From positions 1 to 49,314 of the forward strand of contig JAWACY010000003.1 of the NCBI GenBank assembly GCA_038896535.1: a stretch of DNA of 49,314 nucleotides, in the 5' to 3' direction. This DNA comes from Candidatus Anstonellales archaeon. Its GTDB lineage: Archaea; Micrarchaeota; Micrarchaeia; Anstonellales; J096. The translations under genes were made by a program, and so were the position numbers. The notes beneath the pieces are model-generated. The model saw only the letters and a list, made by a program, of their open reading frames with translations. It was not told the DNA's origin and did no database searches. Numbering within the stretch: the first letter of the stretch is position 1; every line of letters starts with the position of its first letter. This document shows, one piece after another, positions 1 through 49,314 of this stretch.

Positions 1-932
1 TCTTGTAATAATACTATTGATTTTTCTTCTTTTATAATTTCATTGAACTTTTCTAAGGTTTTTTGAATTTCTGGGCCTTTTTTACCTTTTATCATTATTT
101 CAATTAGTGGTATAAATTTGGAGGTGAAATTGGGGTTTTCTAGGAGGGAGTCAAGAGCTTTGAATGCCTCCCATGTTGAGTATTCTGATGTATTTCTTAT
201 TATTGTATTTGCTATTGATGAGATTTTTTCTCCTAATTCTTTTGTCAACCATTCTTGTTTGAAATTGGGGTTTTCTAGGAGGGAGTTAATAGCTATGAAT
301 CCCTCTTTTGTTGATTCTTCTGATGTGTTTTTTATTATTGTATTGAAAATTGGGTTCGAGTATTGATGTAGCCATTCTGGTTTGAAATTTTGTTTTTCTA
401 GGAATGAATTAAGAGCTTCGAATGCCTTCCATGTTGAGTTTCTTGATGTGTTTTCTGCTATTGTTTTTATTGTGTCTAAGAGTTGAGGGTTGAAATTGGG
501 GTTTTTTAGGAGGTAGTTAATAGCTATGAATCCCTCTTTTGTTGATTCTCCTGATGTGTTTTTTATTATTGTATTTGCTATTGATGAGATTTTTTCTCCT
601 AAATCTGGGGTTAGCCATTCTAGCTTGAAATTGGGGTTTTTTAGGAGTGAATTAAGAGCTTCGAATGCTTCATCTCTTGCATAATCATTATTAATTTTTG
701 TCAAAATATTAGCGACTATTATCTTTAATGAGTTTTTCTCTTCTTCATTTTGTGTCCCTATTAATTTGGCCTGTATTCCCCTTGGTATTTTATCTTTGTA
801 TTTTTCTATTATATATTCTGCTCTTATTATCTTTCCTTCATTCCTTAGTTGTGTCCATGTTCCTCTAGCTATTTTTTGCCTTCTTTTTCCCCCCTTCCTT
901 TTCCTAGTTGTATTTCGTTTTTGTTTGTGCAT
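1..932 (-). CDS. Helical tandem-repeat protein, 3'-partial (runs off window; not in ORF track)
   Basis: Translated by hand: ATG at 932 (MHKQKRNTTRKRKGGKRGKK...), open to position 1. Five units of (AF/GF)xA(L/I)(N/D)xxLxNPNF...NTSxxST. Confidence 0.85.
   Translation of the reverse strand, partial: MHKQKRNTTRKRKGGKRRQKIARGTWTQLRNEGKIIRAEYIIEKYKDKIPRGIQAKLIGTQNEEEKNSLKIIVANILTKINNDYARDEAFEALNSLLKNPNFKLEWLTPDLGEKISSIANTIIKNTSGESTKEGFIAINYLLKNPNFNPQLLDTIKTIAENTSRNSTWKAFEALNSFLEKQNFKPEWLHQYSNPIFNTIIKNTSEESTKEGFIAINSLLENPNFKQEWLTKELGEKISSIANTIIRNTSEYSTWEAFKALDSLLENPNFTSKFIPLIEIMIKGKKGPEIQKTLEKFNEIIKEEKSIVLLQ
126..668 (-). repeat. Intragenic imperfect tandem repeats (unit lengths 135, 108, 123, 135 bp plus a partial fifth)
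   Basis: Unit starts at 668, 533, 425, 302 and 167, all in frame. Recurrent GAAATTGGGGTTTT and duplicated ~35-bp blocks. Confidence 0.9.
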
Positions 933-1128
933 ATATTTTATTTAGAGTAACGTTTTTAATTGTCTATCTATAACAATATGTTTTAATTGCTTTTATTGGC
1001 CATATCATGGATTTAACATTTAGGTTAAGCTTTTTATTCCATATTTTTATCGCCTAATTTTTGTATAATTTTTTTATAATTTTTAACAGTCTTTAAACAG
1101 CTTTATTTAAACAGCTTTATTTTTTAAC

Positions 1129-1698
1129 TTATTTCTTATCTGCTTTTTTAGTTTTTTTATCTTCATTTTTTTTCTCAACAACAATAACATCAGTTAATGA
1201 TAAGGCATGTTTTTGTGCTATGTGCCCGCCCTTTCCTTTCTCAGCTTCCTTCCTTTCTTTAAGTAATGCTCCAATCTCCTTTGTTAACTGTTCAAATTTT
1301 TCTTGTTCCTGCTTTATTAATTGTTCTAATTTGCTTATTTCTTCATCAACAATCTTTTTCCTTTTCTTTGCTTTTATCATTGGTCTGTATTCTGCAATCT
1401 TTTTCTCTATTTCTACAATATCTTTTAATAGCTCCTTTTCCCTTTTTGCTGTTAGTGCTTTTGTTTGTATTTTAAATTCAAGTGATTTAAGTTTTATCTG
1501 CAACTTTTGTAAATCTTGTTCATTATAATCATTCAACAACTTTTCAAGTGCCTCCTTTTCTATTTTTAAATACTTAAGCTTTTTATTGAGCCTTCTCAAA
1601 TTGTGCACGACTTCTCTCTTTGTTTTTATTTTTTCATTTATTTTTTCATTTAAATCCTGTTTTATATTTTGTACATTTTCTTGCAGACTGTTCTCCAT
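1129..1698 (-). CDS. Archaeal coiled-coil protein (COG1340-like)
   Basis: K/E/L heptad-rich. LEFKIQTKALTAKREKELL resembles the conserved core of this family. Confidence 0.65.
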   Translation of the reverse strand: MENSLQENVQNIKQDLNEKINEKIKTKREVVHNLRRLNKKLKYLKIEKEALEKLLNDYNEQDLQKLQIKLKSLEFKIQTKALTAKREKELLKDIVEIEKKIAEYRPMIKAKKRKKIVDEEISKLEQLIKQEQEKFEQLTKEIGALLKERKEAEKGKGGHIAQKHALSLTDVIVVEKKNEDKKTKKADKK

Positions 1699-1747
1699 AG
1701 CTAACCTCTTAAATAGAAAAATATTTAATTATATTAGAGATAAAAAT

Positions 1748-2185
1748 TTATAAATCAATAGCATAAACGTTTGCTAATTCCATATCATACAATTTTTGGA
1801 AATTGCAAGAAGAGAAAAACATTTTTCCTGCTTTATTCTGTTTTTTTACGAATGCAATCATTCTTGAAAGGCCCCCCCTTTTTCCTTCCTTTAATATGAA
1901 ATTCACGAGCCTTTTTCCTATGCCTTTTCTTCTGTATTCTTTATTTACTGCTATAAATATGATGGCATTTTTTTCATTCCCATAAATTTTGTGATAACCA
2001 GCATGTGCAACAATTTTTCCAGAATGCGTTATAAAATAATGAGAAGAAGCGCTTTTCAGGAATATATCAATGTCTTGTTTTGTTGGTTTTTTTGCCCAGC
2101 CAGTTTCTCCAGCTTTATAAAGTTCATATACAAACTTTATGTAATTTTTATAGAGGCCTGCTGGCAAAGTTTTGTGCATCTGCAT
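1748..2185 (-). CDS. GNAT family N-acetyltransferase
   Basis: Acetyl-CoA motif IAVNKEYRRKGIGKRL plus NKAGKMFF. Start moved from 2206 to ATG 2185 on TATA spacing. Confidence 0.85.
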   Translation of the reverse strand: MQMHKTLPAGLYKNYIKFVYELYKAGETGWAKKPTKQDIDIFLKSASSHYFITHSGKIVAHAGYHKIYGNEKNAIIFIAVNKEYRRKGIGKRLVNFILKEGKRGGLSRMIAFVKKQNKAGKMFFSSCNFQKLYDMELANVYAIDL

Positions 2186-2205
2186 AAATAAATTAGAGAA
2201 AAACA

Positions 2206-2213
2206 TTTATTAA
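2206..2213. promoter_or_regulatory. Putative bidirectional TATA element (GNAT / priL)
   Basis: TTTATTAA centred between in-frame ATGs at 2185 (-) and 2233 (+). Confidence 0.55.
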
Positions 2214-2214
2214 T

Positions 2215-3105
2215 ATGCCTATGAATAATTTTATGCATGCTTCTTTTTTCAAGCATTACTTTAATGATGTTGAGAAAATAACATTCTCATACGATGATCT
2301 TGAACTAGCATATAAGAGGTTGGCTTCAATAATGAAAGGAGAGAAAAGCATTTCAACACTGCCAACAGATATTTTTACAAAAGTTTTTAGGGCTGAAAGA
2401 GCAATCATAAAAGAAGCAAATAATGCATATATAACAAATAGAGTAGCAATTGCATATGCAAAAGCAATTTATGAATCACTTGATGAAAAAGAAGCAATGG
2501 AATTCTGCAAATTATTTAACATGGTAGTTGAAAAAAAGCAAGGTATTTATTATGTTGATTTAAAAAGCTATGTCAATAATATGCCATCTTCACAAGATTA
2601 TAAACTCTTTTATCTGCATGTTTCAGATGGCTTTGTGCAGTTAGATGAAAAGAAATTTTTCAGGTTTTTGCAAGAAGCGATAAGAGCAAAGCTTTCATTA
2701 ATATATGAGCAGGAGAGAGATGAAAGAGCAAAAGAATTTGCTGAGCAATTGAAGGAATTTATACCAAAGCCAAAGGTTAAATTTAACTTTGAAAAGCCGC
2801 CATGTATAGAGAGTATATTAACACAGCTTTATGCACATGAAAATTTGAGCCATTACAGCAGATGGGTGCTAGCAGTTTATTTAATAAATACTGGAATGCA
2901 AACTGACGAGATAAAAAAATTATATGAAAACCTGCCAGATTATAATGAAAAAATAACAACATACCAGTTGGAGCATATAAAAAGAAGGCAATATAAAATG
3001 CCTAGCTGCGAGAAAATGCTTATGTATGGCTTGAGAAAAGAAGAATGCCCGTGCAATAAAGGACTTATTGATAATCCATTGGCTTATAAAAAGAAAAAAG
3101 ATTAG
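2215..3105 (+). CDS. priL: DNA primase large subunit
   Basis: C-terminal Fe-S domain motifs PPCI, LSHYSR, TTYQLEHI, YKMPSC, C..C, NPLAY. True start may be ATG 2233. Confidence 0.9.
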   Translation: MPMNNFMHASFFKHYFNDVEKITFSYDDLELAYKRLASIMKGEKSISTLPTDIFTKVFRAERAIIKEANNAYITNRVAIAYAKAIYESLDEKEAMEFCKLFNMVVEKKQGIYYVDLKSYVNNMPSSQDYKLFYLHVSDGFVQLDEKKFFRFLQEAIRAKLSLIYEQERDERAKEFAEQLKEFIPKPKVKFNFEKPPCIESILTQLYAHENLSHYSRWVLAVYLINTGMQTDEIKKLYENLPDYNEKITTYQLEHIKRRQYKMPSCEKMLMYGLRKEECPCNKGLIDNPLAYKKKKD

Positions 3106-3127
3106 AAGATTAAATTAGAAGATTAAA

Positions 3128-4195
3128 TTAGAGATGTCTATATGCCTCCATTATGAGCTTTTCTGTAAGTTCCCATCCAATACATGCATCTGTTATTGAA
3201 ATGCCATATGCTAGTTCATCACTTAAAGGTTGGTTGCCCTCATTTATGTTTGATTCAAGCGAAGCGCCAACAATGTTTTCATTTCCTTTTAATCTCTGCT
3301 CTAATACATTTAGAAATACATGTTCTTGTCTTCTATAATCTTTTACTAACGCCCCATCCCTCTCTGTTAATGTATTATCATGACTGCAATCTATGATGAT
3401 TTTATCACACACATTTGCTTTCCTCAATTTATTTATTGCTTCATTAACAAATTCTTGCTCATAGTTTGGACCATTTCTGCCCCCTCTTAATATGAGATGT
3501 GCATATTTATTTCCAGATGTAGAAAATATGCTTAATACAGCATCTTCATTTATGCCTATAAAGACATGCTGTGCATTTGCTGCTTTTATTCCATTTATTG
3601 CCATATCAACGCTTCCATCAGTGCTGTTTTTAAATCCAACAGGCATTGATAGGCCAGAAGCCAATTCTCTGTGTAGTTGTGATTCACAAGTCCTTGCCCC
3701 AATTGCTGAATAGGAAACCAAATCTGATATGTATTGCGGAATCATGACATCCAATGCTTCTGTTGCACATGCTAGATTAAGCCTAGTTATCTCTAACATT
3801 ATTTCTCTCGCCAAATACAGGCCAAGATTTATTGCTGCTGATCCATCGAGATTTGGGTCTTTTATAAGGCCTTTCCATCCAATTATTGTTCTTGGTTTTT
3901 CAAAATATGTTCGCATAACAATGATAATTTTATCTTTCACAGCTTCTTTTAATTGAGATAATCTCCTTGCATAATCAAGTGCTTCATCCTTTTTATGAAT
4001 AGAGCATGGGCCAACAATGATAAGGAATCTTTTGTCTTCCCCATCTAATACTTTTTCTATCTCATTCCTGCTTCTTTTTATGAAATTTATGTCCCTTTCC
4101 TCGATTGGCAGTTTTTCTTTAAGCTCCTTTGGCTTTATCAATTGGCCTAAATCATTTGCTCTTATGTTATAAATATTGCTCTTATTACTTGTCAT
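3128..4195 (-). CDS. aroG: 3-deoxy-7-phosphoheptulonate (DAHP) synthase, class I-alpha (AroF/G/H type)
   Basis: GPCSIH, RTYFEKPRT, IGARTCESQLHRELASGLSMPVGFKN, DCSHDN, SITDACIGW. Confidence 0.95.
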   Translation of the reverse strand: MTSNKSNIYNIRANDLGQLIKPKELKEKLPIEERDINFIKRSRNEIEKVLDGEDKRFLIIVGPCSIHKKDEALDYARRLSQLKEAVKDKIIIVMRTYFEKPRTIIGWKGLIKDPNLDGSAAINLGLYLAREIMLEITRLNLACATEALDVMIPQYISDLVSYSAIGARTCESQLHRELASGLSMPVGFKNSTDGSVDMAINGIKAANAQHVFIGINEDAVLSIFSTSGNKYAHLILRGGRNGPNYEQEFVNEAINKLRKANVCDKIIIDCSHDNTLTERDGALVKDYRRQEHVFLNVLEQRLKGNENIVGASLESNINEGNQPLSDELAYGISITDACIGWELTEKLIMEAYRHL

Positions 4196-4348
4196 ATTGA
4201 TAATGTAGTAAAAACATTTTTTAATATTTTACCATATTTTGAAACTATTCATAAAGACTTTAAAAAACGTTAAAAGAATAAAGAAAAATAACTACATGGA
4301 GACATGGAGAAAAGGCAATATTTTAAAATGTTTACATAATTTATTAAT

Positions 4349-5068
4349 ATGCGCGCATTTATAAATACATTTCATGATTTTAGGAGGAGCTGGGATTCTG
4401 CTGTTTTACTTTCTTTACCAGCTTTTCTTGGAGTTTTATTGACTATGCTATTTTCTAATTATATATATACTGCATTAGGTAGCATTTTTTTGAGGGCTTC
4501 TGATATAGCTCTTCTATCTCCTTTTGAATTTCTCATTGCCCTTGTTGTTGTTATCATTGCAGTTTCTCTTCTATCATTTACTGTTATAGCGATATCAATA
4601 CTTGTAAAAGAGGGAAGGACAAACATAGATTTCACTTCTAACAAGGTTATTAGACGCATAATAAAGCATCTGCCCCAATTAGCATTCTTGTATTTATTAC
4701 TTTTTGTTCTTGGCTTTTTGATGCAACTTTTAAGCCTTTATACGCATTTCTTGCTTGGCTTTCATATTCTCTTATTCCTAGTTTTTGGTTTTGTTTTTGC
4801 AATGCCTTATGCAATAGCCATAGATGATTATAAGTTTGCTGTTGCATTTATAAAAAGTTTTAGCATGTTCATGAAAAACCCAGCAAATTATTTTGCATGG
4901 GTGATTTTTAATTTTGTAGCAATAATACTTATATCAAACCTTTCATTTATCATATTATCATATGAAACTGGCAGTTATGTTGCATATGCGTTAATATCCT
5001 TATTAGTGCTTCCATTTTCTATAATCCTTGCAGCACATTTATACATGGACAAATATCCATTATCTTAA
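4349..5068 (+). CDS. Polytopic membrane protein (~6 TM), unknown function
   Basis: Multiple hydrophobic segments. TTTTAAAA ~21 nt upstream of the ATG. Confidence 0.75.
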   Translation: MRAFINTFHDFRRSWDSAVLLSLPAFLGVLLTMLFSNYIYTALGSIFLRASDIALLSPFEFLIALVVVIIAVSLLSFTVIAISILVKEGRTNIDFTSNKVIRRIIKHLPQLAFLYLLLFVLGFLMQLLSLYTHFLLGFHILLFLVFGFVFAMPYAIAIDDYKFAVAFIKSFSMFMKNPANYFAWVIFNFVAIILISNLSFIILSYETGSYVAYALISLLVLPFSIILAAHLYMDKYPLS

Positions 5069-5343
5069 ATAGAGCCATCATAATAGAGCATATTATAATA
5101 GAGCCGTAAATCAATTATAATAGATGATAATAGTAGATATAAATATAGCCCAACCGTTATAAGTAATGCCCACCTCTATCCTATAAATCTATCATATTAA
5201 TGAATGAGTCATTTAATGCCAATTATGAATCTGTTATCTGCCCTATAATTTATCATAGCATTGGATAAGAAATACATGGATAAGAAAATAAGAAAGATAT
5301 AAAAGGCAGAAATAAGATTTAATTGCAGAAATGAGATTTAATT
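5069..5343. repeat. Intergenic cluster of short degenerate tandem repeats
   Basis: ATAATAGAGC-like x3-4 (5069-5125), TGGATAAGAAA x2, GCAGAAATRAGATTTAATT x2 (5306-5343). Confidence 0.75.
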
Positions 5344-5504
5344 CAAGAGTGAAGAGATATAAACATTAATAAGAAATAATAAATTAAGCGCCAAGCCTAT
5401 CTTCATATATAAACTCTACATGTCCCCCTAATTTCTTACTCAACAATTTCCTACTCAATCTTTTAATAAATTTCTTATAATGATTTTTATTTCTAATCAG
5501 CTAT

Positions 5505-6956
5505 TTATACTACTCCAGAAGTTTTCCCCTTCTTTATTTCATAATCAGTTGAACTTGCTCTGAACCAGTTATCATAATAATCTGCTAATTGCTCTTCTAT
5601 GCTTTTTGCATTTTTACTGGCTTCTATTATATGCTCTTTTTCTATGAGCTTTGAATTATTCAATCTTGCTAAATCCCCAGCAAGCTTTATTATCCCACTC
5701 AAATTTCTAAGCCTTAATGTAAGCCCATCTTTTTCATCCATTGATTTTGCTATATGTTTTGCAATGTTTATTAATTCCATAACAGCTTCTCTTGAGGCAT
5801 GTGCGATTTTTCCATCTTCGATAATTTCTTGTGCTGCAAATTGTGCAATTTTTGCCCTATTTAACTTATTGTCCTCCATAGCAATTTCCATTAAAACCTC
5901 ATATCCATTTCCTCTTATCCTGCTCCTTAATGCAGGACTTATTGTGGATAAATCATTTATATTCAAAGCCCCAACTAATATGAAGTCGCAAGGAACATTG
6001 TCAACTTTAACTATTGCTCCTGTGCTTGTTGGGTTCCTACCAGTTATTGAGAACCTTTTTTCTTGCATTGCTGTTAAAATACTTTTTTGGAGTTCATTGC
6101 TAAAGCTTGCAAGCTCGTCAATAAAAAGCACACCCTCATGTGCTTCATGTATTGCGCCAGCAGTTACTCTTAAATAATGTGGAATGCCTATTTCAGGATG
6201 CCCACCATATGGATCATGCTGAACATCCCCCAGCAGTTCTGTTTCACTTGCACCTATAACGCGAACAAACAAATCCCTATTTATTGGTACAATGACTTTC
6301 TTTTTTTCTGTCATGCCTTTGTAATAATCTTTTATATCTTTTTCAGTTAAAACTCTTATCATATCTCCTGCCTCTTCATAGATTACTATTTCCCTTTTCC
6401 CATCTGCATTTTTTCTTTCTGTCCTTATTGTTTTTCTCCTCTCTTCATGAATGTTTGGCATTATTAAATCGTCAAAAGGATTTGTTTGCTGTCTGAATTT
6501 TCTTGCATTGCAATAAGGGCATGTTTCCTGTCTTGGATTACTTATTTCCCCGCATCTTTTACATCTATACCCTAACTCTTCTGAAACAAATATAGGGACT
6601 TGAGATGGCTGTATAAGTTTTCCATATGTCTGCTCTTCTTTTGGCATATTTTCTATTTCAGAGCTGCTCTCTATTTTTAATAATGGTCTTTCTGGCCTTT
6701 TTTCATTATGAATAACTGATATTTGCCATTGTGGCTTTGGTAAAATGCTTGCTATTGCTTTTGCTATCATACTTTTTCCTGTTCCAGGAGCGCCAACAAG
6801 CAATAAATGCCTTCTCTGCCTTGCTATTGCTTTTGCTATCTTAACTGCTTTTTCTTGGCCTATGATTTTTAGAAATGGATCAAATGGAATTGGCAGTTCT
6901 GAAGTGTCATTAAAACTTTCAAAGTCCTCAAGCAGTTTTGCTTCAAACATATTCAT
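5505..6956 (-). CDS. LonB-related AAA+ ATPase lacking the protease domain, with Zn-ribbon insert
   Basis: IIGQEKAV, Walker A GAPGTGKS, LLGDVQHDPYGG, GAIHEAHEGVLFIDE, PALRSRIRGNGYE, LRLRNLSG. CKRC...CPYC insert. Ends after the helical lid with no Ser-Lys protease domain. Confidence 0.88.
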   Translation of the reverse strand: MNMFEAKLLEDFESFNDTSELPIPFDPFLKIIGQEKAVKIAKAIARQRRHLLLVGAPGTGKSMIAKAIASILPKPQWQISVIHNEKRPERPLLKIESSSEIENMPKEEQTYGKLIQPSQVPIFVSEELGYRCKRCGEISNPRQETCPYCNARKFRQQTNPFDDLIMPNIHEERRKTIRTERKNADGKREIVIYEEAGDMIRVLTEKDIKDYYKGMTEKKKVIVPINRDLFVRVIGASETELLGDVQHDPYGGHPEIGIPHYLRVTAGAIHEAHEGVLFIDELASFSNELQKSILTAMQEKRFSITGRNPTSTGAIVKVDNVPCDFILVGALNINDLSTISPALRSRIRGNGYEVLMEIAMEDNKLNRAKIAQFAAQEIIEDGKIAHASREAVMELINIAKHIAKSMDEKDGLTLRLRNLSGIIKLAGDLARLNNSKLIEKEHIIEASKNAKSIEEQLADYYDNWFRASSTDYEIKKGKTSGVV

Positions 6957-7080
6957 ACTAAGTTTTTATCAAGAGAATTTATAAATATTGCTCATTAATT
7001 TCCAAGCATAATCTCAAGCATAATTGACCAATTTAAATAGCAAAGGTTAAAGCAAAGTCAATTAAATCATATAAAGCTCA

Positions 7081-10000
7081 TCAAGGCTGCTGGCTTTGGC
7101 TATTGCCACTCTGGCCACTCTGCGCATTGCCACCCTGCTCATTTTGGGTGTTTTGATTACCTGTATTGCCCCCTGTAGTGCCACCACCAGTATTATTAGG
7201 ATTTTGCTCTTCTGGTTTTTGCTTTTCAATTAGCTGTCTTAATTCTTCTAATGGAGGTCCCCATGCTTCATTTAATTTGTATTTTGTTTTTTCTATTTCA
7301 TACCTTGCCATTTCTATTGACTTCTTTAATTCTGGATACCCGCCCCCGAATTTTTCAGTTTGTTCAAGCATATACTCTATTTTCCCAAGACTATTATTTG
7401 AAACATTTTCTATTTCACCACTTTTTACCGTATTAATAGGGACATTTGCTAATGATGAGGTCATACCAAAAGGCTGTGCTGCTTGAGGGAATACAGTATT
7501 GGCATAAATTGTACACTCATTCCCATTTTCTCTTGGTAAGCAAGAGCCATAAGCATTAGATAAATTAAGTGGATGAGAAAACTGTAATTCATTTTCTTTA
7601 TAATCTGGGAGATATTGTACAGTATAGCCACTTTCTAATCTTTTTAATTTAACTGGTTTAATTTCCATACTACTGCCAATCTCAAATGTTCCATTTGAAG
7701 CTTCTACTGTTTCTTTATCTACTGTTTCTTTATTTTCCTTTTCCATTTTGTTGTACTTTATTGATTCTACACTTCCAGCATAATTGTTCAATCGCTGATT
7801 ATTTAAAGCATTCCGAAATCCACCCATTATATATTGAAGCCTTTCCCTCTGTTGCTGATCATCTATTTTAATTTCATTGCCTCCAGCATCTTTTATTTTT
7901 ATTCCTTCTTCGGCTTGTTCAATTGTATAAGAGGCAGTGGAAGTTTGAATAGTAACGCCCCTCCCTCTTCCCACTTCTATTGATCGGATCTCATCTGGTT
8001 TAATTGGACTGTTAGGTAATTTTGATAATTCTTCAGTTAAATCTCTAACTTCATCTCTTATGGAATAATTTGTTCTTTCATATTCTTCTCTTAATTTTTC
8101 AACTTCTTTTCCTAATCCTATAGCAACCCTGCCATAACGCAATTCAGGGCTGCCAGTAGCAGGGTCAAATTTTATATCAACTTTATCTTCTTGCCCATCC
8201 TTTTTTATTATTTGTACTTCAATTCTTGTTTGCCCATTTTCTGTTCTAAATTGATACCCTAAAACCTTAGCCCCTTCCAGCTCTGGGCTAGCAGTAACAA
8301 TTGCATTTTGTATTCCCTTTATATTTTCTTCGTAACGTTCTCTCTCATATTTAGCTCCTACCAAAGAAGAAAGAATACGTTGTTCAATAACAAGCCTTTC
8401 AACGGGGTTTTCAATTCCACTAAGAGCGCCACTAAGAGCGTCTTTTATATCTATTTTTCTCTCACCTATAGTTAATTTATCTGGACTGCCCTCTTTATCA
8501 AATGTTATATAACCAGTTTCAGTTCTTCCATCTTTATTTGTAATTGTAATTCTAATCCTTGTTTCTCCATTAAAGGTTTCAAAATCATTATATGAGATCG
8601 CCTGTACTCCTTTTAAGCCATAGGCCTCAGATTGAGAAAGAAATCTAAATAAGTCTTTAATAGCATAAGAAGCAATCTCATCATGAATCATACTGCCCTG
8701 TTCTACGCTTTTTACTCTTCCATTATCTAAATAATATACTGAATTTGGAGTTAAGTTTGCATTTGGTGGAATGTTCTCTGATTCTATCCTATATTTACCC
8801 CCATCAGTGGTAGTTACATATAAAGATAATTTTCCATTTTCATCCCTTTTATATTCTATCTTTTCTATTTCGGTTGGATTTAAATAATTTACATAATTAC
8901 CATTTTTAGTAATGGTTCTTGCTATTGCAAAAACATTTGGGTCTGACATATTGTATGGATTTATAAAGTCAATTTTGCCATTGTCACCGAACTTAAGAGT
9001 GTCAGTCTTTAATGCAGATAAAATTAAAAGATATTCTGCTGGCAGATCTAGTTGAGCTATTGTTGTTTGAAGTGATTGATTTCCAATATTAAATGTTATG
9101 CCATCTCTGATATTGTAATCAACATTAAAATAGTGTGTCTCTTCAACCCTCTCTTTAAGATTAGTAAAAAATGGATTTGTGTAAGTAATTGAATGGCCCG
9201 ATATTTTTAGATCTCTTGCGAATATAATCTCAACCAAATTCTTTTCATCTTCATTATTAAATGTTACTTGCCTTGTTTTTCCATCCGCTTCTATATTTAA
9301 ACTCAAACCATTTTGAGATGTTAATTTATATACTTTTCCTTCAGTAGTTGTTATAATTACTACTCCTCCATCATTTTTCATCTCTACAATATTGTGCGCA
9401 TCAATTCCAAGGACTTGTGCAGCTGTTGAGCGTTGTACAGCTTCCTCATTAAGATGTATCACTTCCTCAACTGATCTGTAAGTTTTCCCATTTAAAGTAA
9501 TTGAACCTCCGCCCTCAAATTTACCGTCTTTTAATTGCCCTTCTATATTAATCTCTGTTGAACCATATATACTCCATGAAGAAATTGTTCTACTATATTT
9601 CTCAGCATTAGTTATGGCTACGCTTGTTGTACCATATTGGCTATCTGTTATATCAACTTTCATGTATTTTCCATTCCCAAAGTCAATTCTATAACTACCC
9701 TTGCTAGATTCTATATTTACTTTTGAGAGTGTGATTTCTCCATTGTCATTAAGCCCTATTTGGTTTGTGAAAAATATACCTCCACCAGCATCATTTATTA
9801 CTGCTCCAATACTTTTTTTCCCATCAGCTTCGCTTATGATATAAGCTGATGTATTATCATCTAAATTTGTTCCGGTAACAAAAATTTTCTTGCCGACTAT
9901 GTCTTTTGGCACGTCAGAAGGCAATTCAATAACTGCAAGTCCATCGCCAATTTTTAATATTCTCTTTCCATCCTTTTCTTCAATTGTAGATGCTATTTGC

Positions 10001-12375
10001 ATATTACCATTTACAAACTTCATACTTTGTAGTTGCTGTCCCTGTATTTGTGAAATAGTATTATTTTTTGTATCAATTGTAAAACCAAGGCCAATATTTT
10101 CACCATAAGCCCGCCAGCCAACAATACTAACGTTGTTAATTCTAATTATTCTTAAATTTTCGCTATGCAAGAGACTTTCAACAACGCCATCACTAAAGAA
10201 CTTGTTACCTCTTAGTTCCCCTAAACTCTTTGTATTTAATATTCCAACAACAGTCTCTTGATCAGATGAAATTGTTTTAGTTAAGGCACTAGCATTCTCT
10301 GGGTTTTTTAAAAACTCTAATATTTTTCCTTGATCTCCCCCTTTAACTAAATCTAAAAATTTCTTTTCTATCTCTGTTCTTTGTGATTCTGGTTTAGATT
10401 CTATAATTTGTTTTAGCGCTGATGCCATTAATTCAGTATTACCATGCTGTCGTGCTTTATTTAATTCTTCAATTAGTTTTATTCTGTTATCCAATGTTTC
10501 TAAAAACTTCATAACTGCTTGAGCAACAACCATTATTTGCCCACGCTCACTTTCTGGCAATAAGTCAGGTTTACCTAATAGAAATTTTATTCTTTCTCTT
10601 GACGTTGCTTCACTCCATTTTTTTCCCTTACTTTGCTTTTCAAACTCCTCCTGTAATTTAGGATCCTTCCCTATTTTATCTCCTATATCATTAAGTGTTT
10701 GCTCTAATTGTTTAATTAATGATTCCGCTTGTTCACCCAATTCCTTACGTAAAAGCTCTTTTTCTTGTTCAGTTGGTTCGTTTTTTTGACCTATTTTTCC
10801 ATTAGCATTTTCTGCATTTTCGGTATCTTTTTTGATTTCTATCTTATCGGTTAAATCAACAATTACGGAAACCAAAGCATCAAAATCTTTTTTAAATTTT
10901 ATATAAGTTGTATACCACCAAGAGCCACCATAAATAGCTAAAATAATAATAAGGCCATGTAAAAGCCCTGCTAAAGCATTTTTAATAGCTGCGCTTTTTG
11001 GCTCACCACCTGTAGCCTGCTTTACAAAATTTGCCGTAATTTGAGAAAACGAGAACTCTCTTGGTATATCTATTTTCTTTTCCATTGCACTCTTTATTAT
11101 CTCTTCCTCAGCTTTTTCAAGAGGATTTTTGCCTTCTTTGTCCCCTATAAGCCTGCCACTGGCAAATGAAATAAGGCCTCCTGGTGTTGAGAATTGCCTA
11201 GCAACTTTTTCAGCTGCAACAATCTTGGTTAAAATATTTGATTGTTTGACCACTCCAGCTGGCGTAGCCCCGCCAGTTCCACCTGAAGATCCTGGTGCAA
11301 CAGCGCTTCCTAACCCGCCAGCTTGTTGTGCTTTGCCCTCCCCTGCCTTACCTCCCCCGGTTTGTTGTTCGCCTTCTCCTTCACCGCTGCCTTGTTCTTT
11401 CTCCCCTTTTTTTCCACCACTTCCAATAACATTTTTTGCTAAGCCGTATAATCCGTAAAGCATGGCTCCAGCACCAAGACCAAGCCTTATTGCCCTCTCT
11501 GTTTTTGCAAGCGCTTTAGAGCCGAAAAGGTAGCCTTTTTTTTCAAAAGACAATCCAGCAGACCCAGGACTTATATACAACGGTTTTTTGCTACTTGCTT
11601 CTAATGTTAACCAAAAAAATGGATTGCTGCCAGATGCAATTGCCCCTGCAATTAAAAGGCCCAAAAATAATGTGCAAATGAATAAAGGCCAGAAGAAGTT
11701 TGTTTGAGTTAGTTGACCAAAAGATAAGCTTGATTTTGGCGGGTTTGGTGGGATAGTGCTGAAAGTTGCTGGAGACGGCACTATTTGACTTTTTCTCCCA
11801 TCGGGTCTAGGAATATAGCTTTCGTTAATATCGCAACTACCATTTAATATAGCATTATTCTGCCCAGTATTAGGGAAACATGGAATTTGCTCAGCACTAA
11901 TGCTGCCTAAATTATTAAGATTTGAAAATCGATCTCTCCATGCATTTAAATCATTATAATTATTCTCATTAAATCCAAGCGATTCGCCAACATAGCAAAA
12001 TTTTGTTACATTATAATAAGGCAATACAACTGTTAATGATGCATTCTCTAAATTATTGCCCCAATTTGTTAATAATTTTTCTTTACTCAATACTGCATAG
12101 CCATTTTCATTCCCTGTTATTCTATAAATGCATGGTTTTGCTTGATTGCACTCAATATTATTTATATTTACGCCAGAAATTAATACAAAGAATACAGGAT
12201 ATGCGACCTTTTTTAATGTACCATCAACAAAAGCAACAGCACCAAATGTTATTGTTTCTTTATCCTGGCTTATTACTATGCTTGTATAAACTGTTGGTCT
12301 AACATCAAGCGGGCAAGCAGCAAATATGAGATTGAAGAATAAAAGCAAAGCAAGGAAATATAAAGCTGGCTTCAT
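7081..12375 (-). CDS. Very large (1764 aa) membrane-anchored protein, unknown function
   Basis: N-terminal signal peptide, Cys/Asn-rich ~200 aa domain, TM ending GLLIAGAIASGSNPF, further hydrophobic segments near aa 300 and 470-490, Gly-rich linker, long charged/beta-rich C-terminal region, G/N/Q tail. Confidence 0.85.
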   Translation of the reverse strand: MKPALYFLALLLFFNLIFAACPLDVRPTVYTSIVISQDKETITFGAVAFVDGTLKKVAYPVFFVLISGVNINNIECNQAKPCIYRITGNENGYAVLSKEKLLTNWGNNLENASLTVVLPYYNVTKFCYVGESLGFNENNYNDLNAWRDRFSNLNNLGSISAEQIPCFPNTGQNNAILNGSCDINESYIPRPDGRKSQIVPSPATFSTIPPNPPKSSLSFGQLTQTNFFWPLFICTLFLGLLIAGAIASGSNPFFWLTLEASSKKPLYISPGSAGLSFEKKGYLFGSKALAKTERAIRLGLGAGAMLYGLYGLAKNVIGSGGKKGEKEQGSGEGEGEQQTGGGKAGEGKAQQAGGLGSAVAPGSSGGTGGATPAGVVKQSNILTKIVAAEKVARQFSTPGGLISFASGRLIGDKEGKNPLEKAEEEIIKSAMEKKIDIPREFSFSQITANFVKQATGGEPKSAAIKNALAGLLHGLIIILAIYGGSWWYTTYIKFKKDFDALVSVIVDLTDKIEIKKDTENAENANGKIGQKNEPTEQEKELLRKELGEQAESLIKQLEQTLNDIGDKIGKDPKLQEEFEKQSKGKKWSEATSRERIKFLLGKPDLLPESERGQIMVVAQAVMKFLETLDNRIKLIEELNKARQHGNTELMASALKQIIESKPESQRTEIEKKFLDLVKGGDQGKILEFLKNPENASALTKTISSDQETVVGILNTKSLGELRGNKFFSDGVVESLLHSENLRIIRINNVSIVGWRAYGENIGLGFTIDTKNNTISQIQGQQLQSMKFVNGNMQIASTIEEKDGKRILKIGDGLAVIELPSDVPKDIVGKKIFVTGTNLDDNTSAYIISEADGKKSIGAVINDAGGGIFFTNQIGLNDNGEITLSKVNIESSKGSYRIDFGNGKYMKVDITDSQYGTTSVAITNAEKYSRTISSWSIYGSTEINIEGQLKDGKFEGGGSITLNGKTYRSVEEVIHLNEEAVQRSTAAQVLGIDAHNIVEMKNDGGVVIITTTEGKVYKLTSQNGLSLNIEADGKTRQVTFNNEDEKNLVEIIFARDLKISGHSITYTNPFFTNLKERVEETHYFNVDYNIRDGITFNIGNQSLQTTIAQLDLPAEYLLILSALKTDTLKFGDNGKIDFINPYNMSDPNVFAIARTITKNGNYVNYLNPTEIEKIEYKRDENGKLSLYVTTTDGGKYRIESENIPPNANLTPNSVYYLDNGRVKSVEQGSMIHDEIASYAIKDLFRFLSQSEAYGLKGVQAISYNDFETFNGETRIRITITNKDGRTETGYITFDKEGSPDKLTIGERKIDIKDALSGALSGIENPVERLVIEQRILSSLVGAKYERERYEENIKGIQNAIVTASPELEGAKVLGYQFRTENGQTRIEVQIIKKDGQEDKVDIKFDPATGSPELRYGRVAIGLGKEVEKLREEYERTNYSIRDEVRDLTEELSKLPNSPIKPDEIRSIEVGRGRGVTIQTSTASYTIEQAEEGIKIKDAGGNEIKIDDQQQRERLQYIMGGFRNALNNQRLNNYAGSVESIKYNKMEKENKETVDKETVEASNGTFEIGSSMEIKPVKLKRLESGYTVQYLPDYKENELQFSHPLNLSNAYGSCLPRENGNECTIYANTVFPQAAQPFGMTSSLANVPINTVKSGEIENVSNNSLGKIEYMLEQTEKFGGGYPELKKSIEMARYEIEKTKYKLNEAWGPPLEELRQLIEKQKPEEQNPNNTGGGTTGGNTGNQNTQNEQGGNAQSGQSGNSQSQQP

Positions 12376-12394
12376 GAAATAATTAAAGAAAAAC

Positions 12395-12402
12395 TTTTTA
12401 AA
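12395..12402. promoter_or_regulatory. Putative shared bidirectional TATA box for the envelope locus
   Basis: TTTTTAAA at the midpoint (12399) between ATG 12375 (-) and ATG 12423 (+). Confidence 0.6.
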
Positions 12403-12422
12403 TGGCTTGTCTATATTTTTTT

Positions 12423-13544
12423 ATGTCATCTGACTGGTGTACAATCGGAACTGGTGATATAATTTCTGCTGCTGGTATTGCTGGATTAGCTGGTGTTATT
12501 GGCGTTATGTATATTGTAATTGAAGACATGCTTGGAAGGATAACTAATCCACAACACAACACTGAAAGAATGAAATCAGAGGTAAGGAGTATTCTTGCAG
12601 GAGGCGTAGTAGTTGCTGTTTTACTATCTTTTCTTACTACATTTGGTGGTAGTATAGGAACAGTTTTTGATAATTACAATACAAGCACATCAGATTATTT
12701 AAATAATATGACTAATGTGATAAATAAAGCTTCTGTTCTTACTGCATATATGACTGATTTAGCTCCTTATTCTTATACACAACAAGAGAGTTTTATAGTT
12801 AAACATGGCTATGCAAGATCAAATATTCTTGTATTCTTAAAACAACTAGTTGGGGATATGAATACGATTTTAGAAGCATTATACAATTTATGGGCAATAA
12901 GACAGGCTAGCATTTATTTTATTTGTTTTGCTATTGGCGCTAGTTTTAAGTATTTAATGCCTGCTGGTATAATATTAAGATTTTTCCCACCAACAAAAAA
13001 AGTTGGCTCAACATTTTTATCTATCTCTGTTGGAGTTATATTCTTTATGCCTGTTGCATTTTACTTATCACATAAAATAATTGAGGGGATAATGCCTATC
13101 AGAAATTGGGATGATATGAGTAATATGGGGGGGCTTGAGGATAAAATAAAAATTATGTTAAGTAAAGCTTTAATACCATTTACTGTTATGACACATCCAG
13201 GAGCGGCATTTTCATATGGCCTTGCTTCTGTTGGAGAAATTGCATTAAATGCTGTTGCCCCTGGCTTAGGGCCAGTAATTCATGGTGGTTTTGTCTTCTA
13301 TGCAAAATCTATTATAAGCATAATAACTATAGCTAATTATTTAGCAATAAAGGGCAATGTTGACAATGTTATGGACCTTGGCTCTTCAGGGCTTAAAGAA
13401 TTGACGGATTTTTCCATAAAAGAGCATCTTAAGACCATTTTATTCTTTTTATTGTCAGTATTATCAACATTCGTTTCAATAAGGTCAATCTCATTATTAT
13501 TGGGAGGTGAGTTCTTTTTGTATGGCATTCAAGAAAGGATTTAG
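12423..13544 (+). CDS. CedA/VirB6-like membrane protein, paralog 1
   Basis: N-terminal TM-amphipathic-TM (RMKSEVRSIL), core MPAGIILRFFPPTKKVGSTFLSISVGVIFFMP, C-terminal SISLLLGGE. Start ATG 12423 preferred over 12402. Confidence 0.6.
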   Translation: MSSDWCTIGTGDIISAAGIAGLAGVIGVMYIVIEDMLGRITNPQHNTERMKSEVRSILAGGVVVAVLLSFLTTFGGSIGTVFDNYNTSTSDYLNNMTNVINKASVLTAYMTDLAPYSYTQQESFIVKHGYARSNILVFLKQLVGDMNTILEALYNLWAIRQASIYFICFAIGASFKYLMPAGIILRFFPPTKKVGSTFLSISVGVIFFMPVAFYLSHKIIEGIMPIRNWDDMSNMGGLEDKIKIMLSKALIPFTVMTHPGAAFSYGLASVGEIALNAVAPGLGPVIHGGFVFYAKSIISIITIANYLAIKGNVDNVMDLGSSGLKELTDFSIKEHLKTILFFLLSVLSTFVSIRSISLLLGGEFFLYGIQERI

Positions 13545-14658
13545 CATATTTATATTTGCTCTTTTTGCGCTATGCATTTTATTTACAGCAGAGCAAAGTC
13601 AGTTAAAACCAGAAGAACTTGTTTTTAAAGAAGCAAGCCCAATGATGTTTGTTTTAATTGGCCTTTCTCTAGCCATAATAATTGCAGTCTATTTATTAGG
13701 AATATTAACAAAAAATGATGAATGGATATTTTTAGCAAAAAAGGAAGCATGGCAGCTTGCTTTGACTATTGCTTTAGTTATAATATATACTGGCATAATA
13801 TACTTCACTATTAATTCATTTTTACAAACTCTCCAATTTTCAGATGCTGACTCAGTTAAGGATTATGTAATAAAAAATCTTCAGGAAAAAGAAAAAGAAA
13901 TAACAGCAAGCGTACAAACAGGCATTCAGAAGCAATATGAATATTTAATTAAAGGAACAACTATTGTGCCTGCAATAGCATTAAATTTAAATCCGGCATT
14001 TTTAGCATATGTGATTTTTGGGAATCCTGCTACTATTATTAGGACAGCTACAGCAACATTAGCTTGTTTGTCTGGTCCATTATCAGCAATTCCAATTGTC
14101 GGGCAAATACTTTTAGCTTTATGCATAGCACTTAATATAATTCTTACGATCTTAAATACAGCAGCAGCAAATATGCTTACCTTTTCATTTATGACAGATT
14201 ACAATTTTCTTTTTTATTCTCAAATAATGGAACAGTTCTTGGGCAGGTATGCTACTTTGATAGAGAATTCTTTAATTCCATTTAGAATAATAATATCATT
14301 TTATTTCTCTTCTGTTGCCCCAGTATTACCAATCATGGCAATATTGCTCAGGCTTTTCCCTCCAACAAGAAAGGCAGGAAATTTTGTTTTTACAATAGCA
14401 ATAGCATTCGGAGCAGTTTTCTTGTTTTTGCTAGCTGCCCTGTATAAAAGTTATGACTCAATTTCTCCTGTTAATGATTTCTGCTCTGGAATAGAGAGGT
14501 CATTTCAATTTGGTCCTTTGAGTTCATGCACAGATAATTTAAATTTACCAAAAATTGTTTATTATATCCCTTTAATTACAGTTATTCCATACATAGCATT
14601 TTCAATATCCCTGACATTTGCACAGAACTTCAATAAGATTTTTGATTATTTTGAGTGA
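13522..14658 (+). CDS. CedA/VirB6-like membrane protein, paralog 2
   Basis: LAKKEAWQL and core PIMAILLRLFPPTRKAGNFVFTIAIAF. SD-like GGAGGTGA upstream of ATG 13522 (track start 13507). Confidence 0.6.
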   Translation: MAFKKGFSIFIFALFALCILFTAEQSQLKPEELVFKEASPMMFVLIGLSLAIIIAVYLLGILTKNDEWIFLAKKEAWQLALTIALVIIYTGIIYFTINSFLQTLQFSDADSVKDYVIKNLQEKEKEITASVQTGIQKQYEYLIKGTTIVPAIALNLNPAFLAYVIFGNPATIIRTATATLACLSGPLSAIPIVGQILLALCIALNIILTILNTAAANMLTFSFMTDYNFLFYSQIMEQFLGRYATLIENSLIPFRIIISFYFSSVAPVLPIMAILLRLFPPTRKAGNFVFTIAIAFGAVFLFLLAALYKSYDSISPVNDFCSGIERSFQFGPLSSCTDNLNLPKIVYYIPLITVIPYIAFSISLTFAQNFNKIFDYFE

Positions 14659-14662
14659 TAAT

Positions 14663-17290
14663 ATGATGGGCAATATGAAAGTTGCATTTAAATTATTTTT
14701 GTTTTTCATGCTGATATTATACATTAATAATGCAACAAACGGAGTTCCTGAAAGGCTTTTTATAAATGAAACAAACATATCAAATATAGGGCTAAGCGGA
14801 TTACCAGAAGGGATCGCTCAGGATTGGACGGCATTTACTATCTATGCTTTAATGATTTCATTTGTTTTTTCTGTTATTCTTTATATGGGCTCAAAAGCAC
14901 TTGATAGCATATCATTAAGAGCGCATGCTTTAAATGAAATACACGAATTTTTAGCATCTGTATTAATATTCATATTAATTGGCAGTGTTATTGCATTGTT
15001 AAACAATGTTTTCGCTGATCCAACAGTTTGTAGTGCTGCAGGTGCTGTTAGGGTTAATTGCTTTGTTCAACAAGTAAGAGTAGCATTAGAGAAATTAGAT
15101 ACTGGTATGAGTTCTTTATATTTGAATACAATGAAACAAGTTGCTGATATACAAGCAGCAAGTGGATTAAGTGAAACTTGGGGGACTGATCTTGCGCTTT
15201 TAGGAAATGTTGAATACAATAAACAAACAAATCAGGGCCAATTGTCTTTATTGCCAATAAAAAGTAATACAATGCAGCATGCTAGAAATATTTATATTTT
15301 TACAACGAGTTTTAAGTCATTCTTTAATAATTTTTTAATCCCATTGGCAATTATAATGCTTCCTATTGGCATATTTTTAAGGTCTCTTTTCTTTACCAGG
15401 AGGTTAGGAGCTACAATCCTTGCATTGGCTCTTTCTGCATATGTGGTGTTTCCTGTTTTATTAAACTACTTAATGTATTTAGCTGGATTTATAGAACCAA
15501 GCTCTCCTTATGCCCCAAGTCCATCATGCCCTGCAGCATGCTCAAATCCAGTTCCAGAAATTATTGACTCAAGTAATAATGCGGCAGATACTGCTGAGTT
15601 GCTTAAAAGTGCACTGCCATCAGATGGTAGTGATCCATTTAGTAATGATAATTTTATGAGCTATTATAATTTAAGCCTTGGTTTGCTTTCATCTTATAAT
15701 GGCTATAAGTCTTGTAGTAATTTATCTTGGACTTCTGGCCAGCAGGTAGATTTATCAAATGGTAAATGCCCAACAGCATGCAGGATTATCCCATACCCAT
15801 CTGATAATCCTGTTTGTAGAGATTATGAATATTATTGCAAAAACCTTTTTGAAATAACAAATGGAGGATGTTTTGCAAAACTTGTTTACGATCAAAACAA
15901 TCTAAAGACAAACACAATTATATCTGATCCTGATTTTCTTTCTTTAAGAGTGCCTGTATTAAAAAGAGGCACAAATACAATAACAGTCGAACAGCAGCAT
16001 CCTGTAATAGCAGCAGTAAATAATGCGTGTGGTTATTTAATACCATCAAAAATTCCTCAAAATGTTCCATTAAAAGATAAAGATGGAAATGCTATAGTCC
16101 AGCCAGAGTCTGGGACCAATTATAATACAACAATGTTTTGTCCAGAGATTTTTAGAAAAATTGTTATTGATATGAGCGATTTAAACAATATAAAGATTAT
16201 AAAACCAACAAATACTCTGAATTTAAATGATAATATAAATGATAATGAGGAGAGAAAAATATATGATTCGTGTGAAGAATTTTATAAACAAGCATTGCCA
16301 ACAGGCGGTAATTTTTTGAATTTCCTTCTTGACACAGTAGCATTATTCAATGCAGGCAGAACAATTTATTTAAAAATGAATGTTACTGATGCTGGCCAGC
16401 AATCTGGGGTAACAATAACTTTGCCTCGCACTAAGTTTGGTTGGGTAGGTAATACGGGCCAATTAAAAGTTGAATATCTACATGGAGAAAGTTTGCCAAA
16501 TTGCCAGCCAAACGACCCCGATTGCGGGCAAGTGAAAATAAACGGCACAGGTTCTATAAATTGGTATTCATGCCAATCTCCATCTTATGCTGACGGCAAT
16601 TACAATTTGTATTATAATATTTATTACAATTATAGTAATGGTCAATACGCATATGTTGATTCTGGAACTGCTAGTTGTACTTATAGATGCGATAGCAAGC
16701 CTGATGGAACTGGTGGGCAAAAAGGTATATATGAACAACCAAATGATTGCGATATAACAGTAAATAAAACAAATGTTACATTTTATTTCTCTATAAACAG
16801 CGGCGGAAGGTCAAATAATAATGAGTTAGTTAATGCTGTTTTAAGAGGTTCAATAATTGATACAAATTATATTTACTCTATATATAGGGCAAGCAATAGT
16901 ATAATAGGCACTTACTCAGTTGCTTCGAAAACAGGGCCGAGTAATAATATAAATAGTATATCTGATTATGCATCTGATATATCAAATTATTATAATCTTT
17001 CTATTCCTGTTTTAGTTATTGGCAATTGTGGTAATATAGCAGCTGTGCCTGATAAAGCTTTATGGTTACCTCCAACAATTGATTGCAGTAAATGCCAGAG
17101 ATTAGGATTTTCCCCATTATCAGCAAGCTTAAAATCTTCTAGCCCAGAAATAAATGCAATAGCTAATGGATATATAAAATCAATGGTTATACCAATGATT
17201 GCAATTGCTTTAACTGCTGTAATAATTCCAGGGCTTTCAAGCTTTTTAGGCGGGGAGATGTTTATCCCGGCGCTAGAAAAATTGTTGTGA
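14663..17290 (+). CDS. CedA/VirB6-like membrane protein, paralog 3, with large Cys-rich insert
   Basis: HALNEIHEF, core PIGIFLRSLFFTRRLGATILALALSAYVVFP, C-terminal GLSSFLGGE, ~550 aa Cys/Asn-rich loop. Track start 14618. Confidence 0.6.
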   Translation: MMGNMKVAFKLFLFFMLILYINNATNGVPERLFINETNISNIGLSGLPEGIAQDWTAFTIYALMISFVFSVILYMGSKALDSISLRAHALNEIHEFLASVLIFILIGSVIALLNNVFADPTVCSAAGAVRVNCFVQQVRVALEKLDTGMSSLYLNTMKQVADIQAASGLSETWGTDLALLGNVEYNKQTNQGQLSLLPIKSNTMQHARNIYIFTTSFKSFFNNFLIPLAIIMLPIGIFLRSLFFTRRLGATILALALSAYVVFPVLLNYLMYLAGFIEPSSPYAPSPSCPAACSNPVPEIIDSSNNAADTAELLKSALPSDGSDPFSNDNFMSYYNLSLGLLSSYNGYKSCSNLSWTSGQQVDLSNGKCPTACRIIPYPSDNPVCRDYEYYCKNLFEITNGGCFAKLVYDQNNLKTNTIISDPDFLSLRVPVLKRGTNTITVEQQHPVIAAVNNACGYLIPSKIPQNVPLKDKDGNAIVQPESGTNYNTTMFCPEIFRKIVIDMSDLNNIKIIKPTNTLNLNDNINDNEERKIYDSCEEFYKQALPTGGNFLNFLLDTVALFNAGRTIYLKMNVTDAGQQSGVTITLPRTKFGWVGNTGQLKVEYLHGESLPNCQPNDPDCGQVKINGTGSINWYSCQSPSYADGNYNLYYNIYYNYSNGQYAYVDSGTASCTYRCDSKPDGTGGQKGIYEQPNDCDITVNKTNVTFYFSINSGGRSNNNELVNAVLRGSIIDTNYIYSIYRASNSIIGTYSVASKTGPSNNINSISDYASDISNYYNLSIPVLVIGNCGNIAAVPDKALWLPPTIDCSKCQRLGFSPLSASLKSSSPEINAIANGYIKSMVIPMIAIALTAVIIPGLSSFLGGEMFIPALEKLL

Positions 17291-17294
17291 GAAA

Positions 17295-18380
17295 ATGACA
17301 GTTTTAACAATAGTTGCAATTTTAGTAGTAATTGCAATTAGCTTTTATACAGCTATTTATTTACTCGGCAGAATTTTTAATGCCAGAAATGTCATGCAGA
17401 TTGCTATTACTAATGGGGCAGATGCTTTATTTACAATTGTTTTAGCATATATACTTATATTACTTGTTAAAGATGGCGATGCAGGGATTTTAAGCAAATC
17501 AGCAGTTTATTTTGTTAATGCAACTGTTGGTGGCATTGATAGCGCTGCTGGAGATAATTTAACACTCCAATATCAGAAATTTTACAATAGAACTTATAAT
17601 AATGTAACAAATATGCTTTTTGATATAAGTGATAGATTATTAACAATAGGGAATAGAAAAATTGGAGGAATGACTTACCAATTTTCTGGTGGCGCTTCTG
17701 ATAGTCTTGGAGCATTGACTGATATCGCTGGTGGGATAGAAGCTGGTAAAGAGGGAGGCGCTTCAATTGGCAGTGGATTAACTAAGGCAGTAACAGGCAT
17801 GATTCCATCAACATCTAATGCTATTGGTTTTGGCGGCGCATATAGTGTTGCTGCTAGGAGATTAACAATATTACACACTCATTTATCCTCTCTTCATGGG
17901 CTTCTAATTTATATAAATGAATTAAAAGGGCTTTTAACTGTAAATGCTATAACATTTTTAATAGTTGCAGGGGCAATTATGAGAATATTATTAATAGGCA
18001 AGGGAGGTGGATCATTTTTGATGGCTATGGGGTTATCTTTATACATTATATTGCCTGCCAGCCTTCTTTTTGGCTTTGCTTTAATTCAAAGGGCTATGAC
18101 CGATTTGAGTTTGAGTTGGAATGCTATACCAGATTTGCCAGAAGAAGAGCATATAGGTTATTATTATTTAGATGATTATTCAAAGCCAATGTCAACAAAA
18201 GCGCTTGATACGTTCAAATTAGATACAAATGCAGCAAAAACAATATTCCTAATATTTGCTTATGTTATGGTTATATCACTTTCTCTTTTAGCAGTTATAA
18301 GTACATCAGCAGGTTTGTCATCATTATTTGGTGCTGAAGTGGGCATATGGCTTATTGCTCAAATAGGGAGGTTAGCTTAA
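17295..18380 (+). CDS. CedA/VirB6-like membrane protein, paralog 4
   Basis: IAITNGADAL, core AGAIMRILLIGKGGGSFLMAMGLSLYIILP, C-terminal GLSSLFGAE. Confidence 0.6.
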   Translation: MTVLTIVAILVVIAISFYTAIYLLGRIFNARNVMQIAITNGADALFTIVLAYILILLVKDGDAGILSKSAVYFVNATVGGIDSAAGDNLTLQYQKFYNRTYNNVTNMLFDISDRLLTIGNRKIGGMTYQFSGGASDSLGALTDIAGGIEAGKEGGASIGSGLTKAVTGMIPSTSNAIGFGGAYSVAARRLTILHTHLSSLHGLLIYINELKGLLTVNAITFLIVAGAIMRILLIGKGGGSFLMAMGLSLYIILPASLLFGFALIQRAMTDLSLSWNAIPDLPEEEHIGYYYLDDYSKPMSTKALDTFKLDTNAAKTIFLIFAYVMVISLSLLAVISTSAGLSSLFGAEVGIWLIAQIGRLA

Positions 18381-19535
18381 ATGGTCACATGTAATGCAAT
18401 AACTTTAGATATGTCGATTTTTGGCTTCTCCATTATTCTGGGCTTTTTATTTATATTAATACGTTATTTATTTGCTGAAGTTGCAAATGATGAAAGAGGC
18501 AAGATGGAAGCTAAATATTTGACAGGAGAGCTTATATTGTCTATAATAATAGTTTTGTTCATGGCAGCCATATTAAATCATGCAACAAGTCAAACCGATA
18601 ATAATAATGTATTCATAGCTTTAGTAAATAATGTTTCTTCCTCTGTTTCTTCTTCGTCTCAACAAAATTTAGCCTCATTTGGCACTTCCCAATCAGGCAG
18701 TTTAACATGCAAGGCATTGGCTTATTTAAAGAATATGTCTGCAAATGCTATGGATTTATATAAGGCTAACTTATGGGCAGCAATGGTTGCTGGCCAGCTA
18801 TCGACATTTACTTATAGTATAAATGCTGCAATAGCGTTTACAGAATACATATCAATAAATCTTAATGATTTAAGGCCGATGGGATATTTAGGGAAGAATT
18901 TAGAAAAAGAGTTTTCCAGCCAAGCTTCAAATATTCTAAATGTTGCTGTATTGCCTTTAATATCACAATTTTATATTTTAATGCTTTTTGTTAATAATGA
19001 GCTTCTTAAGCTTTTCCCATTGATTATATTGTTTAGAGTTATACCAGTATTTAAAGGTTTTGCAAATGTTTTATTCTCTGTTATTGTATCATTTGTTATT
19101 GTTATGCCATTAATAATATATGCAGAGAGTTTTATTTTTAAGTTAGATAATTTAAATGTTAATAGCATTACTGAGTATACTGATAACTTAAATGCCTTCT
19201 CCATAGTTTTAAATAAGCCAGTAAAAGAAGCAGTCGAGATATCAAAAGGCGTTATTTCTCAAAGTTGGCCTCTAGGCAGTGAATCAAATCCTTTAACATT
19301 ATATTTGGAGGATGTGTATTTCAAGGTTGATAAGGATAATAAAGTATTTAAGTTTAGAGATAAAGCATTAATTAAATATGATGAGCTTATGAAAAAGAAT
19401 GCAAGAGTCATTGTTGCAGCAGCATTTTTGAGTGCTATAAACATTATTGCTCTTGTTGTTTCTATAAGGTCTCTGCAGCTTTTATTTGGCGATACAACAG
19501 AAAACTTATTTGAGATGTTTATGAGGTGGGTTTAA
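18381..19535 (+). CDS. CedA/VirB6-like membrane protein, paralog 5
   Basis: MEAKYLTGEL, core PLIILFRVIPVFKGFANVLFSVIVSFVIVMP, C-terminal SIRSLQLLFGD. Confidence 0.55.
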   Translation: MVTCNAITLDMSIFGFSIILGFLFILIRYLFAEVANDERGKMEAKYLTGELILSIIIVLFMAAILNHATSQTDNNNVFIALVNNVSSSVSSSSQQNLASFGTSQSGSLTCKALAYLKNMSANAMDLYKANLWAAMVAGQLSTFTYSINAAIAFTEYISINLNDLRPMGYLGKNLEKEFSSQASNILNVAVLPLISQFYILMLFVNNELLKLFPLIILFRVIPVFKGFANVLFSVIVSFVIVMPLIIYAESFIFKLDNLNVNSITEYTDNLNAFSIVLNKPVKEAVEISKGVISQSWPLGSESNPLTLYLEDVYFKVDKDNKVFKFRDKALIKYDELMKKNARVIVAAAFLSAINIIALVVSIRSLQLLFGDTTENLFEMFMRWV

Positions 19536-20602
19536 TGGCAGGCAGTGAAGGAATATCAATATTTAATTTTGCACAAAACTTTGGAAGCGGGACATATGAT
19601 TATTTCTTAACATTTGCTGCAATAGGCTTTGTAATATCTTTGGTATTCAATATAATAAGATATATGCTTACATTTTTAATGGCTGATGAGCAAGCAAGAC
19701 AAAAGACAAAAGCAAGCATTATTACTTCTGTTGCAACTGGCTTTTTTGTCTTTTTACTAGTTGTTCTTCTTGGTTTTATTGAAGAGCAAATACCAAAAAT
19801 GTTTGGTTTAGATGGTTATGGAGCATTTTTAAATTCAATACCAGAAGAGATAAATAGTGCTAATGATAAACTTAATGAAATTAGAGATGCATATGTAAAA
19901 AGACTTGAAAGCTCTTATAACAAATTCTCATCACAAACATCTGTTTTTGGAGTAACAGTTTCTACTGCAGGATGTGATTTTGGTATAAATACAGCATTAG
20001 ATGTTGAAACATGTATGGGTAACATACAAAGAGAAATAGCAGAACAGACAGTAGTAATATCAACAGCATTCAATACGCAAATATCATTAATAGTTGGCAA
20101 TACTTTATTTGATTTTTTCACAACAAGGGCAGCAGCATTTTTGCTAGGAGCAGGGCTTGCTTATTATGCATTTGACCCATCTAGAAGTGCTGGAGCAGCT
20201 ATGATATCATTAGCATTAGCAGCATTTTATGTTTACCCAGTTGCTTATAAAGCATTTATGGACTTACCAAAACCACCCGATTTAGGAGGAGCAACAGCAA
20301 ATGTTATTGACATAGCAAGTGCTCAGTTTTGCAATATAAATACTTTCCCTTCAACATACATAACAAAGAGCGATGCAACATTAAGCATTACATTAGCACA
20401 ATCTGGGAAGACACCAAACCCAACAATATCTATTGAAACTGGCAGCGTAATATCATTTATAAATAGTTTGTATTTATCATTTTTGATGAAACATGCAGCA
20501 GCATTAGCAGTTTCAATGATATTTATACAAAATTCTTATGTAGTGCTGTCATCTGGTTTTATAGCAGCTCCATTGTTGAGGAGGATTGGTGGGTTCTTAT
20601 GA
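19535..20602 (+). CDS. CedA/VirB6-like membrane protein, paralog 6
   Basis: QKTKASIITS and core GAGLAYYAFDPSRSAGAAMISLALAAFYVYP. TAATG overlap with the previous gene (track start 19526). Confidence 0.55.
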   Translation: MAGSEGISIFNFAQNFGSGTYDYFLTFAAIGFVISLVFNIIRYMLTFLMADEQARQKTKASIITSVATGFFVFLLVVLLGFIEEQIPKMFGLDGYGAFLNSIPEEINSANDKLNEIRDAYVKRLESSYNKFSSQTSVFGVTVSTAGCDFGINTALDVETCMGNIQREIAEQTVVISTAFNTQISLIVGNTLFDFFTTRAAAFLLGAGLAYYAFDPSRSAGAAMISLALAAFYVYPVAYKAFMDLPKPPDLGGATANVIDIASAQFCNINTFPSTYITKSDATLSITLAQSGKTPNPTISIETGSVISFINSLYLSFLMKHAAALAVSMIFIQNSYVVLSSGFIAAPLLRRIGGFL

Positions 20603-23600
20603 AAAGGGCTTTAATAATATTATTTTTTCTTATACTGTTTTTTGCTGGCTGCCTTCAGCAAGCTTCACAAAGCAGAGATATTATTGGTTCTTTATGTGTT
20701 AAAAATTCTATTATACAAGCAGGCGCATCTTGTACTGATAAAAGATATTTTGAGCTTTCTCCTTCATTAAAAAATATAATAGGGGATAAAACATGTACTT
20801 TAAGCTCAATAGAGTGTAATCAAGCTGAGGTTAATGAAAATTTATTATGCAATGTTACCCTAGATATTGATGGAAACATGAATAAATATGAAAATATATC
20901 AATATGCGGTTCTATTTTAGAAGGCAGTATTTGTGGGGCCGGCTGCAGAGTTGTTGCTTGCAGTTATGATTTATTCAAAAGAGCTACAAAAGAGCCACCA
21001 TCAGTGCTTAGCCCTGCAGATACTGCTGAAGGAAAAGTTAGAAATATAACAGAAGTTTTGAATGCTACATTTGGAGAGAAAATAAACAGACTTTATAATA
21101 TAAGTGCATCTGGAAGTGCGCTTTATTCTTTGATGGGTAAGGCATGCAGCCTTTTTGAAATATCAAAAGAAAATTATCCATTTTTAACAGACCCTAAGAC
21201 AAGAATATTGAGCTTTCGCATAGGAGTTTCTGGCTATGACTCATTTAAGACATTATCTGCTTATACACCATTTTCTTCAGAACAGTGTTCAATAAACCTA
21301 GCAGGGTTCGTTGATGCTATGACATCTTATTACTTTAAAAATCCAAATAATTGCAGGGTTGTTTACTTTAATGGCAGCGCTATTAAACCACTTCTTAATG
21401 CTGCTCAAAACTCAATAGCAGAGGATTTAAATGAGAATTATTTTTACATGTATAACTGCACAACAGGGAAAAATGCTGGAAAAATATTCTCACGTTATAT
21501 AGATTGCGAACTATCATGTTTAAGTGATGGTCAAGTAAATACTCCTTATAAAGGAAATATAGTCTATCCTTCAGAAGATGTTTGCAAATATGGGCAATTA
21601 ACAGGCCAGTCATTGGCAAGAGAATTTCTTAACTATAGCAATGTTATAAATCAAAGTTATAAAATAGGAACTAAAGACCTAAGCTCTTTACTTACAGATA
21701 TTTTTAGGGCTCATCCTGATATGAGTGTGTCAAAATCAAGTTTTGAACAAGGCGGGTATAGAATGGGGGCTTTGCCTTTTGAATGCACTAGTAATATTGA
21801 ATGCTTATCTGGCTTTTGCGATTTTAGTTTGCATAATAGAGTCACATTAGTCAATTCTTCTGGCCTTTATAATTATATGGAATTCATAACAAGTCCTGAA
21901 GGAAGCAGCCAAGGCCCACCACCAGTTTTATCAGCCTTCCAGCATTTAATTGGCAATCCTGGATGCTGGTTAACTGAGACTAATACTAATACTGGTAGTG
22001 AGGGTCCATTAACATGTGTACCAAACATGCCAGTAAGCTATAGAGATAAAGTATTTACTACAAGACAGGAATACTTTAATGCTGTTTCTAATCAGCAAAT
22101 AAGCTGTATCAAAAGGGTTGTTGAAACAACATCTATGACTAATCCGTTATTTTTCCCATCTTATTATATTGATGATTATGGATTTCACCCAAAAACCCCT
22201 GATGTTGTTTCTTATACTGTCTTAGCCCCAGAGTATAATGATTATTTAGGTTTATTTTTTAATAGCACTGCTTTTGGAAATAATCAAGACCTACCAAATG
22301 CATCAGCAGGGAGATGGGCTTGGGGCATGGATTTAACATATTACAAGTTTGATAGATGCAGTTATACAGAAGGTAATTCAATAAAAGCAAAAACAGTTTT
22401 TAAGAAAATTTCAAATGGCCCGATGGCCGGAATGGGAATGGTCGCTATACCAATAGATAGTAATACAGCAGTTCTTGGCGATACATTATTCCCTATTTTC
22501 GGTTATCCAGACGTACCAAGCTATTTCACTTATGATGTTGGAGAAATGGCAAAAACTGTCACATTTTACGATTACCCTTTTGATGATGTAGATACACTTT
22601 TGGCAAGTGCTAAACTTTCTACCTCGGCATATAGGGACGTTTCCTTTTTTGGTAGTGTGTCAAGAATGTACCCATTCATATATAACAATAGTATAAATTT
22701 TTATTACTATTATCCGATAACTGACTTAAATTGGGGTTTTTCAGAGGCCTTTGTGGCTTTTAGAAATGTATCGCCAAATTGGCTTTGTAGGGCTGGTTGG
22801 GATATACCCGGACCAAGAGGATACGAAAATTCAACCATGATAGCAAATTCAACAGCATGTCTTGGTATTAATGGTGACAGAATTGATACAGATCCGCTAG
22901 TTCAAGCACGATATTTTGACTTGCGATATAGAAGTCATAGACAGGCATTTATAGAGAGAATGGGCGGGAAAGATCGGATTTGTAACCTAGTTCCCGGTGA
23001 GGATAGGCAGCCAAATTGCCGTGATTCAATCGATAGGTTCATAAATAATGGGGGTGATGAGATAATTTTGGGAAATAGTAATGATTATACTGATATTGCG
23101 TTTAGAATTAAAACTGGTGGTGCGGTGTGCTGTACTGGAACTGCGGCTGACTGTGCTGATTTTAAGGGTATTATATCAATACCAGGAGATAGAATTATGA
23201 TAGAAGTAAGTTGGACGCATGACGCGGGGGGGCTTGGACAAGACTATACTAAGAGGCAATGTATTCCAAATGCATCTAATGGCGAGTATTTATATAGGGT
23301 TTCTGCTCTTGCTTCTGATATTGATCCTTATTATAGTTATGTTGCTGGTAGTAGTTCTGACTCCAATTATTATTTGGTTAAGGTTCAGCCCGGAATTATT
23401 TATTCTTATCAGTATGAACACTTCGGGGATATCGGAAATGGCTCATATGGCAAACATAATGGTGACAATCCACCCAATGTTATAATAGATGATGAGACTT
23501 ATATTAATATTGATGGTATGACTGGTTATGGTTATAGGGCAATTTGTGGCCCTCATTATGATATTTATAATCTTGGCTTACCAAATGCGTTTATGTACTC

Positions 23601-26600
23601 TCGAGAAAACTTTGCTCATCAGTCTAATTGTATTAGTTTAGGCACAATAAATAACGAACCTTTTGTATATATGCCATTTTCTTTTATAACTTATAATGAT
23701 ACTGCTCCTATGAAATTAGGACCTCTAAACCCTTATAGATTGGGAGTTTATGGGTTTAAAGTTACAAATCCAAAAACAAGTCCGCGAGTAAGATGGGTAC
23801 CGGTAGCACCAGTAGAAAAGACTTTCCCTGAATTTTTCCAAGATTTAGACAAACTTAATGAAAATATTAATTATGAGCTATCATATTCAGATTATGCTGG
23901 TGGCTTCCAGCTTGGTAGGGTGTGTAACATAAAGAATTATATGCCTAATAAAAATATTGGCGGAGCAAAGGCAACTTATTACTCAGGAGTTACCCCTACT
24001 ACAACATCTTCTACTGTGCCAGAATCGAGCACTGATCCAGTTTATAGAGATAATAGCCTTCAAGTTGTTTATGATCCTAGCAGTAAAGCTGACATATCTG
24101 GACTTCAACAAAATCTCCCAAGTTATATTAGAAGAGTAACGTTAAAAAATAATGGTAATTACTATATAGAGGCATATGTATGTTTTAATCCATATGTATT
24201 GAGTGCTCAGGGCACTTCATCAATAGCACCAGGTTTTTATTATCCGCCCTCAACTTTTATTAATAGTGCTTATGGACCACTTATTGACCGATATATTTTT
24301 TTAGAACCCCCATGTGATCAGCTTACTATAAAAGATTATTGTATGGATGCTGATTGTAGTGAAATGTATACTTCAATGGCTGTATTTGTCTATAATCATA
24401 GTGCTGCCAGAATAGAAACACCCTTTGGCAATTACTCAACATTTGGTGATTGCTTGGTTGATGATAATGGAAATTTAGTTAAATCAAATGTTGGAGCATG
24501 CCAGAGTTGTAGCTTTATTAATGCTTATGAAGATAGTAGAGATAATAATAATATTCAGCCAGGACAAGTTCAGTCAGCTCTTGATATGGGGGCTTTGCCA
24601 ATATTAACAAATTACGTTCCAAGTTCACCATTAGATTATTCAGTAAGAGGCGGGCCAACAGGTATATTTTTAACAGATTATAATAATGCTAAAACAACAA
24701 AAGATAACTGCCCTGAATGCATGATATTAACAAATAACCCATCTCAATTGCTAATTGGGACTTTTGGCCCTATATTCCCTACTCTGTTATATGATACAAG
24801 TGTAATAACTGCAACAATAAATTCTGGAGATGTATTAAGAGCTACGTTTGATGCTTTGAATAATAGCCAGCTTGCAGGTATGGCAAGAGCATGGAAAGTG
24901 CCAGCAATATTAAAATTAGATATTTCAAGCACTATATTCACTAACCCGGCATATTGGCTAAATTTCTCAGCAAATTATAGGGATGACCTTGTTAATGCTG
25001 GAATAGGAGGGATAATAATATCAGGTAATTTAGATACAATAATAACAAATTTCTGCGCATATGAAAAATCTTTCAGGACTTTAACTGGCAGAGAAGTATC
25101 TTATGTTCTTGGCAGGAAGCCAGTTGTTCCTAATGAAACGCTTTACCAGGCAGAAAGGCCATTTGAAGTTAAAAATAAAAGGAGCCTATCATCAATACCG
25201 CAATCTTTATGCGTTAATGCTTCATGGTTTTACAATAATAATTACAGCGTTGTCTGCTATACAAAATCACAGGATAATAAGCTTATAGTAAGGAGCTTAT
25301 CCCCTGGAAATGCAACTCAATACTTTAATGATACACTGCTTTATGACGTTTATGCCCCGATAATAGGAAGCGTATCAAGGAATTCTGGTATATATACATG
25401 TAAATATGCTTATAATGAAACTGGTGGAGCTGTTCCACTTTATACATACGATTTAGTGCCCTCAACCGATATATTTGGCGAAGCCCCTATTTTAGTTCCA
25501 AACGATACAAATGTTGCATGCTTCCAAGAACCATTAAGGCAAATAGACATATTAAGACTCACAGGCCAAACTTTAGAAAATCTCAATTGCTATGCTAGAA
25601 AAGGTTGTTGCAGGGATACAATGGATATAGAAGGAGACCCAGCAAAATACATATGCGAAAATGAATTGAATGGTTACTATAATGAAAGCTCGGGCCTTTG
25701 TTATTGGCAAACAATAAATGTTAGTTGTAATTACGCAACCAATATTAATTGCTGGAACAATACTAGGCTAATACCACAATGTACTTTAGCAAGCACAAAT
25801 CAAGAATGTTGGAATACAGTAATTCAGGCAAACAGCTTTACTAGAGATTTATATGGAAACTTTTTCCCCTATCCAAACGACTTTTATCAATTCTATTTAC
25901 AACAACTAAGTATAACTAATGAAACTTTAAATATTTATGACGCTTTAGGTTCTTCTCACCCAAATAATAATTATTTGTATATTGGACCAACATTAGCAAC
26001 ACAATCTGACGGAGCAATAAGTTATAACCCACCGATATATTTTGAAAGTAGTAATGCTGTGAATGATAGTGCTAGACAAAGATTTCAGCAACTAAATAAT
26101 TATATACTAAGTAGGCTACAAAGCCTGGGAAGCATTGGTGCTTTTGAAACGTATAATAATTTAAGTACGTTCAATACAAATTTAGGGAATAAATGGACAG
26201 GTTATTACAATAATATATACATAAATGTAAAATGGTGCCCTGCTGGTTATCAAAATTCAGATCTTCGTTTTAATCAAAATGCTCCTTTTAAGCAAAGGGT
26301 AACTGGTAATTTATGCTTCAAAGACTTAAAAACCCTGGAACAACTTTGTCCAGGAACTGAACACGGTTATAGTAGGGTTATCAGATCTGGCAGCAACAAC
26401 TATTGTGGGAGTGACATAAAATCTCCAAAGTATATATGTGAAAATGAAAGAAACGGACAAGGTTTATGGATCAGTAGAAATCCTAATGATCCTGATTGGA
26501 TAGGGACATGCTATAATAGAGGTAATCCAAAAACTGCGGAGGAGCTTTTATGTCCATCAACAACTACTTGTCCATCTCCAGTAATAACGCAACCACCACA

Positions 26601-26742
26601 ACAACCAAAACAGAGGCCGGATATTGTTATATCATTAGGAGAGGAGCAGATAGAAGGAACTGGTGGGGCAATAACAGGAGAACAACAAGGAGGAGGAGAA
26701 GGGGCAGAAAATAGGCCGAATATAGAATTAGAAATAATTTAA
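20599..26742 (+). CDS. Giant (2047 aa) Cys-rich secreted/lipoprotein-like surface protein
   Basis: MKR + hydrophobic stretch + FAGC lipobox-like motif, very many Cys and N-x-S/T sequons, ATGA overlap with the upstream gene. Confidence 0.85.
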   Translation: MKRALIILFFLILFFAGCLQQASQSRDIIGSLCVKNSIIQAGASCTDKRYFELSPSLKNIIGDKTCTLSSIECNQAEVNENLLCNVTLDIDGNMNKYENISICGSILEGSICGAGCRVVACSYDLFKRATKEPPSVLSPADTAEGKVRNITEVLNATFGEKINRLYNISASGSALYSLMGKACSLFEISKENYPFLTDPKTRILSFRIGVSGYDSFKTLSAYTPFSSEQCSINLAGFVDAMTSYYFKNPNNCRVVYFNGSAIKPLLNAAQNSIAEDLNENYFYMYNCTTGKNAGKIFSRYIDCELSCLSDGQVNTPYKGNIVYPSEDVCKYGQLTGQSLAREFLNYSNVINQSYKIGTKDLSSLLTDIFRAHPDMSVSKSSFEQGGYRMGALPFECTSNIECLSGFCDFSLHNRVTLVNSSGLYNYMEFITSPEGSSQGPPPVLSAFQHLIGNPGCWLTETNTNTGSEGPLTCVPNMPVSYRDKVFTTRQEYFNAVSNQQISCIKRVVETTSMTNPLFFPSYYIDDYGFHPKTPDVVSYTVLAPEYNDYLGLFFNSTAFGNNQDLPNASAGRWAWGMDLTYYKFDRCSYTEGNSIKAKTVFKKISNGPMAGMGMVAIPIDSNTAVLGDTLFPIFGYPDVPSYFTYDVGEMAKTVTFYDYPFDDVDTLLASAKLSTSAYRDVSFFGSVSRMYPFIYNNSINFYYYYPITDLNWGFSEAFVAFRNVSPNWLCRAGWDIPGPRGYENSTMIANSTACLGINGDRIDTDPLVQARYFDLRYRSHRQAFIERMGGKDRICNLVPGEDRQPNCRDSIDRFINNGGDEIILGNSNDYTDIAFRIKTGGAVCCTGTAADCADFKGIISIPGDRIMIEVSWTHDAGGLGQDYTKRQCIPNASNGEYLYRVSALASDIDPYYSYVAGSSSDSNYYLVKVQPGIIYSYQYEHFGDIGNGSYGKHNGDNPPNVIIDDETYINIDGMTGYGYRAICGPHYDIYNLGLPNAFMYSRENFAHQSNCISLGTINNEPFVYMPFSFITYNDTAPMKLGPLNPYRLGVYGFKVTNPKTSPRVRWVPVAPVEKTFPEFFQDLDKLNENINYELSYSDYAGGFQLGRVCNIKNYMPNKNIGGAKATYYSGVTPTTTSSTVPESSTDPVYRDNSLQVVYDPSSKADISGLQQNLPSYIRRVTLKNNGNYYIEAYVCFNPYVLSAQGTSSIAPGFYYPPSTFINSAYGPLIDRYIFLEPPCDQLTIKDYCMDADCSEMYTSMAVFVYNHSAARIETPFGNYSTFGDCLVDDNGNLVKSNVGACQSCSFINAYEDSRDNNNIQPGQVQSALDMGALPILTNYVPSSPLDYSVRGGPTGIFLTDYNNAKTTKDNCPECMILTNNPSQLLIGTFGPIFPTLLYDTSVITATINSGDVLRATFDALNNSQLAGMARAWKVPAILKLDISSTIFTNPAYWLNFSANYRDDLVNAGIGGIIISGNLDTIITNFCAYEKSFRTLTGREVSYVLGRKPVVPNETLYQAERPFEVKNKRSLSSIPQSLCVNASWFYNNNYSVVCYTKSQDNKLIVRSLSPGNATQYFNDTLLYDVYAPIIGSVSRNSGIYTCKYAYNETGGAVPLYTYDLVPSTDIFGEAPILVPNDTNVACFQEPLRQIDILRLTGQTLENLNCYARKGCCRDTMDIEGDPAKYICENELNGYYNESSGLCYWQTINVSCNYATNINCWNNTRLIPQCTLASTNQECWNTVIQANSFTRDLYGNFFPYPNDFYQFYLQQLSITNETLNIYDALGSSHPNNNYLYIGPTLATQSDGAISYNPPIYFESSNAVNDSARQRFQQLNNYILSRLQSLGSIGAFETYNNLSTFNTNLGNKWTGYYNNIYINVKWCPAGYQNSDLRFNQNAPFKQRVTGNLCFKDLKTLEQLCPGTEHGYSRVIRSGSNNYCGSDIKSPKYICENERNGQGLWISRNPNDPDWIGTCYNRGNPKTAEELLCPSTTTCPSPVITQPPQQPKQRPDIVISLGEEQIEGTGGAITGEQQGGGEGAENRPNIELEII

Positions 26743-27089
26743 TTATCCTCCATGTCTTTGCTTATAAAATGTTCTTTTCTTTTTGATAAGCCAGGAAATC
26801 CAAGGCCAGCATAGGTTAATAATAAAAGCAAAGCAACCAATACAGCTTTTTGTTTTTCATAGTTTTGCTGTATTAATGTAAATGAGTAATCTAAATGATC
26901 TGTCTGCTTGCTTAATCTTTCATTACTAACATGCAGGCCTATGAAATAACCAGTTAAAGCAGATAATGAAGCAGCATATAATGACAATGAAATTGTCTTA
27001 ATAGTGTTTGGCTTTTTTAATACATCTTTGAACTTTTCCCATGCATATTTGATTTTTCCTTTTTTTTCATTTCTATAAAGGATTTGCAT
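26739..27089 (-). CDS. Small 2-TM membrane protein
   Basis: Two hydrophobic segments. SD GAGGTGA (27094-27100) precedes ATG 27089. Confidence 0.7.
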   Translation of the reverse strand: MQILYRNEKKGKIKYAWEKFKDVLKKPNTIKTISLSLYAASLSALTGYFIGLHVSNERLSKQTDHLDYSFTLIQQNYEKQKAVLVALLLLLTYAGLGFPGLSKRKEHFISKDMEDN

Positions 27090-27215
27090 AAAATCACCTC
27101 TTAAATTTGAGTAAAAAATTAAAATAACCAAATATTGTTGGGGGATACTAATAATTTAAAAGTAAAACTTATATTTAAATCTTTCGGTTTTTATCCATTT
27201 TTATTCAGTAAGTTT

Positions 27216-27902
27216 TTAATTGTCTGATTTTTTTAGCAACTTAATAAAACGCAAGGCATCTTCGTACATATAAAAATTGTTGAAGAATATATAGCCATTT
27301 TTGAATCTTTTTGCTATGTTTAAAAGTTTTTTTAATTCAGCATCTGAAAATTTATAATTATACATTAATCCCCTTCCAAAGCCATGCAATCTAAAATAGC
27401 ATATATCTTTTCTATAGCTATCTAACCTAAAAGGATCTGTTGCATGCAAAAGCCATTTGTAAGCAAAAATTTCTTTAAAATATTGCTCCCATTCATGCCA
27501 TCTTAATTCAAGAGCCACTTTTATGCCTTTATTTTTTATTTTGTTCAAAAATGATTTCAATTTCTCTATATTATCTTTTGTTGGCATAAAACTTTGTGGG
27601 CATTGAAGTAATATAATATTTGCTCTTAAATTTTTAGCTATTTGCAATGTTTCATTAAACTCGTTAATGCTATGTCCTGAAAACCTATTTACGTGCGTTA
27701 TGCCTTTATAAGCTTTGACTGTAAATTCAAAATCTTTGTTTATGTTATCAACTTTTTCTCTCCATTTTTCTGCTGTTGATGGCTTTGGTAAATTATAAAA
27801 CGTGCTGTTTATTTCTACAACATCAAAAATGTTTGCATAATTAATAAGTTTGTCACCTTTGCCCTTTATATAATTCCAACCGCAACATCCTATCTTTATC
27901 AT
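27216..27902 (-). CDS. DUF72 family protein
   Basis: IKIGCCGW, VEINSTFY, FTVKA...ITH, LLQCP, YFRLHG, YIFFNN. Confidence 0.92.
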   Translation of the reverse strand: MIKIGCCGWNYIKGKGDKLINYANIFDVVEINSTFYNLPKPSTAEKWREKVDNINKDFEFTVKAYKGITHVNRFSGHSINEFNETLQIAKNLRANIILLQCPQSFMPTKDNIEKLKSFLNKIKNKGIKVALELRWHEWEQYFKEIFAYKWLLHATDPFRLDSYRKDICYFRLHGFGRGLMYNYKFSDAELKKLLNIAKRFKNGYIFFNNFYMYEDALRFIKLLKKSDN

Positions 27903-28624
27903 TTCTTATAATTACGCTCTATATTTTTTATAGCTTTCTCTATTTCATTCCTTACTGTTGGCTGTGTTTCTTGGCTTAAAGCTTTTTTTAAGGCATCTAA
28001 GCAGCTTTCATTTCCTAACTCTGATAGATGATGCGCAGAAACAAATCTTATTAATGCATTGCTGTCAAAAAGCATGATTTTTGCTTCTTCTATTACAGCA
28101 TATCTCATTTTTGTCAATGCCAGCAATGCATGTGCTCTTATTTTGTAATTACCGCTGCTTACTAAGATTTTATATATTTTATTTATTGCCTCCATTTTTT
28201 GATTTTTATGTCTTGCTGAATAGCTAAAATTACCAAGTAAAAATATGCATTCAATTACTGTTTCTCTGTCTTTACTATCAAGCCCTCTTATGAGGTCATT
28301 TAATAACGCATCTCCCTCAACATGAATATCTGCTCTTGTAACCCTCTCAGCTTCTCTTGCATCTTCCCCTCTAAATCTACCATCAGCAAGGTCTTTTTTT
28401 ACTTCTTGCCTTCTTTTCTCGTCAAAATGGCCTATAAATGTTGCATCCCATGTTATGCCAAATATTGGCGATACAGAACCTTTTACATTCATTGTAGTAT
28501 CTCTTAAAAAAATCCCACTACACTGAAGGCTTAATGATAGCAAAGGAGCAATCATTAATGTTTTCATTAATGTTTTGGCCTTAGCTATTCTTGTTTTTCC
28601 CTGCCATTTTTTATTTACTTCCAT
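27899..28624 (-). CDS. HEAT-repeat protein with N-terminal hydrophobic segment
   Basis: IRAHALLAL, IRFVSAHHLSELG, VRNEIEKAI repeats. SD-like GGAGGGCGG before ATG 28624 (track start 28660). Confidence 0.75.
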   Translation of the reverse strand: MEVNKKWQGKTRIAKAKTLMKTLMIAPLLSLSLQCSGIFLRDTTMNVKGSVSPIFGITWDATFIGHFDEKRRQEVKKDLADGRFRGEDAREAERVTRADIHVEGDALLNDLIRGLDSKDRETVIECIFLLGNFSYSARHKNQKMEAINKIYKILVSSGNYKIRAHALLALTKMRYAVIEEAKIMLFDSNALIRFVSAHHLSELGNESCLDALKKALSQETQPTVRNEIEKAIKNIERNYKK

Positions 28625-28706
28625 TTTACCGCCCTCCATAAAAATATAAGGAAAAAACATTTAAAAATATAGTCATATTTTAAAAAAGTTTTTGAAAAAA
28701 AGCAAT

Positions 28707-29570
28707 ATGCAAAAATTTGTTTATTTAATTTTTATATTGCTGCTTTTTGGATGTATAAGTCAGCAATATATTATAGAGCAGCATATAAAGGAAAATGAAG
28801 CAGTCGTTAATGTAAAAAAAAGTATCGATTATTCTTTATATGAAAATAATGCCAGGAAAATGCCAAATTTTGCATCAGAAGAAACACAGCTTGAGCTATG
28901 GCTTTTAAGGCAGGGCATTGCATTGGCAGAATGTAGCTATTTGAATGAAAACAATATAAGCTGTGTTGTTAAAAGCTCTGGAATAGAGTATAATTTTACA
29001 ACAAGAGAGGGATTTAATTTTAACAAAGAAACTGATTGGATTTTAGGCAATGAAACTGCTATAATAAAAATAAGTAAGTTAAAACAGCCAATAATAAGGA
29101 ATGATACAAGATATATTGAAATAATAAAGAATGTGATAAAAGAGGATTATAAAGGGCAATTGCCATCTGATCTTGATGGCTTCATAAAAAGCAGAATAGA
29201 CAGTGTTAACAAAACATATATTGTGCCAAGTACAACATTATTAAATTTTGAACAAAATGCTTTATTAGCTACAAAAGCACAGGCAATAGATACTAGTTAT
29301 ATTAACATAGATATTAGGTATAAAATAATTGTTGATGGGTATGAGATAAAGAGTGTAAAAGCAGGCAATAAAATATTGAATAACACATTTTCATTTGATG
29401 AATTAAAGACAATAAATGAGCCAATTACAATAATTGCAACAAGACAGTTATATCCAGCTTATACCCCAGTATTATTAATACTTATAATTCTTACCTTTAT
29501 TATATATAAAATTACAAGGAAAAAGAAAAGGAAAATAAAAAAAGGCATAGATGACCTTGTTAATGATTAA
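28707..29570 (+). CDS. Lipoprotein-like surface protein with C-terminal TM anchor
   Basis: LLLFGC lipobox-like motif, C-terminal TM followed by RKKKRK. ATG 28707 with TTTTAAAA upstream (track start 28692). Confidence 0.75.
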   Translation: MQKFVYLIFILLLFGCISQQYIIEQHIKENEAVVNVKKSIDYSLYENNARKMPNFASEETQLELWLLRQGIALAECSYLNENNISCVVKSSGIEYNFTTREGFNFNKETDWILGNETAIIKISKLKQPIIRNDTRYIEIIKNVIKEDYKGQLPSDLDGFIKSRIDSVNKTYIVPSTTLLNFEQNALLATKAQAIDTSYINIDIRYKIIVDGYEIKSVKAGNKILNNTFSFDELKTINEPITIIATRQLYPAYTPVLLILIILTFIIYKITRKKKRKIKKGIDDLVND

Positions 29571-30025
29571 TTGCTTTTTATTACCTGTTAAATATATAGC
29601 AGAAGTATAAAAATGTATAAATACACATGGTCCTAAATAAACTTTAAAAATAAACCTTAAATCATACACAGCCTATGTATAATTTAAATACAAATAATAG
29701 TGATTCATTTATTTTAAAATTTAGTTTATGTTTTATTGCTCCCAATATGTTTCTTAATATTATCTTAATTTTACTCAGCCAGATGTGTTTGTTCTCGAAT
29801 TAATAAATTTTTTCTATCTTTACCAAAATATCAAGCTCAAGCTCTTAAGAAGCATTTGGTCAAAAGACATATTATGAACCTTTGCAGGCCATTATTTTTA
29901 TTGTATTAATCTTTTTTTACTACCCGGACTTTTACTCACTCGCAACTCAATAAAAATGCACCAAAATGTATTATGAACGTTTTCAGTTTATCTTTGCAGT
30001 TTATCGGCTTATAATTTTATATATT

Positions 30026-33000
30026 TTATTGCCCTTCTCTTCTGCTCTTATAAAACATCCACATTGCAGCAAGAACAACTATCAAAAGTAATAAAACAAA
30101 TAACCAATTTCCATATTTTTGCCAGAAGTCTCCTCCTTCTGTTATTGTTATTCCCTCTCCTCCACCCCCGCCTAAGATCCATTTATCATCATTGATACCA
30201 AAGGTTGATAAACAAGCTCTTATACTATTGCATATTTCATTTTCTGATTTACAATATGTGTTAAAGAAATTCTGAGCACAGCTATATACATTTTCTTGCT
30301 GAATGCAGCTTCCTAAATCATTACATTGGCCACTATTCTGGCCTTGACATTTATCTTCATATGATTTTTGGAAGCAGTATTTCAAAGCATCATTACAGTT
30401 AAGTAGGTTATAATTATTGTCTATAGGGTTCCAACCGCAAGCATATACTTTTATGTTATAAACCCCTGAATATGGAACTGAAATATTAAATGATGGAAAT
30501 GTCATTTCTTGCCTTTGACCATTATTAATTATTAAATAATATAGAGATGGCAGTTCTTGTTTAGAAGTTAGGTTAAATTCATATATATTATCTGGACAAA
30601 TTAATCTATTTGTTAAGCTCAAATCTTTCCAAGGCTGTGGTTTAGTGCAAACATAAAAGGAGGAAGAAATGCTTACATAATTATTGCCGTTATCAATTGC
30701 ATATGCATTAATGTCATACCATTTATCTTCTGTTAATTCAATATCAAGCGTTGTTGTTAATGATTCCTGCCCGCTTTCACTTGCTGATGTATTAGATAAA
30801 CTTCCAGATGGGAAATTTAATTGGATTAATGAAACATCTTTATCTACACTATCAGTAGCAGTGGAGTTTGCTTTTATTATACTCCCGCTTATAAATGCAT
30901 TGTTTTCTGGGTATATTGTTATTGTTGGCTGTGCCCCAGTTGCTCTTATTTCAGTGCATTGTTGTGTATTTATTTCTTTTTTATATCTATAATTTTCTTC
31001 TTGAACATTTACATTTAATGTATAAGTTCCAACATTAACAATTGCCCTCCTGCCATTTTGGCATGAAATTGTATCAGAAGCATTTGCTAAATTACAATCG
31101 AAATTAATAGCAACACCACCTTTACTTACTCTTACTTCAACAATCCTTAAATTATCCTGCCCAGGCATGCAATAAACATTGTAATTTACATTTATCCCTT
31201 TTGTTGGGTCTTCTATGCACTGCCCGTTTTCTAAGACTTGGCCTTCTTGGCAACCAGTATTTACACAAACATCGCCTTGCATAGAAAATCCAGCCTGGCA
31301 TTGTCCATTAACAGGGCATGTCATGGCCTTTACTTTATCCTCTTTTTTCCCATATGTTTGATGGGAGAAATTACCTTCAAAATAAACACTTGGGAAATTA
31401 CTAACAAATGCGGTCCAATTTTTATTACTAACGAAATCTGATAAGTTTCTTTTTATTAATGCAGTGCCATTTACATCTGTTCTATTAGAACCTAAAAGTG
31501 TTTTTGTGTATTCAACGCTCATGCTATCATTATAGCAATAGCTTCCAAAAACAACACCATTTATTTCATTGCATAGCTCACTTAAATTCTTTTTGTTTTT
31601 TGTTCCTGTGCAAGATTGTGGCAATGTCTCATATGTCCAATTATAGCCCCCAATTTTCTGGTTATTAAATGTTTGACATATATCCTCATATGATGAACAA
31701 AAAGGACTAAAACTGCTAGTTGCAGTTGCTCCTTCTGGCTCAAAAACAGCAATTATAAATCCATTTTGCTTAATAATACCGTCTTGTATATTAAGTTCAA
31801 AAGGATTGCTTGTAGTTGTTGTTCCAAGAGGCGAGACAAAATACTTAAACCTAAAACCAGGATATGGAGATGCATTAAACAAAATGCTTTTATATCTAAC
31901 TAATAGATTTGATTTAAAGAATGAGAATATATTAGTGCTACTAGTTGTGCTTAAGCTGACTAAATCACTTCCTCCAAATGGGTTATACAGTAATTTTTTC
32001 CCATATACTGAGATATTACCAGCTCCTTCTGGATAAACAGCAAAAATTATTTGAGATTGCATGTTTGGATTAATATTACTATCATTATAAACTGCTAAAG
32101 CAAGGACTTCAGTTGATTGTGGAGTGAAATTATACCAAACATTTTCAGCCATTTGCCCATTTGCTATTCTTTGTGGCGTTAATATATCATTAGGGCTTGT
32201 CATGATAACTAATCTATTTTCTACATTACTTGTTTGACCACTAACCTTTAATATAACGCTTAGATTCCCGTTCTTAGTGTCTAAAAAATTATTATTTATC
32301 TCTCCATATGTGCCAATTGATGAAGTTGTTTGGATAGCACCTTGGGTAGAACCTTGGATAGCATAAGTATATCCTGGCAAATAACCAACACCACTTTTTC
32401 TTAAGTAAACTTGAGGGGATCCACAGCCAGCTTTATTATCTAATGTTGTGCATTGTTGATTTGCTATGTTATTATTAAGGTTAGAAAAAACGCTGCATGC
32501 ATTATTATTGGCAAGTGCGTATACAATGCTTTCATAACAAGTTTGTTCTGAGTCACTGAAATTAAAACCCTTTGAAATACATAAATCTTTATATGAAATC
32601 TTATTTTTGTAACAAGTATTGAAATTATTATTAATAAAACTGCATGTTTCAGGAGCATTTGATGTTAATATACTTACATTTACATCTACATTACTCAATG
32701 GCTCTCCTTTCCTCGTTACTTTAACAAATAAATCCTCTGAAGGGCACATTAAATTAAATAGCGTTGCATAATTTCCTGATAATGCAATTCTGCTTAGCAA
32801 TACTGTTCTTGATAAACCAGCACTGTCTGTTGCATTTCCTTCAACCCAGTAATTAAGTGATTCATCTATATTAGTAAAATTGTGAGTAAATATATAAACG
32901 CATTTTTTATCAGCTGGCACTGCATAATCAGCTGAGCTTATAAGATCGCCTTTCTCCCCATTGCTATCATTATAAAGAGAAACTTTAACTGTTTGCAAAT

Positions 33001-33121
33001 TACAATCTTCATCACTTGCCTTTACTGAAATTGTCAAATTTGCTGAGAATATTATAGAAAATAAGAAAAGAAACAAAAAAAACAATTTTAAAAAATTTAA
33101 ATTCATTTTATCTAAGTTCAT
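30026..33121 (-). CDS. Large Cys-rich cell-surface protein, signal peptide plus C-terminal TM anchor
   Basis: Signal peptide, beta-rich segments, Cys clusters (CPVNGQCQAG...CVNTGCQEGQVLENGQC), GGGGGEG linker, TM, KSRR tail. Confidence 0.8.
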   Translation of the reverse strand: MNLDKMNLNFLKLFFLFLFLFSIIFSANLTISVKASDEDCNLQTVKVSLYNDSNGEKGDLISSADYAVPADKKCVYIFTHNFTNIDESLNYWVEGNATDSAGLSRTVLLSRIALSGNYATLFNLMCPSEDLFVKVTRKGEPLSNVDVNVSILTSNAPETCSFINNNFNTCYKNKISYKDLCISKGFNFSDSEQTCYESIVYALANNNACSVFSNLNNNIANQQCTTLDNKAGCGSPQVYLRKSGVGYLPGYTYAIQGSTQGAIQTTSSIGTYGEINNNFLDTKNGNLSVILKVSGQTSNVENRLVIMTSPNDILTPQRIANGQMAENVWYNFTPQSTEVLALAVYNDSNINPNMQSQIIFAVYPEGAGNISVYGKKLLYNPFGGSDLVSLSTTSSTNIFSFFKSNLLVRYKSILFNASPYPGFRFKYFVSPLGTTTTSNPFELNIQDGIIKQNGFIIAVFEPEGATATSSFSPFCSSYEDICQTFNNQKIGGYNWTYETLPQSCTGTKNKKNLSELCNEINGVVFGSYCYNDSMSVEYTKTLLGSNRTDVNGTALIKRNLSDFVSNKNWTAFVSNFPSVYFEGNFSHQTYGKKEDKVKAMTCPVNGQCQAGFSMQGDVCVNTGCQEGQVLENGQCIEDPTKGINVNYNVYCMPGQDNLRIVEVRVSKGGVAINFDCNLANASDTISCQNGRRAIVNVGTYTLNVNVQEENYRYKKEINTQQCTEIRATGAQPTITIYPENNAFISGSIIKANSTATDSVDKDVSLIQLNFPSGSLSNTSASESGQESLTTTLDIELTEDKWYDINAYAIDNGNNYVSISSSFYVCTKPQPWKDLSLTNRLICPDNIYEFNLTSKQELPSLYYLIINNGQRQEMTFPSFNISVPYSGVYNIKVYACGWNPIDNNYNLLNCNDALKYCFQKSYEDKCQGQNSGQCNDLGSCIQQENVYSCAQNFFNTYCKSENEICNSIRACLSTFGINDDKWILGGGGGEGITITEGGDFWQKYGNWLFVLLLLIVVLAAMWMFYKSRREGQ

Positions 33122-33134
33122 TTTACTATTTTAT

Positions 33135-33380
33135 TTAAGCAGGTTTTGCTTCTCCAGCAACAACAATTACATCTTCTACTGACTTAACATTTTCATATTT
33201 AACGCTCTTATTCCTTAAAACTTCTTTTAATGATTCTCTTGAGCCAGATATTCTATCCAATAGAACTCTTGCAACAACGCCTTTCTCAACATCTAAAAGA
33301 AATTCTTGGGATGTGCCTAAAAACCTGCCTTTATCTGTAAAGATATCCATCCCATAGAGTTCAGAAAGTTTTTTTGTCAT
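33135..33380 (-). CDS. PRC-barrel domain protein
   Basis: LSELYGMDIFTDKGRFLG...LLDVEKG...VKYENVKSVEDVIVV. SD AGGTGA. Confidence 0.88.
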   Translation of the reverse strand: MTKKLSELYGMDIFTDKGRFLGTSQEFLLDVEKGVVARVLLDRISGSRESLKEVLRNKSVKYENVKSVEDVIVVAGEAKPA

Positions 33381-33465
33381 ATTATCACCTGTTTAAAATA
33401 TAGTATATGTATTTAAAAATCTATCGCATAGCCGCATGAGAAAAAGCAAAAATGAGAGTAAATTA

Positions 33466-35124
33466 TTAAAATGGAATTGGCAGTAATAAAGCAGCATATT
33501 TAATAATAGTAGTCTGTATTTTGAAAATCCACCCGCTTCTTTTGTTTATTTCTTTTATTAATGGCTCAAATTGCTCTCTTTCAGCAGGCCCTAGTTTGCT
33601 TTCTATGACCCTGACAGTTTTCTTTCCATCTATCCATGAAACTTCTTCTTGCTTGCCTATCTGCTTTTTTGCTTGACCATACCATGGGCTTAAGCTGCTT
33701 TTTCTGTTCCATATTGCTTTTATAAAATCTCCTGTATTGACTGGCCTTCTATAACCTTTTGTTTTTGCTTCTACCCAAGGAATTTCGGCAGCTTCTTCGA
33801 CTATTGCTTTTATATCAGATGCTGAATAACCAGTTGTAGCAAGAGCAAGCCTAAACCATGCAATGTGCTTCTCTATTTTTTGTATTTTTTTTGCATGCAG
33901 CTTGAATATTGCCATCCTGCTTTTTAAATCTGGCTCTGGGATATAAACGCTTTTTGTAAATCTCCCAGACCTTCTTAATGCGGGGTCAACATCCCATGGA
34001 GCGTTTGTGGCAGCTAAAACAAGCACATTTTCATTATTTGCTTCTATCCCATCCATTTCATAAAGCAACTGGTTAACAGCCATTCTCATTGCCTGGCTTT
34101 GATCACCTTCTCCTCTTCTCCCGCCTATAGCATCAACTTCATCAAAAAATAATATTGTTGGTGCATTTTTTCTTGCCAGCTCAAAAACCTTGTGGATATT
34201 CTTTTCTGTATTTCCAACATACATATCAAGTAAATCACTTAATTTTGCATTTATGAATGCACATCCAACTTCGCCAGCAGCAGCTTTAACTATGTATGTT
34301 TTTCCACATCCTGGTGGCCCATACATGAGAACGCCCCCTCCACCTTTTTTTCCATATTCTTGAGCTAAGCTTGGGTCTTGCAAAGGGTAGACAATTGCTC
34401 TCCTTATGACTTCTTTTACTTTTTCCATTCCAGCAACATCGTTGAATGTCATTTTTGGCCTTTCTACAAGTTTTATATCCCCTTTCTTCTCTGCATCTTC
34501 TCCTTGTGATGATTGTTCTTTTTTTGCTTTTGCAGAATCCAGATGGGCTTTTGCTTCCATAAAGTCTGGCTTTAACTCAAGTGCCTTTTTGTAATCTTCT
34601 ATTGCTCCCTCTATATCATCATTGTATTCTTTTGCAAGCCCTCTCAGATGCCAAGCTTCAGCAAAATCTGGTTTTAACTTTATTACTTCAGAAAAATCTT
34701 CTATTGCTTTATCATATTGCTCTAAGCTTGCATAACAAAGGCCTCTGTTATAATACGCTTTCATATAAGATGGATTTAGCATTATTGCCTTATCATAATC
34801 TTTAATTGCAGTGCCAAAATCACCTTTTCTGTAATATGCATCTCCTCTATTATTATATACAACAGGGTTTTTTGGGTCAAGCTCTATAACTTTTGTATAA
34901 TCGGCTATGCTTTTTTCATACTCTTTAAGTTTATAATAAGTCAATGCCCTGCCAAAATATGCTTCTGAGAATACTGGATTAAGCAATATAGCCATATTGT
35001 AATTTTCTATTGCCTTCTCAAAATCCTTTTTATCAAAATATTCTTCTGCTAACTCATAATACCTTTTAGCATCGCTTATACTTGCAACATCCTTTTTTAT
35101 ACCAAGTTTCCCTATATCAGGCAT
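33466..35124 (-). CDS. TPR-repeat plus single classical AAA ATPase (CDC48/Vps4 clade)
   Basis: About 5 TPRs (AYFGRA, VYNNRG, AYYNRG, AWHLRG), Walker A GPPGCGKT, pore loop MYVG, Walker B FFDE, SRH ATNAPWDVDPALRRSGRF. ATG 35124 preferred over the track's 35175. Confidence 0.9.
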   Translation of the reverse strand: MPDIGKLGIKKDVASISDAKRYYELAEEYFDKKDFEKAIENYNMAILLNPVFSEAYFGRALTYYKLKEYEKSIADYTKVIELDPKNPVVYNNRGDAYYRKGDFGTAIKDYDKAIMLNPSYMKAYYNRGLCYASLEQYDKAIEDFSEVIKLKPDFAEAWHLRGLAKEYNDDIEGAIEDYKKALELKPDFMEAKAHLDSAKAKKEQSSQGEDAEKKGDIKLVERPKMTFNDVAGMEKVKEVIRRAIVYPLQDPSLAQEYGKKGGGGVLMYGPPGCGKTYIVKAAAGEVGCAFINAKLSDLLDMYVGNTEKNIHKVFELARKNAPTILFFDEVDAIGGRRGEGDQSQAMRMAVNQLLYEMDGIEANNENVLVLAATNAPWDVDPALRRSGRFTKSVYIPEPDLKSRMAIFKLHAKKIQKIEKHIAWFRLALATTGYSASDIKAIVEEAAEIPWVEAKTKGYRRPVNTGDFIKAIWNRKSSLSPWYGQAKKQIGKQEEVSWIDGKKTVRVIESKLGPAEREQFEPLIKEINKRSGWIFKIQTTIIKYAALLLPIPF

Positions 35125-35212
35125 ATAATAGAATATTGCATTAATATTTTTAATACTTTCCCATCTATCTGCCAATTTTCTTATTGCAATTTTTACTTAT
35201 TATTTCTAATTC

Positions 35213-35977
35213 TTATTTTTCCAGTTTCTTATTTCCTCCTTTTGCAAGTATAGATGTGAAATATATTTCATTCTCATTCATTTTTGATGGAATTATTAAT
35301 GTTAAATTATCTATCATGTCAAAATTTTTTATGTCATGCATTGAAATTGTGCCAATGCTCTCATTTTCGCAGCCTGCATTTTTAATGTAGAATATTATTT
35401 TTATAACTTTTGAAAATCCATATCTGCTATCAGCATGCTTTATTATTTCATATAGCTCATTTGCGCTTTTTATTTCAGGGTCTATTAAGCATATTGTATG
35501 CATGCCATTGTTTAAATTAACCACCAACTTTTCTGCCCAAGATAATGGTTTGTAATTTTCATACCATTTGCTTATTGTCAATACCTGCCCAAATTTATAT
35601 GGGCTCAACCCAATTTTTAATACAGCATTTAATATGCCAGCATTTTGTATTACCTTCCATTTTATACGCTGTTTTTCTGCTTCTGCTATTAGAGAAATGT
35701 GCGTTGTAGCAAATAAGGGGTCTCCAAAACAGCATATTACCAAATTTTTTGTTTTTGCAATGCTTAATGGCATATTACTTTCCATTAATTCTCTATCAAC
35801 GATTTTTGCTTCTTTTTTAGCTATGCTCTTTATCTTGTTCTTTACATTATTTAATATCCTTTCAGAATACCTAGTTGTATATGCCTCAATCCATACTTCA
35901 TCAGCATTTTTTATTTCTTCCAATGCATTCTCAGTCAAGTCAAGACAAATACCAAGGCCTACAATTGATAATGGCAT
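35213..35977 (-). CDS. dph5: Diphthine synthase
   Basis: IVGLG, EAYT, GDPLFATTH, GLSPYKFG, HTICLID. Confidence 0.9.
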   Translation of the reverse strand: MPLSIVGLGICLDLTENALEEIKNADEVWIEAYTTRYSERILNNVKNKIKSIAKKEAKIVDRELMESNMPLSIAKTKNLVICCFGDPLFATTHISLIAEAEKQRIKWKVIQNAGILNAVLKIGLSPYKFGQVLTISKWYENYKPLSWAEKLVVNLNNGMHTICLIDPEIKSANELYEIIKHADSRYGFSKVIKIIFYIKNAGCENESIGTISMHDIKNFDMIDNLTLIIPSKMNENEIYFTSILAKGGNKKLEK

Positions 35978-35996
35978 AAAAACACCAATGGCTAAA

Positions 35997-36791
35997 CTAA
36001 AAACCTCCCATAAGCCTTAAAGTATCTCTTAAGCCAGGAGCTAGGCCCATAACAATTATTGCATAAATAATGATGTTTTTCTCTTGCTCATCAATTTTTT
36101 CTTTATTTATGAGATATAAAATGATGCTTGTTATAAATATCTTTATGAGGAAAAATGAAAAGAACCCAAATTGCTCTCCTATGATTGATGGCAAAACATG
36201 TTGCTCGCTGTAATTATATAGCTCAATGCCAATAAATGTTGCAGCGCCATCAAATCCTTGTGCAAACAAGGCAAGTCTTTGTATCTCTTTTTTAAATAAT
36301 AAAAGCCCGATTGCATAGCTTGCTGAAGATATAAATAATACTAATATTGCTCTATCATAATAAATAAGAAAAGGCAAAAGTAGAAATGCATGTATAAATG
36401 CTAAAAAAAGGCCGAAATAAAAGCATAGATTGCGCGCCTTTATTTTTTTCTCTATGATGAAAGATGATAGAAAAAGCAAGCTGGTAATTACATATATGCC
36501 AGGAGTGACATTAAAAATATTGTATTCATAAAAAGGCGCATAAGGCCAGCCTTGTGCAATGCCTGCATTTACTGCATCTGTTATTACTCTTTTTATTGAC
36601 CCAAAGAAAACAAAGGGGATAAGAGATTTAAAAAAATGCCCATCAAAATCTATATTATTTTTCTTAAAATATTTGTATGTTAAATAAAGCCCAAAGATTG
36701 CAATAATTGCATAGGTTGTTGTGTTAACAATATTGTAACCTTCATAATTTATTATTGGCTTTATAAAATATTTATCTATAAAATCCTGCAT
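35997..36791 (-). CDS. DUF63 family archaeal membrane protein
   Basis: GYNIVNT, VTPGIY, DGAATFIG, YSEQHVL, GLAPGLRD. Confidence 0.9.
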   Translation of the reverse strand: MQDFIDKYFIKPIINYEGYNIVNTTTYAIIAIFGLYLTYKYFKKNNIDFDGHFFKSLIPFVFFGSIKRVITDAVNAGIAQGWPYAPFYEYNIFNVTPGIYVITSLLFLSSFIIEKKIKARNLCFYFGLFLAFIHAFLLLPFLIYYDRAILVLFISSASYAIGLLLFKKEIQRLALFAQGFDGAATFIGIELYNYSEQHVLPSIIGEQFGFFSFFLIKIFITSIILYLINKEKIDEQEKNIIIYAIIVMGLAPGLRDTLRLMGGF

Positions 36792-36841
36792 AAATACATT
36801 TATGCAAAAGATTAAAAATTAAATGCAGCCATATTAATTTA

Positions 36842-36890
36842 GTGATGAAGGAGATGATCTCTGATTGGTGATGATTGATAGGCTGTCTGA
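36842..36890 (+). ncRNA. Archaeal C/D box 2'-O-methylation guide sRNA
   Basis: C GTGATGA (36842-48), 12-nt guide, D' CTGA (36861-64), C' GTGATGA (36868-74), 12-nt guide, D CTGA (36887-90). Intergenic, with TATA-like ATTAAAAA at 36811-18. Confidence 0.93.
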
Positions 36891-36981
36891 GATATAAAGC
36901 AAAAAGGCATAATGAATGAAAAAGGCATAAGAAGGCATAAGGGGGCATAATACATATATTTTTAAATCATCATGCTAATAT

Positions 36982-38337
36982 ATGCTTGGTGGTAAAATGC
37001 TGATTGAGGATATAATGCAGAGAATAAGCAATGCAGAGGTTAGGTGGATAAATTTAAACTTTCCTGATTTGAGAGGGACTTTAAAAAGAAAGGTTTTTAG
37101 AGCCCAAAAAATGACAACAAATCATTTTGCAAAAGGCATAGAAGCAGAAGAAGTAAACATAGCATTTAATGAAATATATGAAGAGCAATTAAGCCTTTTA
37201 CCGTTGCCCAGCACTTATGCAAAACTCCCATGGGCTGATGCTGTTGATAGGGTTATATGCACAATAAAAAAAGGCAAAGAGCGATATCTTAAAGATCCTA
37301 TTTATACACTTGAAAGGGCATTGAATCTCGATCCAATTGGTGAGAAGATTGCAATAAAGCAAAACGTTTCATTTCTCATTACTGATGGGACAAGCATATC
37401 AAAAGAAGAAGGCAGGAGAAGCGTTGACATTCCATCAAAAGAAGCTGATTGGAATCCATTGGCATTGAGAGCAAAGGACAGCAATGCATTGGCATCTGAT
37501 CCGCATGATGTTTATTCAGCAGTAAGACAACAAATAAGCGATGTTATGAGTGATTACTTTAATTATGTTGTTTTATCACATTGCCATGGAAGCTATGCAA
37601 GCTCTCAAATATTGAGCTTTGATGAGCTTAAAGCAATTGATGCAGCCCATTGCTTAGCAACATTGAGGATGGCTGCAAAAGCTGTTGCTATTGCAAACAT
37701 TTCTTTAGCATCATTTATGCCATTGCCTTTTAATGAAGCGCCTGCTGACTATGAGCTTAGCTTTTCTGCTTTTGAAAAAGGCGATAATATATTTTATGAT
37801 GAAAATGATGCACATAAAATATCTCAGATAGGCAGGTATTTCATTGGCGGTATTTTAGAGCATATTGATGCTATAACATTCTTTACAAATGCAACAATAA
37901 ACTCATATAAGAGATTAAATGCTTATAAGAAATTTAGTTCAGTCGGGATAAAGGATAAGTTTAATGCAATAATGATAAAAGATGCAGAATTGTTCAATAT
38001 TAAATTAACATTCCCTGACGCTGCGTTAAATCCTTATCTTGGCTTAGCAGCAATAATATCTGCTGGTATTGATGGGATAAAGAAGAAAAAAGAGCCGATC
38101 ATTGCAGAAGAAAGCCCAATAATAATGAGTGAACAACAGAGAAAAAAAGCACAAATAAAGGAATTGCCATTGTCATTTAAAGAATCACTCGAAGCAATAC
38201 AGAGCGATAATGAATTCCTTAAAGGCGTTTTATCAACAGAACTTGCTTATACATATACTGAAATGAGAGTACAAGAATATAAGGAATATAAGCAAAAATC
38301 AAGCGATAATGATTACTTCTATTACTTCCATCTTTGA
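36982..38337 (+). CDS. glnA: Glutamine synthetase type I homolog, catalytic residues lost
   Basis: FPDLRGTLK, ASFMPLP, YFIGGILEH, NATINSYKRL, PDAALNPYL, LPLSFKESL retained. Active-site motifs degenerate. Alternative start 36997 with SD GGTGG. Confidence 0.8.
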   Translation: MLGGKMLIEDIMQRISNAEVRWINLNFPDLRGTLKRKVFRAQKMTTNHFAKGIEAEEVNIAFNEIYEEQLSLLPLPSTYAKLPWADAVDRVICTIKKGKERYLKDPIYTLERALNLDPIGEKIAIKQNVSFLITDGTSISKEEGRRSVDIPSKEADWNPLALRAKDSNALASDPHDVYSAVRQQISDVMSDYFNYVVLSHCHGSYASSQILSFDELKAIDAAHCLATLRMAAKAVAIANISLASFMPLPFNEAPADYELSFSAFEKGDNIFYDENDAHKISQIGRYFIGGILEHIDAITFFTNATINSYKRLNAYKKFSSVGIKDKFNAIMIKDAELFNIKLTFPDAALNPYLGLAAIISAGIDGIKKKKEPIIAEESPIIMSEQQRKKAQIKELPLSFKESLEAIQSDNEFLKGVLSTELAYTYTEMRVQEYKEYKQKSSDNDYFYYFHL

Positions 38338-38472
38338 TATGATATTAACATTGCCAACTTAGACAGTCAGACAGCTAACTTAATTTAGCTAACTGGGCAG
38401 CATAGCTCAATAAAGTTTATAAATGTTAATGTACATATTAATATCATTTTATATATTTTGGAGGTTAATAAA

Positions 38473-39240
38473 ATGGCAGAAGATGAAATTAGGGTATCGA
38501 AGCAAACTTTAATATTGGTTGGTATAATAGCGATATTTTTAATTGCCTTTGTTTATTTAGCATTAAATGCAAATGCTGTTAATGCTGGAACATCAAATAC
38601 AGGAAAAGCAAATACAGGCAATGCAGGCCAAGGCAATGTTGATGAAGTTGAGCAGCTTCTTATAAACAGCCAGAGAGGAGGAAAGATAAATGTTGATATT
38701 TCACAAATATCAGCTAATGGGGCAGTTATGGAAGGAACTAATAAAGATATTCTTATTGTAGAATTCAGCGATTTCCAATGCCCGTTTTGTGGTAGGTTTT
38801 TCTCTTCAGTTTTACCTGAGCTAAAGGCTAATTACATTGATAAAGGAAAAGCAACATTTGTTTATATGCATTTCCCTTTATCAAGCATTCATCCAATGGC
38901 ACAAAAAGCAGCTGAAGCATTTGAATGCGCAAAAGAGCAGGGAAAAGGAAAAGAGATGCATGATAAAATATTCTTAAATCAGCAATTGCTTTCTGTTGCT
39001 AGTTTAAAACAATGGGCTCAAGATATAGGCTTAGATGCAGATAAGTTTAATACATGCCTTGATTCAGGAAGAACAGCTGATAAAGTGAATGCTGACTTAA
39101 ATGAAGGGCTAAAATTAGGAGTGCAACGAACACCAACAATATTTGTAGGAAAAAGAGGAAAAGGTTATTCATATGTTGTTGTAGGAGCAAGTAGTGGCGA
39201 TATGGTTATTTATAGTAAAATTATAGATTCCTTGCAGTAA
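38473..39240 (+). CDS. Membrane-anchored DsbA/thioredoxin-fold oxidoreductase
   Basis: N-terminal TM, EFSDFQCPFC, HFPL, GVQRTPT. SD GGAGG before ATG 38473. Confidence 0.92.
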   Translation: MAEDEIRVSKQTLILVGIIAIFLIAFVYLALNANAVNAGTSNTGKANTGNAGQGNVDEVEQLLINSQRGGKINVDISQISANGAVMEGTNKDILIVEFSDFQCPFCGRFFSSVLPELKANYIDKGKATFVYMHFPLSSIHPMAQKAAEAFECAKEQGKGKEMHDKIFLNQQLLSVASLKQWAQDIGLDADKFNTCLDSGRTADKVNADLNEGLKLGVQRTPTIFVGKRGKGYSYVVVGASSGDMVIYSKIIDSLQ

Positions 39241-39518
39241 TATAGTAATTAGTAATGGGTTTTTTATTTTGCTTTTATTTTTTATTTTATTTCCCTTTTA
39301 TCTCTCCTTTATTTTTTTTATTTTATTCCCCCTTTATCCACCTAATTTTTATTCTCACATTGGATTAGCAATTGAGAAAAGCAACCAGCAAAATTTGAGT
39401 TTTTATGATTCTCTTCTTTTTTTGTTCTTCTTTTTTTGTTTTTCAGGAACATAGCATGAACATAGTTGGCGATTGATATTTAATTAGTGTTTAATCTTTA
39501 AATATCTTGAAAGAATAC

Positions 39519-40403
39519 CTAATCTACTAATAATTTTAATCCGTCATATGCTATTATGATATTGCCTTTATAGTATTTTCTTGCCTGCTTTATTAATTGC
39601 TCTTCATCTTCTTTTCCATATCTTGAGCTTAGATGGGTCAGAACAAGGTTTTTAACATTCGCCTTTTCTGCTGTTATTGCTGCATCTTTTACTGTGCTGT
39701 GCTTTCTTGCTATTGCTTCTTCCTGCATTGACTCATCAAATGTTGCTTCATGAATAAGGACGTTTGCATTCATTGCCTCCTTTACTACATTTTCGCTGAA
39801 TGCTGTATCTCCAGTGTAAACAACTTTCCTGCCCTTTTTTACATAAGAGATGTCTTCAAGTTTAATTTCATTCTTCCCTATTGTTATTTTTCTCTTATTT
39901 AATATTTCTCTATACATTTTTCCCTTTATGCCGAGTTTTTCTGCTTTTTGAGAATAAAATTTTATTGTATCATCTTCTTTTATTACAAACCCAAAAGCTT
40001 CTTTCTCATGCCTTACTCTGAAAGATTTTACATAAAACCCATTAAATTGTACTTTAAAACCATCTTTTAGGCGAATGCAGTTTAAAAAAGGCCATTTGTT
40101 TATTAATAACTTCTCAAAATTCCCTGGGCTGTATATGTTAAGTGTTTCATTGCTTATGTTTGTTGATAATCTCAGTGTTTCTATAAGCCCAAATATGCCG
40201 AGAAAATGGTCCAGATGGAGATGGCTTATGAATATGTTTCTTATGCTTCCAAAACCAATTGACCTTTTCATAAGCTCTTTTTGACAGCATTCCCCAATAT
40301 CGAAAAGCAAAAGCTGGCCGTTATATCTAAAAGCAATGCATGGCATACCCCTATTAACTGAAGGTAATCCAGCAGATGTGCCTAAAAAAAATAGTTCCAT
40401 CAT
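39519..40403 (-). CDS. rnz: Ribonuclease Z
   Basis: LGTSAGLP, SHLHLDH, YTGDT, HEATF, HST, THLSSRY, flexible-arm insert. Confidence 0.95.
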   Translation of the reverse strand: MMELFFLGTSAGLPSVNRGMPCIAFRYNGQLLLFDIGECCQKELMKRSIGFGSIRNIFISHLHLDHFLGIFGLIETLRLSTNISNETLNIYSPGNFEKLLINKWPFLNCIRLKDGFKVQFNGFYVKSFRVRHEKEAFGFVIKEDDTIKFYSQKAEKLGIKGKMYREILNKRKITIGKNEIKLEDISYVKKGRKVVYTGDTAFSENVVKEAMNANVLIHEATFDESMQEEAIARKHSTVKDAAITAEKANVKNLVLTHLSSRYGKEDEEQLIKQARKYYKGNIIIAYDGLKLLVD

Positions 40404-41857
40404 ATATCCTGCCTGTCTTCTTTTAAAAATTCATATATGTTTTTTCTTAAATCTGTTAAGCTGACCCTTATCTGTTTTCCTGTGTCTCTAAACCTTATTG
40501 TTGCCATTTTATCTTCCAAGCTTTCGTGGTCTATTGTTATTGCATATGGAATGCCTATTTCATCTGCTTTTGCATATCTTTTTCCTATGCTACCCTTCTC
40601 GAGATAAAAAACAGAAATGCCTGAATCTTCAAATTCTTGTTTCAAAGCTCTTGATAAATTGACAATTCCTTCATTGTTTTGCACTAATGGAAAAACAGCA
40701 GCTTTATATGGGGCAATTGATGAAGGAAATTTAAACCATGCCCATTCTTTCTGGCCCTTTTCAACAAAGCAATGTTCAAGAATGCAAAATAATGTCCTCT
40801 CCAAACCTATTGACATTTCAAAAACATGTGGGGTAAATGCTTTTCCTTCCTCAACAACTGTTAAATCTTGTTTGCTGTATTGCATATGCTTGCTCAAGTC
40901 ATAATCAGTTCTGTATGCATTGCCAGCAATTTCTATTATGCCATAGCTTGTTTTTACTTCTAAATCTATATTGCCTTTTGAATAATGGGGGGTCTCAAAT
41001 TTTTCGAGATGCCTGAACCACATATCTTTTATGCCAACATTAGAGAAGAATAGCCACTGCTTTGCTAAATAATAAGCAAATATTTCAGAGCATATGCCTT
41101 TTTCAACAAGGCTCTGTGCATTTTCTTTTACTATCCTATCTTCCCCTCTATGTTTAAAATTAAAGCTTACATGTTTTATGTCATTAAATGCATTATGCCT
41201 ATCAAAGCTTGGGTTAAAAAAATATTCAAACTCCATCTGATGAAATTCTCTAAGCCTTATAAGGCCTTTTCTAGGGCTTATCTCATTCCTGAAACTTTTT
41301 CCGACTTGAGCAATTGCAAATGGAAGCTTTCCGGCTATTTTGTAAAATCTTGGGAAAGATGTAAACATGCCTTGTGCTGTTTCGGGGCGTAAAAAAGCCT
41401 TTGTGCCGTCATAACCTATAAATGTTGGAAACATGAGATTTATTGTATAAATATCCTTTATTTCAGCCATGCATTTTGGACATTTCAGCCTTTTTCTTAC
41501 TGCTTTTAGCTCATTTATGTTGCCATTCCATAAAAAGCCATCTATTTGCTCTTCTGCAAGTTTATCAGCCCTTGTTTTATAACCGCACTTGCTACATTCA
41601 GCAACAGGATCTGTAAATTCAGAAACATGGCCGCTTGCTTCTAAAACTATGCTTGGCGTAACAATAGCAGTTTCTATTTCATATGCATTCTCTGATTCTA
41701 TAAAAAGTTTTCTCCATAATGATATGATATTTCTTTTTATTAAAACTCCTATAGGACCATATTCATAAAATCCAGCTATGCTTCCATATATCTCATTACT
41801 TGGATAAAATATAAGCCTGCTTAATGCTATCTCAAATACTCTTTCATGCAGTTCCAT
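40400..41857 (-). CDS. glyS: Glycine--tRNA ligase (alpha2 type)
   Basis: EIYG, ASGHV, LRPETAQG, FRNEISPR, REFHQME, HYS, SIGKRYAKADEIGIPY. Confidence 0.96.
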   Translation of the reverse strand: MELHERVFEIALSRLIFYPSNEIYGSIAGFYEYGPIGVLIKRNIISLWRKLFIESENAYEIETAIVTPSIVLEASGHVSEFTDPVAECSKCGYKTRADKLAEEQIDGFLWNGNINELKAVRKRLKCPKCMAEIKDIYTINLMFPTFIGYDGTKAFLRPETAQGMFTSFPRFYKIAGKLPFAIAQVGKSFRNEISPRKGLIRLREFHQMEFEYFFNPSFDRHNAFNDIKHVSFNFKHRGEDRIVKENAQSLVEKGICSEIFAYYLAKQWLFFSNVGIKDMWFRHLEKFETPHYSKGNIDLEVKTSYGIIEIAGNAYRTDYDLSKHMQYSKQDLTVVEEGKAFTPHVFEMSIGLERTLFCILEHCFVEKGQKEWAWFKFPSSIAPYKAAVFPLVQNNEGIVNLSRALKQEFEDSGISVFYLEKGSIGKRYAKADEIGIPYAITIDHESLEDKMATIRFRDTGKQIRVSLTDLRKNIYEFLKEDRQDI

Positions 41858-41877
41858 TAATGTTTTTTATGAGAAGG

Positions 41878-41886
41878 TTTTTAAAA
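41878..41886. promoter_or_regulatory. Putative shared bidirectional TATA box (glyS-rnz / HARP-rnl)
   Basis: TTTTTAAAA centred between ATG 41857 (-) and ATG 41908 (+). Confidence 0.6.
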
Positions 41887-41907
41887 TATTGTTAGAGATA
41901 TGCTAAA

Positions 41908-42456
41908 ATGGCAAGGAAATTTGTCATAGATACTAGCGTTTTTCTTAACCCTGATTCAATAAAAGGGTTTGCTAAAAATCCAAAGCAAGCATTAGAGAAA
42001 TTTATTGATTTGATAAAGAAAAACAGGGAAGTTGAAGTTTATATTCCTTCAGCCATTTATAATGAGCTTGGCCATTTTTTGGATAATGTTAATGCTATGT
42101 CTCCATATGTAAGGATAAGAACGCCAAATCTTTACAGTGTTTATATTCCAGCAGCTGTTATGCATTCATTAATAAATAATGTAAGAGATAGAATAAATAA
42201 GGGCTTGAGAATAGCAGAGGAATATGCAAGATTAAATTATGTTAAGCCAGAAGACATAGCAAAACTTAGAGAAAAATACAGAGAAGCATTAAGAACTGGC
42301 ATTATTGACAGCAAAGAAGATTTTGAAGCAATAATACTGGCAAAAGAAATTGATGCTACTCTTGTGACTGCTGATGAAGGAATGATAAATATGGCAAGAG
42401 AGATTGGCTGTGAATATATGGAGCCAAAAGCATTCTTCAGGTTTATTAAGGAATGA
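41908..42456 (+). CDS. RNA-free RNase P (HARP; PIN domain, 'RNA ligase partner' family)
   Basis: FVIDTS, RDRINKGLRIAE, LREKYREALRTGIIDSKED, LVTADEG. Adjacent to the RNA ligase. Confidence 0.92.
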   Translation: MARKFVIDTSVFLNPDSIKGFAKNPKQALEKFIDLIKKNREVEVYIPSAIYNELGHFLDNVNAMSPYVRIRTPNLYSVYIPAAVMHSLINNVRDRINKGLRIAEEYARLNYVKPEDIAKLREKYREALRTGIIDSKEDFEAIILAKEIDATLVTADEGMINMAREIGCEYMEPKAFFRFIKE

Positions 42457-43505
42457 ACATGGCAGGGAAATTAGAAAAGCAAAAGGCGAAGGCAATAAGA
42501 GAAACGTTTGAAGATATAACATATTTAAGATGGGTGAAAGAAGAAAAAGGGCATGAGAGGGGCTGTGTTGATATAAATGCATTACATTTACATGCTTATG
42601 GGCATATAAAAAGAGTGCTAAATTTAGAGAATGGCATAAAGGCAAATTTTAAAAATGCATTTTATGTGCAAGAAAAAGTAGATGGTTATAATGTTAGGGT
42701 CATATCATTAAATGGAAATTTATATGCATTTTCTAGGAGTGGCTATATCGAAGCATTTGCAACAGAGAAATTGAGAAATGATAAGTTGTATAAAGGCATA
42801 AAATACTTAGCAGATAATGGCTTTATTGTTTGTGGAGAAATGCTTGGCAATACACCATATACAAGGCCAAGAGAAGATTATGATTATATGTTCCTTGTTT
42901 TTGATTTAATAAAAGATGGAAAGTTTTTAATGCCTGATGAGATTGAGAAACATGCAAAAAAATATGATATAAAAGTTGTGCCTTATTATGGCATTTTCGA
43001 TCCTAATAAGAGAGAGCATGTTGAGAAATTAAAAAATCTTGTAAAAAGCCTAAACGAGCAGGGAAAAGAAGGCATTGTAATGAAAAATCATGAAACAAGG
43101 ATAAAGTATGTATTCGCCAATAATGAAGCAAGACATTTTTCAAAAGCACATGAAATGCTTTTTGATTTTCCATCTGGCTATTTTCAAGAGAGATTGCTGA
43201 GGGCAGCATTGTTTAAGCATGATTTTAATGCACATGTTGAAGTTGATCCTATAAATGCAGTAATAAATGGATTGAACAAGTTCATTGAAAAAGGTTATGT
43301 TTATTCAACATTTAGAATAAGGGTTGATGCTTTGACAACATGGCTTGACATAAAAAAGAGGTTAAGAAAGAGCAAGGAAATATCAATAAAGGAAGTTGAA
43401 ATAAATAAGCTTGATGGGAAGTATGAGATTATTTTCGAGAGGATATACAAGAAAACAACGAACAAGTTAAAAGCATGGCTCAATGGAAAGGCATTTGAAG
43501 ATTAA
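42453..43505 (+). CDS. ATP-dependent RNA ligase, Pab1020/Rnl3 family
   Basis: Motif I EKVDGYNVR, AFSRSG, CGEM, VFDL, EGIVMK, IKY. ATGA overlap with HARP. Confidence 0.9.
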   Translation: MNMAGKLEKQKAKAIRETFEDITYLRWVKEEKGHERGCVDINALHLHAYGHIKRVLNLENGIKANFKNAFYVQEKVDGYNVRVISLNGNLYAFSRSGYIEAFATEKLRNDKLYKGIKYLADNGFIVCGEMLGNTPYTRPREDYDYMFLVFDLIKDGKFLMPDEIEKHAKKYDIKVVPYYGIFDPNKREHVEKLKNLVKSLNEQGKEGIVMKNHETRIKYVFANNEARHFSKAHEMLFDFPSGYFQERLLRAALFKHDFNAHVEVDPINAVINGLNKFIEKGYVYSTFRIRVDALTTWLDIKKRLRKSKEISIKEVEINKLDGKYEIIFERIYKKTTNKLKAWLNGKAFED

Positions 43506-43609
43506 TGATATTAGAATAATAATGGCTTAGTAAAAGTTAGTAATATGCTTATGTAAAATATGGCCATAAAATGCTGCTATAAAATATCACTATAAAATAT
43601 TAAGCTATG

Positions 43610-45898
43610 TTAAGCTATAACGCTCACTTCTGTTTTTTCTTTTTTATCATCTTTTCTTGTAAATAAAAATACTTTTCCTAATGAGGTGTCCTTAAGCCTT
43701 TCATCATGTGTTATTATAAATAATTGCTCTACTGAATCGCTTATCTGCTCCCTTATAAAGTATTTTAGTGCCTCAACTCCAGCATCGTCTAAATTATGCG
43801 TTGGCTCATCTAGAATAAGCCACCTCAACCTTTTTGATAAAATAAAGGAAAGAGACATTCTTAATGCAAGTGCATAAACCGCTCTCTCTCCTCCACTTGC
43901 AACTGTATCAAGAAGCTTATGCTCTTTCCCATTTGAGACATAAAATCTATAATCCCCATCCTCATCAATGCTTATGAATGCTGAGACATAGTCTTTATAT
44001 GGGTATAAAATCTGCCAAAAGCTGGCTATTGCACTGTTCAATGCTTCTATAATGCTATCTCTCCTTAATGTTTGATATTGCTCCAAAGCCTGCTCTATAA
44101 TGGCAAAGTCATTTGCAAGTTTCTCTAACCTTTTTATCTTTTTCTCTCTCTTTATATTTTCGTTTAATTCTTTTTCTATTCTTGCAGCCATGCTTGTGAA
44201 TGTCTCAAATTTTTCTTTATTTGCTTTTATTCTTTCTTGCACTGCTGATAGTGCTTTTAATTTATTGCTATAAGCTTCATTGAGCCCATCAAGCTTTTTG
44301 TCGTCAAAAGCTATCTCCTTTATCTGATTTTCTATCAATATTTTGTCTTTCTCATAAGCTTTGTATGCTTTAGCTTCTTTTAATTTTATATCTATTGCAT
44401 ATAAATCTTTTTCAAGAACATTTACTTTTTCTAAAATTTCAGATATTTCTTTTTTTATTCTGTCAAATTCTTCCTTTTCGTTATTATAATTTTGCTTAGC
44501 ATTATTAACTTGTTCTTCATCGACTTTTACTGAATTAAGTTTCTCGCTTATCATTGCTTTTTGCTCTTCCAATGATTTATAATTATTCATGTCTTTTTCA
44601 ATTTCCTGCTTTTTTTTCATTAACCTGCTCAATTCTTCCTTTTCTTTTTCCATTTTTGCATTGCTTTCTTTTATTACTGATATCCAAAATTTCATAACTA
44701 CTTCTATGCCTTCTTTTCCAAGCTCTGTATTGCATGTTGGGCATCTTCCTTTTTTAGCGTTCTTTAAATGCTCTATTGCAATCTCAGCCTTTTTTATCTC
44801 TGAAAATAGGGATTTTATTGTTGATTGTTTATCTATAATTATTTTATTTATGTTATCCATATTTTCTTGCATTGCTTTTGCATCATATAAAGATATTTTC
44901 TCAATAATCTTATCAAGATTTGACTTTAATGTTATTTTATCTTTTAACTCCTTGTTTAGATGCAAATACATCTCATATGCGTTTCTTAACCTATTTTCCT
45001 GCCTTTTTATCTTTTCTTCAAGCAGTTTTTGTTTTTCCTTAAGTCCATCAAGCATTGTCTTTATCTCATTGTATTTAATCTCATTCTCTTTTTCTTTTTT
45101 ATAACTGCCTTCAAATTCAGCCATTTTCCCCTCAAGTTGTTTCTGCTTGCTCAAAAGTTCGTTGTGCCATTCTCTATTTTTTAGCATTTCTGCCCTTTCT
45201 TTTTTTATTTCATTAAATTCATTTTCCAATTTTTTTAAATACTCTATATCCTTGCTTATATTATCAGCAAGCTCCTGTATCTGTTTTTTTATTTTATTTA
45301 ACTCCTCTATTTTTTCTTCTGTTCTAAATGTAGAGGCTTGTTCATATAATGCTTTATAATGCGCCCTTAGCTGATTGCTCACTGTCTTAGCCTTTTTTGC
45401 TGCTTCCTGTATCTTATCAATGCCAAGTAATCTATCAATAAGCATTTTTCTCTCAGAAGGCCTTGCATTCAATAAGCTTTCTAAGGCATTTTGTTCTGCA
45501 TATACTGCTTTTGAGAATGTATCATAGTCAAATCCTAAAATGTGTTCTGCTATCTCGCTAACCCTTTCATTGCCCTGCTCAATCATAATGTTGTTTTTAT
45601 AAAATACTGCCTTTGACTGGCCTTTTCTTGATATTGTCCTTTCTATTCTGTATTCATTTCCGTCAATAGAAAGAGTGATTATGATATTTGCATTATCTCT
45701 GCCATGACTTATTAAATCATCTAATCTCATTTCCCTGCTTGTCTTGGGGCTTGTGCCATAAATAGCATAAGCAATTGCCTTTAACACACTGCTTTTTCCA
45801 GAACCCATTATGCCAACAAAAATATTAGTGCCTTTATTGAACTCAAGCTTTGTATGCTCATGGCTTGTCCAGTTTTTTAATTCAATAGATTTTATCAC
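43610..45898 (-). CDS. rad50: Rad50/SbcC-type ATPase
   Basis: Walker A GIMGSGKSS, Q-loop YAEQ, Zn hook CPTC, signature SGGE, Walker B ILDEPT, ITHD. Confidence 0.88.
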   Translation of the reverse strand: MIKSIELKNWTSHEHTKLEFNKGTNIFVGIMGSGKSSVLKAIAYAIYGTSPKTSREMRLDDLISHGRDNANIIITLSIDGNEYRIERTISRKGQSKAVFYKNNIMIEQGNERVSEIAEHILGFDYDTFSKAVYAEQNALESLLNARPSERKMLIDRLLGIDKIQEAAKKAKTVSNQLRAHYKALYEQASTFRTEEKIEELNKIKKQIQELADNISKDIEYLKKLENEFNEIKKERAEMLKNREWHNELLSKQKQLEGKMAEFEGSYKKEKENEIKYNEIKTMLDGLKEKQKLLEEKIKRQENRLRNAYEMYLHLNKELKDKITLKSNLDKIIEKISLYDAKAMQENMDNINKIIIDKQSTIKSLFSEIKKAEIAIEHLKNAKKGRCPTCNTELGKEGIEVVMKFWISVIKESNAKMEKEKEELSRLMKKKQEIEKDMNNYKSLEEQKAMISEKLNSVKVDEEQVNNAKQNYNNEKEEFDRIKKEISEILEKVNVLEKDLYAIDIKLKEAKAYKAYEKDKILIENQIKEIAFDDKKLDGLNEAYSNKLKALSAVQERIKANKEKFETFTSMAARIEKELNENIKREKKIKRLEKLANDFAIIEQALEQYQTLRRDSIIEALNSAIASFWQILYPYKDYVSAFISIDEDGDYRFYVSNGKEHKLLDTVASGGERAVYALALRMSLSFILSKRLRWLILDEPTHNLDDAGVEALKYFIREQISDSVEQLFIITHDERLKDTSLGKVFLFTRKDDKKEKTEVSVIA

Positions 45899-45928
45899 AA
45901 CATTATTTCGCAGAACATTATAAAAATT

Positions 45929-46159
45929 TTATTCAAAGCAACTGCAAAGCGTTTCTGGTTGTTCGCATCTAGCACACATTGGTAGGAGATGAACACTTCC
46001 ACATTTGTGCTTTTCATCAAATTTTTCGAGGAAAATACCGCATGCTTCACACTTAAAACCATGAGTTGCCCCACCGCATATTGCACAATGCCCTGAAAAT
46101 ACTCTTGATGCTGGTGGAGCTTTGACCTTTGCAGGCTTCTTCTTCTGCCTTTTTCTCAT
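45929..46159 (-). CDS. Small basic Cys-rich zinc-finger protein
   Basis: CAIC, CEAC, HKC, CARC, CSC and a K/R-rich N-terminus. TTTTTAAA ~23 nt upstream. Confidence 0.75.
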   Translation of the reverse strand: MRKRQKKKPAKVKAPPASRVFSGHCAICGGATHGFKCEACGIFLEKFDEKHKCGSVHLLPMCARCEQPETLCSCFE

Positions 46160-46190
46160 ACTCTCACATTAAAAAGTAGGGTTTAAAAAC

Positions 46191-47531
46191 TTAATCAATT
46201 TTTGATTTCTTTTCAAAATGCTTCATTACATGAAGGCAATGCATATCTCTTCCATAATTTGCCATTACTTGAATACCAATGCCAAATTTCTCTCTGTTGT
46301 GTTCGCTTTTATATGGCACTGAGCCAGCAGGCAGGCCAGTTAAGTTTGCTGTTACTGTTGCAATATCTGCCAAATACATCTGTAGCGCACTTTTTTTCTC
46401 ATTGAACTTCCATGGCAATGTTGTCATTGTTGGAGTTATTATACAATTATATTTGCTAAAAATTGACTCTATTCTTTCTTTTAGTGCCTGTCTTGCCCTC
46501 AATGCCTTTTTATACCATGCATCAACATATTCTTTGCTTGTTATGAAAGTCCCCATTATAATGCGCCTTTTGACTTCCTCTCCAAGATATTTGCCTCTCA
46601 ATTCAGCTATGCTTTCCATTCTTTCGTCAATGCCCTTTATTTTCCCGTATCTTATCCCATCATATCTCTGCATTGCTGATGAAAATTCTGCACAGACATT
46701 TAAGTAATAGATTGCTATTGCCATATCAATGCCAGGAATTGAAACAAGCTCATAATCTTCATTTTCTAATGCTGATAAAAGCTCCTGCTTTACAATGTCT
46801 TCGCTTCCTTCTAGAATTTCTTTTATTACTGCTATTTTTGGTTTTTCTTTTGCATCATTAGGCTTGTAGAAAAATGTTGTATTATCTTTATAATCAATGC
46901 CCCTAATTGCAAGGAACACATCTTCAACATCATTTACAGACATTGCTAAAGGCCCTATCTGGTCAAGGCTCATGCCTAAATCTGCAAGCCCATATCTGCT
47001 AACAGCAGCATAGCTTGGCTTAAATCCAACAACATTGCAAAATGCTGCTGGGCATCTTATGCTCCCGCCTGTATCGCTTCCAAGAGCAAAATCGCAAAAA
47101 CCTGCCTTTACAGAACATGCACTGCCACCAGAACTTCCGCCTGGAACATAGTCATTATCTATAGGATTTTTAACATTTCCAAATGCACTTTTTGTGTTAT
47201 CGCTCCCGCAAGCGAATTCATCCATATTTGCACTGCCTATTATTACTGCCCCTTCATCATTTATTTTATCTATAACACTCGCATTGTATGGAGCGTAATA
47301 ATGCTCTAAAATTTTGCTGGCACAAGTAAGCCTTTTACCCTTTATTGCAATGTTATTTTTCACAACTGCTATTTTGCCAAACAATTTTCCTCTTCTTCCT
47401 TTTTTTGCTTCGTTGTCAAGCATCTCAGCCCTTTTTAATGCTTCTTCTTCATATATGTCAAGCAATGCATTAAGCTTCTTATTCATCTTCTTTATCTTAT
47501 CAAGAAATTGCTCAACCCTATCCTTTATCAT
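46191..47531 (-). CDS. gatA: Asp/Glu-tRNA amidotransferase subunit A
   Basis: NMDEFACGS, PGGSSGGS, GSDTGGSIRCPA, RYDGIRYG, EVKRRI. Confidence 0.95.
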   Translation of the reverse strand: MIKDRVEQFLDKIKKMNKKLNALLDIYEEEALKRAEMLDNEAKKGRRGKLFGKIAVVKNNIAIKGKRLTCASKILEHYYAPYNASVIDKINDEGAVIIGSANMDEFACGSDNTKSAFGNVKNPIDNDYVPGGSSGGSACSVKAGFCDFALGSDTGGSIRCPAAFCNVVGFKPSYAAVSRYGLADLGMSLDQIGPLAMSVNDVEDVFLAIRGIDYKDNTTFFYKPNDAKEKPKIAVIKEILEGSEDIVKQELLSALENEDYELVSIPGIDMAIAIYYLNVCAEFSSAMQRYDGIRYGKIKGIDERMESIAELRGKYLGEEVKRRIIMGTFITSKEYVDAWYKKALRARQALKERIESIFSKYNCIITPTMTTLPWKFNEKKSALQMYLADIATVTANLTGLPAGSVPYKSEHNREKFGIGIQVMANYGRDMHCLHVMKHFEKKSKID

Positions 47532-47542
47532 TTTATCACATG

Positions 47543-47860
47543 CTATTCTTTTAAAGACTTTGGCGCCTTTGCATATCTATTTTTTATTTGTGAAAACTGG
47601 CTTATTATAAGGTTTGGATCACAAGTCTGTTTATCAATATCTTCTCTTAATGGAGGTTTAGCCTCAAACATATGGGAACTTTCTTTAAACGTTTCTTTGT
47701 TTTTAACAAATTGTTTTTCTATATCTGCAATGACACTAAAATATGACAATATTTCTTCAAAATCTTTCTCAAGTTTTTCTGCATCTCTCTCATTTATTTT
47801 TATTCTAGCAAGCTCAGCAATTCTCATTACTTCTTCTTTTGTTATTCTTGCTTTTTGCAT
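47543..47860 (-). CDS. gatC: Asp/Glu-tRNA amidotransferase subunit C
   Basis: ITKEEVMRIAELARI, ILSYF, LRED. Directly upstream of gatA. Confidence 0.9.
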   Translation of the reverse strand: MQKARITKEEVMRIAELARIKINERDAEKLEKDFEEILSYFSVIADIEKQFVKNKETFKESSHMFEAKPPLREDIDKQTCDPNLIISQFSQIKNRYAKAPKSLKE

Positions 47861-47908
47861 AAAAAGATATTGACATAATGTTTATAAAACTGCTATTTAT
47901 AATGTTTA

Positions 47909-48451
47909 TCATAACCCACTATCATTTCTGTTTCCATATTTTTTTATCTTCTCTAATAAAAGGTCTCTTATTTTTGTAGCGTTTTCTTCATTCAGCCCAT
48001 CTATATGGGCTAAAGGAGCAGATGTTTCAGCAGCAGTTGCTAAATGAACATCATATAGCCCAAATAATTTATCTAGAACATCTTGGTCTATATAAACATC
48101 CTGTATTCTGTAATAGGGAAACGATATCTGTGATTTAAACCAAACACCCTTTCTTATTATAATGCTATCTTCTTTTATATTGTAATAATACGTTTTGTAA
48201 TAAAGCTTTGAGTACCAATATGAGAATAATAAAAGCACAAAATAAAAAATAAGACAAAATGCCCCGGTAGTATAAACAAAATTAGCATTTATATTAATGA
48301 ATTGAATTAATGCTATAAATACGGTAGATAATAACATTGGTATTAATATGCCATAATATAAAAATGTTGATATTGTCTTCTTTATTATCTTATTCTTATG
48401 CAAAGGAATTTTAACACAAGTTGCTTCAGGATCTTGTTCAAATACCGGCAT
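47909..48451 (-). CDS. YdbS-like 2-TM plus bacterial PH (bPH_2) domain protein, copy 1
   Basis: IIRKGVWFKSQISFPYYRIQDVYIDQ...LFGL...HIDGL. SD GGTGG before ATG 48451 (track start 48469). Confidence 0.85.
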   Translation of the reverse strand: MPVFEQDPEATCVKIPLHKNKIIKKTISTFLYYGILIPMLLSTVFIALIQFININANFVYTTGAFCLIFYFVLLLFSYWYSKLYYKTYYYNIKEDSIIIRKGVWFKSQISFPYYRIQDVYIDQDVLDKLFGLYDVHLATAAETSAPLAHIDGLNEENATKIRDLLLEKIKKYGNRNDSGL

Positions 48452-49314
48452 AAAACCACCAGTTTTCATTCAAAACTCTAAAAATTTAAAACATAAAATT
48501 TAAAAATCAGGTATATCGACAATTTTCATCATATATTCACATCAAATATAAACATCATATACCAAATCATATACTCAATCAACCCCATCATATAAACAAT
48601 CAATCATATTATATATAAATATCAGTATTAATCGCATAAATAATACCATATAAAAAATAATTGTGAAGGAAAATTGTGAAGGAAAAGCAAAAAGTTATTA
48701 TCCCTTTATTTTGATTTGCTTAATATTTAACTCCCTTAATATTTTTATTATTTCAGTGTTCGTCCTTTTTTTATCTTCTCTAATAAAATGTCTCTTATTT
48801 TTGTAGCATTTTCTTCATTCAGCCCATCTATGTGGGCTAAACGAGCAGATGTTGGAGCAGCAGTTGCTAAATGAACATCATATAGCCCTAATAATTTATC
48901 GAAAATATCTTGGTCTATATAAACATCCTGTATTCTGTAATAGGGAAACGATATCTGTGATTTAAACCAAACGCCTTCTCTGATTATAATGCTATCTTCT
49001 TTTATATTGTAATAATACGTTTTGTAATAAAGAATTGCATAAAGATAAACGATCCATAAAAAGATAAAAACAAAAGGTATTGAAGCAATAATCATGCTAG
49101 GAATTGAATAAAGGGTTTGAATAAATGTGCTTTTCATGAAGGTTGGTAGAATAAAAAGAATAGTTAATGAAATAGTAAAAAATGCTCTAATAATTATTGA
49201 TATTGTCTTCTTTATTATCTTATTCTTATGCAAAGGAATTTTAACACAAGTTGCTTCAGGATCTTGTTCAAATACCGGCATAAAACCACCAGTTTTCATT
49301 CAAAACTCTAAAAA
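47939..49314. repeat. Tandem gene duplication
   Basis: 48367-48484 is identical to 49197-49314 (118 bp). ~47939-48205 is near-identical to ~48766-49032. Confidence 0.95.
48748..49281 (-). CDS. YdbS-like 2-TM plus bPH_2 domain protein, copy 2
   Basis: Same motifs as copy 1, track start 49299. Confidence 0.85.
   Translation of the reverse strand: MPVFEQDPEATCVKIPLHKNKIIKKTISIIIRAFFTISLTILFILPTFMKSTFIQTLYSIPSMIIASIPFVFIFLWIVYLYAILYYKTYYYNIKEDSIIIREGVWFKSQISFPYYRIQDVYIDQDIFDKLLGLYDVHLATAAPTSARLAHIDGLNEENATKIRDILLEKIKKGRTLK

Follow-up and report, generated by a model that had tools for sequence, protein, structure and literature searches.

What kind of apparatus is encoded by six consecutive membrane protein genes that lie between two giant genes in the genome of a Candidatus Anstonellales archaeon (Micrarchaeota, DPANN)? 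The window, by which we mean the whole stretch of DNA analysed, comprises positions 1-49,314 of the forward strand of contig JAWACY010000003.1 (assembly GCA_038896535.1; 49,314 nucleotides). Six paralogous ORFs follow one another on the + strand at 12402-20602. They are p1 (12402-13544, the position-1 paralog, 380 aa), p2 (13522-14658, position 2, 378 aa from the ATG at 13522, in an ORF opening with GTG at 13507), p3 (14663-17290, carrying a Cys-rich insert, an 890-aa ORF that opens with TTG at 14618), p4 (17295-18380, position 4, 361 aa), p5 (18381-19535, 384 aa, weakly assigned to its position) and p6 (19535-20602, position 6, 355 aa, in an ORF opening with GTG at 19526). The database gene call for p1 begins at residue 8, and its true start is likely the ATG at 12423, giving 373 aa. 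On the - strand, g0 (7081-12375) encodes a giant membrane protein of 1764 aa and lies head-to-head with p1 across an AT-rich spacer of 26 bp (12376-12401); the spacer contains TTTTTAAA, possibly a shared TATA element of a putative promoter. Downstream, g7 (20599-26742, + strand) encodes a Cys-rich and sequon-rich, lipoprotein-like protein of 2047 aa. An earlier note on this DNA had described the six-gene run as abutting or overlapping, with gaps of 0-4 nt, and this holds at five junctions: p2/p3 and p3/p4 are each separated by 4 nt, p4/p5 by 0 nt (TAAATG), while p5/p6 overlap by 1 nt (TAATG) and p6/g7 by 4 nt (ATGA). It does not hold at p1/p2, which overlap by 23 nt when p2 is counted from its first ATG. 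The six genes are translationally coupled.

The six proteins are true paralogs, as had been proposed. Pairwise similarity among them is weak but collinear, and an HMM built from them gave exactly 12 matches among the 1843 ORFs of at least 60 aa in the genome, six here and six on contig C4. Alignment, hydropathy and AF2 models bear out the shared TM-core-TM architecture with a terminal SxxLGGE that had been read from the sequence: TM1-loop-TM2, a helical ectodomain, TM3-LRxFPPTRxxG-TM4, a variable ectodomain, TM5 and finally SxxLGGE...RLI. The LRxFPPTRxxG core and LGGE tail are present in 12/12 members of the family in this genome. Hydropathy gives five TMs per paralog, with which the AF2 helices concur, and the predicted topology has the N-terminus outside, the C-terminus inside and a large outside loop. 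Sequons and the Cys-rich insert fall in loops that are predicted to lie outside; the loops joining TM1 to TM2 and TM3 to TM4 carry basic residues. The p3 insert occupies residues 293-850 (~560 aa) between TM4 and TM5 and holds 20 of the 22 Cys of the protein together with nine sequons. At its N-terminus p2 has an additional hydrophobic, signal-like segment. The N-terminal hairpin of p6 is weakly pilin-like (T4SS_pilin E 0.016, Mbov_0395 pilin-like E 0.007); weak TrbC or T4SS_pilin matches in this hairpin are rare within the family, found in 3 of 164 scanned members.

The family as a whole comprises 3353 representative clusters at E<=1e-3 and nearly always occurs as six genes in fixed order. 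A survey of synteny across Micrarchaeota, which the earlier note had named as a check, found the array conserved: of 151 genomes from the phylum, 135 encode the family. Among 19 loci of relatives, picked for clustered family matches in a prior search, 16 contain exactly six matching ORFs, one contains seven, and the remaining two are truncated by the end of a contig. Position within the array is likewise conserved: a matrix of best hits by position has counts of 160-241 on the diagonal and 4-42 off it, and the tree recovers positional clades within which both kinds of sextet are nested, that of the window and the second sextet on contig C4. The members of the window sextet are the longest branches of the tree. 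Their individual assignments vary in clarity. The p1 protein matches the family HMM with E 7.7e-85 and groups with position-1 proteins; the best hits of p2 are to position 2 in 11/17 loci and those of p6 to position 6 in 10/17; p4 falls in the clade of position-4 proteins (support 96). From both best hits and the tree p3 is ambiguous between positions 1 and 3, and p5 pairs with the position-5 protein of locus L036, both on long branches.

That the sextet is flanked by two giants, one a Cys-rich lipoprotein-like protein and the other a membrane protein in head-to-head orientation, was likewise borne out by sequence and hydropathy. The g0 protein has a signal peptide and a conserved N-terminal ectodomain of ~280 aa. 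A Gly-rich stretch separates its TMs (225-251 and 461-486), its C-terminal part is long and acidic, and neither Pfam nor NCBIfam yielded a family match. Its N-terminal 290 aa were detected in 4 of 40 relatives, two of the four belonging to the same genus, and in genome G002 the g0 homolog lies directly upstream of the p1 ortholog. The g7 protein is rich in Cys (66 residues) and in N-x-S/T sequons (36), has a lipobox-like signal (...FFAGC) at its N-terminus, and matched no Pfam family. Three database homologs of 2134-2827 aa were found, all unnamed proteins, and the N-terminal domain was detected in 3/40 relatives; in genome G003 the g7 homolog is on the same contig and strand as the p1 ortholog, downstream of it. 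Giant unnamed ORFs flank many sextets in relatives, and broader kinship among these giants appeared as weak BLAST matches only, in a small database. An adhesin role may be suggested for g0 and g7.

The partners of the family are most apparent outside the window. A seventh subfamily, forming one clade (support 99), is located, in 11 of 22 loci, directly upstream of U278 and a VirB4/CedB-like ATPase gene. An ORF of ~80 aa with two TMs comes before it; T4SS_pilin was matched by six of nine such ORFs (E from 4e-5 to 0.03, none reaching the cut-off) and TrbC/VirB2 by one, which scored 28.0 bits where 27.9 is the cut-off. In three of five complete genomes from other orders the sextet itself lies between pilin and ATPase genes. 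These genomes (G134, G069 and G086) have the same one-strand order: pilin-like gene(s), an ORF, the six family genes, two copies of U278, the ATPase, M168 and CC234. The ORF after the pilin-like gene(s) is ~119 aa in G134 and ~243-250 aa in G069 and G086, and pilin models match in two of the three (G134 and G069). A genome-wide search for a VirB4/CedB ATPase and for pilins, as suggested in the earlier note, was carried out in the window's own genome and located a VirB4/CedB-like ATPase and pilin-like genes. The ATPase lies at C1:332671-334251 and has CedB as its best NCBIfam match (6.5e-23), with mycoplasma ICE VirB4 (3e-22), CedD and CD1110 as further matches; HerA models score lower. It is found at 57-80% identity in 40/40 relatives searched (41/41 counting the window's genome). 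Two tandem pilin-like ORFs are located at C2:64162-64894.

We consider it probable that the six are ancient position-specific paralogs of the VirB6/CedA-type, that is a channel or stalk-base component, belonging to a chromosomal type IV secretion-like machine of the Ced/Ted kind. The family appears VirB6/CedA-like in its fold, its topology and, above all, the operons with VirB2-like pilins and VirB4/CedB-like ATPases in relatives; the identity first proposed is partly supported on these grounds, and sequence does not support it.

A different reading, which we regard as unlikely, is that the window sextet is an envelope scaffold of T4SS-like ancestry that has lost transport and anchors giant surface or S-layer-like proteins (g0, g7 and the p3 insert). 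Consistent with this, neither the other 26 genes of the window nor the 64 flanking ORFs scanned in the 19 loci of the order yielded an ATPase or a pilin, the window members have the long branches described above, and many sextets have giant unnamed ORFs beside them. In addition, the fused proteins P0059 and P0093 join N-terminal beta-helix surface domains to the family domain. However, the cytoplasmic LRxFPPTRxxG loop and LGGE tail are retained in 6/6 window paralogs, suggesting that a cytoplasmic partner is still in use, and the ATPase module is kept in every relative searched at the identities given above, which also argues against a loss of transport.

Searches against known families bear on a second alternative, that the family is an unrelated polytopic one, for example a transporter or a lipid- or glycan-handling complex, and resembles VirB6 only in arranging long helices as many proteins do. 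Sequence searches of Pfam, NCBIfam and the PDB gave the family no match; no already described family, an outcome named beforehand as refuting, was encountered in them. Pfam TrbL (PF04610) and TrbL_2 (PF19478) did not match the eight window proteins or 42 + 122 family members, and whole-genome scans with both models touched no family member. Alignment of the family with a profile of 37 VirB6 sequences in hhalign yielded a probability of 0.9%. The NCBIfam CedA model (NF041796) matched none of the six window proteins, nor any protein genome-wide at E<=10; the control from Sulfolobus acidocaldarius was recovered. The single weak match of this model in the family (E 0.048, model cut-off 330 bits) was to the TM3-TM4 core of a solitary relative. 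The resemblance to CedA sequence motifs noted earlier was therefore left unconfirmed by CedA, TrbL/TrbL_2 and VirB6 profiles alike.

Structure comparison gave more. The AF2 model of p1 (pLDDT 90.6, pTM 0.79) aligned to R388 TrwI/VirB6 with Z 9.4 (rmsd 6.3, 233 aligned) and Z 9.5 (rmsd 6.1, 251/272 residues), and the AlphaFold model of an independent ATPase-linked member (pLDDT 92) with Z 9.6 (rmsd 5.9, 233/261), values that fall short of the threshold of ~13 advised for helical bundles and differ by less than 1 from those of helical proteins with no relation to it (9.4 for a designed repeat, 8.5 for F-BAR and 9.6-11 for partial coiled-coil bundles). TrwI/VirB6 is the best nearly full-length PDB match for both models among 48,161 chains, with 233-252 residues aligned, and DotA of Dot/Icm also aligns nearly full length to both (Z 8.0 and 7.5). 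Foldseek with two models returned nothing at E<=1e-3 (E 0.05-0.09). For the ESM Atlas model the nearest named folds were TrbL_2 and VirB6 CD1112-family clusters (TM 0.39-0.44), and one look-alike Micrarchaeota cluster in the Atlas has Pfam CedA1 (PF27251) in 23% of its members. In the comparison with CedA/VirB6 for which the earlier note had called, TrwI/VirB6 was the best whole-chain PDB match, at a middling Z, and profiles and Foldseek at E<=1e-3 gave no match. A middling Z on a level with that of F-BAR and designed helical proteins, and the failure to link the family to VirB6 or CedA by sequence or profile, are what could be expected of an unrelated family. That TrwI/VirB6 should lead the nearly full-length matches of two members, with DotA in both, argues against it, as do the recurrent operon linkage with pilin and ATPase and the finding that no Pfam transporter family matches the window proteins or scanned family members; we hold this reading to be very improbable.

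That the locus could serve an integrated mobile element (ICE or plasmid) as its conjugation module, as T4SS-like parts typical of ICEs and an HTH_17/excisionase-like gene upstream of the C1 ATPase module might suggest, is hardly credible. Sextets neighbour housekeeping genes (a class II aminoacyl-tRNA synthetase (tRNA-synt_2), SurE, TBP, SecDF and the small subunit of DNA polymerase), integrase, relaxase and coupling protein occur in 0/64 flanking ORFs scanned at the 19 loci, and the other genes of the window, 26 in all, are either housekeeping or unknown. The GC content of the locus resembles that of the remainder of the contig, and the family is widespread in the phylum.

If the six are indeed components of a type IV secretion-like machine, one copy of each paralog would assemble into a hetero-oligomeric platform, with the TM helices in the membrane and the long helices bundled outward for an estimated ~7-8 nm. 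The LRxFPPTRxxG loop and LGGE...RLI tail, as invariant cytoplasmic elements, would dock a motor made up of the membrane protein U278 and the C1 ATPase as a hexamer. The window sextet would be a diverged second copy arising from duplication of a whole sextet, specialised for fast-evolving surface parts, namely the 560-aa p3 insert, g7 and g0, which would touch a host or partner cell. Candidate cargoes are DNA, as in Ced, proteins or other molecules. In ARM-1, a cultured micrarchaeon, a preprint describes an unidentified 21-nm barrel under the S-layer where host nanotubes enter (bioRxiv 10.1101/2024.05.20.594898). A pseudo-six-fold VirB6-derived portal with giant Cys-rich proteins might conceivably form a conduit or docking complex on the symbiont side in Micrarchaeota, for example the ARM-1 barrel, but we consider this decidedly doubtful; if true, a T4SS relative would have been rebuilt as a hetero-hexameric machine taking up host cytoplasmic material. 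The family offers a concrete, phylum-wide candidate for a cell contact and exchange apparatus in Micrarchaeota: a T4SS relative with its channel subunit present six-fold in fixed order and coupled, at this locus, to giant fast-evolving surface proteins. DPANN cells attach to hosts and are supplied with lipids, nucleotides and amino acids that they cannot make, and we know of no molecular machine to which this has been assigned in Micrarchaeota. A literature search of main texts found no description of the Micrarchaeota sextet family, and none of a hetero-oligomeric VirB6-type assembly in those parts of the literature that were covered.

Among known systems, the Ced system of Sulfolobales consists of CedA, its paralog CedE, the CedA1 pilin and the CedB and CedD ATPases, and the Ted system of Thermoproteales of TedA, TedC and TedB. 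Like the Micrarchaeota set these are chromosomal, archaeal and T4SS-like, with a VirB2-like pilin, a polytopic VirB6-like protein and an ATPase of the VirB4/HerA clade, and the C1 ATPase has CedB as its best NCBIfam match. They differ in lineage (Thermoproteota, as opposed to DPANN), and they have one or two of the polytopic proteins where Micrarchaeota have six fixed paralogs and an ATPase-linked seventh. The Micrarchaeota family lacks an NCBIfam CedA match, DNA import is only a candidate role for it, and the conserved partners U278, M168 and CC234 and the giant surface proteins are additions relative to Ced and Ted. CedE is reported to have five TM helices and to be a structural homolog of VirB6, and is proposed to form a joint channel with CedA (PMC11868833); the CedA N-terminus is reported to resemble the pilin (PMC9905601). 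R388 TrwI (PDB 7O3V, 8RT9 and 8RTD) and the Micrarchaeota family are both polytopic, with long helices projecting from the membrane. VirB6 is said, in work by Jakubowski et al. from 2004, to have five TMs with the N-terminus outside and the C-terminus inside, as is predicted for the family. Aside from the absence of sequence or profile similarity, VirB6 sits in a diderm envelope as a homo-pentamer with VirB5 on top, in contrast to six paralogs in an archaeal envelope without VirB5, 7, 8, 9 or 10. In Patescibacteria a chromosomal T4SS (monoderm, MPF-FATA-like) is reported to be conserved and relaxase-less in most genomes, to contain tandem diverged paralogs and, in one strain, to be essential when cells grow as epibionts (PMC12102498). 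Both are T4SS-like systems of ultrasmall host-dependent cells with tandem paralogs of one component, though there the system is bacterial, its VirB6 is recognisable by HMM and the VirB2 pilin is amplified, whereas here it is the VirB6-like protein. The Micrarchaeota machine would extend the domesticated archaeal T4SS known from Ced and Ted to DPANN, in parallel with the chromosomal T4SS of Patescibacteria.

Six genes of one family of five-TM membrane proteins (p1 to p6) occupy positions 12402-20602 of the forward strand, with the gene of a 2047-aa giant protein (g7) next and that of a 1764-aa giant (g0) head-to-head with p1 across a 26-bp spacer. The tight junctions described in the earlier note (TAATG, ATGA, gaps of 0-4 bp) hold for p2/p3 to p6/g7 (+4, +4, 0, -1 (TAATG) and -4 (ATGA)); p1/p2 alone departs from the description, with an overlap of 23 nt, and the true start of p1 may be the ATG at 12423. 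Just 26 bp (12376-12401) lie between the start codons of the divergent genes g0 and p1, and there the near-palindromic TTTTTAAA is a possible TATA element for both directions. The window spans an entire contig (C3, 49,314 bp) of a 752-kb archaeal genome (91% complete, approximately 32% GC), and its remaining genes are archaeal housekeeping genes, among them those for the primase large subunit, PIN_5, DUF63, glutamine synthetase and a class II aminoacyl-tRNA synthetase. Elsewhere on the contig a 483-aa AAA+ protein (5505-6956, reverse strand), Mg-chelatase/MCM/sigma-54-like, has its P-loop region at residues 30-85 and a second matched region at 225-309, and the approximately 140 residues between them include a DUF7130-like stretch. 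Also on the reverse strand are a 1031-aa ORF without a Pfam family (30026-33121), adjoining PRC-barrel and TPR-AAA ATPase genes, and a pair of genes for bPH_2 (bacterial PH domain) membrane proteins (47909-48469 and 48748-49299).

Pairwise BLAST among the six proteins gave low scores that were collinear across the core, and a joint HMM matched exactly 12 of the 1843 ORFs of the genome, the six of the window and six on another contig, which bears out the earlier claim that the six genes are paralogs. The second sextet, located at 1561-8646 on the reverse strand of contig C4 (fetched locus L024), encodes proteins of 326, 412, 407, 471, 321 and 428 aa and has a Yip1-like gene on one side and a GT4 glycosyltransferase gene on the other, with neither a giant protein gene nor an ATPase gene adjoining. 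Common to all 12 proteins is the arrangement TM1-loop-TM2, a helical ectodomain, TM3-LRxFPPTRxxG-TM4, a variable ectodomain, TM5 and a SxxLGGE...RLI tail. Predicted outside loops hold the N-glycosylation sequons as well as the Cys-rich insert that accounts for 20 of the 22 Cys of p3, and basic residues lie in the two short loops, from which we infer a topology with the N-terminus outside and the C-terminus inside. A precedent is the topology reportedly described for VirB6 by Jakubowski et al. 2004.

Searches of Pfam and NCBIfam returned a significant match for none of the eight proteins (p1 to p6, g0 and g7), and a word-index homolog search found only three close homologs of p1. With the family profile, 3353 representative clusters were matched at E<=1e-3 (2933 at E<=1e-10), and the family was found in 135 of 151 genomes of the phylum (one of the 151, G080, is unpublished) and in 72 of 85 genera; since at most 12 candidates were scored per genome, family copy numbers are lower bounds. 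A single-protein query matched 59 of 61 genomes, own genome counted. The ESM Atlas labels the family clusters Microcaldota. Datasets carrying the sequence of the sextet were DNA only, hot-spring metagenomes from two studies, and no RNA dataset carrying it was listed. Two representative-cluster proteins, P0059 (1461 aa) and P0093 (846 aa), have N-terminal right-handed beta-helix (NosD/Beta_helix) domains ahead of the family domain, fusions that would suit a membrane-seated base carrying exposed parts, and P0114 (968 aa) contains three family-matching stretches in one protein.

The order of the genes is fixed, and their number is nearly always six. Among 19 fetched loci, picked for clustered matches, 16 contain exactly six matching ORFs and one contains seven, the remaining two being truncated at contig ends. 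Best matches between loci keep their position, with diagonal counts of 160-241 versus off-diagonal counts of 4-42. A FastTree tree on the HMM match columns (77 rows, with weak deep support) recovered positional clades, each holding both kinds of sextet, and therefore suggests duplication of a whole sextet. The C4 sextet is the canonical version; members of the window's sextet, the diverged version, occupy the longest branches. In the window, p1, p2, p4 and p6 can be placed at positions 1, 2, 4 and 6, respectively; the placement of p5 is weak and that of p3 ambiguous. BLAST of sextets from other orders against this genome gave 30-55 bits, too weak for positional assignment.

Homologs of the two giants were found in few relatives. 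A lipobox-like signal marks g7, a protein rich in Cys (66) and sequons (36) that lacks a TM anchor and belongs to no Pfam family; its database homologs are three unnamed proteins of 2134-2827 aa. Its N-terminal 421 aa were found in 3 of 40 relatives, two of them of the same genus, and in one relative (G003) the homolog lies downstream of the p1 ortholog on the same contig. For the N-terminal 290 aa of g0 the corresponding count is 4 of 40, and in one of these four relatives (G002) the homolog is immediately upstream of the sextet. Weak BLAST matches in a small database join both proteins to unnamed giant ORFs beside the sextets of other genera, so that a wider kinship is tentative. With homologs in just 3-4 of 40 relatives and weak links beyond, g0 and g7 are therefore very fast-evolving. 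Some large ORFs beside sextets were left out of the giant set, being a P-type ATPase, PPDK and a class I aminoacyl-tRNA synthetase.

None of the Pfam TrbL, Pfam TrbL_2 and NCBIfam CedA models picked out a family member in this genome. The CedA model did recover its Sulfolobus control, and the likeness to a CedA motif given in the earlier note is not supported by these sequence tests. When the family was compared by hhalign with pTiC58 VirB6 alone and with a 37-sequence VirB6 profile, the probability was below 1%, and the sole aligned stretch consisted of 15 non-collinear residues. Neither family profile had a sequence match in the PDB at E<=10. The CedA model did match one solitary relative (E 0.048), at the TM3-TM4 core, and the N-terminal hairpin gave weak TrbC or T4SS_pilin matches in 3 of 164 members. 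As these families are currently defined by sequence, the family falls outside both CedA and TrbL.

A likeness to VirB6 is seen in the predicted fold, where it is suggestive, not decisive, because VIA-align Z scores below approximately 13 can reflect a common arrangement in helical proteins. The AF2 model of p1 (137 sequences; pLDDT 90.6, pTM 0.79) has very long helices, 54-120 and 290-367, which prolong TM segments into an outside bundle. Foldseek of this model against the PDB returned nothing at E<=1e-3, with R388 TrwI/VirB6 third (E 0.046). Against 48,161 chains, VIA-align placed TrwI/VirB6 (7o3v_F) second (Z 9.4, rmsd 6.3), with 233 residues aligned and spanning model residues 7-374; the chain ranked first, a partial bundle match over 106 residues, scored Z 11.0. 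DotA of the Dot/Icm protochannel scored Z 8.0 with 260 aligned. Upon realignment of the Foldseek top chains, 8rt9_F ranked first (Z 9.5, 251/272 residues) and 8rtd_L scored 9.4. A designed repeat protein ties with these VirB6 chains at Z 9.4, and F-BAR domains are lower (<=8.5). For an ATPase-linked relative (L104), modelled independently with pLDDT 92.0, TrwI was once more the best match over nearly the whole chain (Z 9.6, rmsd 5.9, 233/261 residues), with DotA at Z 7.5. As leads only, the nearest named folds to the ESM Atlas model were TrbL_2/VirB6-like clusters of Bacillota (TM 0.39-0.44), and in a look-alike Micrarchaeota cluster 23% of the proteins carried Pfam CedA1.

A VirB4/CedB-like ATPase and pilin-like genes, sought elsewhere in the genome, were both located. 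The ATPase (527 aa, C1:332671-334251) is the sole one of its kind, and its best NCBIfam matches are CedB (6.5e-23), mycoplasma-ICE VirB4 (3.1e-22), CedD and the CD1110 VirB4-like family, with HerA models lower. By PDB sequence search its identity is ambiguous: HerA chains matched short stretches at E of approximately 4e-8, and VirB4 4AG5 matched 278 residues at 1e-6. It was found at 57-80% identity in each of the 40 relatives searched (41/41 counting the own genome). The gene is part of a conserved four-gene module at C1 331838-335490 (L046 8839-12491), together with U278 (two N-terminal TMs and a soluble part), the membrane protein M168 and the coiled-coil protein CC234. Upstream of the module lies an HTH_17/excisionase-like gene, and M168 has weak matches to the mycoplasma ICE families MAG0920 and MAG1210. 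Two tandem pilin-like ORFs of approximately 124 aa each (C2:64162-64894, reverse strand; pilin HMM E 0.0026 and 0.024) each have a signal peptide, and their two-helix hairpins are VirB2-like.

Family, ATPase and pilin-like genes are joined in operons of relatives. In 11 of 22 loci with second copies of the module, a solitary family member immediately precedes U278 and the ATPase; these solitary members form one clade (support 99), a seventh subfamily. Upstream of the solitary member is an ORF of approximately 80 aa, with two hydrophobic helices flanking a charged loop; six of nine such ORFs match T4SS_pilin below the cut-off, and one reaches the TrbC/VirB2 cut-off (28.0 versus 27.9 bits). In two relatives (L098 8246-12706, 1486 aa; L100 41-5032, 1663 aa) an unnamed ORF replaces the solitary gene immediately upstream of U278/ATPase. 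Three of five complete genomes of other orders (G134, G086 and G069) have a pilin-sextet-ATPase locus, tightly packed on one strand. It starts with the pilin-like gene(s), an ORF of approximately 119 aa (G134) or 243-250 aa (G069, G086) and six family genes, and continues with two U278 genes, the ATPase ortholog (48-53% identity), M168, CC234 and an ORF of approximately 690 aa. The pilin model matched in G134 and G069, and not in G086. Straight after the ATPase gene in G134 and G086 is an ORF of approximately 99 aa. The ORF of this size and place at L117 15284-15583 and L118 15373-15669 bears a likeness to the C-terminal end of the ATPase (26-36% identity). In the other two complete genomes, G090 and G082, the sextet is not adjacent to the main ATPase. 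Within the window's own order the sextets are detached from these genes: neither a scan of 64 flanking ORFs at the 19 loci nor one of the other 26 genes of the window found such an ATPase, or a pilin, relaxase or integrase.

We class the apparatus as T4SS/Ced-like. The analysis shows that the genes are paralogs kept in a fixed order, that elements of their topology and a likeness of fold are recognisable, and that relatives have operon links to pilin and ATPase genes. We further propose that the six paralogs, one copy each, would build a hetero-oligomeric platform of VirB6 type. The invariant cytoplasmic loop and tail would dock the U278/ATPase motor, and the outside helical bundle would carry surface parts. 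For the window copy these parts may be the p3 insert, g7 and g0, contacting another cell. New here are the presence of a canonical and a diverged sextet together in one genome, the diverged sextet being the copy tied to giant Cys-rich proteins, and the dispersal of the ancestral operon in the window's order. Full-text literature searches found no description of the family or of a T4SS-like system in Micrarchaeota.

Several known systems offer precedents. Chromosomal T4SS, with pilin arrays, are retained in Patescibacteria (PMC12102498), and VirB4-like domains occur in nanohaloarchaeal giant proteins (PMC10266531). In a cultured micrarchaeon, cryo-ET revealed an unidentified 21-nm envelope barrel at host-nanotube docking (bioRxiv 10.1101/2024.05.20.594898). 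CedA and TedA are described as VirB6-like, the N-terminus of CedA being pilin-like (PMC9905601). CedB and CedD jointly resemble a split VirB4, and CedA and its paralog CedE, a five-TM structural homolog of VirB6, have been proposed as partners in building the Ced channel (PMC11868833).
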